Position numbers and translations under genes: made by a program. Below, one piece after another: positions 1-64,000 of a DNA stretch of 64,000 bases. How positions within the stretch are numbered: position 1 is the first letter of the stretch; each line of letters opens with the position of its first letter. The notes beneath the pieces are model-generated. The model worked only from the letters and a program-made list of their open reading frames with translations. It was not told the DNA's origin and did not search any database. Source of the DNA: Sediminibacterium sp. GTDB lineage: Bacteria; Bacteroidota; Bacteroidia; Chitinophagales; Chitinophagaceae. Location: the NCBI GenBank assembly GCA_965283715.1, contig CBDIPL010000004.1, positions 199,780-263,779 on the forward strand, in the 5' to 3' direction.

Positions 1-386
1 CCGAGGGAATTAACGTGGGTGGCGAAAATCAATTTCTCATTATCGGCGTACAGGCGGGACTAATTGCTTTATTACTATATCTCTTTATTTATATTTACAT
101 ACTGCGCACAGCCTACAAAATGACACATGAGTTAAAAGGCAAAGCGAGAAAAGTTGCGCTATTTATTCTGCTGTTAAAAATCGGAATGATCATTCCTTTT
201 CTTACCGCAGAAGCAGAGTCTTATGTATATGTAAGCTATATAACCTGGTTTTTTTCAGGACTAATGATTAATATAAAATATTATACAGATGGTGATAGGA
301 GTAGATATCAGGGACCTGAGACTTGCGAGAACGGGACAGAAAACAACGCTGGAGGAGATTTGCAAGCAATTCAGGTTGCTGGATAA
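1..386 (+). CDS. 3' fragment of an O-antigen ligase/Wzy-like multi-TM membrane protein (5' end outside window)
   Basis: Open frame from the window edge with hydrophobic helices (ENQFLIIGVQAGLIALLLYLFIYIYIL; VALFILLLKIGMIIPF; YITWFFSGLM). The stop at 386 overlaps the next gene by 98 bp, so the true 3' end is uncertain. Confidence 0.55.
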   Translation, partial: EGINVGGENQFLIIGVQAGLIALLLYLFIYIYILRTAYKMTHELKGKARKVALFILLLKIGMIIPFLTAEAESYVYVSYITWFFSGLMINIKYYTDGDRSRYQGPETCENGTENNAGGDLQAIQVAG

Positions 387-1425
387 CAACCCACACCAGT
401 TTCATTTCTTTGATGCTTCCTTCCCCGTGTACACAGGTAGAAATAAATTCATGCTGATGATGGAGCATGTGAGACAGCAATTGTGGAAACAGGTCATCCT
501 TCCTGTAAAAGCATGGCAAAAAAATTGTGATATAGTTTACTGTAACGATTATTTTGTTCCGTTTATTCACCTCAATTATAAAACTGCCTTGCTTTTTCAC
601 GATGCACTTTTTTTTGAGCATCCCGAATACTCGAATAAAATATGGCTTCAGTTATTTAAACATATTGCTTTGCCTGCAGCAAAAAGAGCAGCTTTTATTA
701 TTACACCTACTCATTTTGCCAAACAAAGGGTTCAGCATTTTACCGGTATAACCCCGGAAAAAATTTATCCGGTTTACCATGGGCCAAAAACCATGGTCTC
801 ATCCGGAGAAATAGAAACTATACCAGACTGGTTACCAACACAAAACGGCTTTCAATACATACTCCATGTAGGTGTTATGGAGAAGCGAAAAAATTTGCCT
901 CGCCTGATACTAGCTTATAAGTTGCTTAAAGATGCTGGCTATACCCAATATAAATTGGTGTTGGCAGGAAAAGGAAATGGAAAGATCCATTCTGATGATA
1001 CACAGGAAATCATGAAGGCAATAACAGACAATCAGCTCGAAAACGATGTAATACTACCGGGATACCTGCCCGACAATTTGTTACCCATCATTTACCAGCG
1101 GGCATCCCTATACGTATTCCCGTCTGTTAATGAAGGTTTTGGGATACCCATTCTCGAAGCTTTCGAAGCAGGTTTACCAGTATTGGTAGCCAATAATACC
1201 TGTTTGCCTGAGGTTGGTGGTAATGCTGTACTTACATTCGACCCGTATAACATTACTGATATTGCCGGCAAAATAAAGCAGGTATTGGATAGCGATGATA
1301 TAAGAGAATCTCTGATCCATAAAGGAAAAGAAAGACTACAATCTTTCTCATGGCAAAAATCTGCTGCCAGCATGATTACCATTTTTGAACAGGCTGCAGT
1401 AAACAAGCATAAAAAGCTGAACTAA
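289..1425 (+). CDS. Glycosyltransferase family 4 (GT-B)
   Basis: N-terminal IGVDIR, VGVMEKRKNLPRLI, and the GT4 signature FPSVNEGFGIPILEAFEAGLPV (E-x7-E). Confidence 0.93.
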   Translation: MVIGVDIRDLRLARTGQKTTLEEICKQFRLLDNNPHQFHFFDASFPVYTGRNKFMLMMEHVRQQLWKQVILPVKAWQKNCDIVYCNDYFVPFIHLNYKTALLFHDALFFEHPEYSNKIWLQLFKHIALPAAKRAAFIITPTHFAKQRVQHFTGITPEKIYPVYHGPKTMVSSGEIETIPDWLPTQNGFQYILHVGVMEKRKNLPRLILAYKLLKDAGYTQYKLVLAGKGNGKIHSDDTQEIMKAITDNQLENDVILPGYLPDNLLPIIYQRASLYVFPSVNEGFGIPILEAFEAGLPVLVANNTCLPEVGGNAVLTFDPYNITDIAGKIKQVLDSDDIRESLIHKGKERLQSFSWQKSAASMITIFEQAAVNKHKKLN

Positions 1426-1563
1426 CCTGCCAGCAAGTATCAAAATTACCCAAAGGATACGTATGCGTTCGTTCTTGATGAACTTTGTGATACAGCTTTC
1501 TTACTCTACTTTTGAAAAGAACTTTTGAGCAATTATCTAAAGACCCATCCGACAGTACCTGTT

Positions 1564-2645
1564 ATGAAGATTTTGATCCTTGGTCAAACACCACCACCCT
1601 ACGGAGGGCAAACTATTAACATTGAAAAGATGATAGCGGTATTACACCGGCATCAGTTCAATTACCGGGTGATTCGCATGAACTTTAGCGACGATATCAG
1701 TGATATGGGGCGTTTTAGCCTGAAAAAAACATTTCGCCTCCTACGCATACTCTTCCAATTACTCAAGCTACTGTTGTTGTACCGGCCCGATATTGTTTAC
1801 TATCCACCTGCGGGACCACTGCGCACTCCCATTTTTCGGGATATGATCTTATTATTTCCGATAAGGTTCTTTCGTTTCAAAATCGTATTTCATTTTCATG
1901 CGGGAGGAGTGTCAGGTGCATACAAAAGTTTTAATCAACTGCTTCAGTTAGTATATCGGTTTGTTTATTGTAAAGCCGACTACTCAATTTGCTTAAGTGA
2001 GCAGGGCAAAAAAGACCCTGAATTTCTTCAGTCAAAAAAAATATGGGTTATCCCATCTGGTGTGGAAGATATTGGCTACATCGATGTAGAAAAAAAGCAA
2101 GAACAATTTATCGTACTTTTCGCAGGACTTTGTTGCGAAAGTAAGGGCATTCTCGAATTCATAGAAATCATCCGTTCCGCGAAAAAGAGTAACCCCAATA
2201 TACATGGGAAGATTATCGGAAAGATGTTTTCTTCCAAAGAAGCAACCATTATAAAAGCCGCCGTTTCTGAAGGACTCGTTAGTTATGAGGGAATTCAGAC
2301 GGGTGAAGCAAAAAATGTACATTTCAGAACAGCCCATGCATTCCTTTTTCCTAGTTTTTTTGATTCTGAAAATTTTCCAACTGTTATCATTGAAGCTTTT
2401 TCTGCCGGGCTTCCGGTAGTGGGTTCAAGGTGGAGGGGCATTGCAAACAGGTGGTTAATAACCATAACGGATTTTTGCATGAGCTACATGATATACAAGG
2501 CATGACCACATCAATTATTGAATTGTCTAAAAAAGATGCCAGTTACAGGCAACTTACCGCAAATGCAAGAAGGGATTTTGAAACTAGGTATACCTTGGGT
2601 ATTTTTGAAGAATCTATCGTTACCGTTTATAAATCGTTCAAATGA
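1564..2645 (+). pseudogene. Glycosyltransferase family 4, split by a -1 frameshift at about 2445-2447 as sequenced
   Basis: ATG 1564 gives MKILILGQTPPPYGGQ, with FHFHAGG and FPSFFDSENFPTVIIEAFSAGLPVV. The expected C-terminus (KQVVNNHNGFL...) lies in the frame of ORF 2430..2645; one extra A in the AAA run joins the two. Confidence 0.85.
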
Positions 2646-3640
2646 TCCGTTTCTTAATTACAGGTGCCAATGGTTTTATTGGAACCAATCTTGTTGAAGC
2701 ATTACGTACAGGAATAAAAGAGCCTTATACTGCAACTTTATTGGATATCGATACTCCAAAAATTGAATTAGCATCCCACGAAACCTGGATACCGTCCAGC
2801 ATCCTGGACAAAGAGGCTATTGAGAATATTTTTTTGCAAGCAAAACCCGACATAGTCATTCATCTTGCCGCACAAACAAGTTGTGAGCCTGAAATGACCT
2901 TAGACGATTATCTGGTAAACACCAAAGGATCAGAAAACATATTTGAAGCCAGTGAAAAATATGGTATCGAATTTTTGGTACATACTTCTACACAGTTTGT
3001 AAATCAGGCAGTGGGTATGCCGGCTTCTGATACAGATTATGCGCCGCATACCGTATACGGTGAGTCGAAGGTGATTGCAGAAGAAATGTTACGCGAAACA
3101 AGATTCAGTTTTAACTGGTGTATGATCAGACCCACTAATATCTGGGGGGCTTGGCACCTGCGGTATCCGCATGAATTTTGGAAAGTTTTAAAAGAAGGTA
3201 AATATTTTCATCCCGGTAAAAAGAAAGTAGTACGCTCTTATGGGTATGTGGGTAATGTTTGCTGGCAGATATTAGAATTGATCAGACGTAGAAATGAGCC
3301 CGTTATTTCCAGGAATGTTTTTTATGTGGGAGATGCACCGGTAAATATGCTTGACTGGGTAAATGCATTTTCAATGGAGATCAAAAAAAAACCAGTTCGT
3401 ATTGTGCCTGGTTTTTTTGTATACACATTAGCCATCACCGGATCAATGCTACGAATATTCAAGGTGCGCTTCCCCATTACCTTATCACGGTATAAGAGCA
3501 TGACAACCGATAACCCAGCGCCTATGGAAAAAACTTTTAGCGTATTGGGAATGCCTCCTTACACACAACAGGAAGGAGCAAAACACACCACCGATTGGTT
3601 ATGGTCATTCTGGCAACGCGAAAATCCGAAAATGAAATGA
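2642..3640 (+). CDS. NAD-dependent epimerase/dehydratase (extended SDR)
   Basis: ITGANGFIG Rossmann motif, HLAA, YGESK (YxxxK), IRPTNIWG; ATGA overlap with the upstream gene. Confidence 0.9.
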   Translation: MIRFLITGANGFIGTNLVEALRTGIKEPYTATLLDIDTPKIELASHETWIPSSILDKEAIENIFLQAKPDIVIHLAAQTSCEPEMTLDDYLVNTKGSENIFEASEKYGIEFLVHTSTQFVNQAVGMPASDTDYAPHTVYGESKVIAEEMLRETRFSFNWCMIRPTNIWGAWHLRYPHEFWKVLKEGKYFHPGKKKVVRSYGYVGNVCWQILELIRRRNEPVISRNVFYVGDAPVNMLDWVNAFSMEIKKKPVRIVPGFFVYTLAITGSMLRIFKVRFPITLSRYKSMTTDNPAPMEKTFSVLGMPPYTQQEGAKHTTDWLWSFWQRENPKMK

Positions 3641-4421
3641 ATGAAACCAGTGCCGAAAAAATAAACATAGCCGGAACCGGGATTAGTAATATTACCTTAG
3701 AGGAAACGATTGCTATTTTTGATACATGGATAACCGGAGACGAAAAAAAACGTGTATGTGTAACGCCGGTTAACTGTGTAGTATGGGCCAACGATAGTGA
3801 AGCATTGAAAAATATTTATAACAGTGCAGACCTCACTTTATGTGATGGCGTTCCGCTTATTTGGGCATCCAATTTTTTAGGTAACGGAAAGTTACGTGGG
3901 CGCGTTACCGGTCTCGATCTTTTACCCGCTTTTACCGAACATTGTTATCAAAAAGGGTATTCCATGTTCTTTCTCGGCGCTGCCGAGAAAACCCTTATTC
4001 TCTTACAACAGAAATTGGAAAAACAATATCCGGGTATTCGGATTGCTGGTATGTACAGCCCTCCTTATGCCGATAAATTCAGTACAGAAGAAAATCAAAA
4101 AATCTTATCAAAGATCAACAAAAGCAAACCAGATATTGTATGGGTAAGTCTTACTGCCCCTAAGCAAGACTACTGGATAGATGAATTTTTTACTGCACTT
4201 GATGCAAAAATTATAATAGGCATTGGTGGAGCACTGGATGTTATGGCCGGAAATATCAGCCGGGCTCCCATTTGGATGCAAAAAAATGGTCTGGAATGGT
4301 TTTTCAGGTTTTATAAAGAGCCTCAACGTTTATTCCGCAGGTATTTTATAGAAGCCCCAGGATTATCCCCCTGCTTTTTCAGCAAAAATTTATGAGGCGC
4401 CAGACAAAAAAAAAGCCATAA
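3637..4421 (+). CDS. WecB/TagA/CpsF family glycosyltransferase (GT26); as sequenced it stops at 4395, and a -1 frameshift at 4355-4358 alters the last codons
   Basis: TPVN, ADLTLCDGVPLIWAS, RVTGLDL, VSLTAPKQD, GGALD, GLEWFFRFYKEPQRLFRRY motifs. ATG 3637 overlaps the upstream stop (ATGA). Confidence 0.9.
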
Positions 4422-4561
4422 ATACCTTTTAGGGCAGCATAAAAGCAAATTTTACGGTCTTGTAAATAAAAAAGAGGGTATTTAAGGTCTTTTTTTAGAG
4501 CTGCGGAGTCATTTCAACATAACTAAATGAACACAACTCCTATATAAAAATTATTAATCCT

Positions 4562-4569
4562 TAATTTAG
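4562..4569 (+). promoter_or_regulatory. Candidate Bacteroidota sigma-A -7 element (TAATTTAG, one mismatch to TAnnTTTG) upstream of wcaJ
   Basis: Lies in the 4422-4630 intergenic gap about 60 bp before the ATG at 4631; no clear -33 TTTG. Confidence 0.3.
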
Positions 4570-4630
4570 CAAAAAAACAGCCTCCCCTTGGGCTTACTGG
4601 TGTCGGAATATTTGATATATCCAGAAATTT

Positions 4631-6040
4631 ATGCCAAAGACTTATAATAAGTATACTGCGATCAGATATTTTATTGATGCACCGATAATCTGTGTTTCGT
4701 ATTTACTCGCCATTTTCTTCTCAAACCAGCGGAGCTTTCCCGGAAATCCGGGCAATATCCTGATCATGATATTGCTTTCATTGATTTTGTGGTATATAGC
4801 AGCGGCTTTTTCTCATTTATATGCTGATAGGCGCTCAAATAAGTATTCTGAAGAAATCGTCTTTATTATTTACACACTAATCATCTATGTTATCATCCTG
4901 AGTTCCGGTTTTTTTTTCCTGAATACTTTTATCCCGATTGAGCATAATGTAGTTTTTTTTATTCTGCTAGTTAGTTTGTTATTTTTTCTACTCACACTCA
5001 CCAAATATATCATCCGGAAATATCTTCACTCAGCCATTTTTCAGGGTAAACTATTTGATAACCTGCTTATAGTTGGCGCTACTGCATCGGCGTTCGATTT
5101 TTATGAAACCATCAATAAATATTACTATTATGGATATAAATGTATTGGCTTTGTAGATAATACCACCAATAAAATGAATGGCTGTTCCTACAAAGGAAAA
5201 ATTGAAAATTTATCAACTATTCTTAAAGAGAACCATGTGGATGAAGTGGTCATTGCATTACCAAACACAGAGAATGATCAGATCCAGGAATGTATTGAAG
5301 TATGTGATTTTTATGCTATCAAAGCGCGTATTGTTCCCGATCTTCAGCAATACACTTCATCCAGTATACAGGTAAACAATATCGGCATGCTGCCTGTAAT
5401 CAATATCAGGTCTTTGCCGCTTGATACCGTTTCAAGCAGGATACTGAAACGCGTATTCGATATTATATTCTCCCTTCTTTTTTTCATCTTCATCGGCATT
5501 TGGCTTTTTCCACTGATTGCTATCCTAATTAAACTTACTTCAAAAGGTCCTACGTATTTCAAACAGGAAAGATGGGGATTGAATAATGAAAAGATCACCT
5601 GCTATAAATTCAGAACCATGGTAGCAGACAACCATGATATTGATGATAATGGCTATTATTGGCAGGCCACAAAAAACGACCCCCGTATCACACGTTTTGG
5701 TGCTTTGCTCAGAAGATCTAATCTTGATGAATTGCCTCAGTTCTGGAATGTTCTGCTTGGTAATATGTCTGTAGTTGGTCCGAGACCACATCCAACTCCA
5801 TTGAACCTCGAATCTATACACACCATTGAGAATTACATGTTACGACATGTAGTAAAACCCGGCATTACCGGCTGGGCACAGGTAAATGGTTGCAGGGGCG
5901 AAACAAAAGCAATTGGTGCTATGCAAAAAAGGGTAAACTTTGACCTCTATTATATACATCGCTGGACTTTTTGGATGGATTGCCAAATCATATTACAAAC
6001 GGTGATCAATATGGTGCGTGGTGATCAAAATGCTTATTAA
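4631..6040 (+). CDS. wcaJ: Undecaprenyl-phosphate glucose phosphotransferase (WcaJ-type initiating PGT)
   Basis: Four N-terminal TM helices, a CoA-binding-like middle domain, then KRVFDI, YKFRTM, DPRITRFGALLRRSNLDELPQFWNVLLGNMSVVGPRP, VKPGITGWAQVNGCRGE and a C-terminal NAY. Confidence 0.93.
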   Translation: MPKTYNKYTAIRYFIDAPIICVSYLLAIFFSNQRSFPGNPGNILIMILLSLILWYIAAAFSHLYADRRSNKYSEEIVFIIYTLIIYVIILSSGFFFLNTFIPIEHNVVFFILLVSLLFFLLTLTKYIIRKYLHSAIFQGKLFDNLLIVGATASAFDFYETINKYYYYGYKCIGFVDNTTNKMNGCSYKGKIENLSTILKENHVDEVVIALPNTENDQIQECIEVCDFYAIKARIVPDLQQYTSSSIQVNNIGMLPVINIRSLPLDTVSSRILKRVFDIIFSLLFFIFIGIWLFPLIAILIKLTSKGPTYFKQERWGLNNEKITCYKFRTMVADNHDIDDNGYYWQATKNDPRITRFGALLRRSNLDELPQFWNVLLGNMSVVGPRPHPTPLNLESIHTIENYMLRHVVKPGITGWAQVNGCRGETKAIGAMQKRVNFDLYYIHRWTFWMDCQIILQTVINMVRGDQNAY

Positions 6041-6098
6041 GCTTACTTTATAAATTAGTAAGTACGTTTTGCAAATTCCTAGAATTAACTAATCTACG

Positions 6099-6146
6099 TT
6101 GCGATCTTTGCCTATTCCTTGCGACCTTTGCGTTTCATCGGTTAAA
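6099..6146. repeat. Short intergenic direct repeat TTGCGA(T/C)CTTTGC x2 (20-nt period) followed by GGTTAAA
   Basis: Copies at 6099-6111 and 6119-6131 differ by one base. Confidence 0.6.
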
Positions 6147-6163
6147 TAACAGATAATATTAGT

Positions 6164-7834
6164 ATGCTAAAAGTCATCAAAAAAATGAATAGAAAAAGAA
6201 TATTACTTGTTTTACATATAGTCATATCTCTCCTTTTTACCAGCACCCTTAAAAGCCAGGCAGTATGGGAAAATAATACGAACGAAGTGTACCATTTTCT
6301 GTACCGTATGGCACAGAAAGGAATCATTGATTTTGATGATAATATACGACCACTGAGCAGAATATATTTGGGATCTTGTTTAGATTCTCTGTCTGTAAAA
6401 ACATCTTTACTCTCAAAGACCGAATTAAAGGAACTCGTTTTTTACCAACAAGAATACACTGATAAACAACTCAATTCCCTAACGGCACCTTCCCGTTTTT
6501 TAAAAAAAGATGCTTACAACAGATGGCGCTTACTTGATATCAATACGGATAATTTTATGATGCGTGTTGATCCTGTACTCACAGCGGCAACCATACAGGG
6601 TACTAACAAAAATGTACAGCAATATAGCTCGGGAGTTTCATTATATGGGTATGCAGGGAAGCACTGGTCTTACTACTTTTCATACAACGATGTAAATGAA
6701 AAAGGTACCGGACTGGATACACTTCGCCTGTTTACACCGCAATCGGGTATTGTTACCAAGATCGCCTCAAATAAAAAAAGTCACAACTATAGTGAGCTAC
6801 GCGGTGGCATCACTTACAGTTTTAAAAATGGCTCTATCAGTTTTGCCCAGGACCAGTTATTATGGGGTTATGGAGATAATGGACGCATTGTATTATCAAA
6901 CAAAAGCCCAGCCTACCCTTTTATCCGGTTTGATTATAAACCATTACGCTGGTTAAGTTTCAATTATGTGCATGCATGGCTTAATTCAGGAATTATTGAT
7001 TCTGCAAAAACCTATCCAACCGGTATCCCGGGAGGTGCATTTAATGGGCAACGTGAATTTTTCATTCCTAAATTCATGGCTATGCACAGTATCCAGGTTA
7101 CCCCGATAAAAGGTCTTGATATTAGTTTTGGCGAGTCGATTGTTTACAGCGACAGATTAGATGTTGGCTATCTCATACCGGTACTTTTTTATAAAGCATA
7201 CGATAACCTGGTAAACAATAATAACATTAATGCAGGCTCTAATGGCCAATTATTTGCGCAAGTAAGCTCACGCAACCATATCCCCAAAACACATTTGTAT
7301 GGAAGTTTGTTTATTGATGAGATACGGATTGCCTCAATCTTTGACAAAAATAAAAGCAGAAACCAACTTGGATTTACGGTGGGAGCTTCTACAACAGATC
7401 TCATGATTCCCTACCTCACAATGGGTGTGGAATATACCCGTATCAACCCATTTGTATATCGTAACCTCCTTCCTTCACAGAATTATTCCAACAGTAATTA
7501 CACAATGGGCGACTGGATGGGCAACAACGCAGACCGGTTTATTTATACCATTCGCTATACCCCTATTCCAAAACTTAAATGTCTGATGCGATACCAGTAT
7601 ATTCGTAAGGGGGGTATGGGTACCCTGAATCAACAATATTTTCAGCAACCACAGCCAGGCTTTCTCTTCGACCAGCAAACCAACCAACAGGAATTTGAGT
7701 TGCAGGTGGTTTATGAGTGGATCAACAAATTAAATCTCTACGGGCAATTCGATTCTCAGCACATCAAAAATTATGTCTCCAACAGCACCCAAACTAACCA
7801 ATTGGTTACATTAGGTGTACGTTATGGGTTATAA
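6164..7834 (+). CDS. Capsule assembly Wzi-family outer-membrane beta-barrel protein (copy 1)
   Basis: Signal-peptide-like N-terminus (RKRILLVLHIVISLLFTSTLKSQA), DQLLWGYGDNGRIVLSNKSPAYP, alternating beta-strand pattern and C-terminal LGVRYGL. The start could be 6185. Confidence 0.75.
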   Translation: MLKVIKKMNRKRILLVLHIVISLLFTSTLKSQAVWENNTNEVYHFLYRMAQKGIIDFDDNIRPLSRIYLGSCLDSLSVKTSLLSKTELKELVFYQQEYTDKQLNSLTAPSRFLKKDAYNRWRLLDINTDNFMMRVDPVLTAATIQGTNKNVQQYSSGVSLYGYAGKHWSYYFSYNDVNEKGTGLDTLRLFTPQSGIVTKIASNKKSHNYSELRGGITYSFKNGSISFAQDQLLWGYGDNGRIVLSNKSPAYPFIRFDYKPLRWLSFNYVHAWLNSGIIDSAKTYPTGIPGGAFNGQREFFIPKFMAMHSIQVTPIKGLDISFGESIVYSDRLDVGYLIPVLFYKAYDNLVNNNNINAGSNGQLFAQVSSRNHIPKTHLYGSLFIDEIRIASIFDKNKSRNQLGFTVGASTTDLMIPYLTMGVEYTRINPFVYRNLLPSQNYSNSNYTMGDWMGNNADRFIYTIRYTPIPKLKCLMRYQYIRKGGMGTLNQQYFQQPQPGFLFDQQTNQQEFELQVVYEWINKLNLYGQFDSQHIKNYVSNSTQTNQLVTLGVRYGL

Positions 7835-7897
7835 ACCAAGGCTATTTTGTATTAATGTGGTTTCGCTTTGCCACAAAGGGCCGAAGTTTAGGGTAAT

Positions 7898-7925
7898 AGC
7901 TGTTGCGTAACAGCTTGTAGCTTAT
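7898..7925. repeat. Degenerate heptamer array AGCTGTT/GCGTAAC/AGCTTGT/AGCTTAT containing a 7-bp hairpin (AGCTGTT-GCGT-AACAGCT, 7898-7915)
   Basis: AGCT recurs at 7898, 7912 and 7919 (multiples of 7); the inverted repeat is perfect. Confidence 0.5.
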
Positions 7926-7933
7926 GTTTTTAC

Positions 7934-7941
7934 TATATTTG
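7934..7941 (+). promoter_or_regulatory. Bacteroidota sigma-A -7 element TATATTTG upstream of the SLBB export gene
   Basis: Exact TAnnTTTG match 14 bp before the ATG at 7956; a TTG at 7915-7917 is a possible -33 element. Confidence 0.55.
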
Positions 7942-7955
7942 GGTAATTTCTTATT

Positions 7956-10268
7956 ATGATGAAAAGTACCCTTTATCTGCGGGCAAAAAAGAGTTGGTTA
8001 TTGCTTTTATTTTGCATGCTCGCAGTTTCGGTTATGGCACAGAAACCGATTGGTGGTTCAATGAACCCATCACAGTTATCAAACCAGCAGATCTTACTCA
8101 TGTGGCAACAGGCCCAAAAAGGTGGCGGTTCTGATAATGATGCTATTAAACAACTCGTAAGGAATGGTATGAGCCCTTCTGATGTAAACAGTTTCAAAAA
8201 AAGATTGCTACAAGCTCAATCATCTTCACAAACAAAAGGCGCGGGTAAAATTAGTGATACAACAGCTTTTATGCAAGATAGCAGCTGGGTACAGAGTATT
8301 CCGCAGATGAGAAAGTCTTCTCCCTATTATGGGTTTGATCTCTTTAGCAACCCCAATGTTTCTTTCCAAACGAACCGAAATATCAATCCGCCAAAAACTT
8401 ATATCCTTGGCCCCGGCGATGCATTAACCCTCACGCTCACTGGCGTAAACGAAACCACCTTAACGGATAAAATAGCACGTGATGGTGGTTTCCAGGTTCC
8501 GCATGGGGATATTATTAACCTGAGCGGATTAACCATGGATCAGGCTCAGCAGAAAATTAAAGCCAAAATGCAACGGGCATATCCGGCATTGGCAAGCGGA
8601 CAAACAAAATTGTTTATCACACTTGATAATGCCAGGAATATAGATGTTCATATCATTGGCGAAGCAGCAAGACCCGGCACTTATACCATTTCAGCATTGG
8701 CAAATTTTTTCAATGTATTGTATCTTTCTGAAGGGCCATCGCAACAAGGAACTTTGCGTAAAATTGAATTGATCCGGAATAACAAACTGATTGCAACCGT
8801 TGATTTCTACAGTTTTTTACAGAAAGGTGTTTTTAATACCGACTTGAAATTAGAGGATCAGGATATTATCAGGATCCCTGTTTATAATAAACGGGTAATT
8901 CTGAATGGAGAAGTAAAAAGACCGCTGATTTATGAACTGCTCGACAAAGAAACCCTGACAGATCTTATTGAGTATGCGGGCGGAATGGAAGGAACTGCAT
9001 ACAAAGAATCAGCAAAAATTGTGCAAGTTGGTGGTAAGGAAAGAACGATCAGGGATATCAACCGCATTGATTTTTCAAATTTTATTCCCCAAAATGCAGA
9101 CTCTGTTCATATTGGCTCTGTGCTTACCACCTATACAAATCGTGTTTTGATAGGCGGTGCTGTGTACCGCCCGGGAGGTTACCAACTAACAGATGGATTG
9201 CGCCTTTTAAAGCTGATCAGCAATGCAGAAGGGCTTCGCGAAGATGCCTTTATTACGAATGGATACATTATGCGAAAGAAAGCCGGCAATGCGGAAAGAG
9301 AATTAATATCCTTTAATCTTAACAAAGTACAGTCGGGAACTGCTTCAGATATACTGCTTATTAAAGATGATTCAATTTTCATTCCATCACGCGATAGCCT
9401 CCGTGATGTGCCGTATGTTACCATTGGTGGCAATGTGAGGTCGCCCGGCACATTTGAGTTCCGCAAAGGAATGTCTTTGGAAGATTTGGTACTGATGGCC
9501 GGTGGTTTTACAAATGACGCGGCGAATCACAAAGTAGAAATTTCAAGGTTAGAAATGAACCGCTCCGATACACTCGCCAACAAACTGATCAATCTGATCA
9601 AGGCAGATGTAGATACCAGTCTTTCCAACAGCGGCAGCAAAACATTATTGGAACCACTTGACAATGTTTTTGTACCACGGCTACTCAATTACCGCATACT
9701 GGGCAGTGTAAAAGTTCGTGGAGAAGTTCAATATACAGGCGACTACACATTAGAGAGAAGGGATGAAAGTATACAGGAACTAATAGAACGTTCCGGAGGT
9801 ATTACACCGTATGCTTCTTTAACCAATACACAGGTTTTCAGGAATGGGGTACGGGTAGCAACTACCATTTTTTCTGACGAAAAGGGAACTTCCGAAAAAT
9901 TTCCACTCCTTCCGGGCGATAGCATTTTTATTCCACGCCATGTAACATTCGTGGAGGTAACGGGTGCAGTATTTAATCCGCAAATCCTTAAGTATGGGTC
10001 GAGCAGTTTTACTTCCTATATCTCCGGAGTAGGCGGTACTACAGATAAAGGTAATCTGAAGAAGGCCTATATCCAATATGGCAATGGTGTAAATAAAAAA
10101 ATCACCCGTTTTCTTTTTTTCAGGAACTATCCCAAGGTATTACCGGGAAGTAAAATTATTGTTCCTGAAAAATCAGAGTCCGACAAAAGAACAATTTCTG
10201 TATTGGAAATATCAGCCTTAGCAACGCTTTTGGGTGCGCTGGCGGCTATCATTAGTGTAATAAAGTAA
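7956..10268 (+). CDS. SLBB-repeat polysaccharide export protein (Wza/KpsD-like OPX)
   Basis: Signal peptide, YGFDLF, YILGPGD Poly_export motif, several SLBB repeats (GEAARPG, GEVKRP, GAVYRPG, GNVRSPG, GEVQYTG, GAVFNP) and C-terminal TM helix (LEISALATLLGALAAII). Confidence 0.9.
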   Translation: MMKSTLYLRAKKSWLLLLFCMLAVSVMAQKPIGGSMNPSQLSNQQILLMWQQAQKGGGSDNDAIKQLVRNGMSPSDVNSFKKRLLQAQSSSQTKGAGKISDTTAFMQDSSWVQSIPQMRKSSPYYGFDLFSNPNVSFQTNRNINPPKTYILGPGDALTLTLTGVNETTLTDKIARDGGFQVPHGDIINLSGLTMDQAQQKIKAKMQRAYPALASGQTKLFITLDNARNIDVHIIGEAARPGTYTISALANFFNVLYLSEGPSQQGTLRKIELIRNNKLIATVDFYSFLQKGVFNTDLKLEDQDIIRIPVYNKRVILNGEVKRPLIYELLDKETLTDLIEYAGGMEGTAYKESAKIVQVGGKERTIRDINRIDFSNFIPQNADSVHIGSVLTTYTNRVLIGGAVYRPGGYQLTDGLRLLKLISNAEGLREDAFITNGYIMRKKAGNAERELISFNLNKVQSGTASDILLIKDDSIFIPSRDSLRDVPYVTIGGNVRSPGTFEFRKGMSLEDLVLMAGGFTNDAANHKVEISRLEMNRSDTLANKLINLIKADVDTSLSNSGSKTLLEPLDNVFVPRLLNYRILGSVKVRGEVQYTGDYTLERRDESIQELIERSGGITPYASLTNTQVFRNGVRVATTIFSDEKGTSEKFPLLPGDSIFIPRHVTFVEVTGAVFNPQILKYGSSSFTSYISGVGGTTDKGNLKKAYIQYGNGVNKKITRFLFFRNYPKVLPGSKIIVPEKSESDKRTISVLEISALATLLGALAAIISVIK

Positions 10269-10303
10269 AGCTTTTAGCCATTAGTAATGAGCTATAGGCT
10301 GTC
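10269..10303. repeat. Degenerate heptamer array AGCTTTT/AGCCATT/AGTAATG/AGCTATA/GGCTGTC
   Basis: Five consecutive 7-mers starting right after the stop codon, each beginning AG or GG, with C at the third position in four of them. Confidence 0.55.
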
Positions 10304-10329
10304 AACGGCAAAAATTGTAAAGAAAAAAA

Positions 10330-11405
10330 ATGGAACAAACCAAACATATCAATACCAGCGATTTGCCTGAAGATGAACCCTTCTCTTTATTAAACGAAAT
10401 CAAGGGAGTCGGTAAATCTGTTGCTTATGCCTTAGGACATTGGCGATTACTGGGTATTGTGGCCATTTTAGGTTTTCTGGCTGGTGTTCTGTATAGTTGG
10501 ATGAAACCGGTACGCTATACAGCTCGTACCACTTTTGTGGTAGAAGAATCAAAAATGGGCGGAGGTTCAATTGCATCGGCATTAGCCGGACAATTTGGTT
10601 TGGATATGGGAAGTTTAGCAGGAGGATCAGGCGGGATATTATCCGGCGATAATGTACTGGAGCTCGTAAAAAGTCATAACCTGATCAGGAAAACACTTTT
10701 ATCAGCTTACGACAGTACCAATTCAAAAAGTTCGCTTGCAGATATCTATGCAGACACAAAGGGGTGGAAAGAGAAGTGGGCAAAAAATAGTAAAGTGGGC
10801 AAGGCTGTTAATTTCCCTTACAATGGAACCACTCTTGGAAGAACAGAAGACAGTCTTTTACAAAAAATAACAAAAGAGATCATCAAATCAGATCTCAACA
10901 TTGCAAAACCCGACAGAAAATTAGGCTTCTTCGAATTATCGGTTACTATGAATGACGAAAGGCTTAGCCTTCTATTTAATCAAAGATTATTAAAAGTAGC
11001 AACGGATTTTTATATCACTACTAAAACAAGAAGGTTATCGAATAACGTGAAACGCTTGCAGGGAAAAGCCGATAGTCTTGCGATTTACCTGAACAGAAAA
11101 ACCTATTCTGCAGCAGATGCCGACAGAAAATTACTTGACGCCAATCCGGTTTATGCAGAACCGCAGGTATCAGCAGAAATATCTTATCGTGATAAAATAA
11201 TGCAGGCTACGATATATGGGGAGATTGTAAAAAATCTGGAGATAAGCAGAACGGCATTGATACAGGAAACACCTACCATACAGATAGTAGATGATCCGGA
11301 AATACCATTGAAAGATAACAAACAAATTGGTGGTTAGCTGCTTTTGCAGGCGCCACTTTGATGGTATTTGTCACAGCAATCGTTGTGATTGCTGTAAAAA
11401 AATAA
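10330..11405 (+). CDS. wzz: Wzz-like polysaccharide co-polymerase; as sequenced it stops at 11337, and a -1 frameshift at 11320-11322 removes the second TM helix
   Basis: TM1 (LLGIVAILGFLAGVLYS), KPVRYTARTTFVVEE, coiled-coil region and ETPTIQIVDDPEIPL. The restored frame gives KTNWWLAAFAGATLMVFVTAIVVIAVKK*. Confidence 0.85.
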
Positions 11406-11414
11406 ACGGAAGGG

Positions 11415-12083
11415 ATGATGATCATAAAAAAAATTGCAGACAATAATAACCCTGCTTCCCTTTCACATAAGTTAAGAACCAAGCGGTTTAAATTCTTCTT
11501 ATCACTGATTAATCATTTACCGAGGCCACTATCTATTTTGGATATTGGAGGCACTACTGCATTTTGGGAAGCGATGAATTTTAACAACGAAGGGGTTACC
11601 ATTACCTTGTTAAATCTCAGTGCACAGCCCGTAGATCGAAAAGGTTTTATTAGTGTTTCGGGTGATGCAACCAAATTACAATTCCCGGATCAAAGCTTTG
11701 ATATTGTCTTCTCAAATTCAGTTATTGAACATTTATTTGATCAGGAAAGTCAACAGAAAATGGCAGCAGAAATACAAAGGGTAGGCAAATGTTATTTTAT
11801 CCAAACGCCTAATTACTGGTTTCCAATAGAACCGCATTGGGTATTCCCATTTTTTCAATACCTACCCTTTCCTACCCGGGTTTTTCTAACCCAACATCTT
11901 TCTCTCGGTCACATAAAAAAAATCCACAACAAAGTGGATGCGGAAAAACAAGTAAGGGAGATTAAATTACTATCCTATAAACAAATGCAATCACTTTTTC
12001 CAGAAGCCAGTATTCATTGTGAGAAATTTTTTTTCTTAAACAAGTCTTTTGTTGCTTACAAATTTGAGAGGAGTTTCCAATGA
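11415..12083 (+). CDS. Class I SAM-dependent methyltransferase
   Basis: ILDIGGT, GDATKLQFPDQSFDIVFSNSVIEH, QTPNYWFPIEPH. Confidence 0.85.
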   Translation: MMIIKKIADNNNPASLSHKLRTKRFKFFLSLINHLPRPLSILDIGGTTAFWEAMNFNNEGVTITLLNLSAQPVDRKGFISVSGDATKLQFPDQSFDIVFSNSVIEHLFDQESQQKMAAEIQRVGKCYFIQTPNYWFPIEPHWVFPFFQYLPFPTRVFLTQHLSLGHIKKIHNKVDAEKQVREIKLLSYKQMQSLFPEASIHCEKFFFLNKSFVAYKFERSFQ

Positions 12084-12137
12084 GAAAAAATAAAAGGAAT
12101 ATCTAATTAAATCAATAGTACGACTTGTAAATAAAAC

Positions 12138-12169
12138 AAAAGGCATCAAGATTAAACCTGATGCCTTTT
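12138..12169. terminator. Bidirectional intrinsic terminator between the two convergent loci
   Basis: Perfect 11-bp inverted repeat AAAAGGCATCA (12138-12148) / TGATGCCTTTT (12159-12169), giving a U-tract on both strands, between the stops at 12083 (+) and 12248 (-). Confidence 0.85.
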
Positions 12170-12247
12170 AATATTACACAAATCCCTTGAGATTAACTAC
12201 TCTTTAGCTTTACGCTAATATCTATCTAATCGGGTTTTTATCAAAAA

Positions 12248-13936
12248 TTATAACTTGTATATAACCCCTATTTTACCTGTCCAGTTTAATATCTCATTAC
12301 CGGGTGCAAAAAAATTATTTGGGTCAACCTGTATAATCAGCCATTGATAGTTGTAAGATCGAACGACACCAAATTGTGCAAACGTATATACCTTTTTAAA
12401 ATCCCAATTTACTTTTGCCATCCCACTCAGGTTAATCCAATGGCGTCTGAAATCCAATGTACTTGCGAAAGCATAATAATAAAAATCACTGTTGTAGCGA
12501 ACTCGCTCGAACTCAAGACCAATTTTTTTCAACCCCTTCACCCAACTGATTTCAAAGGATTGGCTGTTACTTCCCGGTCCGATTCCTGCACCAATAGATC
12601 TACCAGAATGCGTATATCCCTGTCGAACATACCGATGGGTATACCAACTATCAGGATCCAGAATCAGTTCAGCAGTAGGTGCCTGCATTTGCGTAAACTC
12701 AGCTGTAAACAGAATATTGGCTTTATTTCTGGTTGGGAATAACTTTCTTACTCCAGCCACATATGCTCTTCGATACGCATCCGTTTGCAGGATATTCCAG
12801 GGCATTAGTGAAATATCCTTTCGACCATATTCCATGTATATTTCAGCATGATCCCCAGGCATTATATAACGCGCAAACAAAGAACCCATTGAAGCTTTTT
12901 TACCATTACGTTCAGAAGCAGTTCTAACCCTGCCCATAAATCCTTGTAACGGCAGAACATCCAATGGATTGGATATATCGGAGTGATATAAATAAGAGGC
13001 TTTGGCAATTCCCAGGTAAAGGTGTTTTACCCACTTAGGCTGCCAGGATACTACCATCCCAGTTATATACCTCCATTCCTGGTTCTTAGGCTGATATAAA
13101 AATGACCCATTAAAAGAACTGTAGATACGGGGTGGTAAGATTCCTGATTCTTCGAGTTTACCGGCAATTACCTGTCCTTCAAAACTACCTATTCTCGTTT
13201 GTATGGGCTTTATTGTATTGAAAGTAGCATGAAGAAAACCTGGTGCATTCGTGCTCATAATAAGCGAATTTTTCCAACCTGGGCCCCACCACAAACTCTC
13301 GGTGGAAATACCGGTAGAAAAAGAACGGAAATGATAGCGGATACTCGATTGACCAGGTAATATTTTTGAATAAGAGCTATTACCCAGTCTTGTAGGAATA
13401 TCGGAAGTGTTCAGAAATCTGTAATAAGAAGCCCAGTTATCATTACTGAGTTGTTGTGAGAACTGTTCAAATTCTTTGTTATCTGCATACACAATTTCGG
13501 GAGCTAATTGAACTGTAATGTGTTTGCCTATTCTGGCATATACACCTGTTCTGGCGGCTATCTGGTAGCCTTTAGCAGGAATCATACCACCCAAATTCCA
13601 TTCATAAGGTAAGGCAGAATTATATAATTGTGTAACAACTACCGGAAGCAGCTCAAAAGAAAATATTTTTTTCCTGAGACTCCAACTCTTTCCCTTGTAA
13701 AAAGCGCTCTTATCCAGGATGGAATCACCATCATCATTCAGTTGAATCTGGTTACTGTTTACTGAAAAAGATTGTTTATAAAAATCATTCCCGAGAAGTT
13801 GTTGGTTTCGTTGAACATCTTTCAATATTTCATTTGAAACAGACTGACCCAAACATATAGCTTGTACGCTTATTGATAAATAAAGTAAAGATATCAGTCG
13901 AAAAAATAGATTCATCTTCTTATGCATCAATATCAC
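12248..13936 (-). CDS. Capsule assembly Wzi-family outer-membrane protein (copy 2)
   Basis: Signal-like N-terminus, TESLWWGPGWKNSLIMSTNAPGF, WQPKWV, HSGRSIGAGIGPGSNSQ and C-terminal GVIYKL. The true start may be a few codons inside. Confidence 0.8.
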   Translation of the reverse strand: MILMHKKMNLFFRLISLLYLSISVQAICLGQSVSNEILKDVQRNQQLLGNDFYKQSFSVNSNQIQLNDDGDSILDKSAFYKGKSWSLRKKIFSFELLPVVVTQLYNSALPYEWNLGGMIPAKGYQIAARTGVYARIGKHITVQLAPEIVYADNKEFEQFSQQLSNDNWASYYRFLNTSDIPTRLGNSSYSKILPGQSSIRYHFRSFSTGISTESLWWGPGWKNSLIMSTNAPGFLHATFNTIKPIQTRIGSFEGQVIAGKLEESGILPPRIYSSFNGSFLYQPKNQEWRYITGMVVSWQPKWVKHLYLGIAKASYLYHSDISNPLDVLPLQGFMGRVRTASERNGKKASMGSLFARYIMPGDHAEIYMEYGRKDISLMPWNILQTDAYRRAYVAGVRKLFPTRNKANILFTAEFTQMQAPTAELILDPDSWYTHRYVRQGYTHSGRSIGAGIGPGSNSQSFEISWVKGLKKIGLEFERVRYNSDFYYYAFASTLDFRRHWINLSGMAKVNWDFKKVYTFAQFGVVRSYNYQWLIIQVDPNNFFAPGNEILNWTGKIGVIYKL

Positions 13937-15486
13937 TTATTAAAAAAATAATTAACAGAAAGCCGGGTATGCAGGTTTAAGGTATTACGTCCGGCTTCCC
14001 ATGCATAGTTTTTATTTTTAATTACCTCCACAATGCCAGAGATCAACATGTTTTTATATTTCCATTGAGGTAAAACTCCAATGCCTAAATCTATCCATTT
14101 GTTGGGACGCGACTGAGGATCTCGCTCAACTCTCTCAATCAATAAGCCGAGTTGGGTTTCCCCTTTTATCAATGTGGCTTTGATACTTTGAACATTTGCA
14201 CCAAAGCCAGCTCCACTACCTAAAATTTGATTCTGATTCGTATATCCTTCAACAACCTGACCGTGTTCATACCAATTCCCTGAATTCCGAACTATCCAAT
14301 CTGGAGATTGACTCATCTGTGTTATCTCCAACCCCAATTCAAGACTCGCCTTCTTGGGAAGGGGCATTATTTTTTTAATCCCTGCTATATGAGCAGCAGA
14401 ATGACTTGGACCTAACAAATAATCTCTGGTATTCAATCCGTAATCATTAAACCCATATTCTACATAAAACTCTATTTGGGCTTTCGGAAGTACCCATCGC
14501 ATAAAAAAAGAGGCAAGCTGATCTCTATTGAGCGTATCATCTCCCAAATTGTTTTTTTTCTGCACAGCCAGTGCCAATACGGGTATGTATCGTTCGAAAG
14601 CGCCAAGATTAGAAGAACTATTATACGCTGAATATGTTTGAACCGATCTTGTAAATCCAAGAAAAAGACCAGGAACCCATTTAGGTTGATAACTAATAAC
14701 CAAGCCGCTTAAATACCTTGATTTGCTTGCCAAAGTATTAGGCATCAAATGTTGATTCTCATATGCCAGTTTATTATTAGAGTTTAGTTGTCCGCCAATT
14801 AATTGCCATTCAAAACTACCAATGGCTGTTTTTAAGGGTTTTCTTGTTTTAAAGAAAAAATGTCCAAACCCCGGTGCATTATTACTCATCAGAAGAGAAC
14901 TGCGTACTCCCGGCCCCCACCAAATATTTTGCGTAGTATAGCCCAAAGAAAAAGCACCAGCAGACAAACTTATTGCCGATTGCCCGGCGAATAATCTAGA
15001 AAACGAGCCGGTAGATTTACTACCATACGAAGTATTGTTTTCGTAATTAGTATTAGCAGCAAACACATATTCTGGTTGCAACTGAATATCCAGTGGCCCA
15101 AAAGAGCCATATATACCAGCACTTATAAACGATTGGTATCCTTTTGCAGATATCATGGCACCATCATTCCAACCATAAGGGTGGTGGGAGTTGAATTGCT
15201 GTGTTAAGGTAACGGGAAGAATTTTCATAATTGGTCGCTTCCAGTTCATCCTTGCATTGGGATCGGTTATCAGCGACCGCACAGCAAATGAAACCGTAGA
15301 ATCATATAATCCTAATAACTGTTTAGACCGTAGCTCTTGATCCTCAAAAGTCCCAACCGGGATAGACTGACCCGACAGTTCATTTTGCAAACCCAAAAGT
15401 TGAAGCAAAAAAAATCCCGCAACGAAAAGTTGGGGATAGCTATTTTTTTGTATCTGCTTAAACAACTTTCGATATCGAAATAACAT
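13933..15486 (-). CDS. Capsule assembly Wzi-family outer-membrane protein (copy 3), tandem paralog of copy 2
   Basis: TQNIWWGPGVRSSLLMSNNAPGF, YQPKWVPGLFLGF and NQILGSGAGFGANVQ align by eye with copy 2. ATG 15486 is preferred over the TTG at 15519. Confidence 0.8.
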   Translation of the reverse strand: MLFRYRKLFKQIQKNSYPQLFVAGFFLLQLLGLQNELSGQSIPVGTFEDQELRSKQLLGLYDSTVSFAVRSLITDPNARMNWKRPIMKILPVTLTQQFNSHHPYGWNDGAMISAKGYQSFISAGIYGSFGPLDIQLQPEYVFAANTNYENNTSYGSKSTGSFSRLFAGQSAISLSAGAFSLGYTTQNIWWGPGVRSSLLMSNNAPGFGHFFFKTRKPLKTAIGSFEWQLIGGQLNSNNKLAYENQHLMPNTLASKSRYLSGLVISYQPKWVPGLFLGFTRSVQTYSAYNSSSNLGAFERYIPVLALAVQKKNNLGDDTLNRDQLASFFMRWVLPKAQIEFYVEYGFNDYGLNTRDYLLGPSHSAAHIAGIKKIMPLPKKASLELGLEITQMSQSPDWIVRNSGNWYEHGQVVEGYTNQNQILGSGAGFGANVQSIKATLIKGETQLGLLIERVERDPQSRPNKWIDLGIGVLPQWKYKNMLISGIVEVIKNKNYAWEAGRNTLNLHTRLSVNYFFNK

Positions 15487-17410
15487 TGCTTCCACTCTTT
15501 TCTTTGTCAAGACTTTCAAATATAGAATTATTACTTACAAACTCTGGTACCAACTCTTTCATTTTTGCCACCATTTCCATAGACCCCTGTTTGCGTTTGG
15601 CAAGCTCCACCAATTCTTCAAAATGGGCCTGCAAATTATCAAGTTGATTATGCCTTACTTTAGCTATCATAATCTTTTCGTGATAAGTAGTGGTAGTATT
15701 CTCTGAGTCAGTTAAAAGTTCCTCATATAGCTTTTCGCCAGGCCTTAGGCCAGTATACTTAATGTCAATATCTATGCCAGGAACCAGTCCATATAATCGA
15801 ATCATCTTTTTTGCCAATTCTACAATAGCTACAGGTTTACCCATATCAAATACAAAAATTTCTCCGCCCCTGCCCATAGATCCTGCTTCCAAAACCAACT
15901 GGCACGCTTCAGGAATAGTCATAAAAAAACGGGTAATATTTGGGTGTGTAACTGTTACTGGTCCACCCTTTTCAATTTGTTCTTTAAACCGGATAATTAC
16001 AGAACCATTAGAGCCCAATACGTTTCCAAAACGCGTAGTAATAAACTTTGTACCCCGCCCGGAACCTTCATTTAAATTTTTCGATTCAATGTGGTTACTA
16101 TTATAATGAAGTTGTTGTACATACGCTTCTGCTAGTCGTTTGGAAGCTCCCATCACATTCGTAGGATTCACAGCCTTATCAGTTGATACCATTACAAAAC
16201 GTTGTACATGATGCTTTATCGACAAATCAGCTATGATTTTGGTACCCATCACATTAGTAAGAATGGCTTCTGTAGGACAAAGCTCCATCATAGGTACATG
16301 CTTATAAGCAGCAGCGTGGTATACGTAATGAGGCTCAAATAGACTGAACATTTCCTCCATTCGTCCTTCATTAGTCACATCACCCAAATAGGGAACACAA
16401 TTAGTAGATGTCCGAATATCCTGAAGCTCTAGCTCTAATTGATGCAGAGGCGTTTCGGCTTGATCACAGAGCACAATTGTTTGTGGATTAAACTTAAGTA
16501 ACTGACGTACAATCTCACTACCGATAGAGCCAGCAGCACCTGTAACCAATATTCTTTTATTACTGATTTGATTCGCAATTTCCTCGTTGTTGATACGTAT
16601 AGGTTCTCTTTCGAGAAGGTTTTCGATTTTAATAGTCTGTAACTGACGGGCAGAGAATTGACCATTAATCCATTTATCCAATGGAGGTACATTCAATACT
16701 GTAATATCGTGATCTAAACAAAAGTCAACCAGCTCGTTCTTTTTCGAAGGGGCTAAAGTGAACGCTGCTATAATGATTTCATCAATTTTCTGGGTCAAAG
16801 AAAGAGACTGAAGATCTAATGTGTGATGAATACGGATACCATCTACAACCTTACCAACTTTTCGGGTATCATCATCAACAAATGCAACAATGTTAACATT
16901 AGATGTAGTATCATGCTCTAGAACACGTTTGGTGGCAAACCCTGCTTCACCGGCTCCATATATGATTACGTTCTTTCTATCCATCTTGTAGTTACGAAGG
17001 TAATTGAACGAATATTTTACTAAAACCCGGTAAGAAATCAGGAATAAAAAACTGAAAAGGGCGTAAATGATTAAAGTAACATTAGAAAACGATAAAGGGC
17101 CGCCTGAATTAGATGCTACCAGACTTATGAAGAAAAGCACACTGGTTGTCATTACAATGGAATAACAAATCCGTAAAGCATCCTGTACACCGGTGTAGCG
17201 GATAATACCCGCGTAGGTTCTGAAATTGATAAAGACAATAGAATTAATTAGAACCAAGATTAACAGGTTCCCACTCATATCTTGCATATTAATCGCCTCA
17301 ACCGTCAAATTTACCCTTATTAGGTACGAGAAAATGAGCGCAAAGCAACAAATACCCAGATCTATCATAAAAATGATCCAACGGGGTACAATATTAATTT
17401 TTTTAAACAT
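15458..17410 (-). CDS. Membrane-anchored UDP-GlcNAc 4,6-dehydratase (CapD/WbpM/PglF family)
   Basis: Four N-terminal TM helices, IYGAGEAG, VTGAAGSIGSE, HAAAYKHVP, STDKAVNPTNVMGASKR, RFGNVLGSNGSV, GLRPGEKLYEEL. Confidence 0.95.
   Translation of the reverse strand: MFKKINIVPRWIIFMIDLGICCFALIFSYLIRVNLTVEAINMQDMSGNLLILVLINSIVFINFRTYAGIIRYTGVQDALRICYSIVMTTSVLFFISLVASNSGGPLSFSNVTLIIYALFSFLFLISYRVLVKYSFNYLRNYKMDRKNVIIYGAGEAGFATKRVLEHDTTSNVNIVAFVDDDTRKVGKVVDGIRIHHTLDLQSLSLTQKIDEIIIAAFTLAPSKKNELVDFCLDHDITVLNVPPLDKWINGQFSARQLQTIKIENLLEREPIRINNEEIANQISNKRILVTGAAGSIGSEIVRQLLKFNPQTIVLCDQAETPLHQLELELQDIRTSTNCVPYLGDVTNEGRMEEMFSLFEPHYVYHAAAYKHVPMMELCPTEAILTNVMGTKIIADLSIKHHVQRFVMVSTDKAVNPTNVMGASKRLAEAYVQQLHYNSNHIESKNLNEGSGRGTKFITTRFGNVLGSNGSVIIRFKEQIEKGGPVTVTHPNITRFFMTIPEACQLVLEAGSMGRGGEIFVFDMGKPVAIVELAKKMIRLYGLVPGIDIDIKYTGLRPGEKLYEELLTDSENTTTTYHEKIMIAKVRHNQLDNLQAHFEELVELAKRKQGSMEMVAKMKELVPEFVSNNSIFESLDKEKSGSNVISISKVV
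15517..15524 (-). promoter_or_regulatory. Candidate internal -7 element TATATTTG for the two wzi-like genes, inside the 3' end of the capD-like gene
   Basis: The + strand CAAATATA is an exact TAnnTTTG match on the - strand, about 30 bp before ATG 15486. Confidence 0.4.
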
Positions 17411-17438
17411 ATTTAGGATTTGATCAATATAAATAGGC

Positions 17439-17467
17439 CCTGTAATACAGGAACAATTTCAAAATTG
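17439..17467. promoter_or_regulatory. Two adjacent palindromes upstream of the capD-like start: CCTGTA-A-TACAGG (17439-17451) and CAATTT-CA-AAATTG (17454-17467)
   Basis: Both inverted repeats are perfect and lie about 30-60 bp upstream of the ATG at 17410; their function is inferred only. Confidence 0.35.
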
Positions 17468-17886
17468 AACATAAATATAACATAAATTAGAATAATCATA
17501 AACTATGACATTATCAAGATATCACTTGCCCAAATGGTATTACTTAGCTTTCAAAATACTAAAAAGATGAAAAGGCAAATTATTATTTTATCAAAGTTTT
17601 ATTTCATGAATTATTATAGCTGATTTTAATTAAACCATTTGCTTATTCTCACATATGTAGACAGAGACCTAAATATATATAACAAATATTCGTTATATTT
17701 ATTATAGTCTAGAATAATGTAATAACAATCGATGTAAAAGAAAATGATATGCCATTTTTTGTATGTAATTTAAATTTATTAGTACTGTGATTACCACCAG
17801 TTTAAATTCATTTTTCATATCTGATCAATAGTTTAAAACTAATACGAGATAAGAAAAAAAGTATGCAACAGGTTGTAAAATTTAAA

Positions 17887-19086
17887 TTACATTTTCTTAT
17901 CTAACCCGAGGCCTGTTTCAATATGTTCAAATTCTGGTATATACTTATTCAACCATGTAACAATGTCGGATTTTTCAGTATCAGGTTTAAGCAACAATTT
18001 TTTCAACTCATCAATGATCTCGTTAAACGCACTGGGAGTATAGGTAGCTTTCTTGCTAATTACACCTAAGGCAGTATATCTTTCCAAAGAATATTCTTCA
18101 TCGTCTGTATAAAACTCTTCGTATAATTTTTCTCCGGAAGTATCTGTTTTAAAAAGGTATACAGGATACTTTCTTTCTGACAGTAAATGCATCATACTTC
18201 TGGCTTCACTGTCTGAAGAACAGATATAAGGCTCGTACCCAAGTTCTCTTAATAATACAGGGAAAATATCTGCAAAATTGATAAGGTCAGTTTTCATATC
18301 CAGTTTAGGAAAGAATATTTCAGCGCTCTTACCCAGAATACAAGCCATCAAACATATTTCGCCCGATTCCTGTGGAGATACAAAAAAACGGGTAACATCC
18401 GAAGGGCATGACAAAGGTTGTTGCTTTTCTATTCGTTTCAGAAAACCTTCGAGCAGGCTACCATTAGAGAACGCAACGTTGGCAAACCTTGCGGTTGATA
18501 TGTTGAAAAGACCTGAGTAAGACAGGATCAATTCTTCCATCATTTTTTTACTTGCACCCATGATATTTACTGGGTTGGCCGCCTTATCAGTTGATACGCA
18601 GAAAAAATTTTGAGGTGGGTAATCGATTAACAGATCAAGCAGACCTTTCGCTTTAATCAGGTTGTTTTCCAGCAATGCCTCAATTGAATAAATATCCTTC
18701 TCGCTTCGTACATGTTTGTGCGCTGCAAAATTTGCTACCACATGAAAAGGTCCATGCGCTTTAAATAACTTTGCAAAAGCAGGATTGTCAAAAGACAAAG
18801 GATAAGTATAGAATTCAGCAGGGATAAACTGGTTCTCGGTACTCCTCAGATCGCGTACCAGCTCGGTTAATCCATTCTCATTAATATCAACCACCACCAG
18901 TTTATTCGGATGAAATTTTAAAGCCGCCTTAATAAACGAAGAGCCAATGGTTCCGGCGCCTCCGATTACGATTAGGTTCTTGCCGGTAAGACTTGCCGAT
19001 AATGCTGCCTTATTATTTTCCAGATCGTTAAAAAAAAGACTCTTCTCTCTTTTTAAATATTGTAGAATAAATTTCTCTGTATTCAT
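17887..19086 (-). CDS. Soluble about 400-aa UDP-GlcNAc 4,6-dehydratase-like protein (Polysacc_synt_2; LgaA-type size and architecture)
   Basis: IGGAGTIGSS, VDINENGLTELVRDLRS, FAAHKHVRSE, STDKAANPVNIMGASKKMME, ARFANVAFSNGSL, SGEKLYEEF. Confidence 0.85.
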   Translation of the reverse strand: MNTEKFILQYLKREKSLFFNDLENNKAALSASLTGKNLIVIGGAGTIGSSFIKAALKFHPNKLVVVDINENGLTELVRDLRSTENQFIPAEFYTYPLSFDNPAFAKLFKAHGPFHVVANFAAHKHVRSEKDIYSIEALLENNLIKAKGLLDLLIDYPPQNFFCVSTDKAANPVNIMGASKKMMEELILSYSGLFNISTARFANVAFSNGSLLEGFLKRIEKQQPLSCPSDVTRFFVSPQESGEICLMACILGKSAEIFFPKLDMKTDLINFADIFPVLLRELGYEPYICSSDSEARSMMHLLSERKYPVYLFKTDTSGEKLYEEFYTDDEEYSLERYTALGVISKKATYTPSAFNEIIDELKKLLLKPDTEKSDIVTWLNKYIPEFEHIETGLGLDKKM

Positions 19087-19142
19087 ACTGTTTTAATGAT
19101 GCTCGTTTTTAAAATATATTTCAGGTGCTTGTTCAAGCGCTG

Positions 19143-19172
19143 CAATAATAATCAAAACCCTTCGGAAGCAAA
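19143..19172 (-). promoter_or_regulatory. Candidate sigma-A promoter TTTG-N18-TATTATTG for the 17887-19086 gene
   Basis: The -33 TTTG is at 19172-19169; the -7 variant is at 19150-19143 (one mismatch), about 57 bp upstream of the ATG. Confidence 0.45.
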
Positions 19173-19236
19173 AAAGATCATATAAGCCTGTTGGCAAAAA
19201 GGATTATAATGATCTTTTAAGGAATTGCAGGAGTAA

Positions 19237-20272
19237 TTATTTCCTCCTTAATACAGAATGCTTAATAAACTTCCATAATAAAAAAGGCAAGAATACAGGT
19301 AGAACCGACAGCGATCAGCATTTTTAAGCTCCCAATCAAATCTGAAAGCTGTAAACTAATCATTGAATTAATCACGATCATATGGTAAATGTAAACGCCA
19401 TAAGAAATATCATTGCCGTTCAATAATCTTTTGGAAAGATATCCCTTGATAAATGCGGCAGACAATATCAGGCACCATAAGATCAGGTAGATATCCAGCC
19501 AAAAAGATTGGGATAATAAGATGGTTCGTATAAATGCAATGTGAAACTAAAGAAGAAAGAATACACTCCATACACAATAAGCCATACGTGAAACTTGTCC
19601 GTAAAAAACTTTTTAATATGTTCCCAATTCAAACAGGTAACAATACCTAAAAAGAAATAGTGAAAATAAGGGGCAAGGCTAATATGCAGCAGTTTGTTAT
19701 ATATCAATTGATTATCCATATCTTTCAATAAAACGCCTGTAACTATTGAAAGAATAAAAATTGCCATTATGATGCTGTAGAAAATTTTAGCACCTGCCTT
19801 TTTCAGCATCAAAATTATAAGGGGAAGAAACAGATAAAACAGCAATTCTACTGCAATGGTCCATAAACTGCCATTAGGCACCCCAACACCCCAAACCTGC
19901 AAGTATTCCGGTGTATAAAATTGAAAAAAGGTGACCTGACAAATCGCCCATTTAGTATAGTCAAGCGATAATAATGTGGCAGGACCAATAATGCGAAAGC
20001 ACAGAAGAGCAACTACTGTAATCATAAAGCATATCCACAGTGCCGGGTATAACCTGTAAATCCTATTTCGGAAATAAATTTTAAAATCTGGGTTTCGCAA
20101 ATATGAATTGGTAATTAAAAAACCAGAGCTCCCGAAAAAGATTGATACACCTGGAAAAAAAGCAAGGATGTTAAATGCCGAAGGCAGATACCTGTTAAGC
20201 TGCAAACAAACGGATAAGATCAAAATTATTAACTTTATCAATCTTGCCTAATATATAACCTTTCTTTTCCAT
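19237..20272 (-). pseudogene. Decayed acyltransferase family 3 (OafA-like O-acetyltransferase)
   Basis: ATG 20272 gives MEKKGYILGKIDKVNNFDLIRLFAA then TAA (20197-20195). FPGVSIFFGSSGFLI, NGSLWTIAVE and DISYGVYIYHM lie in different frames, with further frameshifts at about 19488 and 19280-19285. Confidence 0.85.
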
Positions 20273-20322
20273 TGTATGAATGTGTTTTAAAAGCTTTTTT
20301 TACATGATTAAGGTAAATATTA

Positions 20323-21222
20323 TTATTGGGAAAAAGCTCGAATCGATATCCTCAGGCCGTTTTCACTATCTATAGGCAAGGGCTTTTTTAGCGCATTGCG
20401 TAATTTTTGTGTATCCACTATATAATTCTCAGTTAACTTTTTCAATTTTGCCGTATTAAGCGGGAAATGTATTTTATCTCCGACGCGCGCAACAAATTCA
20501 ATAAAGGAGCGGCTTATTTTTAAGAACCTGATTTTCATTGAAAGCTCTTCACCCATTATTCTGATGACCTCATTTGTTGATAAAGCTTTGTCATCTGCCA
20601 GATTGTAAATCCCTTGTGGAATATCATTTCTTTGCACCAATTCCCTGATCACAAAACAAAGGTTGTCTACACTAAGAAAAGACCGCATATTTTCAAAAGC
20701 TGCCAGTGGGTAAGGAATACCTTTTTTTACCAGATTATACAATAAATTGAGGTTGCCTTTATTACCTGGGCCGTGTATCATGCATGGCCGAAGTATGTAT
20801 AATTTTTTATTTGCAGGAATTGTTTTTGAAAGAAGGTATTCTTCTGCCAGCAATTTTGATTTTCCGTACGCCGTTGCCGGCTCCGCAGTCGTGTTTTCGG
20901 TTAGTGAACCTATTACAGTATCCGCAGCGGCTTTTACCGAACTCAAAAAAATAAAAACTGTTGCATTTGATAAGAGGAATGTATCAAATATTTTTTTGGT
21001 GAGCTCAGTATTAACCTCGTAATAAACGGATGGATCTGATATATTTTTAACATCATGTGCCTTACCTGCCAGGTGAACGACAGCATCAATATGGGCTGGC
21101 AATTTTTCGGAGATACCGTTTCTAAGACTTACACTAGAGGTATCAATACCATTATTTTTAGCATACGCTACCAGGTTGCTTCCTACAAAACCTGACGCAC
21201 CCGTTATCATTATTTTTTTCAC
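20323..21222 (-). CDS. NAD-dependent epimerase/4-reductase (WbpV/Qnr-like; candidate UDP-4-keto-6-deoxy-GlcNAc reductase)
   Basis: ITGASGFVG, HLAGKAH, SSVKA, YGKSK, RPCMIHGPGNKGNL. Confidence 0.8.
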   Translation of the reverse strand: MKKIMITGASGFVGSNLVAYAKNNGIDTSSVSLRNGISEKLPAHIDAVVHLAGKAHDVKNISDPSVYYEVNTELTKKIFDTFLLSNATVFIFLSSVKAAADTVIGSLTENTTAEPATAYGKSKLLAEEYLLSKTIPANKKLYILRPCMIHGPGNKGNLNLLYNLVKKGIPYPLAAFENMRSFLSVDNLCFVIRELVQRNDIPQGIYNLADDKALSTNEVIRIMGEELSMKIRFLKISRSFIEFVARVGDKIHFPLNTAKLKKLTENYIVDTQKLRNALKKPLPIDSENGLRISIRAFSQ

Positions 21223-22418
21223 TTCAAATAATTTAAGATAGAGGATGCCAATTGACTATTAAGGTTTGACCTTTTGAACTTATTAATAAATTCAGTTCTT
21301 ACTTCGGAGTGATATTTATAATCGAGGAGTTGCTGCACAAAGGAATCCACATCGCCAGGGTTAAATACAATTGTATTGGGTACTTGCGTTTGTATAAATT
21401 CTTTGGCATATCCATTTACTCCGGCGATAATTGGTTTATCATATGCCCCAAGCTCAAATATTTTGGAAGGCAAGACTTTTTTGAATGCCTCATAATCATT
21501 TAAGTGTATAAAGAAAAAATCACATTCAGCATACAGCTTCATCAAATCCGCTCTTTTCATCGGGTCGATTAGTTGTACATTGGTTAAGTTCATTTTTTTT
21601 ATCTCATTGCTTAATTTACTTTTTGCGCCACCATCGCCTACCACGAGAAATTCGTACTTGCCACACAATCTTTGTGCTGCAGCGGGTATAACAATATGCA
21701 AACCCTGCCCTTCCCCGATATTACCGGCATAAATAATTTTACGTACACCGGTATCATTACCCGGTTCAATTTCATTTGTGTTTTTTTGAGGAACCGTTTT
21801 ATTTACCGTAAGAAACTCATTATCAATTCCATTTGAGAAAAAAGAATAGGCCGGTTTTCGGTATTTCTTAAAATAAGATGCAAAGCCAGCCGATATCAGG
21901 TTGATGTGTTTGGCGTGTGAAAAAGTTCTTTGTTCAATAAATTTTAATACGGGTATTACAAATATTTTGAATACTGGATTTTTCAGCACATCTTCCATTG
22001 TATCCGTAAAAATATCACGCACATCAAGATATAACGGCTTATGTTTTTGTTTTGAAATACGGTAGCCTAAAAAAGCAGTAAACAACCTGCTTGATGATGC
22101 AAAAACAAGGTCATAGTTTTCGATTCTTACTATCTTCCCCACTTCTTTGTAAAAAGTATAGAATGAAAGAATCTGGTCGGTAAAGCCACTTTTGTGTTCC
22201 GGAATAGTTATCCTGTGTATAGTAATATTTCCTTTTGTTTCCAGTAAAGGCGCATCTACCTTAAAGGTATTGTACCTGTTGGGTTTTGTAGTAATGATCA
22301 CAATTTCCCCTGAATCGCCCAGCTGTTCCGATAATTCTTTTGCAAGCGGTGTATTACGAAAGGAGCCTGCGCACAAATCTGGTTCAAAATAAAAGGTGAG
22401 ATATAAAATCTTTTTCAA
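21219..22418 (-). CDS. Glycosyltransferase family 4 (WbuB/Cap5L-like)
   Basis: LYLTFYFEPDLCAGSFR, YAGNIGEGQGL, VLPSKIFELGAYDKPII. Confidence 0.85.
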   Translation of the reverse strand: MKKILYLTFYFEPDLCAGSFRNTPLAKELSEQLGDSGEIVIITTKPNRYNTFKVDAPLLETKGNITIHRITIPEHKSGFTDQILSFYTFYKEVGKIVRIENYDLVFASSSRLFTAFLGYRISKQKHKPLYLDVRDIFTDTMEDVLKNPVFKIFVIPVLKFIEQRTFSHAKHINLISAGFASYFKKYRKPAYSFFSNGIDNEFLTVNKTVPQKNTNEIEPGNDTGVRKIIYAGNIGEGQGLHIVIPAAAQRLCGKYEFLVVGDGGAKSKLSNEIKKMNLTNVQLIDPMKRADLMKLYAECDFFFIHLNDYEAFKKVLPSKIFELGAYDKPIIAGVNGYAKEFIQTQVPNTIVFNPGDVDSFVQQLLDYKYHSEVRTEFINKFKRSNLNSQLASSILNYLK

Positions 22419-24010
22419 TTAAAACGAATTGTAGTAGTAAGTAAAGAATCAAAGTTAACTTTTACACAAGTACTTTCCCGTGTTTCATTAAATGCTGTTG
22501 CCTGCTGATAGGTTTGTTTCATAATCTGCAGGTGCCCCGTAAAATTAAGGTGAACCGTATCGTTGACAATAACTGTTGCCGAGGTTTCATTTATTTCTAT
22601 TCTACTGTGCCAATCAAAATGAAAACAGGCGGTAACAGGCAAATTCGTCTTATTGCCGATAACCTCATCCCTGATATCAATTCCATTTTTTTCAGCTGTA
22701 AATGTTCTTGAATGTATGATACCGAATTCTTCTTGGTAACCGTTATGCGATGCTTTTAAAAAACCGGCTGAGTCTACATGAATGGTCATTTTGGCTCTCT
22801 TACCTACACGAAACCCGCCCCATATCTGAGACTGATTTTTAGCATTTACGGTAACCGTATTATGAGCGGAAGTTCCTCTTTCCCGCGCCCGTTCAGCATT
22901 TGACTGGTAAGTGCTGATGCCTGTATCAACAACGATGGGTTGATTATCGTGTTGTAAACAAAAACTCAGCATATCACTGTGCGCATGGCCAGGCTGGTAT
23001 GAGGGAATAATATCACCGGCATCAATAATCAATTCATACTTATTGTTCAACATTTTGCGATAACCGGATTCTTTTAATTCTTTTACATTGGCAACAATTC
23101 CTGCTTCAGCCGCTGCGCTCCTCACATCTTTAGCTAAGGGGGCAATGCCGCCGGTGGCATCATTAAAATAGGCCCAACTATCATCACTAAAAGAAAAGGA
23201 ATTGAACCAGCCTAACATATCCGATATCTTATTCTTTATAAAAGCTGTATCAAAAAAATACCAGTGAGCTTTATCGACGGTACCGGCTATCAGGATAAGT
23301 TTACCCGTTAAGATAAGATGGTACATGGGTGAGCATTCGTAGTGGCCACCATCAGGGAGTACCTGTTCATTCACCTGTTGTTGTAACCCGTTCCAGGCTT
23401 TTTTTGCAAGATCTTCATCTTGCAATGCCATTGCCGAAAATACGAGTGTTACATAATTCTCTAAAAGATGGTTTGCCTTAATATGAAACTCAAGGTTATT
23501 TTGTAAATAATCAATCTGAAGCTTCAATGCTTTTTCGAACAGATCAGAACGGTAGCCTGTATTAGTATAAAACAAGATCCAGTTCACCACGCGTAAAGAA
23601 ACAGGATATGGTTCCGGTTTAACAATCCCATTTATAAGATCCGCCGCAAATGATTCTATCAATGATGCTTTTTCTGAATTATTTATTACTGAGTCATGAA
23701 GAAAATCAAAATACTGGAGATTGTAATTCCATAATTTTCCATAGGCGCTGAAATTCCAATCAATGTTTTCTGCGAAATGATGTGTGAGATTAAGAAAGGA
23801 AAAAGAATGGCTGCCAAGATACCTGCCCTTAGCTGGTATCAACGTTGTGTAATTAATAGAAGGAACAGCATGAAGTGTGTGCTGAGCATACTTTGTATAG
23901 TTGCCCAGGCGTATGAATCGTGTTTTAAAACGGTACCATAACTGATACCTTACCTGTACAAGTTGTAAATGCTTTACGGTATTAAAAACAGCTAGTAATC
24001 TCCCCAGCAC
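22415..24010 (-). CDS. Heparinase II/III-like protein (WeeF-like)
   Basis: KLWNYNLQYFD, PYPVSLRVVNWI, NHLLEN, DGGHYECSPMYH, PGHAHSDMLSF, DTGISTY, RGTSAHNTV. The GTG start at 24010 overlaps the wecB stop. Confidence 0.85.
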   Translation of the reverse strand: MLGRLLAVFNTVKHLQLVQVRYQLWYRFKTRFIRLGNYTKYAQHTLHAVPSINYTTLIPAKGRYLGSHSFSFLNLTHHFAENIDWNFSAYGKLWNYNLQYFDFLHDSVINNSEKASLIESFAADLINGIVKPEPYPVSLRVVNWILFYTNTGYRSDLFEKALKLQIDYLQNNLEFHIKANHLLENYVTLVFSAMALQDEDLAKKAWNGLQQQVNEQVLPDGGHYECSPMYHLILTGKLILIAGTVDKAHWYFFDTAFIKNKISDMLGWFNSFSFSDDSWAYFNDATGGIAPLAKDVRSAAAEAGIVANVKELKESGYRKMLNNKYELIIDAGDIIPSYQPGHAHSDMLSFCLQHDNQPIVVDTGISTYQSNAERARERGTSAHNTVTVNAKNQSQIWGGFRVGKRAKMTIHVDSAGFLKASHNGYQEEFGIIHSRTFTAEKNGIDIRDEVIGNKTNLPVTACFHFDWHSRIEINETSATVIVNDTVHLNFTGHLQIMKQTYQQATAFNETRESTCVKVNFDSLLTTTIRFN

Positions 24011-25101
24011 TATGGATAGAGATTTACCAATGTTGAAATAATGCGTTCCGCAGTGTGCCCGTCCCATAGTGGAGGAATGGCACCTTTTTTCCACTTACCT
24101 GAGAACAATAATTCAAAAGCAGGTGGAAGATTAGCCGGATCGGTACCAATCAGTTCATTGGTCCCTATCTCAACGGTTTCAGGTCTTTCTGTGTTATTAC
24201 GTAACGTGATACAAGGAATTCCCATTACAGTTGTTTCTTCCGTAATGCCACCACTATCTGTAATAACAGCTTTCGCATGTTTTACCAGATAGTTAAATTC
24301 AAGATAAGACATTGGTTCCACCATAATTACATTGGCTGCAGTAATACCAAGACGTTCCAGGTTTTTAGCTGTTCGCGGATGTACCGGGAAGATTATAGGT
24401 AACCCTTTTGAACCTTCAATAATGGTTTCGAGTAATATTTTTAATTTCTGCTCACCATCTACATTTGCCGGGCGATGCAAAGTGATCACAAAATAATTGC
24501 CTTTCTGAAGCTGTTTTTCATTCCATACGGATGGCTGCAAAAAATTTGCTTCCTGTTTGAGTAGTGTATCGATCATTGTATTGCCTACAAAATGTATGCG
24601 GGTATCAGCTACACCTGCTTTACGCAGGTTACTGTTGGCTACTTCGGATGTGGTAAAGAAATGATCTGATATAGCATCTGTAACCATTCGATTTATTTCC
24701 TCGGGCATGGTTAGATCGTTCGAGCGGATGCCTGCTTCTACATGTACTACCTGTACGCATAATTTTTTGGCCACCACTGAACAGGCAAGTGTAGAAGTAA
24801 CATCACCAACAACAAGTACAACATCAGCGGGATGTTCAATAAGTTCTTTTTCGAATTTTACCATGATGCCTGCCGTTTGCTCGGCCTGTGTGCCGCCACC
24901 GCTTTCGAGATTGGCATGTGGATGCGGGATACCCAACTGCTCAAAAAAACTATCGCTCATGTTCTTGTCGTAATGTTGACCTGTATGAACAAGGCGATAT
25001 GCAATACTACGGTTAGTCGTATTATGTTTTTCAATAGCCTCAATAATGGGCGCAATCTTCATAAAATTAGGTCTTGCGCCTGCAATTAGTGTTATTCTCA
25101 T
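24010..25101 (-). CDS. wecB: UDP-N-acetylglucosamine 2-epimerase (non-hydrolysing)
   Basis: GARPNFMKIAP, HTGQHYD, VGDVTST, HVEAGIRS, MPEEINR, TLHRPANVD, TDSGGITEE, ERPET. Confidence 0.93.
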   Translation of the reverse strand: MRITLIAGARPNFMKIAPIIEAIEKHNTTNRSIAYRLVHTGQHYDKNMSDSFFEQLGIPHPHANLESGGGTQAEQTAGIMVKFEKELIEHPADVVLVVGDVTSTLACSVVAKKLCVQVVHVEAGIRSNDLTMPEEINRMVTDAISDHFFTTSEVANSNLRKAGVADTRIHFVGNTMIDTLLKQEANFLQPSVWNEKQLQKGNYFVITLHRPANVDGEQKLKILLETIIEGSKGLPIIFPVHPRTAKNLERLGITAANVIMVEPMSYLEFNYLVKHAKAVITDSGGITEETTVMGIPCITLRNNTERPETVEIGTNELIGTDPANLPPAFELLFSGKWKKGAIPPLWDGHTAERIISTLVNLYP

Positions 25102-25107
25102 AGTTCT

Positions 25108-27231
25108 TTAATCAACGTTTATCCAGCTGCCTTCCTGTAAACTTTTCAATGCAGCAAAAGAAGTTTTTGTAGTATTTATCAGTTCATCGAAGGGAATAAG
25201 TGGCGCTCCACCTTCTTTTACCTGTTTGATCAAACCGGCAAATTGTGCTTTATGACCTTTATCAATTGTACTGCTGTAAGAAGAAAATCCTTTGAAACCG
25301 TAACCTGTCAGTTTTCTGAAATTATCAATGACCATTGTTTTTCCCTGGCTAAAAATTTCCACCCTTTCTTTAGGATACGCCTTACTTCCATTAGAAAAAT
25401 AATTGATCACGCCCTGGGATCCGTTCTCAAATTTTACCGTAATGATCGCATTGTCTGTATTGTCTGAAGGACTAGTACCCAATGCACTCATCATTACCTG
25501 TTTTACTTTACTTCCCGTTAGATAGATCATAAGGTCAATAAAATGACAAGCTTCACCGATGATGCGTCCGCCACCTACCTGCATATCCTGCACCCATACA
25601 TCCGGCGGAATGAACCCGGCATTCATAGTAGCTATGATATTAATTGCCGGGGAAGGCTCACCCAATAATTTTTTTGCTTTTTCAGCAAAGGGAGAGAATC
25701 GTCTGTTAAACCCAACGCTTATAGATAAGGGTTTTGATGCTTTGGTATAGGCTTCAATAATATTTTGCAAACCGTGTTCATCAATTGCCAATGGTTTTTC
25801 AACAAAAACATTTTTACCAGCAGAGAGTGTTTCCACTACCATGGCTGCATGCATATGATGTCTTGTGGTAATCATTACTATATCAACCTCGCTATCATTC
25901 AGTATCTCTTTGTAATCCGTTGTACTAAATTCAAATCCGTACTTGTTAGCGAGCGCTTTTGCAGTAAGACCACCGGCACTGGAAATATATTTATAGTGTG
26001 CACCTGCTTTTTTCAGAGCGGGCATTACTGTCATCTTGGTAAAATTTCCTGCACCGATAATACCCACTACACCATTGGAAGGTTTGGTAACATATGATTT
26101 TACAGCTACGGTTGTTCCTGTTGATGTTTCATGTATCGGGTATTCGAGAATTGAGGCGATTGAGCCGCCACCGATACTATTATAGATAGCCAGATAATCC
26201 TGTAATGCTACACGCTCAGTGATCAGTGGCTGAACCTGTATATGTTTTTTGGCAATGGCATTTAGTACCGTTTCAAAGTTTCTTTTTTCGGTCCAGCGGA
26301 TATAGCCGACCGGGTAGTCTATTCCTTTTTGTTCGTAATCTTCATCATAGCGGCCAGGTCCATAAGAACAGGAAACCTGGAAGCTTAGTTCTTTTTTGAA
26401 AAAATCTGCACGTTGTATGTCAAGCCCAATCACACCCACCAATACGATTCTTCCTTTTTTACGACTCATCTGTGCAGCCTGGCTGATCACATCATTGCTT
26501 TTGGTAGAGGCGGTAATGATCACTGCATCTGATCCCATACCATTGGTAATCGATTCAACTGTTTTTACAACATCTGTATTAGAAGCCACAAAAGCTTTCG
26601 CGCCTTTCTCATTAGCAATAGCAACTTTCTTTGCATCAAAATCGAATCCGATTACATTACATCCGTTTGCCAGTAACAATTCTAGAGTAATTAATCCGAT
26701 CAACCCCAACCCAATCACTACTACTGTTTCACCCATGGTAGGATTGGCAAGACGTATGCCCTGTAACCCTATAGAACCAATTACCGTGAAAGAAGCTTCT
26801 TCATAGCTTACATTATCAGGTATTTTCGCTACCAGGTTTTTAGGTATACATACGATCTCTGCATGATGCCCATTACTTGCTACCCTATCTCCTACAGAAA
26901 ATTCTGAAACACCTTCTCCTACTGCAATTACTTCGCCGGCATTGCAATAACCAAGTGGTAATGGTTCATCAAGTTTATTGAATACAGCTTCGAGTGTAGG
27001 AAGCAACCCTTCTGTTTTGATTTTTTCAAGAACTTGTTTTACTTTTTCAGGTTGCTGTCTGGCTTTACTCAGGAGGTTTCCTTTTCCAAACTCAACAAGC
27101 ATTTTTTCTGTACCAAGACTTACCAGTGATCGGTGTGTTTTGATCAATACATGGCCCTTTCTTACAATTGGGGCAGGTATTTCTTCTAAGATTGTATCCC
27201 CTTTTTTAAGATCCTGTATAATTTGTAGCAT
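25108..27231 (-). CDS. Bi-domain oxidoreductase (zinc-binding dehydrogenase-like plus Gfo/Idh/MocA; WeeE-like)
   Basis: SLVSLGTE, PLGYCNAG, GLGLIG, SCSYGPGRYD, RWTEKRN, then GIIGAGNF, VEKPLA, VGFNRRFSP, GEACHFID. Confidence 0.88.
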   Translation of the reverse strand: MLQIIQDLKKGDTILEEIPAPIVRKGHVLIKTHRSLVSLGTEKMLVEFGKGNLLSKARQQPEKVKQVLEKIKTEGLLPTLEAVFNKLDEPLPLGYCNAGEVIAVGEGVSEFSVGDRVASNGHHAEIVCIPKNLVAKIPDNVSYEEASFTVIGSIGLQGIRLANPTMGETVVVIGLGLIGLITLELLLANGCNVIGFDFDAKKVAIANEKGAKAFVASNTDVVKTVESITNGMGSDAVIITASTKSNDVISQAAQMSRKKGRIVLVGVIGLDIQRADFFKKELSFQVSCSYGPGRYDEDYEQKGIDYPVGYIRWTEKRNFETVLNAIAKKHIQVQPLITERVALQDYLAIYNSIGGGSIASILEYPIHETSTGTTVAVKSYVTKPSNGVVGIIGAGNFTKMTVMPALKKAGAHYKYISSAGGLTAKALANKYGFEFSTTDYKEILNDSEVDIVMITTRHHMHAAMVVETLSAGKNVFVEKPLAIDEHGLQNIIEAYTKASKPLSISVGFNRRFSPFAEKAKKLLGEPSPAINIIATMNAGFIPPDVWVQDMQVGGGRIIGEACHFIDLMIYLTGSKVKQVMMSALGTSPSDNTDNAIITVKFENGSQGVINYFSNGSKAYPKERVEIFSQGKTMVIDNFRKLTGYGFKGFSSYSSTIDKGHKAQFAGLIKQVKEGGAPLIPFDELINTTKTSFAALKSLQEGSWINVD

Positions 27232-27251
27232 AGTATTCGAAAGAAATTATA

Positions 27252-28034
27252 TTAATAACTAAAACCGCTTCGGTTAAGAACGGTTTGCTTTTCTATACGG
27301 TTGGGATAATTAATAAGTACCGCTTTATATTTTCCTTTGAAAACAAACAGGCTACCCGCTGCTGCCCCGATCACCCCAACCTTACTGATCAGATCAGAAA
27401 GATCATCAAGTGATGAGGCTCCCCCAATTACAGTAAGTGGAAGTGTAACTGCCTGCCGGATTTCTTTGATAAGTTTCAGATCATATCCGTCCATCATTCC
27501 ATCATGGTCAACTGAATTGATCACGATTTCTCCGGCGCCTGCTGCTTCACATTGCTTTGCAAAATCAACTGGACTTAGCCCTGTTGATTTTGTTCCATTG
27601 TGCGACACTACTTCCTGTTTTCCAAAAAAAGATTTTGTTTTCACATCGATCACAACTATCACACTCTGTGTTCCTACAGCATGTGCCATTTCTGTAATGA
27701 TGCTACGATTTTCCAGTGCAATGGAACTGATCGCTACTTTTTCTGCGCCAAGCGAAATAATTTTCTTGGCATGCTCTACCGTTTTAACCCCTCCGCCATA
27801 GCACAAGGGCATACGACTTTCGATGGCAATGTTTCGAATCAACTCAAAGTCAGGTTCCCGGTTCTCTGCAGTTGCATCAATGTCTAAAAGTATCAGTTCA
27901 TCTACTTCCTTTTCATTGAAGATTTTTACTGCATTCAAAGGATCGCCTACATATTTACCATCTTTGAATTTGACGGTTTTTACCAATCCTTTATTTCTTA
28001 CCAGAAGGCATGGTATGATACGAGGTCGGAGCAT
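27252..28034 (-). CDS. HisF-like cyclase subunit of the acetamidino-modification system (WbuZ/AglZ-type)
   Basis: RIIPCLL, VGDPLNAVKIFNEKEVDE, YGGG, DHDGMMDGYD, AAAGSLFVF; directly next to the HisH-like and WbuX-like genes. Confidence 0.88.
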   Translation of the reverse strand: MLRPRIIPCLLVRNKGLVKTVKFKDGKYVGDPLNAVKIFNEKEVDELILLDIDATAENREPDFELIRNIAIESRMPLCYGGGVKTVEHAKKIISLGAEKVAISSIALENRSIITEMAHAVGTQSVIVVIDVKTKSFFGKQEVVSHNGTKSTGLSPVDFAKQCEAAGAGEIVINSVDHDGMMDGYDLKLIKEIRQAVTLPLTVIGGASSLDDLSDLISKVGVIGAAAGSLFVFKGKYKAVLINYPNRIEKQTVLNRSGFSY

Positions 28035-28037
28035 GTA

Positions 28038-28652
28038 TTAGATTTTTGAGAAATTTCTGAAAATATTGATCCCGTTCTGATGGCTTTTTTCAGGATGAAA
28101 CTGCATGCCAAAAACATTTTCATGGTTTACAGCAGAGGAAAAAGCTGTACCATAATCAGTAGTACCAAGTATGTCATCTGCGGAACGGCAATCATAATAA
28201 TAACTATGTAAAAAATAAAATCCGCGGTCGTGTTCTATATCTGCAAAAATGGGATGCTGGTGTTTTAATTCAACCGTGTTCCATCCAAGATGTGGCAGAT
28301 AGGGTTTTTCTTTTAATTTTGATGGATCAAATTTTTTAACAGTTCCCTTGATCCATCCAAAACCTTCCAATACACCTTCTTCACTTCCTTCGGCAAGCAA
28401 CTGCATACCTACACAGATACCCATGATCGGTTTCTTTTCTCCCAACACCATTTCATCCAGAAATGTTTTTAAACCTGAACTGTATAAAATGCGCATCGTT
28501 TCATCAAATGCACCAACACCGGGAAGAATCAGGTGAGATGCTTTCCGTAATTCCCTCGTATCGTCTGAAATAAAGTGTTCAATATTGAGACGTTTGTAAA
28601 TATTAGATATGGCATAAATATTACCTGAGCCATAATTAACGATTCCTATCAC
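28038..28652 (-). CDS. HisH-like glutamine amidotransferase subunit (WbuY-type)
   Basis: LPGVGAF, GICVGMQ (catalytic Cys), PHLGWN, FYFLHSY, QFHPEKS. Confidence 0.92.
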   Translation of the reverse strand: MIGIVNYGSGNIYAISNIYKRLNIEHFISDDTRELRKASHLILPGVGAFDETMRILYSSGLKTFLDEMVLGEKKPIMGICVGMQLLAEGSEEGVLEGFGWIKGTVKKFDPSKLKEKPYLPHLGWNTVELKHQHPIFADIEHDRGFYFLHSYYYDCRSADDILGTTDYGTAFSSAVNHENVFGMQFHPEKSHQNGINIFRNFSKI

Positions 28653-28702
28653 GATTTGCTATTTTATATCCCGTATAATAATTGGCAAGGATTAAATCCC
28701 CA

Positions 28703-29841
28703 TTAACGTTTTCCCGCTTTTTCAATACCCAATGCCTTCAATAACCTCGCTCCTATTTTATAAATACTTTCCTGAGATGCGTAATCTTTGTATGTTTTAT
28801 TGGGCGCTTTAAAATAAGAATTTAATTCCTCAACGGTAATACCAAGCTTATTGGCTATGTATTCAAAATCCTGGTGAATAGTGACTGCGTCGTAAGTCGG
28901 TTCTTTAAGTTTTTCAAGTGCTTCTTCACGTGTCATCTGATTAGTAAGTATCAGGCTCGAATACTGCACCTTTCTTACATCGTACCCGAATTTTTCCGGC
29001 AGCCAATAACTTTCATAAAACTTAGTGAACCTTGATTCAAAATGTTTTTGCGGATAAGGCTGCCATCCAAATTTTTCTTCCAGCAGCTGCATCGCTTCTT
29101 TTTTAATATAAGGAACATGATTCAATGGCCTTATCACTTTGATCCCTTTAATATAGGGCAGGTAGATCTTATGCCATAATATTTTAGTTAACGGGTACTG
29201 CTTTAGGGGCCGCGTTCCGAATTTTTTATGGATATCTTTTAACTGTATGCTGTCTGACTGGTAATACATCCATTCAACAGGATTGCGTACACACTCTGTT
29301 GAGTAATTAGCACCGGTAAGTATATTTTTCACTTTGTAATCAGATGCAAAATTGTACATCGTGGCAAAAAAAGCGTGATCCTGCGGCGTATCGATATGGG
29401 GAACACCTGATTTAAAATAAGCCAATTGCAGGTCTTTCATTTCTTCCCAGTCAATTACATGCGTATAAAGATCAAGTCCTAATTTATCAACGATTCTTTC
29501 AATATTGTTTACAGCGATCTGGGAGTTCCATCCAGCATCCACATGAAATACAGGGGTCGTAGACCCAGTTTTTCTTTGGCGATATATACCAGGAAAGAAC
29601 TATCGATCCCACCACTCATTCCAATAATGCAGTCAAAATCTTTCCCTCTCCCTTCTTCTTTTATTTTATCTACGGTTACCATAAGCTCCTTCATGCCACG
29701 TTCATCCGTATGCCATGAAGGAAGGGTTTTCTCGTAATAAGTTTTACAATGGTCGCATACGCCTTTCTCATCAAAAACGATCGCTGAATCTGTCGTGTCC
29801 ATCACACAATTTGTACATACCTGATACTTTCTTTCACTCAT
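28703..29841 (-). pseudogene. N-acetyl sugar amidotransferase (WbuX/WbpG family), split by a -1 frameshift at about 29551 as sequenced
   Basis: N-part has CTNCVMD, CDHC and the PP-loop GMSGGIDSS; C-part has DAGWNS, PQDHAF, HFESRF. Restoring GG in CTG-GTA gives LRPLVFHVDAGWNS. Confidence 0.88.
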
Positions 29842-29859
29842 TCTAATAAATTTTAATTC

Positions 29860-31749
29860 TTATATACCATATACCTTTTCGAGCCAGATCTGCTGGCATA
29901 AGACGGCGAAAAGAGTATATGAATAATCTTTTTTTCCTGCTAGTTGTTCCTTGTACATATTATCAAAAATTTCCCCCTTGAAGATACCCTGTTTCTTTAT
30001 GCGCTGTGGATCAAAATATTTCTGAAACATTGGATTTGCATGTCTGAACCACGATCTGATGGGTAAGGCAAATCCTGCTTTGGGCCTGTAAATTACTTCA
30101 TGCGGCAGATAAGGTTCCATTGCTTTTTTGAGAATGTATTTCTGTTGCTTGTTGCGTAACTTCATATCAATAGGTACCGAATTCATCAACCGTACCATTT
30201 CAAAATCAAGGAAAGGCACTCTGGCTTCTACTCCTACAATCATACTCATTTTATCACTATATGACAGATTGAGTGAAAGCAGGTCAAACTGCTGATCGGC
30301 CTGCAGCATCGCTTCCATTGTATCCATATGGCTACGGGCGCTAAAAAAATCTGTAAGATCATGACCAGGTCTTACCGTAGAACTATCTGCAAAATAGTTA
30401 CTGATTTCAGTTGGATCGTTCCACATAAAATATCCTGGCAGGCGGTCGTTTTTATTTTGACGTGCCGCTTTTGCCAGTCTTTTTATCCTTCGTACTGGTG
30501 CATTAAGTTTTCCAGGTATAGATGCAGGAAGAAGCGAATCAACAATACCAAGTCCTGCTTTTGTAATGCCTGACATGTTATCTATAAATTGTTCGGCACG
30601 ATATCTTCTATACCCACACAAATATTCATCAGCGCCCTGACCCGAAAGCATCACTTTTACGCCATCCTTTCTTGCACTTTCGCAAATGAGATAGGTATTA
30701 ATCGCTGCGGGATCAGAAATACCATCTTCAAGAAAGGGAACCAGGTCAGGAAGCAAGGAAATGAATTCTGATTTGGCTTTGATAACCTGCAGATTCAATC
30801 CAAGTTTTGATGCCATTTTTTCTGCGTAAAACAGGTCATTACTTTGGCCATCATGTTGGTTATCTTCTTTTGAAAAAGAAATGGTGTAAGCTGTTTTTAT
30901 CTGACCACCTGCCTGCACTGCTTCATAAGCAACAGCTGAAGAATCCAGTCCTCCGCTTAAAAACAGCGAGATCGGTACATCGGCAATTAACTGGCGTTTA
31001 ACAGAAGCTGCAAAGGTTTCCCTGAAAGCACCAATCATGTCATCTTCTGAAGAAAACGAAATTTTATCGTGTAGCTGATTGAAGAGTTGTTCCTTGTAAA
31101 TATTTTTTCCTTCGCTATAGGCATGGTACACACCTGGCGCAAGTTTGAAATAGTTCTCATACATTGTATATGGCTCAGGCACATACATAAAAGTTAGTTG
31201 ATCGGCAAGTGACTGTTTACGGATATCTCTTTTAAGATGAGAAAAACTCAATAGTCCTTTTATTTCAGAACAGAAGAAAACACTTCCACCCTGTTCAGTA
31301 TAATACAAAGGTTTGATACCGATAGGATCGCGGACAACATGCAATATTTTTTCTGCTTTATCATAAATGGCCAGCGCAAAAATTCCATTGAGTTTGGAAA
31401 AATAAGAATACCCTTCTTTTGCAAAACCTTCCAGTATCACTTCTGTATCTGAAGTAGACTTCCAGCGAAAGAAACCATATTTTTTTTCCAGCTCAGTTTT
31501 AAGATCTGTATAGTTATAGATTTCCCCGTTAAAGGTCATAATATAGCGGCCCGATGCATCCAGCATCGGTTGGTGACCTGCCGGTGACAGATCGATAATC
31601 GATAAGCGCGCCTGACCTAACTGCGCATCATTTGCATCTGAATAAAAGATACCGCTATCATCAGGTCCCCTGTGCGCAATACACCTGATTGAGCCAGCAA
31701 GATCAAACTGCTCGTTTCGCGATGAACTGATAGCTACTATTCCACACAT
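29860..31749 (-). CDS. asnB: Asparagine synthase (glutamine-hydrolysing) family amidotransferase, WbpS-like glycan amidase role
   Basis: MCGI N-terminal nucleophile, HRGPD, RLSIIDL, FNGEIYN, RDPIGIKPLYY, LSGGLDSS, SGQGADE, EARVPFLD. Confidence 0.92.
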   Translation of the reverse strand: MCGIVAISSSRNEQFDLAGSIRCIAHRGPDDSGIFYSDANDAQLGQARLSIIDLSPAGHQPMLDASGRYIMTFNGEIYNYTDLKTELEKKYGFFRWKSTSDTEVILEGFAKEGYSYFSKLNGIFALAIYDKAEKILHVVRDPIGIKPLYYTEQGGSVFFCSEIKGLLSFSHLKRDIRKQSLADQLTFMYVPEPYTMYENYFKLAPGVYHAYSEGKNIYKEQLFNQLHDKISFSSEDDMIGAFRETFAASVKRQLIADVPISLFLSGGLDSSAVAYEAVQAGGQIKTAYTISFSKEDNQHDGQSNDLFYAEKMASKLGLNLQVIKAKSEFISLLPDLVPFLEDGISDPAAINTYLICESARKDGVKVMLSGQGADEYLCGYRRYRAEQFIDNMSGITKAGLGIVDSLLPASIPGKLNAPVRRIKRLAKAARQNKNDRLPGYFMWNDPTEISNYFADSSTVRPGHDLTDFFSARSHMDTMEAMLQADQQFDLLSLNLSYSDKMSMIVGVEARVPFLDFEMVRLMNSVPIDMKLRNKQQKYILKKAMEPYLPHEVIYRPKAGFALPIRSWFRHANPMFQKYFDPQRIKKQGIFKGEIFDNMYKEQLAGKKDYSYTLFAVLCQQIWLEKVYGI

Positions 31750-31776
31750 ATAATTTATTTAAATTGAGCCCGATTA

Positions 31777-32871
31777 TTAACTATAAAACTTATCAGCTAC
31801 CAGGCGCATAGACCTTTGCTGATCAAACATATCCAAAGCTTTGTCTGAAGGAACATACGGTTTCTGTGTTACAAATTTGGCATGTGCAATTGCGTTTGTT
31901 AACCAGTTAGCATCTTCCAGTTCTATCAAACAGATTCTTTCCCTCATACAGGAAGGTACTGTTTCTATCCAGGGATTATAGGTTATTGCAACGCAGCATC
32001 CGCTGAAGATAGATTCATACACACTTCTTGGCGAAGAATCACTTTCCGGTATTGATATGGCAAGTTGCGTGGAAGCTAAAACACTGTACACTTCTTTCTT
32101 GGTAGCCATTCGGCCATAATTGGTATCGCCTGGCTTTAGTTGTTCCAATATTTTTTCTTTGTAGCCCTCTTCCCAAAAAGGATAGAACAATATCAGATTC
32201 TGATGGGGTGAAGTATTCTCCCTTGCCTGAAAAATTTCATGGATTCGATACAAAGGATACAATGCCCGGATAGATGCAATGTTAGTTCTAGGTACTTGTG
32301 AATTCTTATTGGCAAAGATGGCATCCACATCGATACCATACTGAATAACATCAGCCTTTTTACCGCACAATTTCATAATACCATTCTGAAGATTTACAGA
32401 ATCCACGATCAGGTGATCAGCTGCGGTCAATGATTTTACTGCAAAACGACGGTACATAGCTGAACGGTAAGGCCGTATTAATATCTCATCTCCCTGCGGA
32501 CTTCCGATATACTTTACACCTGCTTTCCAGCATATAAAAAGATAATACATGGTATGTGCATGGTACACACAATCCGGGTTGTTTTTTACCAACTTTTTTA
32601 ACCTGCCAACCTGTACCGGAAAGAAAGCCAGTTTAATAAAATTACGCCAGAAATTACCTATTGTTGATTGACCACGAAATAAGAGCCAATCAATATTGTA
32701 TAGATTAATAATACCATCCTCTTCTCTGTTAACAATTTTTGCGTGACCTTCTGACTCAATCAAATCAGTTGCAAAACGGACCTCGCGGTTATAACAGATC
32801 TTTTTTATGGTTCTGAACCAATCGATAGCATGAAAATCTCTGCCGTTCCCTACAAATATTACGTTCCTCAA
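31777..32871 (-). CDS. Divergent GT4-like glycosyltransferase
   Basis: HAHTMYY, PQGDE, ADHLIVDS, IQYGID, RALYPLYRI, SDSSPRSVYES; TTG start. Confidence 0.7.
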   Translation of the reverse strand: MRNVIFVGNGRDFHAIDWFRTIKKICYNREVRFATDLIESEGHAKIVNREEDGIINLYNIDWLLFRGQSTIGNFWRNFIKLAFFPVQVGRLKKLVKNNPDCVYHAHTMYYLFICWKAGVKYIGSPQGDEILIRPYRSAMYRRFAVKSLTAADHLIVDSVNLQNGIMKLCGKKADVIQYGIDVDAIFANKNSQVPRTNIASIRALYPLYRIHEIFQARENTSPHQNLILFYPFWEEGYKEKILEQLKPGDTNYGRMATKKEVYSVLASTQLAISIPESDSSPRSVYESIFSGCCVAITYNPWIETVPSCMRERICLIELEDANWLTNAIAHAKFVTQKPYVPSDKALDMFDQQRSMRLVADKFYS

Positions 32872-32885
32872 AATTTATTTTTTTG

Positions 32886-32893
32886 CGAAAATA
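32886..32893 (-). promoter_or_regulatory. Candidate internal -7 element TATTTTCG
   Basis: One mismatch to TAnnTTTG, in the 58-bp gap 14 bp upstream of the TTG start at 32871. Confidence 0.3.
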
Positions 32894-32929
32894 TCGCTTT
32901 TCGTTTACAAGCTTCCAAGCAAACATGCA

Positions 32930-33793
32930 TTAGGAGGGTTTGCTGCCAGCCTCAATTACTTTTTGTAGCCCCTCTGCGAGTGAAATTTTAGGAACCCAAT
33001 TTAATTCTGATTTGATTTTACTAATATCGGCTACCGTGTCAAGTATCTCCCCCTGCCTGCTTTTATCAGAAAAACGAATTTCTGCAGTGGACGCGGTAAG
33101 CATATGCAAAGTATTTACAACATCACGCACGGATGTTGACAAGCCTGTGCCGAGGTTAAAAACATGCATTCCTGTTTTTTCCTGATTGATGGCCAGGTAG
33201 ATTGCTTCTATAATATCACTGATAAAAATAAAATCCCGCTTGGGGCGAGAATCGTTCAACTGAATAACAGATTCATGAATCTGTCTTAGAATAGTAGGAA
33301 TAAAAAAAACCGGGTTCTGACCAGGCCCATATATATTGAAAGGTCGAAAGATGGTAACGGGTACATTAAAATCGCGATGGAACGCTTCGCATAACTGCTC
33401 GCAGCTTAATTTAGATTGCGTGTATGGATTAAGCGGATGTGTGGGATGCTTTTCATCTATGGGCAGGTATTTTGGTGGTCCATACACATAGGTGCTGAAA
33501 AAAATAAATGCCGCACCATCCACTCTCGCTTTTTCAAGGCAGTTAATGGTAGAACTGATATTGTTGTTATAGTATAAGGCAGGGTTGGTAAAAGATTCAG
33601 GGATGAAGTTTTTACTAGCCAGATGAACAATAACATCAGCTTTTGGCAATTCATGTACAGCAGTAACATCCGTTAGATCTATTTTCGAATGCCTAATCAA
33701 TTCAATACTTTCAAAAGTATTGAATGTCCTCAAATATTTATCCAGGGCTTTGCCAACAAAACCATTAGCACCGGTAATTAAAATTTTTTTCAT
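32930..33793 (-). CDS. NAD-dependent epimerase/reductase (extended SDR)
   Basis: ATG 33793 gives MKKILITGANGFVG, with HLAS, YTQSK, RPFNIYGPGQ, RDFIFISD. Confidence 0.88.
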   Translation of the reverse strand: MKKILITGANGFVGKALDKYLRTFNTFESIELIRHSKIDLTDVTAVHELPKADVIVHLASKNFIPESFTNPALYYNNNISSTINCLEKARVDGAAFIFFSTYVYGPPKYLPIDEKHPTHPLNPYTQSKLSCEQLCEAFHRDFNVPVTIFRPFNIYGPGQNPVFFIPTILRQIHESVIQLNDSRPKRDFIFISDIIEAIYLAINQEKTGMHVFNLGTGLSTSVRDVVNTLHMLTASTAEIRFSDKSRQGEILDTVADISKIKSELNWVPKISLAEGLQKVIEAGSKPS

Positions 33794-33869
33794 CACCAAA
33801 ATCTCCCAACCAGTTTATCGAACAATACAACTTGTGTAATTAATTAAGGTATCAATACTCAAAATGGAG

Positions 33870-34787
33870 CTACTTTTTTTGTAATACATAATTAATTCTC
33901 CCGCGAAACAATTCTTCCAAAAGAGGAATCCGTGCGGGTATAAAAAACAATAACCTCAATGCCCTGAATAAAGGTAATTTGGCTCTACGTCCATCTGACA
34001 GTATTGGATTTAATCCTACATATTTCATTTCCCAATCTTTTTTTCGGATAATTTTTCTAAACTTAGCAATAGAGATGCCATTTAAACTTGGTAGTTTTTC
34101 CCATGGATCCAGATCTGGGCTGCTTGGTGCATACCATTCTGCCTTCTCCCCTCTTTCTTTAATAATTTCATAGTGTGCTTTTGCCAATGCTTTTCCTGAA
34201 AAAACCCAATGCAACGCTGGCATACGAGATGAAAAATCTAAATGAGACTCCAGAGGTTGTAAAAATTGCGGAAAAACACATAGTAATTTGCCACCTGGTT
34301 TTAGAACCCGAAACAATTCATCCATGGTTGTTTCTACATTTCTAACATGCTCCATTACATCATGTGTAAAAACAAAATCAAAACTATTATCAGCATATGG
34401 GAGAGCTTCTCCAAAACCAGTGGTAAGTTTTACAGGTATTTGTTTTTCTGCTGCATAAATATTACCAGCTTCTGCATACAAAGGATTTACATCAATGCCA
34501 TCTGCTTTTGCAAAACCATATCTTTCAACCCATCTTACCAGAGCACCTCCTGTGAAACTTCCTAATTCAAAGAGATGCTTGCCTTTGAATTCATTAACAT
34601 CAAATTCAGGAAAATATTTTTGTACAAAATCTGTCTCACTCTCATACTCATATCTATATCTTGCTGATTGAACGGCAGTTGATTTATCACCTCTAATGTA
34701 TTCTGCAGTGTATTTTGCCCACCTGTCGTCCAATGATAAATGAAATGGAAACATCTTCATAACAAATTTCGCCAAAGCTGTACTCAT
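33870..34787 (-). CDS. Class I SAM-dependent methyltransferase
   Basis: ELGSFTGG (variant motif I), GEALPYADNSFDFV, DVMEHV, RVLKPGG. Confidence 0.85.
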   Translation of the reverse strand: MSTALAKFVMKMFPFHLSLDDRWAKYTAEYIRGDKSTAVQSARYRYEYESETDFVQKYFPEFDVNEFKGKHLFELGSFTGGALVRWVERYGFAKADGIDVNPLYAEAGNIYAAEKQIPVKLTTGFGEALPYADNSFDFVFTHDVMEHVRNVETTMDELFRVLKPGGKLLCVFPQFLQPLESHLDFSSRMPALHWVFSGKALAKAHYEIIKERGEKAEWYAPSSPDLDPWEKLPSLNGISIAKFRKIIRKKDWEMKYVGLNPILSDGRRAKLPLFRALRLLFFIPARIPLLEELFRGRINYVLQKK

Positions 34788-34859
34788 AGTAAAAGATTTA
34801 ATAGAAGTTTATAGTAAATATTTAATTGCGTAAATAATTAGATTAAAGCGAATGTTAGC

Positions 34860-35561
34860 TTATAGAAACTGGCCTTCATTAAATTCTTCCAAAGCCTTTT
34901 CATAATCAGCAGGTCGTCCAATATCTAGCCAAAATCCTTCAAATGGTTGTAAATGAGGATAGGTACCCTCTTCTATAAGCTTGTTCATTAAATGATCAAA
35001 CCCAAAGAATGTTTCTTTTGGTATTTGTTCAACATTTTTCTTACTCATCATATAAATACCCATGCTTACCAGATAATCTTTGGAAGGTTTTTCTTCAAAT
35101 TTAATAAGGTATCCATTTTCATCACATGTTAAAACACCATACTCTACTTTATCCGATCTTTTATAAGAAGCGATTGTAAAGCGTTCATTTCTGTTAACAT
35201 GTGTATCATAAAATTCAGAGAAATCAAGATCAGTTAATACATCACCGTTCATCACTAAAAAATTATCAGGTAAGTCCTTAATTAAGGTAAGAGGTCCCAT
35301 TGTACTTAATGCTTTTTCTTCAAGCGAATAGTCGATCTTAAGTCCCCACTTGCTTCCATCACCGAAAAAAGCCTGAATGATATCGGCCATATGGTTAACG
35401 GTCAAAGTAATGTGCGTAAAACCATATTTCTTTAGCTGCCTGATAATAATTTCAAGGATCGGCACATCACCTACCGGCACCAGTGGCTTGGGAAGGGAAA
35501 TGGTATATGGTTTTAGCCTCGTGCCTTTACCACCAGCAAGAATAATCGCTCTTTTACTCAT
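34860..35561 (-). CDS. Sugar-1-phosphate nucleotidyltransferase (NTP_transferase; mannose-1-P guanylyltransferase/HddC-like)
   Basis: IILAGGKGTRLKPYT, PKPLVP, LSTMGPL, VMNGDVLTD, EEKP, WLDIGRPADY. Confidence 0.9.
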   Translation of the reverse strand: MSKRAIILAGGKGTRLKPYTISLPKPLVPVGDVPILEIIIRQLKKYGFTHITLTVNHMADIIQAFFGDGSKWGLKIDYSLEEKALSTMGPLTLIKDLPDNFLVMNGDVLTDLDFSEFYDTHVNRNERFTIASYKRSDKVEYGVLTCDENGYLIKFEEKPSKDYLVSMGIYMMSKKNVEQIPKETFFGFDHLMNKLIEEGTYPHLQPFEGFWLDIGRPADYEKALEEFNEGQFL

Positions 35562-36735
35562 AGATGTTTTTTAAAAATTGATTAGTTTGAGCTTGATATA
35601 ATTTACCCGGATCACTTTTCTTTTTTTCATTTTTAAACATGAAAAAAACGTATAGAACCAATGGACTGAACAAAAAAGAGTAGTGCAGAAGACTTAGCAA
35701 TATAAAAAACCTGCATTCGGGTAAAGATTTTAACAGGAAAGCCATAAAGAAAACAGCTAAAAAAAATCCGCTTTGTACAAATAAGGTTACGAGGAACAGT
35801 TCATTTCCGCCTAATGTAAAACCTTCCAACCCCATTCCTTCATAGTCATAGATCTCCCCGATTGTAAACGGGATAATATCTTTTGGAAAGATTGAGAACA
35901 TCCTGATGTAAGTATCGGCCTGGCTGATCTGGTGGGCAATCACAAAAAGGCTGTTATCCTGTTTATCGAGTTTATCATAATAACTCCTTAGCAGTCCAAT
36001 TGAACCGATGGCCATTAATACAAAAAGGAAGATCACAATGATTTGTCCGCGAATATTATCGATCCCCAATCTTTTCCCAAAGCGATTATATATTTTTTGT
36101 CCAATATAAGAAAACAAAGAGGTTCGAACGCCAATCAGATAAATGGTTATATAATCCAGGAAGTAAACATTTCTTTTTTGTGAAAGCCCTAAAAAATATA
36201 CTGCTACCAAAAAAGCAGAAAAATGATAGTTAAGGAATAATCCAAGTGGTCGGGATTTCATATCAGTGCCAAGGTATTTCATGTATTGGGGTATATCCAA
36301 TGGGAAATACCCTGTTACTGCCTGAAAAAAAATTAATCCAATACACAATAGAATAATGAAATGAATAACACCATTTTCTTTTGCATGACGCCTAAAATAA
36401 ATGCTCCCCAATACCGCAAGACCCAGTTGTTTTGCATTGAGCATGAATACAGACAAATCATTTATTAAGAATGAGCCTATCTGAGAAAACAAGAATACGC
36501 CGAGGAGATAAAGTTCCTGTTTATTTAACTTTCCTTTTACTATTAAACCTACTAAAATAAGAATGATCAGTATTTCCAGTATGAAATGTGGTGTTTCAAA
36601 AATAGTTTCAGCAAGAATGGCATTGGCAGTCATTAAAAAAATCAACACCATATTCCATATCTGGGTAATATTTATCTTTTGAGATGTTGAAACAGACAAT
36701 GCATCGATTGATATATTTACTTGTTTGTCTGTCAT
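35554..36735 (-). CDS. wzy: Putative Wzy polysaccharide polymerase
   Basis: About 10 hydrophobic segments, SRPLGLFLNYHFS loop, position among GTs in a Wzx/Wzz locus; ATG 36735 sits just after the GT2 stop. Confidence 0.65.
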   Translation of the reverse strand: MTDKQVNISIDALSVSTSQKINITQIWNMVLIFLMTANAILAETIFETPHFILEILIILILVGLIVKGKLNKQELYLLGVFLFSQIGSFLINDLSVFMLNAKQLGLAVLGSIYFRRHAKENGVIHFIILLCIGLIFFQAVTGYFPLDIPQYMKYLGTDMKSRPLGLFLNYHFSAFLVAVYFLGLSQKRNVYFLDYITIYLIGVRTSLFSYIGQKIYNRFGKRLGIDNIRGQIIVIFLFVLMAIGSIGLLRSYYDKLDKQDNSLFVIAHQISQADTYIRMFSIFPKDIIPFTIGEIYDYEGMGLEGFTLGGNELFLVTLFVQSGFFLAVFFMAFLLKSLPECRFFILLSLLHYSFLFSPLVLYVFFMFKNEKKKSDPGKLYQAQTNQFLKNIYE

Positions 36736-36737
36736 TT

Positions 36738-37616
36738 CTATTTTGATTCGCGCGAACGCAGTAATACTGAGAGATACATGTGTGCTATTTTGATTTTTAT
36801 TTGTACATCTGCATACTTGAAACAAAATCTAAAATATTTTCGGGCTTCTGTATAATTTTTATCTACAAACAAGTGTCTACTTCGCGTGTATTGTATAAGT
36901 GCTGTCAATTTATTCTGTTGTTTTACGGATAGCAGGTGAAAATATTTCTCCACAACTGATTCATATACATTGGACATGTCTTTTTGGGATATGCCGTTTT
37001 CATGCTGTAGATAATAACAAAGGTTTTGTGGAATATATTTAAACTGATCGGTGATAGCTGCAATTTTCAACCATGCATCAAAATCTTCCGCAGCTATAAC
37101 CCCTTTATCTTCATTAATTCCACCAATGCGTTCTAACAATGACTTACGAACTACTACAGAAGAATTGGCTATCGTATTACCTGCAATCAAAAGATCAATC
37201 AGTACAGGCTTTTGAAGCTTCCTGCTTTTAATCCCTTTTTTTGATCCAGATTCCCCGTCAACCAGAAAAAAATCGTGGTATATCAAATCAGTTGTCTCAC
37301 TGATTACCTGCGAACATTTTTCCAGTTTGCCTGGGACCCACCAATCATCTGCATCTAGAAAACAGATCCATTTACCTTGGGCAATAGCTAAGCCTCTGTT
37401 ACGGGGTTTTGCAGGACCACCATAATTGGTATCCCATTGATACGTTATTCTTGGATCTTTTATTGATTTAATGACATCTCCTGTATCATCAGTAGAGCCA
37501 TCATCCATTACCAGAATTTCAAAATCAGTAAATGTTTGTGACAGTACAGACTCAACAGCTTTTTTTACTTTACCTGACCTGTTATAGGTTGGAATGATGA
37601 CAGAGAATAGTGGCAT
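36738..37616 (-). CDS. Glycosyltransferase family 2
   Basis: SVIIPTYNR, DDGSTD, GGPAKPRN, FLDADD, EDFDAWL. Confidence 0.95.
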   Translation of the reverse strand: MPLFSVIIPTYNRSGKVKKAVESVLSQTFTDFEILVMDDGSTDDTGDVIKSIKDPRITYQWDTNYGGPAKPRNRGLAIAQGKWICFLDADDWWVPGKLEKCSQVISETTDLIYHDFFLVDGESGSKKGIKSRKLQKPVLIDLLIAGNTIANSSVVVRKSLLERIGGINEDKGVIAAEDFDAWLKIAAITDQFKYIPQNLCYYLQHENGISQKDMSNVYESVVEKYFHLLSVKQQNKLTALIQYTRSRHLFVDKNYTEARKYFRFCFKYADVQIKIKIAHMYLSVLLRSRESK

Positions 37617-38380
37617 TATACAATTTTGGTTGCAAAAAACATGGCTTTGCCTGTTACAGCTTTTTGTACAGACATTTCGTAGCCCATCGAATTAAACATA
37701 AACCTATAATCTGAAACCGGATAATAATGGTCACCTAAATCATGGTCCGTAGGAAATATTTTATGAAAGTCTGTTTCAAAACTTCCTTTTTTGATCAGAT
37801 TACGTAAAAAACCTTTTGCTTTTTTTAGAAATGTAAAATAATGTTCTCCTATCAATATGATGCTTCCCCCTGGTTTTAATATCCTGTCACATTCAACCAA
37901 AAGATGCAGTGGGCGGTCGGCATGATGGAATGCTTGGGAAAAAAAGATAACATCGAAAGAATTTTTTTCAAATTTAAGATCGTAAAAGCTTCCTATGTAC
38001 CGATGCAGCTTGTTTTCATCACCACCCAGCATTCTTATAGAGTGCTCATATAATTCAGCCAATCTGTGTTGTGATATCTCCACTGAGTGCACTTCTGCTA
38101 CTGCATCAATTTTAGAAAGCAGGCTTGATGTCCAGCCAATACCTGCAGCAAGATCGGCAATCTTCAAATTGCAACCGGGAAGTCCCTTTATAATCGCTTC
38201 TGCATCATAATACTCATCAAACAGACCGGATTTTTTAAGGTAGTTCAAACATCTGTCGTAGTCGCCATCAACGATCCACCATTCTTTCTTTTTCTCTGCC
38301 TCAAGATCGTTCCAATATTCTGCAGAATAAATGTTTTGTAATTGATCCTGGGTGAGCCAGTTCTGTACGGGTGTAAGCAT
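37616..38380 (-). CDS. Class I SAM-dependent methyltransferase
   Basis: ADLAAGIG, VEIS, SFDVIFFSQAFHH, RILKPGG. Confidence 0.88.
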   Translation of the reverse strand: MLTPVQNWLTQDQLQNIYSAEYWNDLEAEKKKEWWIVDGDYDRCLNYLKKSGLFDEYYDAEAIIKGLPGCNLKIADLAAGIGWTSSLLSKIDAVAEVHSVEISQHRLAELYEHSIRMLGGDENKLHRYIGSFYDLKFEKNSFDVIFFSQAFHHADRPLHLLVECDRILKPGGSIILIGEHYFTFLKKAKGFLRNLIKKGSFETDFHKIFPTDHDLGDHYYPVSDYRFMFNSMGYEMSVQKAVTGKAMFFATKIV

Positions 38381-38390
38381 TTTTAATTTA

Positions 38391-40313
38391 TTATGTGTGA
38401 TTAAACTTCAAATCTTTAATGAAAGGAAAGCCATGTCTTCTAAAAAGACCTGCCCATTTGGATAAAGCAGGGTTCAATTCAAAAAAATCTTTTTTTGGTT
38501 TTACCTCAAATGGATATAAGGATAATTTTTCGCAAAGTTCATCAACCGAATGAATAAACTCCACATCATCGGTTCCAAACAAGGAATTAATATTCAGGTT
38601 ACCGGAAGCTCCTACGATGATTACAGGAATGCCATGATATACGGCTTCTAAAGAAACAGACGTTGAATTAGATGTGTATACGACATGTGAATTACCCCAC
38701 AATGTAGAAAGAGGCTGATAAACAATAGTATTAGGTATTGTAAAATTGGCCTTTTCTACCATATATTCTACCGGTATCAAAGGATGGGGTTTGATAATGA
38801 TCTGTGAGAATTTCTTTAATGCCCCTTTTTTCTCTGCGAGCGACAGAAGCCCGATCTGGATCTCTGTTTCTGTCTGAATAGATCCCGTAACAACTAACAG
38901 GTTGTAACCTGCCTGCGCATTTTTTTCAGATACACTTTCGATAGGCTGTAAAGATGCGATATACCGTAAAGCTTCGAATGTTTCTACCCTGCTTGCCTCC
39001 CAGCCCCCATTCACCAACATTTGCCTGGATTGATTGCCTGGTGCCGCAAGTAAATCAGGCACCAGCCTTCTTTCTTTGCCGCCTTCGATTTCCATTGCAT
39101 TGCCAGGAAAAACTTTTAAATTATATAAGGCACAATTGGCAGGTGTATGAACGGAGCCCACAAAAAAAGCCTGATGCAATTTGTTTCTGATGGTTAACAG
39201 GCATTGCTCCCATGGTTGGTTTTCCCATACGTAGATAATAAGGTTGGTTTGTGCAGGTAGTTTTTTTGACATTTCATTAAATGCCGACATCTGCATACTG
39301 TTATTGATAGCTGTATGGCCTACAAAAGTTTCATCCCAGTCGTTTTTTAACAGAGGGAAAAAATTCAGTTGAGAACCCGGGAATGAAAAGAACTCATGCG
39401 CTTTAGTAAGAAAATTTTTTTTATACAAGAGCTTACCATAAAAAAAAAGCCCCTTGCAAAAAGAGCGGATACCAATAAAATCTTCCAGAAACAAAAACCT
39501 ACTTCCCTTATAAGCAGCAGATGCATTTAAACGTGATTGGAAATGAACGCTCTCTTTGTAAGAAAGCTGACGCATATTTGAATACATCCATACCCAGTTT
39601 ACCGGAATTTTTTCCTGTTGTATCAGATCATGCAGAGAACCCCAGTAATTAGAATAAAATTCATCGTGATCTGCTTTTTTTAAATCAATACCGGGGAAAT
39701 AGGTAACTATGGTACAGGCTGCACTAGGATCCGGCTTAACATGATTAGAGAAGCGCAGACGTTTCATTACAATATGCACGAGGTACAGTAAAGCCTGAAA
39801 AATCAATGGCAATGACTGGTATACTTTGTCTATTCCTTGTAAAGCTGATTTGTTTTCGCTTTTTGTACGCGTCCATTTAAATGAATGCCTTTGTTGCCTG
39901 AGCCATTTACTTAATACCTGTGCAACTTTTTTATTGCTTCCTATGTATACAAGATGCCGGTAATTTCCACTGATAAATTTCTTTTCAATAACACGTATCC
40001 GCAACACATCGTAAACAGCTTTGGTTTTATAAGGAGATTTATCAGCAATAAGTGTTTGCCACCAATATGAGCCTCCATCTAATAACTCTGTGCACAGGTG
40101 TTCAGATAAGGTTGCACCATTAAATGAAGCAGTGGCCAGGTTTGCTGTCCAGTTAAGATATTCACTTCTCAGTTCCAATACGTCTTCTTCAACAATCTTC
40201 GGAATAGAAAATACACCCTGACTTTCTTCAAACGAATCCCATAGAAAGGTATCAACGCTATTGAGTGGAAGATGGCCGATATCTTCCACAACAGTTAAGG
40301 TCTTTGCGATCAT
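38391..40313 (-). CDS. LIC13510/TIGR04326-like surface carbohydrate biosynthesis protein; orphan with GT-B-like C-terminus
   Basis: SIPKIVEE...LRSEYLNW, SYWWQTLIADK, SNYWGSL, WENQPWE resemble that family (from memory). The C-terminus has IIKPHP and NSTSVSLEAVYHGIPV. Confidence 0.65.
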   Translation of the reverse strand: MIAKTLTVVEDIGHLPLNSVDTFLWDSFEESQGVFSIPKIVEEDVLELRSEYLNWTANLATASFNGATLSEHLCTELLDGGSYWWQTLIADKSPYKTKAVYDVLRIRVIEKKFISGNYRHLVYIGSNKKVAQVLSKWLRQQRHSFKWTRTKSENKSALQGIDKVYQSLPLIFQALLYLVHIVMKRLRFSNHVKPDPSAACTIVTYFPGIDLKKADHDEFYSNYWGSLHDLIQQEKIPVNWVWMYSNMRQLSYKESVHFQSRLNASAAYKGSRFLFLEDFIGIRSFCKGLFFYGKLLYKKNFLTKAHEFFSFPGSQLNFFPLLKNDWDETFVGHTAINNSMQMSAFNEMSKKLPAQTNLIIYVWENQPWEQCLLTIRNKLHQAFFVGSVHTPANCALYNLKVFPGNAMEIEGGKERRLVPDLLAAPGNQSRQMLVNGGWEASRVETFEALRYIASLQPIESVSEKNAQAGYNLLVVTGSIQTETEIQIGLLSLAEKKGALKKFSQIIIKPHPLIPVEYMVEKANFTIPNTIVYQPLSTLWGNSHVVYTSNSTSVSLEAVYHGIPVIIVGASGNLNINSLFGTDDVEFIHSVDELCEKLSLYPFEVKPKKDFFELNPALSKWAGLFRRHGFPFIKDLKFNHT

Positions 40314-40318
40314 TGATT

Positions 40319-41083
40319 TTATTTGCCGGTTCCCTCGTGAAGTTCTCTTATCATTTTTTCAGCTTCAATTAGGTCTTCTTCACAATCAACGCTTTTTACA
40401 GGCGCAGTGCATTCGATCATACGAACTTTCATCCCGTTTTCAACAAACCGCATCATATCTACTGACTCGATCTCTTCATAGTATGCGTTAGGTAATTCCA
40501 CAAATTTCTCAAGCGCGCTTGCCCACATAGGCATTACGCAGATCTCAATACGGCATTCAAATTTCTTATCACCAAGCCAGATAGCCGGCAATGCATTTCT
40601 TGAAAAATACATTGCGTTAGATTGCGTATCTATCACCACTTTAACCTCATTCTGATCTGCTTCAGATTCCGAATAGCTCATCCACTTGTAAAGGTTCACA
40701 CAAGAAACATCTGCATTTGCTTCCAGTTCGCTAATTGCCTTATCCAGCCATTCACCTGTTACAAGAGGCTCATCTCCTTGAAAGTTAACAACAATGTCCC
40801 ATTTCTTTCCGGTACCCTTATAAGCCTCATGTACGCGTTCAGTTCCCCTGCGGTGCGAGTCGCTGGTTAATACAACTTTAGCGCCGAAAGCTTCACAACG
40901 ATCCACTATTTCCTGGTTAGGTGTTGCTATCAGAATTTCATCAGCATATTTTGAATTACTTATATTTTCCCAAACCCACCGAAGCATTTCTTTCCCATAA
41001 ATCATGCGAAGCGGTTTATCAGGAAACCTGTACCCACCCATACGGGCCGGGATCACAACTAATACACTACGTCCGTTTATCAT
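40319..41083 (-). CDS. kdsB: CMP-ulosonate synthetase, KdsB-like (copy 2, divergent)
   Basis: IPARMGGYRFPDKPL, HRRGTER, NFQGDEP, VKVV, YFSR, ESVDMMR, SVDCEED. Confidence 0.8.
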   Translation of the reverse strand: MINGRSVLVVIPARMGGYRFPDKPLRMIYGKEMLRWVWENISNSKYADEILIATPNQEIVDRCEAFGAKVVLTSDSHRRGTERVHEAYKGTGKKWDIVVNFQGDEPLVTGEWLDKAISELEANADVSCVNLYKWMSYSESEADQNEVKVVIDTQSNAMYFSRNALPAIWLGDKKFECRIEICVMPMWASALEKFVELPNAYYEEIESVDMMRFVENGMKVRMIECTAPVKSVDCEEDLIEAEKMIRELHEGTGK

Positions 41084-41826
41084 ATTTTACTTAATATTTT
41101 TTCAACGCGTTTAAGATCTTCCAGTGTATCCACCGCCTTGGTATCAAAAGCGGTAGGAACCATTCTTACTTTCTTTCCATGTTCAAGAATCCGCATCATA
41201 TCAACAGATTCGGCCACCTCCAGTGGAGTTGGTGTAAGCTGAATATATTCAAGCAGAAAATCTCTTCTGAATGGAATAATACAAACCTGTTTATACATCG
41301 GGATATTATCCGTTTTTGTTGGTGTTGGAATAGGCTCCCTTGAAAAATACAATGCATCACTGTTCAGATCGCATACCACTTTGATGCAGTTGCGGTCTTC
41401 AAATTCTTCTACAGATTCTATTTTTCCAAGAAGATTGGTTACCTGTATCGATTCGTCTGTAAGCATGGGTTGTAATGCTTCATCGATCATGTCAGGATGT
41501 GTCATGGGTTCATCACCTTGTACCATTACAACAATATCGTATTTTGTATTGTTCAGGGCTTCAAGTTTTGCCAATGCTTCTGCACACCTGTCTGATGCAC
41601 GTTCGTGCGTATCGCTGGTCATCACCGCCGTTCCGCCTATTGATTCAATGTAATCGAAAATCTCCTGATCGCATGTTGCTACTGCGGTAAGGGTTAGTTT
41701 TGGTGACTGTGATACTCTCTCGTACACATGTCCAATCATAGGTTTTCCAAGTATTTGTGCCATCGGCTTTCCCGGGAAACGACTGCTGCCCATACGTGCG
41801 GGTATCAATGCAATAATGTTGGTCAT
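41080..41826 (-). CDS. kdsB: CMP-ulosonate synthetase, KdsB-like (copy 1)
   Basis: IPARMGSSRFPGKP, HERASDR, VQGDEP, IKVV, YFSREPIP, ESVDMMR, AVDTLED. Confidence 0.88.
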   Translation of the reverse strand: MTNIIALIPARMGSSRFPGKPMAQILGKPMIGHVYERVSQSPKLTLTAVATCDQEIFDYIESIGGTAVMTSDTHERASDRCAEALAKLEALNNTKYDIVVMVQGDEPMTHPDMIDEALQPMLTDESIQVTNLLGKIESVEEFEDRNCIKVVCDLNSDALYFSREPIPTPTKTDNIPMYKQVCIIPFRRDFLLEYIQLTPTPLEVAESVDMMRILEHGKKVRMVPTAFDTKAVDTLEDLKRVEKILSKI

Positions 41827-41837
41827 ACTAGATATAA

Positions 41838-42767
41838 TTAATGATTGTTTTTATGTTTAAGTGCCCATTCTGTAAATACGGGAAACCCCTTATCAAGGCT
41901 GGTGAATGTTTCCATTCCTAATATTTCTTTCAGTGATTGATTGTCTGCATAAATACCATTCTGGTCGCCGGGTGTAGAACCTTCTACAAAAAAACTTGCA
42001 CCGGGGATATTCTTGCATATTTTTTCCAGTAATCCTCCGATGGTTGTTCTTACACCTGTACCTACATTGAACACTTTATTTTTTGCTGATCGATAAGTAG
42101 CCGATCTGAACCAAGCTTCCACAACATCCTCTATATAAATAAAATCCCTGTAACGTTCGAGACTTCCTTTTACAAGTATTTTTCCTGAGTTCAATGCCTG
42201 GGCCAGGTAAATACTCACCATTCCCTGCCTTAGATTACTAAGGTCCTGCCCAGGTCCATATACATTAAACATACGGAGCGCAACAAAAGGTAGTTTATCC
42301 TGGTATACGCGAAGATATCCTTCGCTTGAAAATTTTCCTACACCATATACCGAAAGTGGTTTTGGAAAATGAGATTCATTCACAGGTTCATCCGGAACAT
42401 TTCCATAAACAGACATAGAGCTTGCATACACGATCCTGTCTGCTTTGATATCTATACCATATCTGATCAGGTTCAACGTGGAAACTACATTTTTTTCGAG
42501 ATCGGCAACCGGATCATCGTAACTGATCTCTCCTGATGACTGTCCTGCCAAATGAAGAATAGCCGAACAATCTCTCGGGAACTTTTCCATTGTGGCTGGC
42601 AGGCTGAGATCTTCTTTCAAAAACGTAATACCTTGCGGTACATTTTCAACTTTACCGGTTGAAAAATCATCCACACCTATTACTTCATAGCCTTCCGCAA
42701 GAAATCTTTCGGCAACATGTGAACCAATAAATCCACCTACGCCGGTAACCAATACTTTTTTTTTCAT
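41838..42767 (-). CDS. NAD-dependent epimerase/dehydratase
   Basis: VTGVGGFIG, HLAGQSSGE, SSMSVYG, YGVGK, RMFNVYGPGQ, RDFIY. Confidence 0.9.
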   Translation of the reverse strand: MKKKVLVTGVGGFIGSHVAERFLAEGYEVIGVDDFSTGKVENVPQGITFLKEDLSLPATMEKFPRDCSAILHLAGQSSGEISYDDPVADLEKNVVSTLNLIRYGIDIKADRIVYASSMSVYGNVPDEPVNESHFPKPLSVYGVGKFSSEGYLRVYQDKLPFVALRMFNVYGPGQDLSNLRQGMVSIYLAQALNSGKILVKGSLERYRDFIYIEDVVEAWFRSATYRSAKNKVFNVGTGVRTTIGGLLEKICKNIPGASFFVEGSTPGDQNGIYADNQSLKEILGMETFTSLDKGFPVFTEWALKHKNNH

Positions 42768-42802
42768 TTTTTATAATTTGTGATATTTCCTTTGCGCCAT
42801 GC

Positions 42803-43573
42803 TTAACTGATTTGCTTACGATCAAACGCAGCTGCATTCGATAAGAAAACAGAATCAATTGAATAGGCAAGAAAACGATAGCCTTCATCAATTCTTGATT
42901 TAAGTAATAGCGGATCAGGTGACACAACATGTACACCACCCGGTATCCCATATTTGCGGCATAAAATAAGAATGCGTTCCATTGCTGAAACAAATGCAGG
43001 AGCATCGAACTGTGCCGTTACACCCATTGATGCGGAAAGATCATAAGGCCCTACCAATATTGCATCCAATCCTTCTACCTGCAATATTTTATCCAGTTGA
43101 TCTACTGCTTTTATATTTTCAATCATAGCTACCAGTAGGGGAGCCTGTGCTTCTTCCTGGTATGCCTGGAAATATTTTCCAAAAAGATTGGCCCGTGAAA
43201 ACCCCACACCACGTGTACCGGCCGGAGGCCAGCAACAGGCATCTTTTACCATCTGTAATTCTTCTGCGCTTTCTACCATTGGAACAATTACTCCACCAGC
43301 GCCTGCGTCCAGTGCCTGTTTGCAATCCTTTATATGTCCCTGCGCCAAACGTACCAGTGGCAAGGTTCCCCCAAGTTCCAGCGCTCTGAACATATCTGGT
43401 AATTGATGCAAACTAAATGCACCATGTTCAAGGTCTATGGCAACCCAGTCATAACCTGCATCCCCCATGATCTCTGCTACAGAAGCGTTGGGTAGCTGCA
43501 TCCAGCTGCCTATGGTTGGTTTACCTCCTTTGAGTATTTCGCGGATTGATCTTATTTTTTCAAGGCGATTCAT
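42803..43573 (-). CDS. HpcH/HpaI family class II pyruvate aldolase
   Basis: GYDWVAIDLEH, LDAGAGGVIVPMV, GTRGVG, MIE, VGPYDLSASMG. Confidence 0.92.
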   Translation of the reverse strand: MNRLEKIRSIREILKGGKPTIGSWMQLPNASVAEIMGDAGYDWVAIDLEHGAFSLHQLPDMFRALELGGTLPLVRLAQGHIKDCKQALDAGAGGVIVPMVESAEELQMVKDACCWPPAGTRGVGFSRANLFGKYFQAYQEEAQAPLLVAMIENIKAVDQLDKILQVEGLDAILVGPYDLSASMGVTAQFDAPAFVSAMERILILCRKYGIPGGVHVVSPDPLLLKSRIDEGYRFLAYSIDSVFLSNAAAFDRKQIS

Positions 43574-44226
43574 AGTTCTGACATATTATCAACCGCGTAA
43601 CCGGCATAATTAGGAAATGAGTTTAGATTGGAGGTATGTTTACGTAAGAGGAACGGCACTTTGTTGGCAAGTGCTGCTTCATAATCCGCAATGGCGTCGC
43701 CGATCATTATGGCATCTTCTGCAGGAAGCTGCTGTTGGTGCAGCATTTCGGCAATGGCGTCTTTTTTTGTAGCGGGTGTTCCATACACTGCAAAAAAAAC
43801 AGAATCAAGGTCAAGCTCATGTAAGATACTTTCTAATTCATGCTGTGGCGTTGCAGAAATCACTACAAACAGTTGCCGGTGAATATTACTACGAAGGTAT
43901 TCTTCAGCGCCTGTAACCCATGGTGCTTTGATCACGCCATCAAAACTTAATGCACTGAATTGTTTATGCAGTTCATTGATCCGTTCAGGTGTAACCGTTT
44001 CATTGACCCATTGCAGGTAAATAGGAAACTTAATAAACCTCGACATTCCCCCGTTGGCTTCATGATGCTGTTTAACTTTATCTGCTATTTCTGAACCGTA
44101 TTGCTGAAACAATGCAACAAATGCTTTTGTTTTAACATCAACGGATTCCTTGATCACACCATCAAAATCCCAGAATACAAGCCTGGCTTTTTTAACAGCT
44201 TCTGCCGCAGTTACTGTCTTATCCAT
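43570..44226 (-). CDS. HAD-superfamily hydrolase (phosphatase)
   Basis: WDFDGVI (motif I), SATP (motif II), K, IGDAIAD (motif IV). Confidence 0.9.
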   Translation of the reverse strand: MDKTVTAAEAVKKARLVFWDFDGVIKESVDVKTKAFVALFQQYGSEIADKVKQHHEANGGMSRFIKFPIYLQWVNETVTPERINELHKQFSALSFDGVIKAPWVTGAEEYLRSNIHRQLFVVISATPQHELESILHELDLDSVFFAVYGTPATKKDAIAEMLHQQQLPAEDAIMIGDAIADYEAALANKVPFLLRKHTSNLNSFPNYAGYAVDNMSEL

Positions 44227-45059
44227 ATCTGGTTAAAGGTGTTTTCAAAACCTGATTCAGAGCTGTCGATTTCTATGGCGTGTCTTTTTTCTTTTAAGGT
44301 AAGTCCTGCGGCTGTAAGCAATGCCTTACATTGATCTGCCTGTTCTGTAAAATCATCATTTACTTCTATCAGTATACCCTTGATTTTAGCGAGAACACTA
44401 ACACCACCTTTCAAAATAAAATGTTCCAGTCCGTCCACATCCATTTTGATATATTCGGGAACAGGTAAAGATAAATGGTAGATGGCCTCTTCCATACTCA
44501 AACCGATCAACTGGTAATCGAATGTTTGTTTAATGGCCTGTCCATCCCATCCGAAGTCTTTTCCAAAAGTTGATAAAGCTCCACCCCATTCTGTACTGGT
44601 CATTCTCATTTGACTGATGCTTAAGCGATCGCTCAATGCAAGAGGAACTATGCAAATCCTATCGCTTAATTTATTCAGGTAAATATTTCGGGCGAGCAGC
44701 TCTAAGTTGAACACGGATGGTTCAAAGGCATATACCCTGCAGTTTCTTTTATGAGCCGCATACACAGAATACAAACCTATGTTAGCTCCAATATCCCAAA
44801 GAACAGCGCCTTCGGGTAAAGTATCAATCCACTCAAGCGTTTCGGGCTCTTTGGTGGAAAAACTTTTGATGCGCCATTTGCTTAATGTATTCGGTATTGC
44901 AAATTTAAACTTAAGTCCATTATGGCTAACTTCCGCTGAACGGTTCATTGAATAATTAATCACCTGCTCATAGAACTGTTTGCCTATAGCGGTAGGACCG
45001 AGTATAGATGCAAAGCGCGAGAAAAAACCCGAAATGAGCTTTTTTAATTTTTCTTTCAT
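44211..45059 (-). CDS. FkbM family methyltransferase
   Basis: KEPETLEWI, WDIGANIGLYS, AFEP, IKMDVDGLE. Confidence 0.92.
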   Translation of the reverse strand: MKEKLKKLISGFFSRFASILGPTAIGKQFYEQVINYSMNRSAEVSHNGLKFKFAIPNTLSKWRIKSFSTKEPETLEWIDTLPEGAVLWDIGANIGLYSVYAAHKRNCRVYAFEPSVFNLELLARNIYLNKLSDRICIVPLALSDRLSISQMRMTSTEWGGALSTFGKDFGWDGQAIKQTFDYQLIGLSMEEAIYHLSLPVPEYIKMDVDGLEHFILKGGVSVLAKIKGILIEVNDDFTEQADQCKALLTAAGLTLKEKRHAIEIDSSESGFENTFNQIWIRQ

Positions 45060-45943
45060 TTTGTTGAGTTGGAGGATTGGTAGTCATTAATTTGATTGAT
45101 AAGCTGTATAAGTCCCTGCCCTAAATCAACGTGCATAGGATGCACATATTTTCTGCCCAGTTTTGGCTGGTACGCGTATGGAGTTCTTATATAATGACCG
45201 GAGTCTTCTGAATTGATGAATTCAATCTCTTTTGAAAATCCGAGTATTTCAGCCAGCATTTTCATCAGATTAGAAAAACTCATCGGTTCATGGCCTGTTA
45301 ACACAATGCTTTCGTTTTTAAAATCTTCCCCTAAAGCAACCACGCTTGCTTTCGCAGCATCTTCTACATGAATATATTCCCGAATGGCATCGGGGCTAAC
45401 TTTTGAGATCTGTATAAATCCTTTTTGCAATGCATCTCTTACTATACGGTATAGTCCATTGCTTTCATCGGATCTTGGTCCAAATAAAGATCCATAACGC
45501 AGAATAGTATAATCAAGCCCGAAAGCGCGGGAGTATTCTTCAACATAATGTTCTGAAGCCTGTTTACTGCATCTGTAAAACCCGCCTTCCCTGCTGTAAA
45601 CATACACTGTGCTTGCATATACAAAACGTTTGATAGCATGTTTACGGCTCGCTTCCAGTGCCTGTACGGTTCCCAGTACGTTTATGCGTACTGTTTCAAC
45701 CGGTTTATCCAATGCATCATTGAGGTCGGCAAGTGCGGCGAAATGATAGACTACATCAGAACCCGCTATGGATTTTTCAAGTGTTGCCACATCAAGAAGG
45801 TCACCTACAATCATTTCCTGATCTGCACGTAACCAGGGAGAAGTTTTGCGGTCGAAGATACAGACCTTGTGTCCAGCCTCGCTTAATTGATCAGCCACAT
45901 GTGATCCTAGAAATCCACTGCCGCCGATAACGGTTACTCTCAT
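45056..45943 (-). CDS. NAD-dependent epimerase/dehydratase
   Basis: IGGSGFLG, HFAALAD, ASTVYV, YRCSK, RYGSLFG. Confidence 0.88.
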   Translation of the reverse strand: MRVTVIGGSGFLGSHVADQLSEAGHKVCIFDRKTSPWLRADQEMIVGDLLDVATLEKSIAGSDVVYHFAALADLNDALDKPVETVRINVLGTVQALEASRKHAIKRFVYASTVYVYSREGGFYRCSKQASEHYVEEYSRAFGLDYTILRYGSLFGPRSDESNGLYRIVRDALQKGFIQISKVSPDAIREYIHVEDAAKASVVALGEDFKNESIVLTGHEPMSFSNLMKMLAEILGFSKEIEFINSEDSGHYIRTPYAYQPKLGRKYVHPMHVDLGQGLIQLINQINDYQSSNSTK

Positions 45944-45957
45944 AATTTATTTTTCTT

Positions 45958-46656
45958 TTAAGATGCGTGGTTCATGGCATTTTCGGCAGAATGGTCCAGA
46001 AGCCATGTGCCATGTAAAGCCAGTTTAGCCGGTACGGATAAAAAATCATTTTGCCCATTGAATATTAATGCCAATGCCTTTCCTTTTGCAGGTCCCTGAC
46101 CAAAACAAAAAATCCTGCCGGCAGCACGTATAACAACAGGCGTGATTGTGAAACGTGAAAATGGTTTTTTAGTGCCAGTAGCAGGCATTACTTTTCTTTC
46201 TTTTTCAAGCAATATTTCGCTTTGCGGAAAAAGAGATGCAATATGTGCATCCTCACCAATACTAAGTAACAATATGTCTATTGTATCGGGTAATAAAGCC
46301 GCGTATCTTTTTGCCTCTTCCTCTTTATGAACTGCGTCTCCCTGAATGGGATATATTGTAATCTTTTCTGTGGGTTCATCGCTTAATAAAGATTCCATAA
46401 CCAGGCGATAATTACTTTCAGGATCACTAAGTGGCACGCAACGTTCATCACCAAAATAAAAATCGATTTTGTGAGATGATAAAAAATTGCGCCACTCGTT
46501 GTAAACGCACTGTGCGCCGCGCCCACCTGTTAACAGAATACTGCAGGAACCTTTTTCAGCACAAACATTTTCAACATACCGGTTCAATACACCGGCCGAT
46601 TCCACTGCCCAATGAGGATCTTCAAAACTTATTATCTCCGTCGTTTGATTACTCAT
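45958..46656 (-). CDS. 6-phosphogluconolactonase-like lactonase
   Basis: LTGGRG, YFGDERCVP, SNYRL, GEDAHIASLFP, RFTIT. Confidence 0.85.
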   Translation of the reverse strand: MSNQTTEIISFEDPHWAVESAGVLNRYVENVCAEKGSCSILLTGGRGAQCVYNEWRNFLSSHKIDFYFGDERCVPLSDPESNYRLVMESLLSDEPTEKITIYPIQGDAVHKEEEAKRYAALLPDTIDILLLSIGEDAHIASLFPQSEILLEKERKVMPATGTKKPFSRFTITPVVIRAAGRIFCFGQGPAKGKALALIFNGQNDFLSVPAKLALHGTWLLDHSAENAMNHAS

Positions 46657-47639
46657 TTACTCCTGCTTTGCTCTTCATATTCACTCTCAGGTACTTCCCC
46701 CAATAATGTTTCGCCTTTTATAAACCTGATGGCTTCTTCGGTGGCTTCTATTTCCATGCGCGTTCTGCAGTCAACAGACATGGAACCCATGTGCGCCGTT
46801 AAGATGCATTTCTCTATTTGCTGAAGTGGCCCTTCGTAGGGTTCTTTTTCAAAGACATCGATCGCTGCACCGCTCAGGTGGCCGCTTTCCAATACATCGA
46901 ACAGATCATTCTCATTTACAATGCCGCCGCGTGAAGTATTGATGATCATTGCATCGGGTTTCATTGATAATAAAACCTCTTTGTTGATCATATTCCTTGT
47001 CACTTTTGTAAGTGGCACATGAATGCTGATTACATCTGCCTGTGTAAATATTTCTTCTTTAGATACCCATTCAAGTTTCAGACCAGGAATCTGAAGATTT
47101 GGATCCGGATTAATATCATGTACCAATACCCTTTCCGGTGCGAAACCCAACAGATGCTGAATAACCCTGCTTCCTATACGGCCCGTTCCGATAATTCCTA
47201 CGGTTACTTTTGCAAGCCTTCTTCCAAAATAGCGGTGCCAGTTTCCATTGTGCATTTGCAAATTGGATACCTGTGCAGACCGCAGAAGTGTTAACATCAA
47301 ACCCATAGCCAGTTCGGCAACAGCTGCAGCCGGTGCATCGGAGGTATAGGATACTTTGATACCTTTTTGCCTTGCAGTTGTGAGGTCAACACTATCCAGG
47401 CCTATACCCACCCTTGAAATAAATTTTAGTTGATCGGCCTGATCAAGTACCAATGAATTGATCTCTTCTGTACCTGCGATCACAACATCAAAACCGGGAA
47501 TTAATTCCGCAAGTTGCGCTGCTGTAAGTTTTTTGTTATGCGGATTGATCACGTATTCGATGCCTGCCTGTTCTAATAACGTAATTGGCAGTGGATCTTT
47601 ATCAGCAAATGGAACGGTAGTGATTAAAGCACGGGGCAT
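46653..47639 (-). CDS. D-2-hydroxyacid dehydrogenase (phosphoglycerate dehydrogenase-like, no ACT domain)
   Basis: ATG 47639 gives MPRALIT, with SRVGIGLDSVD, GIIGTGRIG, HVPLT, INTSRGG, DVFEKEP, TAHMG. Confidence 0.9.
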   Translation of the reverse strand: MPRALITTVPFADKDPLPITLLEQAGIEYVINPHNKKLTAAQLAELIPGFDVVIAGTEEINSLVLDQADQLKFISRVGIGLDSVDLTTARQKGIKVSYTSDAPAAAVAELAMGLMLTLLRSAQVSNLQMHNGNWHRYFGRRLAKVTVGIIGTGRIGSRVIQHLLGFAPERVLVHDINPDPNLQIPGLKLEWVSKEEIFTQADVISIHVPLTKVTRNMINKEVLLSMKPDAMIINTSRGGIVNENDLFDVLESGHLSGAAIDVFEKEPYEGPLQQIEKCILTAHMGSMSVDCRTRMEIEATEEAIRFIKGETLLGEVPESEYEEQSRSK

Positions 47640-47670
47640 TGATACTATGTATTTAAATATTAATCTGTGA

Positions 47671-49191
47671 TTATTTTCGACGGATCTTCTGGTAAACGAG
47701 CACCAAGTCGGACCTTGTAAAGCCAATGATCCAAGGTTGCCAGTACAACATTGTAGCCGATATTACAACATAAAACAACCCAGCAATTCCCATCGCTATG
47801 ATAACGGGTAAATGAATAACGGAAACGATCGCAAACTTTGCCACCCAACCGGCAGCAAGCGCCAATAAAAGTGAGGCTATCTGGTAGGTCCAGTCAAATT
47901 TCCATTTAAACATTCTTGCCAATATCCAACCCTGCACATTTACAAATATTACCTGCATAAACACCATTTTATAGGCAAGTCCCAGTGACTTTAAACCCAG
48001 CCCGCCGAATAAGGCGTCAGCAGGTGCAAGCATAAAATAAGAAACCGCTATACTGGAGATCATAAAGATAATACCCTGTACTACCTGTATCCGCGATTTG
48101 CCTGTTGCATAAAACATAGTATTGCAGATCTGACCATTTGATTGATGTATGGGATACAGAAACATCAACATCATGGTAGTAGCACCTCCAAGATAGGCTG
48201 CCCCCAGTGTAAGCTGAATGATTTCAGGTGTCCATGGAAGCACGAAACCAGCAACCATTGCTCCTATAAAATAAAGACCACGTGATGTTTTATGATAAAG
48301 GCTTTTAACTCTGTGCAGGTCTTTGATATGGTATGCTTCGGCAATTTCTTTCCAGAAGATTCTTAATATGGAAGTTGTTGCCAACAGCGATATAGCAGCG
48401 AACTGATAGGCAACTGAGTAATAAGCCTGTTCCCTGGCGCCACCCCAGTTCTGCAGCATCCATCTGTCTGCAAAATCATGTGTGAATGAGATCCATACAT
48501 AAGGTATAAAAGGCAGGCAGTATATCCAGAATTCGCGGAAAAAAGAACTGGGCGTGTCCGGGTGTTGGTCACCTTCACTATTGTTTTCTTTATTATGCCA
48601 ATACATTTTGGCTGCATACCAACCGGCTATTGCCCATTCTGCCGCAGTAGCTATAAAAATTACGGGCAGCCCAAGTTTGCCAAACAGCCATAAACACACT
48701 ATGGCAATCAGATGAAGAAACACTACCACCGTGTTTAGGCGTTGTACTAAGAATGTTTGCCTATTTGCTTCTGCCATTTGCGAAGCGATCAACCATACCG
48801 AACCCTGCATAAAGGTTGCGATCAGAGCCAGCAAAACCAACCCCCTGCTTTCTCCTTTCCAAATCTCGGCAACCCAATTTTCAGGTATAATACAACCGAT
48901 GACCAAAACAGAAAGCAGCAGTTGAATACCCGTCCAATTCCAAAAGAACCGAACAAATTTACGGCTCCTGCTTCTTTGCGATAAGAAAGTAAAATAAGCA
49001 GTAACGGTACCCATATCCAGCAGCTGCCGGAAAGCTGCAAATGAAACCAGCAAAAACGACATACGTCCGAAGTCTGTTGGGCCTAACCACCGGGCTAATA
49101 AAACGCCTGTCAATAAACTTACCCCACTCCGAAGGATATTAGCGATTAGACTGGCTGCAATTCTTGCCTTAACTGTATTTCGTTCTTCCAT
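47671..49191 (-). CDS. wzx: Wzx flippase (polysaccharide biosynthesis transporter)
   Basis: About 12-14 TM segments, LARWLGPTDFG, DRWML, AYYSVA. Confidence 0.85.
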   Translation of the reverse strand: MEERNTVKARIAASLIANILRSGVSLLTGVLLARWLGPTDFGRMSFLLVSFAAFRQLLDMGTVTAYFTFLSQRSRSRKFVRFFWNWTGIQLLLSVLVIGCIIPENWVAEIWKGESRGLVLLALIATFMQGSVWLIASQMAEANRQTFLVQRLNTVVVFLHLIAIVCLWLFGKLGLPVIFIATAAEWAIAGWYAAKMYWHNKENNSEGDQHPDTPSSFFREFWIYCLPFIPYVWISFTHDFADRWMLQNWGGAREQAYYSVAYQFAAISLLATTSILRIFWKEIAEAYHIKDLHRVKSLYHKTSRGLYFIGAMVAGFVLPWTPEIIQLTLGAAYLGGATTMMLMFLYPIHQSNGQICNTMFYATGKSRIQVVQGIIFMISSIAVSYFMLAPADALFGGLGLKSLGLAYKMVFMQVIFVNVQGWILARMFKWKFDWTYQIASLLLALAAGWVAKFAIVSVIHLPVIIAMGIAGLFYVVISATMLYWQPWIIGFTRSDLVLVYQKIRRK

Positions 49192-49217
49192 GAACCATTC
49201 TGTTCAATCTAGTTTCT

Positions 49218-50984
49218 TTATTCGCCATTCAAAATATGTTTCAATACGTTTATTGGATTTGAGATACTGCGCGAATAACGCTCACAGAAAGATCTGCGCG
49301 CTTCCTGTATATCTTGTTGATTCCACCATCCTTTTACATCATCGTATACTTCAGCCACTTTAGCTGCTGCAGCATGGGGTGTTTCATGAAAAATACCACA
49401 ATTTTTAAGTGATTCAAAATAAGGCAGCGCATCCTCCCTTAGTTCCCAGTGATCAGGATTCCAGAAAATAATAGTGGGAACATTTAAAGAAAGGGTTTCA
49501 AGAAAGGTGGTAGAATTATAAGTTGAAATAAACAAGCGCGATTTGCTGATCAAAGCCGTCATAGAAACAGCCCCGTTATCTAGTTTGATTTCAGGTAGCC
49601 GGTCCTGCCACCTTTGATTTTGTGATAATCCAAAGTCCTGCTTAAATAAACGAACCAATACATTCTCCTGCATTGGGTGTGGTATCGCCTCTACAAACTG
49701 GTATTGATCTTCGAAATAATTTAGGATTTGGGAAGACAAAGGCACTGCAAACAAGTGATAAGAATAACGCGGCAGGGCCATGGTAACCAACAGAATATTT
49801 CCCTGTGGATCCCAGGTTTGCGTTTTATTCATCACCACAAGATTGGCAAATGGTTTTACCACCGGGGTTTTAATGCTATCCCACCCCCAACTGATGTACT
49901 TGTTGGAGACTGCTTTCTGGTGAGCTTCTGTGAATCCAAATGCAACGGTACCATAGTTACCTCCATGCTGCGCTATTACAAGTTGAGACCCCTGTTCGGT
50001 TTTTCTGGCTGCCCAGGCTTTAAATACATCATCTAGGCTATCAGAATTTGCCGTAAACATCAACCGCGGATTAGAGGGCCATGGCAGTTGAGAGATTTTT
50101 AATTGCAGCGCCTCGTATCCTTCAAGATAAACCCTTGGTATGTGTTCGGGAATCATTCCGAACAAGATTTCTTCAAACCTGTTTGCCGGAGGTATTGTTC
50201 CGATAGAAAAAGTAGGCCTTGCATAAAGGGTATTTATTTTAGGCGGTTCCACCAATTCCCAGAATTTGGGCACCTGTCCCATCTGTAACTGTAATTGTAC
50301 TGCACTCTTTGCAGGAAGATAACTTGATATAAAAAAAGCTTCACGGGGTTTAACAAAAAAATTAAAAAGTCTACTTACCCCCTTCATGCCACTTTTCAAT
50401 ATTGCGGATAAAGATGTAGCAGTTTCGACCATTACATTGCCTGGCATTGTATAACTATTCTCCAATGCCGCTATGTGTATGTTAACACTGGTAAAACGTT
50501 TTAGTATTTCGTGAAAGATCCCTTCATTCCAGAAATCATCAACAAATAATTTTTGAAAATCTGCCATGTCGTTGGGCACAAGATCTTCCAGCGACGAGCC
50601 TAATACATAAGCATCTGATACCTGGTATTCTTTTATTGCTTTTTCAAGCATGCTCCATCGATCGAACAGCATCTGGACAAAATAGCCAAGCCATGGTCCC
50701 ACCAATATCCGCCAATACCTGGTGCTATATTTTGTGTTATGTATCGCATTTAATTTACCCGAGATTTCAACAAGTAATTTTTCATGAAGTTCAATAAGGT
50801 ATTGATAATCTGCATGGTATTTTTGCCTGTCATCCCAGTGATATTTTACAACCTCTGCATCCATCTGTAACCATCTTTCTTTTCTGGAATACAAACGGCA
50901 CCATTCCCCAAGAAACAAAACTGGTACTGAATTGTCGGGCCATGTTTGTTCAAAAGGAGATGTGATCAGGATCCTTTCTACCAT
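49218..50984 (-). CDS. LIC12162/TIGR04331-like putative transferase; orphan with GT-B-like C-terminus
   Basis: PVLFLGEWC, YHWDDR, RYWRILVGPWL, IAQHGGNYG, ISWGW, STYNSTTFLETL resemble that family (from memory). Confidence 0.75.
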   Translation of the reverse strand: MVERILITSPFEQTWPDNSVPVLFLGEWCRLYSRKERWLQMDAEVVKYHWDDRQKYHADYQYLIELHEKLLVEISGKLNAIHNTKYSTRYWRILVGPWLGYFVQMLFDRWSMLEKAIKEYQVSDAYVLGSSLEDLVPNDMADFQKLFVDDFWNEGIFHEILKRFTSVNIHIAALENSYTMPGNVMVETATSLSAILKSGMKGVSRLFNFFVKPREAFFISSYLPAKSAVQLQLQMGQVPKFWELVEPPKINTLYARPTFSIGTIPPANRFEEILFGMIPEHIPRVYLEGYEALQLKISQLPWPSNPRLMFTANSDSLDDVFKAWAARKTEQGSQLVIAQHGGNYGTVAFGFTEAHQKAVSNKYISWGWDSIKTPVVKPFANLVVMNKTQTWDPQGNILLVTMALPRYSYHLFAVPLSSQILNYFEDQYQFVEAIPHPMQENVLVRLFKQDFGLSQNQRWQDRLPEIKLDNGAVSMTALISKSRLFISTYNSTTFLETLSLNVPTIIFWNPDHWELREDALPYFESLKNCGIFHETPHAAAAKVAEVYDDVKGWWNQQDIQEARRSFCERYSRSISNPINVLKHILNGE

Positions 50985-51799
50985 GCTGTTCTTCCTCCAT
51001 CCATACTGATCACCGCACCATTCATATAGCTTGACGCATCACTCAGCAGAAAAAGCAGTGCCCCCTGGTATTCATCAGGTCTGGCCATACGACCCATGGG
51101 GATACGTGAACAAACCTCTTTTAAAAAAGTTTCATTTTGGTTATTTTCAACACCCCCTGGACAAAGTGCATTACAGCGAACGCCCTGTTTTGCCCAATAA
51201 GTGGCCACATATCTTGTGATGCCTATCAACCCGGTTTTAACAACAGAGTAGGTAATGGGTTTAACCGGCTGTTGCGATTCCTGTAGACCTTCGATATGGT
51301 ATAATCTTTGATCAGGTGCAATGATGCCGAGGTCTGAAGAAATATTTACAATACTGCCACCTTTACTGTTTTTTGAGATCTCGTATCCATAATATTTAAT
51401 ACAGAGAAAAGATCCTTTTAAGCCAACTGCCAGGTCGTTCTCCCATATATCGGAAGGAAAAAATTCAAGCCGTGAAAAATTTTTTTCTTCCGCGTTTTCA
51501 ATTTTAGGATTATTGGCCGCGTTGTTTACAAGACCGTCAATTTTTTTGAAATCGCGTATGATCTCTTCACAGTTTTGACGGATTGATTCTTCGTTGGTAA
51601 TGTTTACCAAATATCCTTTACAAGCAACTCCATATTTTTCCTGTAACGATGCTGCTTGTTCCGTTACTACCTGCAGGTTCAGGTCAAGTAATACCGGAAT
51701 GCCTCCTGCTTCAGCCACAATTTCTGCGTGTTTCCTTCCCAGCAAACCTGATGCACCTGTAATAACAATTACTTTGTCTTTAAGCGAAAAAATTTCCAT
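50978..51799 (-). CDS. Classical SDR oxidoreductase (PtmA/FlmA-like)
   Basis: ATG 51799; ITGASGLLG, VNNAANNP, NISS, YSVVK, NALCPGG, MDGG. Confidence 0.9.
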   Translation of the reverse strand: MEIFSLKDKVIVITGASGLLGRKHAEIVAEAGGIPVLLDLNLQVVTEQAASLQEKYGVACKGYLVNITNEESIRQNCEEIIRDFKKIDGLVNNAANNPKIENAEEKNFSRLEFFPSDIWENDLAVGLKGSFLCIKYYGYEISKNSKGGSIVNISSDLGIIAPDQRLYHIEGLQESQQPVKPITYSVVKTGLIGITRYVATYWAKQGVRCNALCPGGVENNQNETFLKEVCSRIPMGRMARPDEYQGALLFLLSDASSYMNGAVISMDGGRTAW

Positions 51800-51807
51800 A
51801 TAGCTTT

Positions 51808-52572
51808 TTAAAACTGTATCGTTTGTCCTCCATCTATTACAAAACACCCACCGGTGATAAATGATGCACGCGCTGAACTTAAAAAAAGTGCAAGGTCAGT
51901 TACCTCTTCGGGCTTACCGAATCGTTGCAAAGGAACTTTTGTTTCCAGCATTTCTTTTACTTTACCGGGGTTTTCACGCATCTTATTACCCCAAGTACCT
52001 TCTTCAGTAAAAATATTACCTGGTGCAATAACATTCACCCTGACGGCGGGAGCGAGTCGATGTGATAATGATTTTGAAAATGCCAGTAAAGCCGACTTTG
52101 CGGTAGAATAATCGGTAGGCGCACCAATGAACTCGGTGCCGGCTATAGATGAAATGAATAAGAGTGACCCTTTATTTGCTGATAGCGATGGATGAAATAC
52201 GCGGGCCGTATTCAATGCGGAGTTAAAATTTGTATCCCATACTTTATTCCAGGATTCCTTATCACTGACAGGGTCGGGTACGGATCTTCCGCTACCTACA
52301 TTCGCTATAGTCGTATCGATCTTTCCGGCTGTTACCTGTAAGATTTTCTGACAGATTTCAACGAGGCTCTCTTCGTCGGACACATCACATTGGTAGAAAA
52401 AAGACTTTCCCGGAAATCGGTCATTCAAAAAAGTTTCCGTTGCTTCATCTTTCGTTCGTGAAATGATAAAGACATTTGCTTTTTCTTCCAGAAATCCATG
52501 GGCAAGTGAAAGCCCGATCCCTTTTGTTCCTCCTGTTATGACAATATTCTTGTTTTCGAGGGACAGGTTCAC
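51808..52572 (-). CDS. Classical SDR oxidoreductase
   Basis: ITGGTKGIG, ANVG, FISS, YSTAK, NVIAPG, IDGG; GTG start. Confidence 0.9.
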   Translation of the reverse strand: MNLSLENKNIVITGGTKGIGLSLAHGFLEEKANVFIISRTKDEATETFLNDRFPGKSFFYQCDVSDEESLVEICQKILQVTAGKIDTTIANVGSGRSVPDPVSDKESWNKVWDTNFNSALNTARVFHPSLSANKGSLLFISSIAGTEFIGAPTDYSTAKSALLAFSKSLSHRLAPAVRVNVIAPGNIFTEEGTWGNKMRENPGKVKEMLETKVPLQRFGKPEEVTDLALFLSSARASFITGGCFVIDGGQTIQF

Positions 52573-52593
52573 AATACGATTGTTTAATAATGA

Positions 52594-53256
52594 TTACTTG
52601 GTTGCGTATCCTATCAGCATTAATTCCCTTGACCAACGAAGGAATTTATTTTGTGTTCTCACGGGTATAAACGGAGAAATAAGTGAACAAAATAAATTGA
52701 TGGCCGGATATCTCCACACAACAGGAAGCTGTCTGAAAATATAAACTTTAATATCGCTGAAATCACTCATCATATAGAGATCAGTCAATGCCACTTTTGT
52801 AAACGGTGTACGGTGTGTAAAATCGTCGAAATATATTTTATAATTAGATTCCCAATCCGGAACCAGGCAAAGTATTTTACCACCGGGTTTTAACACCCTT
52901 CTCGCTTCCTTCAGAAACTTATCAGGGTGCCAGAGATGTTCGAGTAATGATTTGTTATAAATAATATCAAAATGATTATCGGGGAAAGGCCATACATCAT
53001 CTTCAAGGTTCACTTCCTTTTGAATAGGAACTGTGGGACATTGTGTTCCGGCATGAGCAGATAGGTCTACTCCATAACAATCAAGTCCTAGTTTCTGAAA
53101 CTCAGCCAGAAACTCGCCGCGGCCACATCCAGGTTCCAAAAATTTTTGTCCTGCCTGCATGCCAAACTGGTGAAACAGGTAAGAGGCCAGTTTACCTGGA
53201 TACGTAGTTTGTGGGTGAGAATTGGTGTCATAAATGACCTTAAGATAATCTGCCAT
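52594..53256 (-). CDS. Class I SAM-dependent methyltransferase
   Basis: LEPGCGRGE, GVDLS, FDIIY, EHL, RVLKPGG. Confidence 0.92.
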   Translation of the reverse strand: MADYLKVIYDTNSHPQTTYPGKLASYLFHQFGMQAGQKFLEPGCGRGEFLAEFQKLGLDCYGVDLSAHAGTQCPTVPIQKEVNLEDDVWPFPDNHFDIIYNKSLLEHLWHPDKFLKEARRVLKPGGKILCLVPDWESNYKIYFDDFTHRTPFTKVALTDLYMMSDFSDIKVYIFRQLPVVWRYPAINLFCSLISPFIPVRTQNKFLRWSRELMLIGYATK

Positions 53257-53260
53257 GTTT

Positions 53261-53701
53261 TTATTTTAATTCTTGTACAATTTCCAAAATATTCCCTTCC
53301 ATATCATAACAGTACATCACTTTGACTTTACCGTCTGGTGATACCTGGTAGTTATTTTTGATACTTCCTTTATTTGAAATAATATATTTTGTTACTTGCT
53401 CTAAATCGGTAACTGTAAATGCAATATGAGAGCAGCCTAACCGGTTAGATTCCTGAAGACCTGCATGCTCTAGGTCCGGAGAAGCCGGTGAGATGTATTG
53501 TAAAAGCTCTACCAAAGATCCATCGGGCAGTTTTAATTTTGCCCAGTCAAGTATGGTCTCTTGTAATCCAACAAGTGTATCAATATAATTCCCTTTTTCA
53601 GTCATACGCGAAAACAACTGCATACCTAGCCCTTCGTAAAAAGCAATTGCTTTTTCAAGATCTTTAACAACAATACCTGTGTGCCTTGTATTAACTACCA
53701 T
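53261..53701 (-). CDS. VOC (glyoxalase/methylmalonyl-CoA epimerase-like) protein
   Basis: Metal-ligand pattern RHTGIVVKDLEKAIAFY ... VELLQY ... HIAFTV ... ILEIVQ. Confidence 0.88.
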   Translation of the reverse strand: MVVNTRHTGIVVKDLEKAIAFYEGLGMQLFSRMTEKGNYIDTLVGLQETILDWAKLKLPDGSLVELLQYISPASPDLEHAGLQESNRLGCSHIAFTVTDLEQVTKYIISNKGSIKNNYQVSPDGKVKVMYCYDMEGNILEIVQELK

Positions 53702-55082
53702 ATACTTCTTTGATACTGTCAGCTATCGCCGTTTCAAATACCGATAAACCTTCCATCATGGCTTCTTCATGAATCATTAAAGGCGGAGCAAGCTTAATGG
53801 ATTCTCTACCTGTATGTACAACTAATAAGCCGGTCTGTAAACATTTTTCGCTGATCAGATCGCAGAGCGAACTTAAAGCAACACCCTTGTCATCATTAAA
53901 AATTACTGCTGCCAAAAGTCCTACTCCCTGCACTGAAGAGATATAACCGGCATACTTTGTTTTGATCCTGTCCAGTTCCTGATGGAACTTAACACCCAGG
54001 TCTCTTGAATTATCTATTAAACCATCTTCAATCAATGCCTCCAGATTAGCTAATCCTGCTGCACAAACTAATGGATTGGCAGAATGCGTTGAGCTCATTG
54101 AGCCAACACCAGGAAGATCCATTACTTCTTTTGTTCCCAACACCAGCGCTAGAGGTAAACTTGAACTGGCACCTTTACCGCAAGCCAGCAAATCTGGTTC
54201 CACTTCATAGTTCATATAACCAAATAATTTGCCGGTACGCCCAAAACCTGCCTGCATTTCATCGAAGGTTAAAAGCAAATCATTTTCTTTTGCGAAGGCA
54301 GCTACTTCCTGTACAAATTCTTTTGGATAAAAAACAGCACCCCATCCCTGGAAAGTTTCCATCATGATACCACACAGGTCTTCCTTAGGATCTATGTTTT
54401 TTTTAGCCACCAGTTCTTGGATAGCATCCCTGAAATATTTGCGCGGGTTTTCCATAGCTTCTTTTCTCCATGGATAAGGAAAGGGAAGATGGTAAATATT
54501 AGGGTCAAGAAAACCGATCCATTCTTTTTGTCCTGGGTTCCAACCCATCATTTGCGCGCCCATTGTTCTTCCATGCCAGTTTCCTTCAAAACAAAGGATA
54601 CCACCTTTTCTTTTTCCCAACTTCTGACCATTTAACCGCATCAGTTTCAAACATGCTTCCGTAGCTTCGGTACCTGCTGAAAGTAAAAATGCTTTCTCAA
54701 ACTGTGCCGGTGTATGTGAGATCAAATAATCCAGGTAAGCATATCTTTCAGGAGAAGTAAAAGTATAGGTATGTAAAAGTGGTTTTTCAATTACTTTCCG
54801 CAAAGCATCTACAATTCTTTTATTTCCATGTCCTGCATTGGTTACAAAAATGGTACTCGAAAAATCGATCCATTGATTTCCCCATGCATCAGATACCTGA
54901 AAACCTTCTGCACGATCCCATATAATGGGTAACTGCCCATGCATAGAATGCGACTCAGTTTCATACACTCTTTCCAGGATCGGAATACTTTCCGGTACAG
55001 GAATAGCTGTTGCAATTGATCTATATTTTGTTTTTACCTGAGCAACCTCTTTGGGTTTGTGAGAAAAACCTAATCCGGACAT
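53691..55082 (-). CDS. Class III PLP-dependent aminotransferase
   Basis: WIDFSS, SAGTEA, GNWHGRT, FDEMQAGFGRTG, LACGKG (PLP lysine), STH. Confidence 0.92.
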   Translation of the reverse strand: MSGLGFSHKPKEVAQVKTKYRSIATAIPVPESIPILERVYETESHSMHGQLPIIWDRAEGFQVSDAWGNQWIDFSSTIFVTNAGHGNKRIVDALRKVIEKPLLHTYTFTSPERYAYLDYLISHTPAQFEKAFLLSAGTEATEACLKLMRLNGQKLGKRKGGILCFEGNWHGRTMGAQMMGWNPGQKEWIGFLDPNIYHLPFPYPWRKEAMENPRKYFRDAIQELVAKKNIDPKEDLCGIMMETFQGWGAVFYPKEFVQEVAAFAKENDLLLTFDEMQAGFGRTGKLFGYMNYEVEPDLLACGKGASSSLPLALVLGTKEVMDLPGVGSMSSTHSANPLVCAAGLANLEALIEDGLIDNSRDLGVKFHQELDRIKTKYAGYISSVQGVGLLAAVIFNDDKGVALSSLCDLISEKCLQTGLLVVHTGRESIKLAPPLMIHEEAMMEGLSVFETAIADSIKEVYGS

Positions 55083-55085
55083 AGT

Positions 55086-55820
55086 TTATTTTTTTATTGA
55101 TTCTAAATAATTAAGCAGTGGCGTACCTTGGTTTTGTAACTGATATGCTATATAATTAAAGTCTTCCTGCGTATCAACTTCATGACAAAGTGGAGATTCA
55201 AATACCATCATTTTGTCTCCATGCAGGCTATTCGATTCCAGCACTGATGAACTGCGGATGATGTCAATATATCCGTCCGGTATATAAACAGGCGGAAACA
55301 TCTGGCGAGGAAGATTCACTTTTTCTGGTGTGAGGTCATCACGCAATCCTTTGAAGTATCCTTCTTCGTCTTTTAAAAACCATTTAAACGGTGATTCGGA
55401 TGCAGCATGTCCCGATCTTAATGAACTTGCATTTTGTGAGGTAAGAAAAAGTTTGATTGCCTTACTCATAATTGCAGGATCTCTAAGGGGGGTTGTGGGT
55501 CTCAGGTGAACGACATATTCTGGTACTTCTTTTTCATTATCGCGAAACCATTGCAAAGCATGTAGAACAAAATCGAGGTCGCTTGATTTATCGCCCGAAA
55601 TCAAATCCGGTCTTAAGAAAGGAGCTTCTGCTCCATAACTTACCGACAAATCCGCATATTCCTGTGAATCTGTTGAGATGATAACACGGTCGATTTCCGG
55701 GGTCATCTTACCGGCTGCGATGCTATAAGAAAACAATGGGAAATCACCCAAAAGATTGATGTTCTTGTTAGGCACTCCTTTGGATCCGCTTCTTGCTGGA
55801 ATAATGGCTACTATACTCAT
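55086..55820 (-). CDS. neuA: Acylneuraminate cytidylyltransferase (CMP-nonulosonate synthetase)
   Basis: IPARSGSKGVPNKN, STDS, PFLRP, HLRPTTPLR, PRQ, EVDTQED. Confidence 0.92.
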   Translation of the reverse strand: MSIVAIIPARSGSKGVPNKNINLLGDFPLFSYSIAAGKMTPEIDRVIISTDSQEYADLSVSYGAEAPFLRPDLISGDKSSDLDFVLHALQWFRDNEKEVPEYVVHLRPTTPLRDPAIMSKAIKLFLTSQNASSLRSGHAASESPFKWFLKDEEGYFKGLRDDLTPEKVNLPRQMFPPVYIPDGYIDIIRSSSVLESNSLHGDKMMVFESPLCHEVDTQEDFNYIAYQLQNQGTPLLNYLESIKK

Positions 55821-56662
55821 GATTGAAAAAAGTCAGTATATATTTTTTGGAAATAAGACAATTGCTTTTTAAAAACCTCAATCCCTTCATCATCCCTGTA
55901 AACCTGGAAAATCAAAGGCATGTTAAACTCTAACGTAGAAAATGCGGTAAAAAAATCTGTGAAACGGGCATCGCCTGTTCCGAGGAAAACAGAACCGCCA
56001 CCCAGTGTTCTGTCTTTAATATGTATGTCGGAAACTCTATTCCCGTATAAACTGAATTCTTCCAGCGGGTTATAACCTAGTGAGGCGCTGTTACCTGTAT
56101 CGTAATTAACCGTTATCTTTTTTGAATCAAAACGATCGATCAGATCTTTGAATGGCTTTGGTGCCAGATCTGTTTCAAGCGATAAATTTATATTTGCTTT
56201 TTCGGCCAGTTCCAACACCGGTGTAAGTGTTTCCACCAGGCGATCTTTGGCTGCAGCATCCTGTAACGAGGATTGATCAACACATGGCAATACAATATCT
56301 TTCAAACCAATCTGTCTTCCATTTTCCATCAACACTTTTAATACATCCAGACTTTTTTTACGGATGTCCGCATCTGCATGATGCAGCGGAGCCTCCATAA
56401 AATAATCAGCACATACCGTGTTTACAGCAACGCCAGTTTGCTGCACCATATTTCTAATTTCAACAATCCCATTATCGCTCAATAAAGGATTTTTCTCTGC
56501 ATCATTATAATCAAGAATGAATTCAATGGAAACGAGGCCCAGCTCTTGGGCAATTGGAAATTCTTCCGACCAAGATCCAACTGGATGTGCCTGATACCTA
56601 TTTTGGTATTTAGGCAATAAACGTCCTTGCATGATTCCAAAACCGGGCGCATACTTACTCAT
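55817..56662 (-). CDS. Sugar-phosphate isomerase/epimerase, xylose-isomerase-like TIM barrel (UlaE-like)
   Basis: GIMQGRL, SIEFI, SLETD, NYDTGNS, DIHIKDR; ATG 56662 lies 1 bp after the neuB stop. Confidence 0.85.
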   Translation of the reverse strand: MSKYAPGFGIMQGRLLPKYQNRYQAHPVGSWSEEFPIAQELGLVSIEFILDYNDAEKNPLLSDNGIVEIRNMVQQTGVAVNTVCADYFMEAPLHHADADIRKKSLDVLKVLMENGRQIGLKDIVLPCVDQSSLQDAAAKDRLVETLTPVLELAEKANINLSLETDLAPKPFKDLIDRFDSKKITVNYDTGNSASLGYNPLEEFSLYGNRVSDIHIKDRTLGGGSVFLGTGDARFTDFFTAFSTLEFNMPLIFQVYRDDEGIEVFKKQLSYFQKIYTDFFQS

Positions 56663-56663
56663 A

Positions 56664-58550
56664 CTATAAATAACGTTCAAGTTTTTCTAAAGCAAACCAA
56701 AATCCTTCGCCACCGTTTTTATGTCCCTGCCAAATTTCCGGTATAAAAGTCGCATCAGGACATCCTTCTGCTAGGATTTTTCCCAGTCTTTCAAAATCCA
56801 TTTCACCTTCGCCTACCTGCAAACCTTCCCCGTTCAATCCCTTTGCATCACCCAAATGAAGATGTGCTGTATAAGGGGCAATCTTTTCGGCAAATGCATA
56901 AAAATCCTGTTTAAAATAATTACAGGTAAGCATACTGTGTGAAACATCAAAACACATACGCAGGCTATACTGTTTGCAATATGAAACGATCTCATCAACA
57001 TGCACAAAAATATTCTGGTAACGTTGCCCACCAAAATGCCATGGGAATGGCGCCATTGTTTGAGGCGTAATTTCCACTCCTTCTGTATCTAATTCTGCAA
57101 GGCTTTTAAAGAACTGGTCATAATAAGCAACTTTCATTTCAGTTGCAAATGGTGCATCCATGCTAAAGCCGCCAATATTGGCAACGATCTGTGGTCTGGT
57201 TTCTTTTGGAAAATATTTTTTCAGGCTACGGGTAATGTCAATTACCTTTTGTGTTTCCTGCATGGAATATTCACGGTAAGCTTTGTCTGGTGTTGCCAGA
57301 TCCATTAGGTGCGAACCTTTGAATAATTCTGGCGCATGTACCACAAATCCACATTCATATTCTCCGGAAAGAAAATTTGCCGGATCTAATTCCATATCAG
57401 AATAAGAGAGATGAAACTCATAAAGATCTGGCTTAACAATTTTATGATATTCCTGAAAATCATGATACCTTACCGGAACACCCCATCTATGTTTGAAAGA
57501 ATAACTTCTGGGTTTGTACCTTTTGTCTTCAATATCGCTATCAAAAAAATAATCCTCAGCAAGCATATCCCTTTTCAGTTCAACACCCAGCAGTTTATCG
57601 TAGTTATTTGGTGGAAGTCCTTGTCCGGGACTTAATACTTTAATATGATGAGATGCAAGAATGGTCCCTTTTTTTAATTCCCGGGAAGATACCAGGCTCT
57701 TACCAAGATTTTCGCGGTTAATCATTTCACCCTGGCTTAACACTCGTTCTTTATCACTTCCAAGCGCGATCTCTATTTCGCGGATACCGGTAATCATTTC
57801 TTTAAATTCTGAATATTCAAGGCTCGCCGCGTGATCGGGCCCTTCCATAAAACGGTCGAGCGTAAAATGTCTCTCAATAATTTTTGCGCCAAGAGCAACA
57901 GCGGCCATAGATACACTGATGCCTCTTTCATGTCCTGAGTAACCAACCAGCGGATGGATCTTTGCAATGCTTTTCATCCATCGTAAATTTATATCGTGCA
58001 ATGGAGCAGGATAAGTACTGTTACAATGAAGCAATGCAAAATCTACCTTTCGTTTTGTAAGAAAATCAACGGTAAACTTCACTTCATCTGTTTTACTCAT
58101 ACCGGTTGACAGAATCAACGGTTTACCCGTTTTGGCCAGCCTGTCGAGTAATGGCAAGTTGGTTAAATCTGCAGACGCTACTTTATATCCTAACACACCA
58201 AAAGACTCAAGTATATCTACGCTTGAAATATCCCATGGTGTACATAAATATAAAATTCCTTTCGCAGCGCAATATTCAGAAAGGCTTTTATGCTGCTCTA
58301 CCGAAAGTTCAAACCGGTTTAATAAATCAATGATATATTCAGTACCGAGATCTTCGCCTGATTTATCAAGGCTTTTTTTCCGGTAAACTTCTTTTAGCTG
58401 ACGCATTTGGAATTTAACACAGTCAGCACCCATTTCAACAGCTTTATCAATCATTAATTTAGCCCTGTCAAAATCTCCGTTATGATTATTGCCAACTTCA
58501 GCAATAATGAAAGTTCTGTCACTACAGATATCAAATACTCCTATTTTCAT
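56664..58550 (-). CDS. neuB: NeuB-family ulosonate synthase (NeuB TIM + SAF) fused to a C-terminal xylose-isomerase-like TIM barrel
   Basis: IIAEVGNNHNGD, ADCVKFQ, KVASAD, ILSTGMS, LHCNSTYP, GYSGHE, IERHFT, GPDHAASL, SAF region LGKSLV...SPGQG. The extra about 280 aa has EFHLS, VHAPE, FDVSH, HLHLGD, IPEIW. Confidence 0.92.
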   Translation of the reverse strand: MKIGVFDICSDRTFIIAEVGNNHNGDFDRAKLMIDKAVEMGADCVKFQMRQLKEVYRKKSLDKSGEDLGTEYIIDLLNRFELSVEQHKSLSEYCAAKGILYLCTPWDISSVDILESFGVLGYKVASADLTNLPLLDRLAKTGKPLILSTGMSKTDEVKFTVDFLTKRKVDFALLHCNSTYPAPLHDINLRWMKSIAKIHPLVGYSGHERGISVSMAAVALGAKIIERHFTLDRFMEGPDHAASLEYSEFKEMITGIREIEIALGSDKERVLSQGEMINRENLGKSLVSSRELKKGTILASHHIKVLSPGQGLPPNNYDKLLGVELKRDMLAEDYFFDSDIEDKRYKPRSYSFKHRWGVPVRYHDFQEYHKIVKPDLYEFHLSYSDMELDPANFLSGEYECGFVVHAPELFKGSHLMDLATPDKAYREYSMQETQKVIDITRSLKKYFPKETRPQIVANIGGFSMDAPFATEMKVAYYDQFFKSLAELDTEGVEITPQTMAPFPWHFGGQRYQNIFVHVDEIVSYCKQYSLRMCFDVSHSMLTCNYFKQDFYAFAEKIAPYTAHLHLGDAKGLNGEGLQVGEGEMDFERLGKILAEGCPDATFIPEIWQGHKNGGEGFWFALEKLERYL

Positions 58551-58563
58551 TTACTCTTTTATT

Positions 58564-59928
58564 TTATTTATTATCTCTAACTGTCCACGATTGAAGACCC
58601 GATTCTTCGAATTTAAATGGTGTATATGTGAGTTTTTCTGCTTTCAACCACTGCATAAATTTTTGCCTGGAAAAAGCTGGAACATAAAAAAGGAAGTAGC
58701 CACCTCCACCTGCACCCAAAAGTTTACCGCCAATAGCTCCGTTTGAAATTGCCCCTGTATAAATTGTGTCTAGCCAGGGGGTACTGATTTTTGAACTAAA
58801 TGATCTTTTTAGTTGCCAGGCAGTATCCAGACATAATCCTAATTCGTGTAATCTTCCGCGAAGCAAATGATTACGCATATCATAGGTTAGATCAACATTT
58901 GCCTGTATCCTTTCTTTAACATTGCCGGATTTGGTTTGTTCTTTTTGATCAGTATGTATATTTCCCGAATCATGTGTTGTTCCTGTGTAGCAAAGAACAA
59001 GGCTTTCTTCAAGTTCAAGCAATACATGTTTAGGCATCCTGATAGGGTGAATCAGGTTCTGTTTTGGATTAAATTCCATAAAGTTGAATCCGCCAAACAC
59101 AGTTGCATACTGATCCTGCCAACCACCTGCTACTCCCAGGTAAAGCCTTTCTGCCTGGTAAGCGATTTCTGAGATCTCATATTGATCCCATTTATCATTT
59201 CTGAATTGGTTAAAGCAGCCCAGAATAGATGCTGCAACCACTGCCGATCCACCCAATCCTGAATTCATCGGAAAATCCGAATGCAGGTATAATTCAAATC
59301 CGAATGAAGGTTTGATCGCTTTTATCACTGCCTGGATAAGCACAAATTTGCCCCTATCTGTAAGCATTGTTTCATAATTATCATATTCAACGGAATCATT
59401 CAGATCCAGTGAATGAATATGGATCTTTGCATCCTCACGCACTTTTAATGTCGCATGCGAATAAAGTGAAATGGTAGCGTTAATTACTGCGCCTGCATTT
59501 TCACTGAAATATAAAGATGTATCAGAACCACCACCACCAAAGCTCACACGAACCGGCGCTTTGGCTCTTGAAAAAACTTTTTCTTCCAGCTTTTCAGGGA
59601 GATGATCCCTGCTAACAACAGATAAAAGTTTCTTATTTTCATCCAGTATCGGGATTATGCGTATTTGATGATCCAATTGCTTTAGAAGGATTTCCCGGGG
59701 TGTATCACTATGTGCCCATATAAAATCATAATTTGTGCAATTTTCTATCGGATCATTCAATGTAACATCTATCAATAATTTTCTACGAATATCTCCGTCA
59801 GTTGCTATACCTAAAACGACACCTTCCTCATTTTGTATAACTACAAAGCCATTTTCATTTGCTTCTATTAACGCCAATGCTTCTTTAATAGTGGCTTTAC
59901 TTTCTATTGTAAAAAGTTCCAATTTCAT
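58564..59928 (-). CDS. CBS-pair + GHMP sugar kinase fusion (HddA-like kinase domain)
   Basis: N-terminal CBS pair (TIKEALALI...GIATDGDIRR...IPILDE), then APVRVSFGGGGSD, PMNSGLGGSA, GGWQDQYA, GGKLLGAGGGG. Confidence 0.9.
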   Translation of the reverse strand: MKLELFTIESKATIKEALALIEANENGFVVIQNEEGVVLGIATDGDIRRKLLIDVTLNDPIENCTNYDFIWAHSDTPREILLKQLDHQIRIIPILDENKKLLSVVSRDHLPEKLEEKVFSRAKAPVRVSFGGGGSDTSLYFSENAGAVINATISLYSHATLKVREDAKIHIHSLDLNDSVEYDNYETMLTDRGKFVLIQAVIKAIKPSFGFELYLHSDFPMNSGLGGSAVVAASILGCFNQFRNDKWDQYEISEIAYQAERLYLGVAGGWQDQYATVFGGFNFMEFNPKQNLIHPIRMPKHVLLELEESLVLCYTGTTHDSGNIHTDQKEQTKSGNVKERIQANVDLTYDMRNHLLRGRLHELGLCLDTAWQLKRSFSSKISTPWLDTIYTGAISNGAIGGKLLGAGGGGYFLFYVPAFSRQKFMQWLKAEKLTYTPFKFEESGLQSWTVRDNK

Positions 59929-59957
59929 GTGTGTTTCCGATTAATTATAACTGACTT

Positions 59958-60809
59958 CTAAAAAGAGAAAGAAGCAATTAACGTGTCTGTTATTCCTAAT
60001 CCTGCCAGTTTTGCTTCATACGCGCTATTCAATTCTTCACTATTCAGGAAATTCCATTTTTGATGTCCGCCTGGTTTTCCGTTTGCCAGCCAATGCAAAT
60101 GGTTTGACAACGGGTAACGCTGAACATGGTCAACATAATCGAGTTTCATTCCCGTTTTTTGAGCAAGTAATTTCAAATTGGTCGAATTAAATAAGAAAAG
60201 GTGGCAGCTCCAATAGGTGAACTCTGAAAATGGTTTGTTTTTATATAGTGTCAACAGCGCATCAGAAGCAGAAGGAATTTCAAAAATAATCTGGCCGCTT
60301 GGTTTTAATTTTTTCTGCAATTGCTTTAGAATAACATCCGGTTCTTTCAAATGCTCAACAACATGAAAGGCGGTGATCACATCAAATTTTTGAGAATCAG
60401 GAATGTCATCAATATTAGGTACCACTTCAAACCCATTGGCTTTATAATGAGGTTGTAACCTAGTTTCAAGTTCAATTCCAAAAACACTTTTTGCAATTGG
60501 TCTTGCTTTAATTAGAAACCCCCCGGGGCCACAACCAAAATCCAATACATCTTTATTAGTAATTTTTTCACTGAAATACTTAATCCTACGCGCGTCATCA
60601 CGCTCTAACAAACGCAACCATTCATCAGTTTCTAACACATCGTCAGAATGCATTCCCGAATTCTCGTAAAAATATTCATCAATATGATCAAGTGATTCAA
60701 AACTCACAAGACCACAATGAGCGCACTCCATAATTTTCAATTCGGGGGCATCTCTAACAATGCCAGGTCTTTCAATAAATTCCTGGTTATTACATAAATA
60801 ACAATTCAT
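59958..60809 (-). CDS. Class I SAM-dependent methyltransferase with N-terminal Cys motifs
   Basis: CYLC...CAHC, LDFGCGPG, FDVITAFHVVEHL, IFEIP. Confidence 0.9.
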   Translation of the reverse strand: MNCYLCNNQEFIERPGIVRDAPELKIMECAHCGLVSFESLDHIDEYFYENSGMHSDDVLETDEWLRLLERDDARRIKYFSEKITNKDVLDFGCGPGGFLIKARPIAKSVFGIELETRLQPHYKANGFEVVPNIDDIPDSQKFDVITAFHVVEHLKEPDVILKQLQKKLKPSGQIIFEIPSASDALLTLYKNKPFSEFTYWSCHLFLFNSTNLKLLAQKTGMKLDYVDHVQRYPLSNHLHWLANGKPGGHQKWNFLNSEELNSAYEAKLAGLGITDTLIASFSF

Positions 60810-60835
60810 TACAATACTATTTTATAATAAAAAAA

Positions 60836-62131
60836 TCAAAGCCTGCCATCAATGATATTCCTATCCAGAAAAGACTTGATATCAAAGATCACAGAATCAG
60901 GTGATGCTTTTAATGATGAATAATTAAGGTTCAGAAAATCTGTATGGGAAACAGCTAATATAATGGCTTCATATTTATCAAGCGTACTGCAAAGGTTAAT
61001 GCCATATTCTTCTGTAACAGCATGTTTATCTGCATGTGGGTCATAGACATCTACCTGCAGACCAAACTGCTTTAGTTCGTTATATATATCTACTACTTTA
61101 GAGTTACGGATATCCGGGCAGTTCTCTTTAAAAGTAACGCCGAGAACCAATGCCTTGGCTCCCTTTATTTTTACCCCTTTTTGTATAAGGAGTTTGATCA
61201 CCTTGTTGGCTACGAACATCCCCATATTATCATTTACACGTCTGCCGGAAAGGATCACCTGTGGATGGTATCCTAATGATTCCGCTTTATGTGCAAGGTA
61301 ATAAGGATCTACACCAATGCAATGTCCCCCAACCAACCCCGGTTTGTACTTAAGAAAATTCCATTTTGTTGCTGCTGCTTCGATTACATCGCTTGTGTCG
61401 ATGCCTATGCGGTCAAAGATTAAAGCAAGTTCATTTACAAAAGAGATATTTACATCACGTTGTGCATTTTCGATAGCTTTTGATGCTTCTGCCACTTTTA
61501 TATTTGGTGCCTTGTGGGTACCAGCAGTAATAATGCTTTGGTATAATTTATCAACCACTTCTGCAATTTCAGGAGTTGAGCCTGATGTTACTTTTTTGAT
61601 TTTTGTGAGTGTATTTATCTTATCACCAGGATTAATTCTTTCAGGAGAATACCCACAATAAAAATCTTTATTAAAAACAAGTCCGCTTGTTTTTTCAAGT
61701 ACAGGTACACATTCTTCTTCTGTACAACCCGGATACACGGTACTTTCATAGATAACAATATCATCTTTTTTAAGATGCTTACCAATCATTTCGCTGGCAT
61801 GCTCTAGGAAAAACAAATCAGGCTTTTTATATTTGTCGATAGGCGTAGGAACTGTTACTATATATATGTTACAATCCGACAGGTCCTCCTGATTATAGGA
61901 AAGCAACAACCCTGTATTTGAAATAGTCGGTTCGTTTTTTTCTTTGATCAGCGTCTTCAGCATAGAAGATTCTACCTCGGCAGTTGCATCTACCCCGCTA
62001 AGTAATTCTCCTATTCTGTTCTTATTGATATCAAAACCTACCACCGGAAATTTGTGTGCAAATTCTATTGCTAACGGAAGACCTACATATCCCAACCCGA
62101 TAATGGCAATTTTCTTATTTTCTAAATTCAT
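60836..62131 (-). CDS. tviB: UDP-GlcNAc/GalNAc C6 dehydrogenase (TviB/WbpO family)
   Basis: IGLGYVGLP, VPTP, YESTVYPG, YSPERINPGD, GLVGGHCIGVDPYYL, TFKENCPD. Confidence 0.9.
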   Translation of the reverse strand: MNLENKKIAIIGLGYVGLPLAIEFAHKFPVVGFDINKNRIGELLSGVDATAEVESSMLKTLIKEKNEPTISNTGLLLSYNQEDLSDCNIYIVTVPTPIDKYKKPDLFFLEHASEMIGKHLKKDDIVIYESTVYPGCTEEECVPVLEKTSGLVFNKDFYCGYSPERINPGDKINTLTKIKKVTSGSTPEIAEVVDKLYQSIITAGTHKAPNIKVAEASKAIENAQRDVNISFVNELALIFDRIGIDTSDVIEAAATKWNFLKYKPGLVGGHCIGVDPYYLAHKAESLGYHPQVILSGRRVNDNMGMFVANKVIKLLIQKGVKIKGAKALVLGVTFKENCPDIRNSKVVDIYNELKQFGLQVDVYDPHADKHAVTEEYGINLCSTLDKYEAIILAVSHTDFLNLNYSSLKASPDSVIFDIKSFLDRNIIDGRL

Positions 62132-62179
62132 TGTATGATTTGCTTATTATATAACCCTTTGCATGAGATGAAAATTCTG

Positions 62180-62195
62180 GTAACCCTCGGGTTAC
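62180..62195. other. GC-rich palindrome GTAACCC-TC-GGGTTAC overlapping the wzz stop codon
   Basis: Perfect 7-bp arms with no adjacent U-tract. Confidence 0.4.
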
Positions 62196-63310
62196 TTTGC
62201 AACTGACCTCTTATTGCTTTCACCCATCAGATTTGAAAACAGCCTCCTGAAAACCAGTATAGCAATAATTAAAATACCTCCAACTGTTCCACCGATCATC
62301 AGGTATTTTTTTCTCCCAGCTCTGTCTTTGAATAAAGGGAACATGGGCCTGTCTATTACCTGTATCAATGGTGTTTCTTTTCGGAGATTGGCCTTGGCAA
62401 CTTCTAGGTTAACGATCAGTTGTGTAAGTAATGCAGAATTTGCCTGAACATCAATTTGTTCTTTAGCGGATGGAACCCGGTTTATGTTTAATGCCGGGTT
62501 CAGGTTATAAGTTTGGTCATTGGCAATAGCAACACCGGTCATGGCTGCATTCAATTCTCCTCGAATTGAATCGGTTTGCTTTTCAAGTGTGGCCACACTG
62601 AGTTTGGCTTTTTTACTCTTGGTTTCAACATAAAACTCAGAAACTTCCTGTACAATATTTTCTGTAAAATTTTTGGCAAACAGTTCATCCTTGTCTTTCA
62701 TTTGAACCACCATAATGCTTACCTTTTTATCTTTGGGAGCAATAGATAGTCCCCCCCCTATTATTGATGAATAGATTATTTCAAGAACACTATCCTGTTG
62801 ACGTGTATAATTTTCCCTTGAAACATTAGGTAAGAATTTCAACATCTCTAATTCCGGATTTGGCTTCTCTGGGTTTTTCCACTTGGTATCTATATAATAC
62901 TGGGCATATGAAGTGGTTTTCCCGTTTACAGTTAATGGATTTAATAAAGCCTTTTCAACGATCGTTCTTGACTTCATTAGTTCCATCAGATTGTTGCCAG
63001 TAAAAATTCCACCGGCAGAACCTGCTCCTACATCAAATCCAAACTGGCTTGCTAGACCCAACGCGCCACCAAAACCGGTACTGGCACCTTTGTCTTCTTC
63101 CAAAACAAAAGTGAGTGCCGCTGTATAAACAGGTTTTTGAATATAAGCGTACCAAAATCCAAGACCTCCACCAATGAGGCCAACCGAGACTATCAAAATC
63201 CACTTTGTTGTTAAATATAAAAACCAATCCTTCACCACTAAAATGATCTCACGCAGCGTGATCTCATCATCTTCTTGCATGTTTTTATGTTTTAACTGCT
63301 CTTCTGTCAT
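62192..63310 (-). CDS. wzz: Wzz-like polysaccharide co-polymerase (paralog of 10330-11405)
   Basis: DDEITLREI, TM1, KPVYTAALTFVLEE, ASQFGFD, ETPLIQVIDRP, TM2 (YLMIGGTVGGILIIAILV). Confidence 0.9.
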   Translation of the reverse strand: MTEEQLKHKNMQEDDEITLREIILVVKDWFLYLTTKWILIVSVGLIGGGLGFWYAYIQKPVYTAALTFVLEEDKGASTGFGGALGLASQFGFDVGAGSAGGIFTGNNLMELMKSRTIVEKALLNPLTVNGKTTSYAQYYIDTKWKNPEKPNPELEMLKFLPNVSRENYTRQQDSVLEIIYSSIIGGGLSIAPKDKKVSIMVVQMKDKDELFAKNFTENIVQEVSEFYVETKSKKAKLSVATLEKQTDSIRGELNAAMTGVAIANDQTYNLNPALNINRVPSAKEQIDVQANSALLTQLIVNLEVAKANLRKETPLIQVIDRPMFPLFKDRAGRKKYLMIGGTVGGILIIAILVFRRLFSNLMGESNKRSVAK

Positions 63311-63337
63311 TGAAATACCTTTATAGTTCTTAATCGG

Positions 63338-64000
63338 TTACAATCTTAGTATGGCAATTACAACTCCGGCCAGACTTGCCAATGCACTTGAGATTCCAAT
63401 AATTTCTCCGGTGCTAGCTCCTTTCTTTTCTATTTTCTTAGGCACTACCAATTCGCTTCCGGGCAATATTTTTGGATAAAATTTGAAAAAGAGGAAATGT
63501 TTAGTAGTTGCTGCTTTACCATTGGCATACACCACATAAGCTTTTTTACGCCATGCATCCCCATTAAACCCGCCCGCCTCATTTATATAATCTTTCATGT
63601 TATTGTTTTTCTGATAGGGCACCTGTGTAACCAATAGCACAGAGCCACTGATTTTAACCTGACCATCAAACTTAGGAATAAACAATTCATCTCCTGACCG
63701 AACAACTAGGTCTTCAATTGAACCAGGTTCTTTTAAAATCAAAGGCAGATCTAGCGGAATTTGGTCAAAATTTCTTGTAATCTCATTAGCAATATTTGAA
63801 GAAGTATCGTTTATATTCTTTTGGAGTTTTTTTGCAACTTCCTCCGATTTCAGTTTTTCCTCCAGAGTTTTATACCTTTTCAGATAGGCACCTTCCGGGT
63901 AAGCATCGGGTGTATAACCACCTGATCTTTTCAATAAGTCACTAACTCTTTCATTTCTACTACTCAGAGCATAAGGCCCTGGATATTGAACCTGTCCTGC
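63338..64000 (-). CDS. 3' part of an SLBB-repeat polysaccharide export protein (5' end outside window)
   Basis: GQVQYPGPY, RSGGYT, DELFIP, ISGSV, EAGGF, YANG, FLFFKFYPKILPGSELVVP and a terminal TM helix; matches the C-terminus of 7956-10268. Confidence 0.9.
   Translation of the reverse strand, partial: AGQVQYPGPYALSSRNERVSDLLKRSGGYTPDAYPEGAYLKRYKTLEEKLKSEEVAKKLQKNINDTSSNIANEITRNFDQIPLDLPLILKEPGSIEDLVVRSGDELFIPKFDGQVKISGSVLLVTQVPYQKNNNMKDYINEAGGFNGDAWRKKAYVVYANGKAATTKHFLFFKFYPKILPGSELVVPKKIEKKGASTGEIIGISSALASLAGVVIAILRL

Follow-up and report, generated by a model that had tools for sequence, protein, structure and literature searches.

Two adjacent cassettes of a Sediminibacterium operon with predicted roles in CMP-ulosonic acid synthesis and transfer

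Nonulosonates can be tailored after condensation, as shown for the SDRs AciE and EpaB, which epimerise them (PMC12053666), and a NeuB fusion is known from Leptospira, where NeuB is joined to a phosphatase (PMC3438082). Environmental bacteria also contain unassigned CMP-activated alpha-keto acids (bioRxiv 10.64898/2026.04.20.719630). A 64,000-nt stretch of DNA from Sediminibacterium sp. (the window) carries two neighbouring cassettes, A and B, that may belong to such chemistry. We give a probability of roughly 0.55 to the joint reading that cassette A makes a sialic-acid-like and cassette B a Kdo-like ulosonate, each CMP-activated and transferred by its own GT-B protein, in a long Wzx/Wzy-type surface-polysaccharide operon. 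A first-pass annotation of the window had proposed two self-contained modules of this kind, an interpretation that is partly supported overall.

The ORF listing shows a gap-free, co-directional array on the minus strand from 38391 to 59928. Pfam and NCBIfam searches recovered all 21 genes with the order, coordinates, families and block boundaries of the first-pass annotation (Table 1), and the short dehydrogenase start at 47639 agrees with the gene of the closest relative. As had been proposed, each module contains a C-C-forming enzyme (NeuB or an HpcH aldolase), one or more CTP_transf_3 cytidylyltransferases, a methyltransferase and a large terminal protein. Intergenic gaps are at most 35 nt, 4-nt overlaps are numerous, and no terminator was found at the block borders. 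The cassettes are sub-blocks of a single operon, not separate transcription units, and "self-contained" was too strong a term, also because no source of the aldose used by NeuB is evident in cassette A. This last point counts against our reading. The array has one candidate each for Wzx, Wzz and Wzy, and besides the terminal proteins the locus encodes only one GT2, one GT4 and one GT1.

Table 1. Genes of the array and two further genes, with positions in the window.
Gene	Assignment	Positions	Strand	Match
A01	CBS-pair + GHMP sugar kinase, HddA-like	58564-59928	-	Pfam GHMP_kinases_N/C, CBS
A02	NeuB-SAF-AP_endonuc_2 tri-domain fusion	56664-58550	-	Pfam NeuB 287 bits, SAF, AP_endonuc_2
A03	Stand-alone AP_endonuc_2 TIM barrel	55817-56632	-	Pfam 88 bits; start refined by L113
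A04	NeuA/PseF-like cytidylyltransferase, CMP-nonulosonate-synthetase-like	55086-55820	-	Pfam CTP_transf_3
A05	Class-III (omega-type) aminotransferase	53691-55082	-	Pfam Aminotran_3 278 bits
A06	VOC/glyoxalase-fold protein	53261-53701	-	Pfam Glyoxalase
A07	Class-I SAM methyltransferase	52594-53256	-	Pfam Methyltransf_11/23
A08	Classical SDR oxidoreductase	51808-52572	-	Pfam adh_short_C2 151 bits
A09	SDR oxidoreductase, PRK09186/PtmA-like	50978-51799	-	Pfam adh_short_C2
A10	LIC12162-family protein, TIGR04331/PF27859, predicted GT-B transferase	49218-50984	-	NCBIfam 516.9 bits, cut-off 225
wzx	Wzx-type flippase, between cassettes	47671-49191	-	Pfam Polysacc_synt; at least 8 TM-like segments
B01	D-2-hydroxyacid dehydrogenase, phosphoglycerate-dehydrogenase-like	46653-47639	-	Pfam 2-Hacid_dh_C 173 bits
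B02	6-phosphogluconolactonase-like, Glucosamine_iso family	45958-46656	-	Pfam 143.6 bits
B03	Extended SDR, NAD epimerase/dehydratase family	45056-45943	-	Pfam Epimerase 152.7 bits
B04	FkbM-family methyltransferase	44211-45059	-	TIGR01444 74 bits, cut-off 37.7
B05	HAD-IA phosphatase	43570-44226	-	Pfam HAD_2
B06	HpcH/HpaI class II pyruvate aldolase, C-C bond formation	42803-43573	-	Pfam 112 bits
B07	Extended SDR, GalE-like	41838-42767	-	Pfam Epimerase 166.9 bits
B08	KdsB/KpsU-like CMP-ulosonate synthetase	41080-41826	-	PRK13368 307 bits, cut-off 255
B09	Second KdsB-like cytidylyltransferase	40319-41083	-	PRK05450.1-5 232.7 bits, cut-off 193
B10	LIC13510-family protein, TIGR04326, predicted GT-B transferase	38391-40313	-	NCBIfam 404.6 bits, cut-off 250
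	HddC-like nucleotidyltransferase	34860-35561		
	Methyltransferase, control gene in neighbourhood counts	59958-60809		

The central gene of cassette A, A02, is by its domains a PEP-condensing ulosonate synthase joined to a xylose-isomerase-like TIM barrel. NeuB of N. meningitidis is its closest solved structure, and its NeuB_NnaB score (341 bits) falls below the cut-off of 399.65. Among its best 120 database clusters (73-93% identity), NeuB and AP_endonuc_2 occur in 120 and SAF in 118. The kinase gene A01 lies immediately 5' of the NeuB fusion gene in all loci checked, and A01 scores 247.6 bits against NCBIfam HddA, below the cut-off of 600. A03, previously called an epimerase, is a second xylose-isomerase-like TIM barrel and not an NAD epimerase; its sequence is sugar-phosphate isomerase/epimerase-like or dehydratase-like. 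A04 matches PseF below cut-off (106 bits). Related loci that carry both the aminotransferase gene (A05) and the VOC gene have the two side by side, with a single exception, and the VOC protein A06, with a weak NCBIfam match to methylmalonyl-CoA epimerase, is possibly an epimerase acting beside a carbonyl. The SDR pair, of which A09 scores 163 bits against PRK09186 and 115 bits against PtmA, lies directly 5' of the LIC12162 gene in most loci. NeuC and the Leg/Pse enzymes were not found in cassette A; NeuC is considered absent because the only 2-epimerase present is WecB-type.

In cassette B, the solved structures closest to B01 are PGDH and glyoxylate reductases, and B02 scores 127.7 bits against TIGR01198 pgl (cut-off 124.45). 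The closest solved structures for B06 are HpaI, the 2-keto-3-deoxy-sugar aldolase YfaU and hydroxyketoacid aldolases. Both cytidylyltransferases retain the IPAR..S.R.PGKP and QGDEP motifs and are closest to 1GQ9, the CMP-Kdo synthetase for the capsule of E. coli (162.8 bits for B08, whose nearest solved structure it is, and 107.9 bits for B09). The tandem pair also occurs in L001, L111, L112 and L113. The class II aldolase stands where the canonical Kdo route has KdsA, and the arrangement of the HAD beside an aldol-forming enzyme and KdsB recalls KdsA-KdsC-KdsB. Neither KdsA, KdsD nor a DegT aminotransferase was found in the ORFs scanned, which, together with the missing NeuC, bears out the earlier view that both routes are non-canonical. 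No enzyme of either cassette passes an NCBIfam equivalog cut-off able to fix a substrate.

The terminal proteins had been described as orphans; they are uncharacterised, as stated, but belong to named NCBIfam families, and LIC13510 comprises 3625 representative clusters at E<=1e-10. The A10 start that gives 588 residues is correct, since the first 40 residues include family-invariant positions. GxWC, HW, QHG, WGW and E496 of A10 are invariant across 81 sequences. The 29 diverse members of the B10 family all share E364, E369, H389, E447, R450, K508 and P511, and 28 of them have H510. An invariant K-x-H-P motif is followed some 40 residues on, at a helix start, by an S/T-rich loop; the two may correspond to the HP and Ser motifs with which sialyl- and Kdo-transferases of the GT-B fold bind CMP. 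Both proteins lack TM segments and are predicted to be soluble. AF2 models (pLDDT 88 for A10, 89.3 for B10) predict a GT-B fold, and GT-B enzymes are their best PDB matches, with low TM-scores of 0.3-0.6. The top matches of the B10 model are UDP-GlcNAc 2-epimerases including NeuC, and VldE, rather than transferases; the A10 model hits a TagF-like multienzyme of capsule synthesis whose structure was determined with CMP (E ~1e-3). Sequence and profile searches matched neither protein to any solved protein, nor to any family, glycosyltransferases included, in the Pfam copy searched. In the closest relative they are 71% and 76% identical, compared with 78-96% for most enzymes, a pattern expected for acceptor-specific transferases.

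Gene neighbourhoods were counted by direction at 22 LIC12162 anchors and at 20 LIC13510 anchors, the latter each preceded by 8 kb or more of sequence. The predicted associations of LIC12162 with NeuB/NeuA and of LIC13510 with KdsB-like genes were found, directional and in a fixed upstream order; the opposite outcome, no association with CMP-ulosonate genes, was not observed. NeuB occurs within 18 of the 22 LIC12162 loci, with NeuA-like genes (13/22), AP_endonuc_2 (13/22) and SDRs (12-14/22) upstream. Same-strand genes upstream of LIC13510 include a KdsB-like cytidylyltransferase at 16 of the 20 loci and a 2-hydroxyacid dehydrogenase at 14. HpcH is upstream in only 4/20; counted at any position, it occurs in 6 of the 24 loci that are anchored on LIC13510 and span 10 kb or more. 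NeuB (1/24), NeuA (0/24) and LIC12162 (3/24) are mostly missing from LIC13510 loci. Of the 12 unrelated polysaccharide genes used as controls, eleven lie upstream in at most one locus; the exception is the methyltransferase of Table 1, upstream of LIC12162 in 5/22. Counting all Pfam families in the upstream ORFs, without preselection, gives a concordant picture, with 15 AP_endonuc_2 ORFs upstream of 21 LIC12162 anchors. GmhA-like SIS genes are common in LIC12162 cassettes (9 ORFs over 21 loci), and cassette-B-type genes lie downstream of LIC12162 in 10/22 loci and upstream in none. One cassette-A-like locus, L116, is without LIC12162 in range. An alternative type of LIC13510 locus has a DHQS-like enzyme, GFO oxidoreductases and a HisC-like aminotransferase in place of HpcH, which, with the minority of HpcH loci, implies that the LIC13510 family is not bound to one sugar.

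Locus L113, from a relative, keeps the entire order Ugd-MT-A01..A10-wzx-B01..B10 at 56-96% protein identity, and metagenomic loci that are only distantly related share long stretches of it, so the arrangement is far beyond chance. L111 keeps cassette B and the genes downstream, with a LIC13510 homolog that is ~40% identical, and the A01-A10 order is complete in L098 and nearly complete in L072 and L056. HpcH, HAD, SDR and KdsB form a contiguous block with 4-nt overlaps in L001, L111, L112, L113, L053 and L036. The flippase gene lies 3' of LIC12162 in many related loci. Cassettes A and B occur jointly or singly in many environmental bacteria.

Our reading draws on the domain assignments, directional co-occurrence, synteny, predicted GT-B folds, invariant polar motifs and the KdsB paralogs, with their catalytic motifs and likeness to the capsule CMP-Kdo synthetase. 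We infer every chemical step, the order of tailoring and the chain length in both cassettes. In cassette A, the CBS-GHMP kinase and the TIM-barrel domains would phosphorylate and isomerise a sugar, which the NeuB domain would condense with PEP by a non-canonical route to a 3-deoxy-2-ulosonic acid. The two SDRs may then oxidise and reduce, the VOC protein and TIM barrel epimerise or dehydrate beside the carbonyl, the aminotransferase transaminate and the methyltransferase methylate, before the NeuA-like enzyme adds CMP and A10 transfers the sugar. In cassette B, the dehydrogenase, the lactonase-like enzyme and the SDRs would supply an acceptor, either an aldehyde or a phosphate derived from a sugar, to which the aldolase would join pyruvate (or hydroxypyruvate). 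Dephosphorylation would fall to the HAD and methylation to FkbM; one or both KdsB/KpsU-like enzymes would form the CMP-sugar for transfer by B10. By analogy, HpcH, HAD and KdsB-like enzymes together point to a 2-ulosonic acid as the product. The methyltransferase genes suggest that the sugars are methylated, and the single array with its one Wzx, Wzz and Wzy candidate suggests that both enter one glycan. The terminal proteins would both use CMP-sugars.

It is unlikely that the KpsU-like enzymes activate housekeeping or lightly modified Kdo, with no new ulosonic acid from cassette B and with its aldolase, dehydrogenase, lactonase-like and HAD enzymes making something else, such as a different sugar or a substituent derived from glycerate, lactate or pyruvate. 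Methylated glycerate chemistry is known from di-O-methylglyceroyl nonulosonates, and a PGDH-like dehydrogenase, HAD phosphatase and O-methyltransferase would also suit it; the KdsB subfamily score of B08, the capsule-type affinity of both synthetases and the scarcity of HpcH in LIC13510 loci agree with this view. The conserved HpcH-HAD-SDR-KdsB block and its likeness to the canonical Kdo gene arrangement count against it. Somewhat less likely still is a role of the terminal proteins as GT-B-fold enzymes other than CMP-sugar glycosyltransferases, be they nucleotide-sugar 2-epimerase/hydrolase-like, TagF-like phosphotransferases or polymerases, or pseudo-glycosyltransferases. The structural matches of both models, the lack of a sequence-level tie to glycosyltransferase families in the searches and the DHQS-like cyclase of some LIC13510 loci would fit such roles, but the proteins are last in their cassettes, directly 3' of a cytidylyltransferase, differ more from their counterparts in the closest relative than most biosynthetic enzymes do, and have a K-x-H-P motif and S/T-rich loop that may be CMP-binding; the locus would otherwise be without CMP-sugar transferases.

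We consider it the least likely of these alternatives that both blocks serve one composite residue, for example a cassette B product placed on the cassette A nonulosonate, with the kinase, HAD and HddC-like enzymes as a shared heptose-type feeder. The HddA-like kinase, HAD and HddC-like genes are spread over both blocks and could form a cross-block pathway, and the kinase and HddC-like gene could form a GDP-heptose-type pathway; the position of cassette-B-type genes downstream of LIC12162 and the frequent GmhA-like genes point the same way. Against this, both a cytidylyltransferase and a terminal GT-B protein are encoded in each of the blocks, and LIC13510 loci mostly lack the cassette A markers. 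For two separately made and transferred ulosonates, the weak points are the lack of equivalog-level matches, the terminal proteins' lack of sequence or profile matches in the searches made, the low TM-scores, the epimerase matches of the LIC13510-like model, the few loci with HpcH, the possible GDP-heptose role of the kinase and the locus lacking LIC12162.

The locus type is widespread and conserved and not peculiar to this genome. Its cassettes are a good lead for experiments, as both the sugars and the transferase families to which they point await characterisation.

Pfam and NCBIfam scans of the 20 proteins encoded by the two cassettes agree almost fully with the gene list of the first-pass annotation. 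Block A encodes a CBS-GHMP kinase, a NeuB-SAF-AP_endonuc_2 fusion, an AP_endonuc_2 TIM barrel, a NeuA/PseF-like cytidylyltransferase, a class-III aminotransferase, a VOC protein, a class-I methyltransferase and two SDRs, with a TIGR04331 protein last. The gene that had been listed in this block as an epimerase is present, but its actual family is that of the xylose-isomerase-like TIM barrels. Block B encodes a phosphoglycerate-dehydrogenase-like 2-hydroxyacid dehydrogenase, a 6-phosphogluconolactonase-like protein, an extended SDR, an FkbM methyltransferase, a HAD phosphatase, an HpcH/HpaI aldolase, a second extended SDR and two KdsB-like cytidylyltransferases, with a TIGR04326 protein last. 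Comparison with the closest relative (locus L113) refined three gene starts, at 56632, 51799 and 47639, the last of which is the block-B start already proposed.

The ORF list places both blocks in a single unbroken array on the minus strand, and every ORF scanned in the 64-kb window received either a polysaccharide-related assignment or none. Between 63934 and 29860 no intergenic gap exceeds 72 nt, and many neighboring genes overlap by 4 nt. Promoter-like sites are rarer in the array than in shuffled sequence, and the terminator scan revealed no terminator-like sites at the block borders. This makes the two cassettes parts of a single transcription array. Independent operons for A and B were considered and dropped, as neither the promoter nor the terminator scan supported them. 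In the divergent plus-strand cluster, the WcaJ-type initiating transferase scores 450 bits, above its cut-off, and the Wza-like exporter has 770 residues.

Features of the window and of related loci
Feature	Position	Strand	Remarks
Wzz-like gene	62192-63310	minus	start of the minus-strand array
Ugd	60836-62131	minus	between the Wzz-like gene and the cassettes
Methyltransferase (survey control)	59958-60809		
NeuB-SAF-AP_endonuc_2 fusion (A02)	56664-58550	minus	block A
LIC12162-family terminal protein (A10)	49218-50984	minus	end of block A
Wzx-type flippase		minus	after block A
Methyltransferase, then GT2		minus	array continuation after the cassettes
Wzy candidate	35554-36825	minus	at least 7 TM segments
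HddC-like nucleotidyltransferase	34860-35561	minus	after the Wzy candidate
Further methyltransferase and SDR genes, GT4, AsnB		minus	after the HddC-like gene
WbuX/HisH/HisF amidotransferase set		minus	after AsnB
WbuX-like N-acetyl-sugar amidotransferase	28703-29841	minus	split by a frameshift near 29545
ADH-GFO fusion, WecB-type 2-epimerase, heparinase II/III-like protein		minus	after the amidotransferase set
ADH-GFO fusion	25108-27231	minus	707 aa
GT1, acyltransferase, WbpM/PglF-like dehydratase, two Wzi-like proteins		minus	array end
PseB-like domains	15458-19086		WbpM/PglF-type protein and neighboring gene
Wzi-like paralog	13933-15519	minus	tandem pair at the end of the long operon
Wzi-like paralog	12248-13936	minus	tandem pair at the end of the long operon
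Wzi-like paralog	6164-7834	plus	in the divergent plus-strand cluster
Second polysaccharide cluster	289-12083	plus	GT4-type transferases, WcaJ, Wza-like exporter, Wzz-like protein, methyltransferase
Second LIC13510 locus type (L010, L011, L014, L016, L024, L026)	~2000-10000		upstream of the LIC13510 homolog

Several features of the array stand apart from the cassettes. The frameshift in the WbuX-like gene, where homolog residues 5–98 align in one frame and 97–379 in another, explains an apparent 317-nt gap after AsnB; the gene is either a pseudogene or the product of a sequencing error. The ADH-GFO protein joins a zinc-type alcohol dehydrogenase to a GFO/IDH/MocA (IolG-like) oxidoreductase. Its gene adjoins those of the WecB-type epimerase and the heparinase II/III-like protein, the latter overlapping the WecB gene by 85 nt. 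The three Wzi-like paralogs are of the capsule assembly type.

The NeuB domain of A02, the fusion protein, is assigned to Pfam NeuB with 287 bits, and its nearest solved structure is NeuB of N. meningitidis. It falls under the equivalog cut-offs of both NeuB_NnaB (TIGR03569; 341.1 against 399.65 bits) and PseI (TIGR03586; 250.7 against 340.25 bits), and the assignment is to the family, not to a substrate. All of its best 120 database clusters, which are 73–93% identical, contain NeuB and AP_endonuc_2, and 118 of them also contain the SAF domain. The fusion is far more conserved than the neighboring LIC12162-like protein (46–71% identity among its best 120 clusters), and the CBS-GHMP kinase gene lies directly upstream of it in all eight loci examined, L113, L116 and L117 included. 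In related cassettes the aminotransferase and VOC genes form a conserved pair and the TIM-barrel and two SDR genes a conserved trio; CTP_transf_3 is sometimes fused to a HAD phosphatase, and GmhA-like SIS genes are frequent in those of the LIC12162 type. We infer that the NeuB substrate is a phosphorylated, isomerized sugar. The cytidylyltransferase-phosphatase fusions support a phosphorylated intermediate, and the frequent SIS genes leave open a heptose-derived backbone of more than nine carbons. Many LIC12162 loci (e.g. L114, L115 and L117) carry short NeuB homologs of about 280 residues that lack the SAF domain, and some contain both the short form and the long fusion, beside SIS and NTP-transferase genes.

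Cassette A resembles the sialic and other nonulosonic acid pathways (NeuC-NeuB-NeuA; Leg, Pse) in its NeuB-family PEP-condensing synthase, its CTP_transf_3 protein and a putative transferase placed at the end. In contrast to these pathways, it has no hydrolyzing 2-epimerase, PseB/PseC/LegB/LegC-type NDP-sugar enzymes or DegT aminotransferase, and instead contains a GHMP kinase, two xylose-isomerase-like TIM barrels (one fused to NeuB), a class-III aminotransferase, a VOC protein and two SDRs. The canonical gene set for Neu5Ac, legionaminic or pseudaminic acid (NeuC/LegG/PseG; 4,6-dehydratase, DegT aminotransferase and N-acetyltransferase) is absent from block A. The only Epimerase_2 gene of the window is of the WecB type (319 bits, against 78.6 for NeuC) and lies 25 kb away, and the only PseB-like domains belong to the WbpM/PglF-type protein and its neighbor.

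IolG/IolE, KdnB/KdnA and AciE/EpaB serve as analogies for the steps that cassette A would carry out after the condensation, namely oxidation, epimerization or dehydration, transamination, reduction and methylation. In Kdo8N synthesis, oxidation by KdnB and transamination by KdnA take place once the ulosonate has been made. The AciE and EpaB SDRs (adh_short_C2) epimerize nonulosonates (PMC12053666). Cassette A would share with these systems the logic of oxidoreductase and aminotransferase steps that follow ulosonate formation, although its putative enzymes come from other families (class-III aminotransferase, VOC, TIM barrel). In the nonulosonate cluster of Leptospira interrogans, a NeuB-phosphatase fusion was taken as a sign of a phosphorylated-substrate route (PMC3438082). 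The window likewise has NeuB fused to a second catalytic domain, but the partner is AP_endonuc_2, whereas that in Leptospira is a HAD phosphatase; LIC12162 and LIC13510 are the Leptospira proteins that gave the same two terminal families their names. The GDP-D-glycero-alpha-D-manno-heptose pathway (GmhA-HddA-GmhB-HddC) is echoed by the HddA-like kinase A01, the HAD phosphatase B05 and the HddC-like gene, but all three fall far short of their equivalog cut-offs, the window yielded no SIS gene, and A01 carries a CBS pair.

In cassette B, the aldolase B06 is assigned to the HpcH/HpaI class II aldolases by Pfam PF03328 (112.1 bits against a gathering score of 25), and it scores 128 bits to both HpaI and the 2-keto-3-deoxy-sugar aldolase YfaU. 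It misses every equivalog cut-off, and the assignment is at the family level only. The tandem cytidylyltransferases B08 and B09 score 307.3 bits against 255 (PRK13368) and 232.7 against 193 (PRK05450.1-5), respectively, and with 153.2 and 135.4 bits both lie under the TIGR00466 equivalog cut-off of 155.2, B08 only just. Both retain the nucleotide- and Mg-binding motifs IPAR..S.R.P.KP and QGDEP, and the nearest solved protein is the capsule CMP-Kdo synthetase. Curated cut-offs and motifs thus assign B08 and B09 to the KdsB/KpsU-type CMP-Kdo synthetase family at the sequence level.

The Kdo pathway (KdsD-KdsA-KdsC-KdsB with WaaA, KpsS/KpsC or WbbB) is similar to cassette B in its aldol-type C-C step, HAD phosphatase and KdsB/KpsU-like enzymes followed by a transferase, which in cassette B is putative. 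The C-C enzyme of cassette B, however, is a class II HpcH/HpaI pyruvate aldolase instead of the PEP-using KdsA, the cytidylyltransferase is duplicated, and a 2-hydroxyacid dehydrogenase, a lactonase-like protein, two extended SDRs and an FkbM methyltransferase are added. Neither KdsA (DAHP_synth_1) nor a SIS domain (KdsD) was found in the window ORFs scanned; the HpcH aldolase and the lactonase-like protein stand where KdsA and KdsD would be. HpcH, HAD and KdsB would mirror KdsA, KdsC and KdsB, with the pyruvate-dependent class II aldolase forming the C-C bond, and it is plausible that the dehydrogenase, the lactonase-like protein and the SDRs supply the acceptor aldehyde or the donor keto-acid. 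In function the cassettes look like the NeuB/NeuA/sialyltransferase and KdsA/KdsC/KdsB/Kdo-transferase systems, but the enzymes that define the canonical pathways (NeuC, the Leg/Pse set, KdsA and KdsD) were not found in them.

The terminal proteins, previously called orphans, are uncharacterized, yet both belong to families already named in NCBIfam. A10 matches TIGR04331/PF27859, the LIC12162 family, with 516.9 bits against 225 (residues 6–585; model positions 1–585 of 585), and B10 matches TIGR04326, the LIC13510 family of surface carbohydrate biosynthesis proteins, with 404.6 bits against 250 (residues 24–622; model positions 3–598 of 602). PF27859 is carried by database homologs of A10; the Pfam copy searched gave no family for A10 or B10. 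Neither protein has TM segments, and no plasmid-borne homologs were found. The LIC13510 family comprises 3625 representative clusters at E ≤ 1e-10, and more than 1688 LIC12162 homologs were scored. The best genome match of the LIC13510-like protein is from a Sediminibacterium MAG (49%). The database copy of A10 (548 residues) is 40 residues too short, as the omitted N terminus contains the family-invariant L6, T8, W15 and P21.

AlphaFold2 models of the LIC13510-like and LIC12162-like proteins have pLDDT values of 89.3 and 88.1. Foldseek matches both to GT-B proteins (WecB/NeuC, VldE, MshA, WaaG, NGT, MurG and MGD1), with a probability of 1.00 and E down to 5e-8 for the former, and probabilities of 0.98–1.00 for hits with E ≤ 1e-3, and E down to 1e-4, for the latter. 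The TM-scores are modest because of large insertions. On these models, both terminal proteins are predicted members of the GT-B fold superfamily, the mark of which is a pair of Rossmann-like domains. The top 50 fold matches of either model contain no sialyl- or Kdo-transferase, the profiles of both families gave only chance hits against all PDB sequences, and no similarity to the known sialyl- or Kdo-transferase families (GT-B, HP motif) was found at the sequence or profile level. A10 lies outside the described sialyltransferase families, and B10 is without sequence similarity to known Kdo transferases. Profile-profile comparison detected no homology between the two families (probability 2%; a loose alignment of the C-terminal nucleotide-binding segment only), and they are not treated as paralogs.

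The best fold matches of the LIC13510-like model are 2-epimerases, and this protein may accordingly have a non-transferase role. In 29 diverse sequences of the LIC13510 family, E364, E369, H389, E447, R450, K508 and P511 are invariant, and H510 and a T/S at position 551 are each present in 28. In the C-terminal domain of the models, K-P-H-P comes after the second strand, and some 40 residues further on the S/T loop leads into a helix; this arrangement may resemble the HP and Ser motifs with which GT-B sialyl- and Kdo-transferases bind CMP, which we take as a lead only. Among 81 LIC12162-family sequences, GxWC (26–29), H49-W50, Q339-H340-G341, W366-G-W368 and E496 are kept. The suggestion that the terminal proteins use CMP-sugar donors comes from their genomic association with CTP_transf_3 genes. 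In L113, most enzymes of the stretch 38391-59928 are 78–96% identical to those of the window, compared with 71% for LIC12162 and 76% for LIC13510. Such lower identity would typically be expected of acceptor-specific transferases, but the lactonase-like protein (56%) and the HAD phosphatase (65%) diverge even more.

The genomic association was surveyed in 30 genome loci anchored on LIC13510-family genes (23–49% identity; Bacteroidota, Nitrospinota, Proteobacteria, Chlorobiota, Cyanobacteria and Verrucomicrobiota among others) and 80 metagenome loci anchored on LIC12162-family genes, whose six-frame ORFs were searched with all window proteins. Counts refer to 20 LIC13510 anchors whose upstream sequence spans 8 kb or more and to 22 LIC12162 anchors. 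A KdsB-like gene is found upstream of LIC13510 on the same strand in 16 of the 20, usually as the immediate neighbor, and a 2-hydroxyacid dehydrogenase in 14. NeuA is found in none of these loci, and a NeuB homolog in one, outside the 8 kb upstream. For LIC12162, NeuB is present in 18 of the 22 loci; a NeuA-like gene and the TIM barrel each lie upstream in 13, and SDRs do so in 12–14. Eleven of 12 control genes (Ugd, WecB, GT1, GT2, NTP transferase, WcaJ and others) occur upstream in at most one locus; the exception is a methyltransferase, which precedes LIC12162 in 5 of 22. These counts are borne out by an unbiased Pfam census that took in every upstream ORF, the top families being CTP_transf_3 (14 ORFs), 2-Hacid_dh (13) and methyltransferases for LIC13510, and SDR (24), AP_endonuc_2 (15), CTP_transf_3 (14), methyltransferases and NeuB (12) for LIC12162. 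The first-pass annotation was to count as refuted if the terminal families showed no association with CMP-ulosonate genes across genomes; the survey clearly shows such an association.

A tie of the LIC13510 family to HpcH was rejected, since its steady partners are the cytidylyltransferase and the 2-hydroxyacid dehydrogenase, and HpcH marks one locus type. A second type, found in Rhodocyclaceae, Undibacterium and Cyanobium among others, contains a DHQS-like enzyme (172 bits to 3-dehydroquinate synthase) in the order SDR, DHQS-like enzyme, 2-hydroxyacid dehydrogenase, HisC-like aminotransferase, GFO oxidoreductase, methyltransferase, cytidylyltransferase, methyltransferase, often with a GmhA-like SIS gene. 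The substrate of DHQS is a 3-deoxy-ulosonate phosphate, which makes a carbocyclic or amino-ulosonate product conceivable for these loci. The constant core is therefore the cytidylyltransferase, the 2-hydroxyacid dehydrogenase and LIC13510, and the sugar served varies.

The closest relative, on a contig of 102 kb, has the same gene order as the window from Ugd through the LIC13510-like gene. In L111, whose LIC13510 homolog is about 40% identical, NeuB-LIC12162 is directly followed by all ten cassette-B genes and then by the window's downstream genes (GT2, unknown, SDR, NTP transferase, AsnB, HisH/HisF). Cassette-B-type genes (HpcH, KdsB, 2-hydroxyacid dehydrogenase) lie downstream of LIC12162 in 10 of the 22 loci and upstream in none. 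LIC12162 is present in 3 of the 24 LIC13510 loci of at least 10 kb, which indicates that the two cassettes are separable. A Herbaspirillum neuABC island followed by both families has been mentioned in passing (PMC6679464), and CMP-activated keto-acids without assigned structure, none tied to genes of either cassette, are reported from environmental bacteria (bioRxiv 10.64898/2026.04.20.719630). The open-access literature searched contained no functional work on either terminal family, on HpcH with KdsB, or on NeuB with a xylose-isomerase-like protein.

In the boldest reading, which we hold tentatively at a probability of roughly 0.3, LIC12162 and LIC13510 are two undescribed GT-B glycosyltransferase families for CMP-activated ulosonic acids, fed by two new biosynthetic routes. 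Cassette A would yield a sialic-acid-like sugar to which amino and methyl groups are added once PEP has been condensed, through the chemistry of the SDR, TIM-barrel, VOC and class-III aminotransferase enzymes, and its backbone might exceed nine carbons if the substrate prepared by the kinase and isomerase is a heptose phosphate. Cassette B would make a methylated Kdo-like sugar by way of a pyruvate aldolase, independently of KdsA.

CMP-activated acidic sugars such as Kdo and sialic, legionaminic and pseudaminic acids shape the recognition of bacterial surfaces by hosts, phages and other bacteria. As a lead, the locus is credible, conserved in many genomes and amenable to experiment, with its chemistry predicted, and it offers concrete gene candidates for the CMP-linked keto-acids that mass-spectrometry surveys keep finding in environmental bacteria: a conserved tri-domain NeuB fusion, an aldolase-based alternative to KdsA, and two large families consistently placed after a cytidylyltransferase gene. 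If the reading is true, the genes of cassette A would be candidates for making a higher-carbon CMP-ulosonic acid like that recently detected by mass spectrometry in Magnetospirillum, where the genes are unidentified. Should the predictions hold, two glycosyltransferase families and two biosynthetic routes would be added, together with annotation rules for thousands of loci now labeled 'surface carbohydrate biosynthesis protein' or 'LIC12162 family protein'.

Follow-up and report, generated by a model that had tools for sequence, protein, structure and literature searches.

We lean towards the view that the ten genes at positions 38391-47639 of the 64-kb stretch of Sediminibacterium DNA analysed here (the window) constitute a single mobile glycan cassette that makes, activates and transfers a 2-ulosonic acid other than Kdo. 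The product would be built by an aldolase, O-methylated, dephosphorylated, activated with CMP and transferred, and it is to this account that the evidence, on balance, points. A preliminary description of this DNA had proposed that an aldolase, without KdsA, builds an ulosonic acid that is CMP-activated and O-methylated, and comparative and sequence evidence now supports that core. Specifically, a KdsB-type gene accompanies the aldolase in all 47 loci compared, a phosphatase gene lies upstream in 31 of 33, the candidate transferase carries an HP motif, and the conserved cytidylyltransferase KdsB2 has lost H181 and Y185.

Gene content and extent of the cassette

Nine minus-strand genes occupy 40319-47639, with the identities and coordinates previously assigned to them: a PGDH-like dehydrogenase (DH), a 6-phosphogluconolactonase-like protein (Pgl), two extended SDRs, an FkbM methyltransferase, a HAD phosphatase, an HpcH class-II aldolase and two KdsB-like cytidylyltransferases. 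The lower boundary proposed for this unit did not stand, because the GT-B gene at 38391-40313 also belongs to it. The resulting ten genes share one strand and are separated by gaps of -16 to +35 nt, with 4-nt overlaps at four junctions, and their layout indicates translational coupling. The aldolase, the HAD protein, both SDRs, DH and both cytidylyltransferases all retain intact catalytic motifs. Promoter-like and terminator-like sites within the cassette are not enriched relative to shuffled sequence.

The whole 64 kb carries capsule/EPS genes, and the surroundings appear to be a capsule or O-antigen locus. Pfam and NCBIfam scans, which covered almost every ORF of at least 120 aa, found no KdsA/DAHP_synth_1, SIS-type KdsD or KdsC in the window, in agreement with the earlier statement that the KdsB-like genes are here without kdsA, kdsD or kdsC partners.

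Recurrence in other glycan loci

The cassette recurs in several phyla, at no fewer than 47 loci drawn from metagenomes and genomes. Among the 47 non-redundant related loci with enough flanking sequence, every one has a KdsB-type gene starting within 3.5 kb of the aldolase, which is itself present in each locus by construction of the comparison. Gene order is constant across 5 genome and 80 metagenome loci, and runs DH, (Pgl), SDR1, (FkbM), HAD, HpcH aldolase, (Methyltransf_23 and SDR2), KdsB2, (KdsB1) and the TIGR04326 gene, with parentheses marking the genes that vary. Minimal forms consist of DH, aldolase and KdsB2 (L006 and L089) or of DH, HAD, aldolase, KdsB2 and the TIGR04326 gene (L066, L069 and L070). 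Because the genes are syntenic in dozens of unrelated contigs, their grouping is far beyond chance, and comparison of the sequences indicates that the cassette is real and mobile. All of the related loci are glycan loci in which Wzx, GT2, Rml and NeuB genes occur. Similar gene annotations have been reported adjoining the rfb locus of Leptospira. No pathway characterised in the literature that we searched has this gene set, as the preliminary description had also held.

Several minus-strand neighbours recur as well. A Wzx-type flippase (47671-49191, PF01943) sits between DH and a LIC12162-family (TIGR04331, 516.9 bits) GT-B transferase at 49218-50984, and Wzx has the same position in L023, L030, L048, L049, L054 and L060. 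Foldseek matches the AF2 model of the LIC12162-family protein (pLDDT 86.6) to GT-B proteins, MurG and WaaG among them; in 13 of 25 loci the gene for this protein is no more than 10 kb upstream, often between a NeuB module and the cassette. Directly downstream of the cassette, a class-I SAM methyltransferase (37616-38380, Methyltransf_11) is possibly part of it, and homologs with 46-51% identity adjoin the module in L006, L014, L042, L061 and L089. A Methyltransf_23 gene (59958-60809, PF13489) shares 29-37% identity with the methyltransferase that intervenes between aldolase and SDR2 in about two dozen loci (for example L002, L003 and L008), and by comparison with that position it is displaced in the window. 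In L006 and the P0066 locus, a neighbouring sub-module encodes a MaoC-SDR, a protein of ~573 aa with a faint HAD match and a protein of ~75 aa.

Aldolase and phosphatase

The aldolase (42803-43573, 256 aa, PF03328, E 3e-32) is a metal-dependent 2-oxoacid aldolase of the HpcH/HpaI class-II family and retains the equivalents of the HpaI catalytic and metal residues H45, R70, E149 and D175. It scores far under the cutoffs of the HpaI, RhmA and GarL equivalog models and falls within a distinct, highly conserved clade, with 70-76% identity among MAGs whose labels span several phyla and at least 572 relatives in JGI metagenomes. It weighs against our reading that HpcH aldolases are known mainly for catabolic roles and catalyse reversible reactions. 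In its favour, the PDB includes HpcH-family enzymes with hydroxypyruvate as donor, such as the 'hydroxyketoacid aldolase' 6R62.

The adjoining HAD-IA phosphatase gene (43570-44226, 218 aa, PF13419, nucleophile motif DFDGV) overlaps the aldolase start by 4 nt. In 54 of 60 loci it directly precedes the aldolase, and in the 31 of 33 mentioned above it is within 5 kb upstream.

Cytidylyltransferases and the candidate transferase

KdsB2 (41080-41826, 248 aa, PF02348) resembles CMP-ulosonate synthetases, with 63-90% identity among related loci. It scores 307 against NF009905 (cutoff 255) and 153.2 against the kdsB equivalog TIGR00466, short of the 155.2 cutoff by only 2 bits, and it keeps R10, R15, K19, QGDEP, E198, R204 and D225. 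Its Kdo-binding C-terminal domain carries substitutions that never vary within the clade, H181Q and Y185I (E. coli KdsB numbering) among them; the sugar-binding domain of KdsB had been assigned previously (PMC3149649). In E. coli KdsB, the C5-OH of Kdo is hydrogen-bonded by Y185 and Q98, and 5-deoxy-Kdo is not a substrate (PMC12199768, where kpsU is also noted). The altered residues at these Kdo-site positions suggest that KdsB2 is probably something other than a plain CMP-Kdo synthetase.

The second paralog, KdsB1 (40319-41083, 254 aa, 37% identity to KdsB2), keeps its catalytic residues and has E and M at the H181 and Y185 positions. Beyond the window, its orthologs (82-91% identity) were found only in L010, L013 and L027, so the earlier view that both paralogs are core to the pathway was not borne out: the comparison marks KdsB1 as a lineage-specific extra and KdsB2 alone as the member of the widely conserved cassette.

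The gene that follows, at 38391-40313, encodes a 640-aa protein of family TIGR04326 (404.6, cutoff 250), a candidate CMP-ulosonate transferase found after KdsB2 in 27 of 37 loci. It had no Pfam match and no PDB sequence match; its AF2 model (pLDDT 89.3, pTM 0.88) is placed in the GT-B fold by Foldseek. Three motifs do not vary: K-x-H-P (508-511), SNSTS (548-552) and ENQxWE (364-369). The HP motif of bacterial sialyltransferases binds CMP-Neu5Ac (PMC2169525) and is also common to beta-Kdo transferases (PMC10148158). The predicted GT-B fold comes with an HP motif of the type known from CMP-sugar transferases, a short motif; neither the second sialyltransferase motif (D/E-D/E-G) nor the QXXXD motif of beta-Kdo transferases was recognised in the protein.

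An unlikely alternative that nevertheless deserves weighing is that the cassette performs two jobs. KdsB2 and KdsB1 would act like KpsU, a genuine CMP-Kdo synthetase that depends on housekeeping KdsA; they would be fed by housekeeping KdsD, KdsA and KdsC, and the TIGR04326 protein would be a Kdo transferase. The aldolase, HAD, DH and FkbM would meanwhile form a non-glycosidic 3-deoxy-2-O-methyl-aldonic acid, from pyruvate and glyceraldehyde-3-P through dephosphorylation, 2-keto reduction and 2-O-methylation, to decorate a neighbouring nonulosonic acid. The 2-methoxy-4,5,6-trihydroxyhexanoyl group on the flagellin NulO of Treponema denticola provides a model for such a decoration. Each of the four enzymes would have a natural role, 12 of 25 loci have NeuB no more than 10 kb upstream, and KdsB2 is most similar to KpsU, its best PDB match (1GQ9). 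The kpsU gene of the E. coli group 2 capsule likewise duplicates the cytidylyltransferase step alone. Against this, the module encodes nothing that would form an amide or ester (no ATP-grasp, acyl-AMP ligase, acyltransferase or carrier protein), and FkbM is absent from a third of loci, KdsB2 from none. In many loci aldolase and KdsB2 are immediate neighbours, and the pair stays together even where NeuB is not within 10 kb (for example L009); in the KdsB2 clade, H181 and the C5-OH ligand Y185 are invariably lost. The N-acyl chemistry of the NulO sugar appears, as we infer, to come from the MaoC-SDR sub-module seen in L006 and the P0066 locus. In favour of the main reading, the adjacent NulO module carries its own PseF-like cytidylyltransferase (55086-55820), so KdsB2 is not needed for that sugar.

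Dehydrogenase, lactonase-like protein, SDRs and methyltransferase

DH (46653-47639, 328 aa, Pfam 2-Hacid_dh and 2-Hacid_dh_C) is a PGDH-like D-2-hydroxyacid dehydrogenase that, among PDB entries, matches P. horikoshii PGDH best (1WWK, E 5e-50); it scores 220 bits against the PGDH model TIGR01327, under the cutoff of 454. Its true start is the ATG at 47639; a longer ORF with a TTG start reaching 47726 overlaps the Wzx stop, and the ATG was preferred. In 29 of 33 loci, DH is encoded no more than 5 kb upstream of the aldolase. Pgl (45958-46656, 232 aa, PF01182, motifs GDER and GEDAHIASLFP) is an accessory gene found in 12 of 33. The NmrA/GalE-like SDR1 (45056-45943, 295 aa, PF01370, motifs GGSGFLG and YRCSK) has UDP-hexose 4-epimerases as its best PDB matches and is present in 28 of 33 loci. 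The GalE/TviC-like SDR2 (41838-42767, 309 aa, PF01370, motifs GVGGFIG and YGVGK) and a Methyltransf_23 gene together separate aldolase from KdsB2 in 17 of 47. FkbM (44211-45059, 282 aa, PF05050, TIGR01444), a SAM methyltransferase, is found in 21 of 33.

The recurrent adjacency of DH, Pgl and SDR1 might instead reflect an oxidative route, which we regard as improbable. SDR1 as a sugar-phosphate 1-dehydrogenase, Pgl as lactonase and DH as C2 oxidant would convert hexose 6-phosphate to a 2-keto-6-phospho-aldonate, to be dephosphorylated by HAD and activated by KdsB2 as a hex-2-ulosonic acid. The aldolase would reset C3/C4 stereochemistry by retro-aldol/aldol through hydroxypyruvate and glyceraldehyde-3-P, or would give a second entry to the same intermediate. 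Pgl does exceed the 6-phosphogluconolactonase equivalog-domain cutoff (TIGR01198, 127.7 against 124.45), and the DH family includes 2-ketogluconate(-6-P) reductases, such as the 'probable 2-ketogluconate reductase' of PDB 9M0T. Both SDRs match the extended-SDR glucose-6-phosphate dehydrogenase Azf, but weakly and generically (E 1e-6 to 1e-10, far under cutoff). Further against this route are the limited occurrence of Pgl, the lack of SDR1 from minimal cassettes and the extreme conservation of the aldolase (whose presence in all loci is by construction); we also know of no HpcH aldolase that epimerises.

Finally, a chance juxtaposition of catabolic or housekeeping genes within a polysaccharide locus, which the catabolic names given to the aldolase clade by JGI and NCBI (2-dehydro-3-deoxyglucarate aldolase or HpcH aldolase) might suggest, is effectively refuted by the fixed order and unfailing KdsB-type partner across phyla, the glycan setting, the translational coupling and the failure of every catabolic equivalog model.

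A proposed route to a non-Kdo ulosonic acid

In the reading that we favour, the aldolase would join a 2-oxoacid enolate to an aldehyde, replacing a PEP-dependent KdsA or NeuB synthase. The direction of this reaction, its donor and aldehyde, the chain length, the order of tailoring and what DH, Pgl and the SDRs contribute are parts of the route that we infer. Pyruvate, the donor named in the preliminary description, is not supported over hydroxypyruvate, which the near-universal DH and HAD would equally supply from 3-phosphoglycerate by oxidation and dephosphorylation. If the donor is pyruvate, DH is left without an obvious job. Any 2-hydroxyacid dehydrogenase that used the aldol product as substrate would remove the very C2 keto group on which a KdsB-type enzyme depends; both points weigh against our reading. 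Nor did we find support for an aldehyde made jointly by SDR, DH, lactonase and HAD, or for a hept- or oct-ulosonic/aric chain. It also weighs against our reading that, to our knowledge, no polysaccharide with such a sugar has been described from any cassette-bearing organism.

The HAD protein, coupled to the aldolase, would remove phosphate from the donor precursor or from the aldol product, the latter paralleling KdsC and NANP in their own pathways. The two extended SDRs might epimerise or reduce, and FkbM (in other loci Methyltransf_23 too) would O-methylate. KdsB2 would then use CTP to form the CMP-sugar, while KdsB1, in this lineage only, would probably activate a variant sugar. The TIGR04326 protein would pass the sugar to a growing Wzx/Wzy-type polysaccharide.

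Results

A ten-gene cassette within a long glycan locus

From 19.5 to 64 kb, the window is occupied by a single long minus-strand glycan locus, and ten of its minus-strand genes make up the cassette considered here. The first nine encode a PGDH-like D-2-hydroxyacid dehydrogenase (DH; 46653-47639), a 6-phosphogluconolactonase-like protein (Pgl; 45958-46656), an extended SDR (SDR1; 45056-45943; PF01370), an FkbM methyltransferase (44211-45059; PF05050 and TIGR01444), a HAD-IA phosphatase (43570-44226; PF13419), an HpcH/HpaI aldolase (42803-43573; PF03328), a second extended SDR (SDR2; 41838-42767; PF01370) and two cytidylyltransferases of family PF02348, KdsB2 (41080-41826) and KdsB1 (40319-41083). 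The coordinates of the preliminary description (40319-47639) coincide exactly with these nine ORFs. The cassette extends beyond position 40319 and takes in the gene for a TIGR04326 protein (38391-40313; 404.6 bits), which lies directly 3' of KdsB1 after a gap of 5 nt. For DH, a 357-residue product beginning at a TTG codon was ruled out, because the ATG at 47639 yields 328 residues and homologs are 327-333 residues long.

Spacing across the nine-gene set ranges from -16 to +35 nt, with a 4-nt overlap at four junctions, and promoter-like or terminator-like sites in the cassette are not enriched relative to shuffled sequence. Given this tight spacing and lack of enrichment, the cassette genes look like one operon. 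The HAD motif DFDGV is intact, and both GxxGxxG and YxxxK are present in each of the two SDRs. A Methyltransf_23 gene (59958-60809) is displaced elsewhere in the locus rather than being located beside the aldolase. No homolog of KdsA, KdsD/KpsF or KdsC is found among the ORFs scanned in the 64-kb window, which bears out the earlier remark that its KdsB-like genes have no kdsA, kdsD or kdsC partner, and the gene calls of related loci include none either. Other window content consists of capsule/EPS and sugar-nucleotide genes, including those for WcaJ, Wza, Wzz, Wzx, GT2, GT4 and WecG proteins, together with three divergent Wzi-like (Caps_assemb_Wzi) outer-membrane proteins in the one locus (6164-7834, 12248-13936 and 13933-15519).

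Conservation of the cassette in related loci

Relatives of the aldolase were gathered by homolog search, from genome loci (n=5), by contig look-ups (n=4) and from metagenome loci (n=80 of at least 572 confirmed relatives), and gene order was derived by using every window protein as a tblastn query against these loci, which are designated below by L numbers. In the homolog search, members of the aldolase clade are 70-76% identical to the window protein and carry MAG labels of Proteobacteria, Bacteroidia, Anaerolineales, Nitrospinae and Nitrosomonadales, and the five genome loci include MAGs of Paraglaciecola, Bdellovibrio and Bacteriovoracaceae. The genes recur on one strand in the fixed order DH-(Pgl)-SDR1-(FkbM)-HAD-HpcH-(Methyltransf_23-SDR2)-KdsB2-(KdsB1)-TIGR04326, in which parentheses mark members that are not always present.

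Frequencies were calculated after duplicate contigs had been removed, using as denominators the loci with enough flanking sequence. A KdsB-type gene starts within 3.5 kb of the aldolase in every locus (47/47). The HAD phosphatase is nearly as constant (31/33), as are DH (29/33, or 27/28 when counted anywhere in the locus) and SDR1 (28/33), and the TIGR04326 protein is present in 27 of 37 loci. FkbM (21/33) and Pgl (12/33) are found less often. Minimal versions comprise DH-HpcH-KdsB2 (L006 and L089) or DH-HAD-HpcH-KdsB2-TIGR04326 (L066, L069 and L070). A plasmid collection yielded one unrelated aldolase of 41% identity and E. coli genomes gave no match, so the cassette could not be tied to any organism whose polysaccharide structure has been solved.

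KdsB2 is 63-90% identical in other loci, whereas KdsB1 shares 37% identity with KdsB2 and has orthologs in L010, L013 and L027 only. The preliminary description had assigned both paralogs to the pathway. This holds for KdsB2, which belongs to the conserved core, but KdsB1 is confined to the window and those three loci. Among the members of this sub-lineage, KdsB1 is 82-91% identical, and the TIGR04326 proteins of these loci are 40-65% identical to the window protein, compared with about 25% elsewhere. These sequence comparisons suggest that donor and transferase diverged together in the KdsB1 sub-lineage.

Two additional loci are relevant to the distribution of the gene pair. On the L021 contig, a divergent aldolase (34% identical) and a KdsB-like gene (41%) are located upstream of a normal DH-SDR1-HAD-HpcH series, and in L005 a DH and a different CTP_transf_3 gene accompany an aldolase of 44% identity. 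Given these divergent pairs, the association of aldolase with cytidylyltransferase may exist in more than one clade.

The aldolase and its upstream partners

The aldolase matches PF03328 with 112 bits and, when aligned to HpaI (4B5S) and YfaU (2VWS), has equivalents of H45, R70, E149 and D175; the catalytic His and Arg and the metal-binding Glu and Asp are invariant in the clade alignment. It has the fold and catalytic residues of HpaI, YfaU/RhmA, GarL and the hydroxyketoacid aldolase 6R62, and shares with them the class-II chemistry in which a 2-oxoacid enolate and an aldehyde give a 4-hydroxy-2-oxoacid, that is, a 3-deoxy- or 3-hydroxy-2-ulosonic acid. Its scores fall far below the cutoffs of all the catabolic equivalogs, namely TIGR02311 (154 versus 369), NF007521 (127 versus 441), NF007849 (120 versus 393) and TIGR03239 (115 versus 407). 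Whereas the known HpcH/HpaI enzymes are catabolic or serve as biocatalysts, the cassette clade sits in glycan-biosynthesis operons beside a cytidylyltransferase. Members of the family that use hydroxypyruvate as donor exist, as exemplified by PDB entry 6R62 and related 'hydroxyketoacid aldolase' entries.

DH has a visible NAD motif and a catalytic Arg/Glu/His triad. It misses the PGDH equivalog cutoff (TIGR01327, 220 versus 454), although its nearest structure is nonetheless a PGDH. Pgl passes TIGR01198 marginally (127.7 versus a cutoff of 124.45).

Altered Kdo-site residues in the KdsB paralogs

Both cytidylyltransferases have the CTP_transf_3 fold (PF02348, E = 2e-49 for KdsB2 and 3e-41 for KdsB1), and among PDB structures KdsB2 is closest in sequence to E. 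coli KpsU (1GQ9, E = 8e-47). Residues R10, R15, K19, D98 and D225 are fully conserved across the KdsB2 clade (56 sequences) and the KdsB1 clade (four sequences), and QGDEP, E198 and R204, which complete the catalytic and CTP-binding set, are also invariant across the 56 KdsB2-clade members. Even so, both proteins miss the kdsB equivalog cutoff of 155.2 (TIGR00466; 153.2 for KdsB2 and 135.4 for KdsB1), while passing the subfamily models NF009905 (KdsB2, 307 versus 255) and NF003952 (KdsB1, 232.7 versus 193).

The KdsB2 clade departs invariantly from positions at which KpsU and H. influenzae KdsB agree, namely (in KpsU numbering) Q31G, D51C, S75R, G76A, N94M, S156E, Y160T, H172Q, G174C, Y176I, A177P, Y178F, E201D and Q202M. 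About half of these substitutions (positions 156-202) fall in the C-terminal domain, which in KdsB-type enzymes binds Kdo (PMC3149649). The H-x-G-x-Y of true KdsB proteins (H181 to Y185 in E. coli KdsB numbering) is replaced by Q-V-C-I-I in all 54 KdsB2-clade sequences that cover the site, and by E-I-C-V-M in KdsB1. In E. coli KdsB, the C5-OH of Kdo is hydrogen-bonded by Y185 and Q98, and 5-deoxy-Kdo is not a substrate (PMC12199768). Because KdsB2 has lost the Y185 ligand, its pocket is changed where the sugar ring is read, and these alignments make it unlikely that KdsB2 acts simply as a CMP-Kdo synthetase. The more hydrophobic I-P-F patch and the extra Arg at the S75 position might suit a sugar that is O-methylated or otherwise altered, or one that is more negatively charged.

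Two orphan families with a predicted GT-B fold

Structure prediction alone was able to place the TIGR04326 protein and a second orphan encoded in the window, the LIC12162/TIGR04331 protein (49218-50984). Sequence and profile searches of the PDB with either protein uncovered no relative, and the TIGR04326 protein has no Pfam match. The database names of the families are 'surface carbohydrate biosynthesis protein' (TIGR04326) and 'LIC12162 family transferase' (TIGR04331). The AlphaFold (AF2) model of the TIGR04326 protein (pLDDT 89.3) is assigned by Foldseek to the GT-B fold, with top matches (E = 5e-8 to 4e-6) to GT-B proteins that include UDP-GlcNAc 2-epimerases, VldE and MshA.

A strand in the C-terminal domain of the TIGR04326 protein ends with K508-x-H510-P511. 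This motif does not vary across 26 homologs, nor in the divergent subfamily of L001, L002 and L008. An invariant SNSTS loop (548-552) follows, and ENQxWE (364-369) and GxxH (386-389) are invariant as well, although the latter two match neither the D/E-D/E-G consensus of sialyltransferases nor the QXXXD consensus of beta-Kdo transferases. The HP motif of bacterial sialyltransferases binds the phosphate and carboxylate of CMP-Neu5Ac (PMC2169525) and is common to beta-Kdo transferases (PMC10148158). Given this shared motif, the TIGR04326 protein is a candidate CMP-ulosonate-donor transferase, an assignment that the motif fits but does not prove.

The LIC12162/TIGR04331 protein is likewise predicted to adopt a GT-B fold (pLDDT 86.6; Foldseek matches to MurG, WaaG and SPY). 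Its invariant motifs are QHGG and N-x-T-T-x-x-E, whereas an HP motif is not conserved. The family is very widespread, and its 1688 matches (E <= 1e-20) take in Riflebacteria, Chlorobium and Margulisbacteria. The two orphans were considered as paralogs, and this was ruled out by their lack of detectable mutual sequence similarity.

Other biosynthetic modules near the cassette

A non-canonical NeuB module occupies 50978-59928 on the minus strand. It encodes a CBS and GHMP (HddA-like) kinase (58564-59928), a NeuB fused to a xylose-isomerase-like TIM barrel (56664-58550), a second AP_endonuc_2 protein (55817-56680), a PseF-like cytidylyltransferase (55086-55820) and a class-III aminotransferase (53691-55082), together with a glyoxalase-fold protein, a methyltransferase and two classical SDRs, one of them weakly PtmA-like. 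None of the usual PseB/C/H/G, LegB/C/H/G or NeuC genes is present in the module. Parts of it recur in L034, L049, L068 and L075, and it may represent a second uncharacterised ulosonic-acid pathway.

An AsnB-like amidotransferase (29860-31749) is accompanied by HisH-like (28038-28652) and HisF-like (27252-28034) proteins, and this set (27252-31749), whose homologs lie near the cassette in L004, L027 and L069, resembles acetamidino-sugar genes of the WbuX/Y/Z type. The biosynthetic locus also includes a heparinase II/III-like protein (22415-24094), adjoined by a WecB-type 2-epimerase (24010-25101) and a 707-residue fusion of a Zn-ADH with a GFO/IDH/MocA oxidoreductase (25108-27231). In L006 (6797-9969) and in the related P0066 locus, a separate sub-module encodes a MaoC-dehydratase/SDR fusion, a protein of about 573 residues with a faint HAD match that is possibly FkbH-like, and a protein of 74-80 residues that is possibly a carrier protein. 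The product of this sub-module may be an N-acyl group of hydroxyacyl or glyceryl type, destined for an adjoining amino sugar or nonulosonic acid (NulO).

Discussion

The central idea of the preliminary description, an aldolase-based route to a CMP-ulosonate, is backed by the comparative data, and we judge such a core to be the best explanation of the cassette, with somewhat better than even prospects of being correct. The carbon skeleton would be formed by the class-II aldolase from a 2-oxoacid donor and an aldehyde, phosphate would be removed by the translationally coupled HAD protein, and the sugar would be tailored by methyltransferases and SDRs before its activation with CTP by KdsB2 and its transfer by the TIGR04326 GT-B protein.

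The principal alternative is that the cassette makes a 3-deoxy-2-O-methyl-aldonic acid that decorates a neighbouring NulO, with the KdsB paralogs serving as KpsU-like helpers for ordinary Kdo. A NulO on the flagellins of Treponema denticola carries a 2-methoxy-4,5,6-trihydroxyhexanoyl group (bioRxiv 10.64898/2026.01.31.703064). This group is a 3-deoxy-2-O-methyl-hexonic acid, exactly the output expected from the combined action of aldolase, phosphatase, 2-oxoacid reductase and O-methyltransferase, and a NeuB module adjoins the cassette in 12 of 25 loci. However, the T. denticola group is an acyl chain in amide linkage, for which no cytidylyltransferase or GT-B protein is required. The conserved module has no amide-forming ligase or acyltransferase; a hexapeptide transferase lies between the aldolase and the Methyltransf_23 gene in a few loci only. 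Furthermore, FkbM is missing from a third of loci and KdsB2 from none, the aldolase and KdsB2 occur together in L009 with no NeuB within 10 kb, the sugar pocket of KdsB2 is altered, and NulO acyl chemistry seemingly resides in the separate neighbouring sub-module of L006 and the P0066 locus. We therefore consider this alternative unlikely. The idea that the cassette supplies the neighbouring NulO with an N-acyl side chain was downgraded for want of a ligase in the module and because KdsB2 and a GT-B protein are always present, and a role for KdsB2 in serving the NeuB product was ruled out because a PseF-like cytidylyltransferase is already encoded within the NeuB module.

Within the proposed aldolase route, DH is the least explained member. 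It has no obvious role if pyruvate is the donor, and if it were to reduce the C2 keto group of the product it would remove the anomeric centre that a KdsB-type enzyme requires. The most economical reading is that DH and HAD supply hydroxypyruvate, by conversion of 3-phosphoglycerate to 3-phosphohydroxypyruvate and then to hydroxypyruvate. The ulosonic acid formed would then bear a 3-hydroxy group, as in Ko, instead of being 3-deoxy. The recurring DH-Pgl-SDR1 adjacency points instead to an oxidative route from hexose 6-phosphate to a 2-keto-6-phospho-aldonate, although Pgl and SDR1 are dispensable in many loci.

Comparison with the Kdo pathway (KdsD, KdsA, KdsC and KdsB, with KpsF and KpsU) reveals a common end logic of dephosphorylation, formation of a CMP-ketoside by a CTP_transf_3 enzyme and use of a dedicated glycosyltransferase, and KdsB2 is a clear KpsU/KdsB homolog that retains the catalytic R10, K19, D98 and D225. 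In contrast to that pathway, neither the cassette nor the window has a PEP-dependent Kdo8P synthase, a SIS-type isomerase or a KdsC-type HAD-IIIA protein. The C-C bond would be formed by a class-II HpcH aldolase and the phosphatase is of type HAD-IA, H181 and the C5-OH ligand Y185 are lost, and the cassette additionally encodes methyltransferases, two SDRs and a PGDH-like DH. Sialic acid and NulO pathways (NeuB/NANS, NANP, NeuA/CMAS and sialyltransferases) have in common with the cassette a scheme of synthase, HAD-type phosphatase, CMP-activation and HP-motif GT-B protein, and vertebrate NANP is also a HAD_2-type phosphatase. The cassette differs from them in having a pyruvate-type aldolase rather than a NeuB-family PEP condensing enzyme, and a KdsB-like rather than a NeuA/PseF-like cytidylyltransferase. 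Moreover, no sialyltransferase model of Pfam or CAZy type recognises the TIGR04326 protein, in which a D/E-D/E-G motif is not evident. Thus the cassette appears to work like the Kdo and sialic acid pathways yet stands apart from both by their defining features, given that it has no PEP-dependent synthase, has lost Kdo-site residues and misses the equivalog cutoff.

A literature search, with most subscription journals outside its reach, found annotation lists only and no published work that assigns a pathway to this gene set, in keeping with the earlier statement that no characterised pathway of this kind was known. One such list, in a preprint on Leptospira interrogans serovar Hardjo (10.1101/771931), places an HpcH aldolase, a 6-phosphogluconolactonase, KdsB, NeuB and methyltransferases together upstream of rfb. 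The likeness of that region to the cassette is one of annotation lists and comes with no assigned pathway or sugar. The TIGR04326 and TIGR04331 families are both named after Leptospira locus tags.

A further-reaching proposal, taken in its entirety, we regard as rather doubtful. The cassette might build de novo an undescribed class of surface sugar, a Ko-like 3-hydroxy- or 3-O-methyl-2-ulosonic acid. DH would oxidise 3-phosphoglycerate, HAD would release hydroxypyruvate, the class-II aldolase would join this donor to a cellular aldehyde, a KdsB paralog with a remodelled pocket would form the CMP-sugar, and a new HP-motif GT-B family would transfer it to polysaccharide. On this view the cassette would be common among environmental bacteria and would have a part in the serovar-specific antigens of Leptospira.

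As far as we are aware, the skeletons of all CMP-ulosonic acids characterised to date (Kdo, Kdn, Neu, Leg, Pse and relatives) come from a PEP-dependent KdsA/NeuB synthase. A route employing a pyruvate-type class-II aldolase would constitute a second, independent solution to the construction of these skeletons, and would add an anabolic function to those of the HpcH family. The orphan families TIGR04326 and TIGR04331/LIC12162 gain a concrete proposal, namely that they are GT-B transferases, and the cassette may offer a compact candidate enzyme set for the chemoenzymatic synthesis of Kdo analogues. Relatives of the aldolase are common (at least 572 in JGI metagenomes, from several phyla), and the gene types of the cassette are listed beside the serovar-determining rfb locus of Leptospira. 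Given this wide spread and the Leptospira listing, an undescribed acidic and probably O-methylated sugar may be frequent on bacterial surfaces, where it could be misassigned by standard surveys for sialic acids and Kdo.
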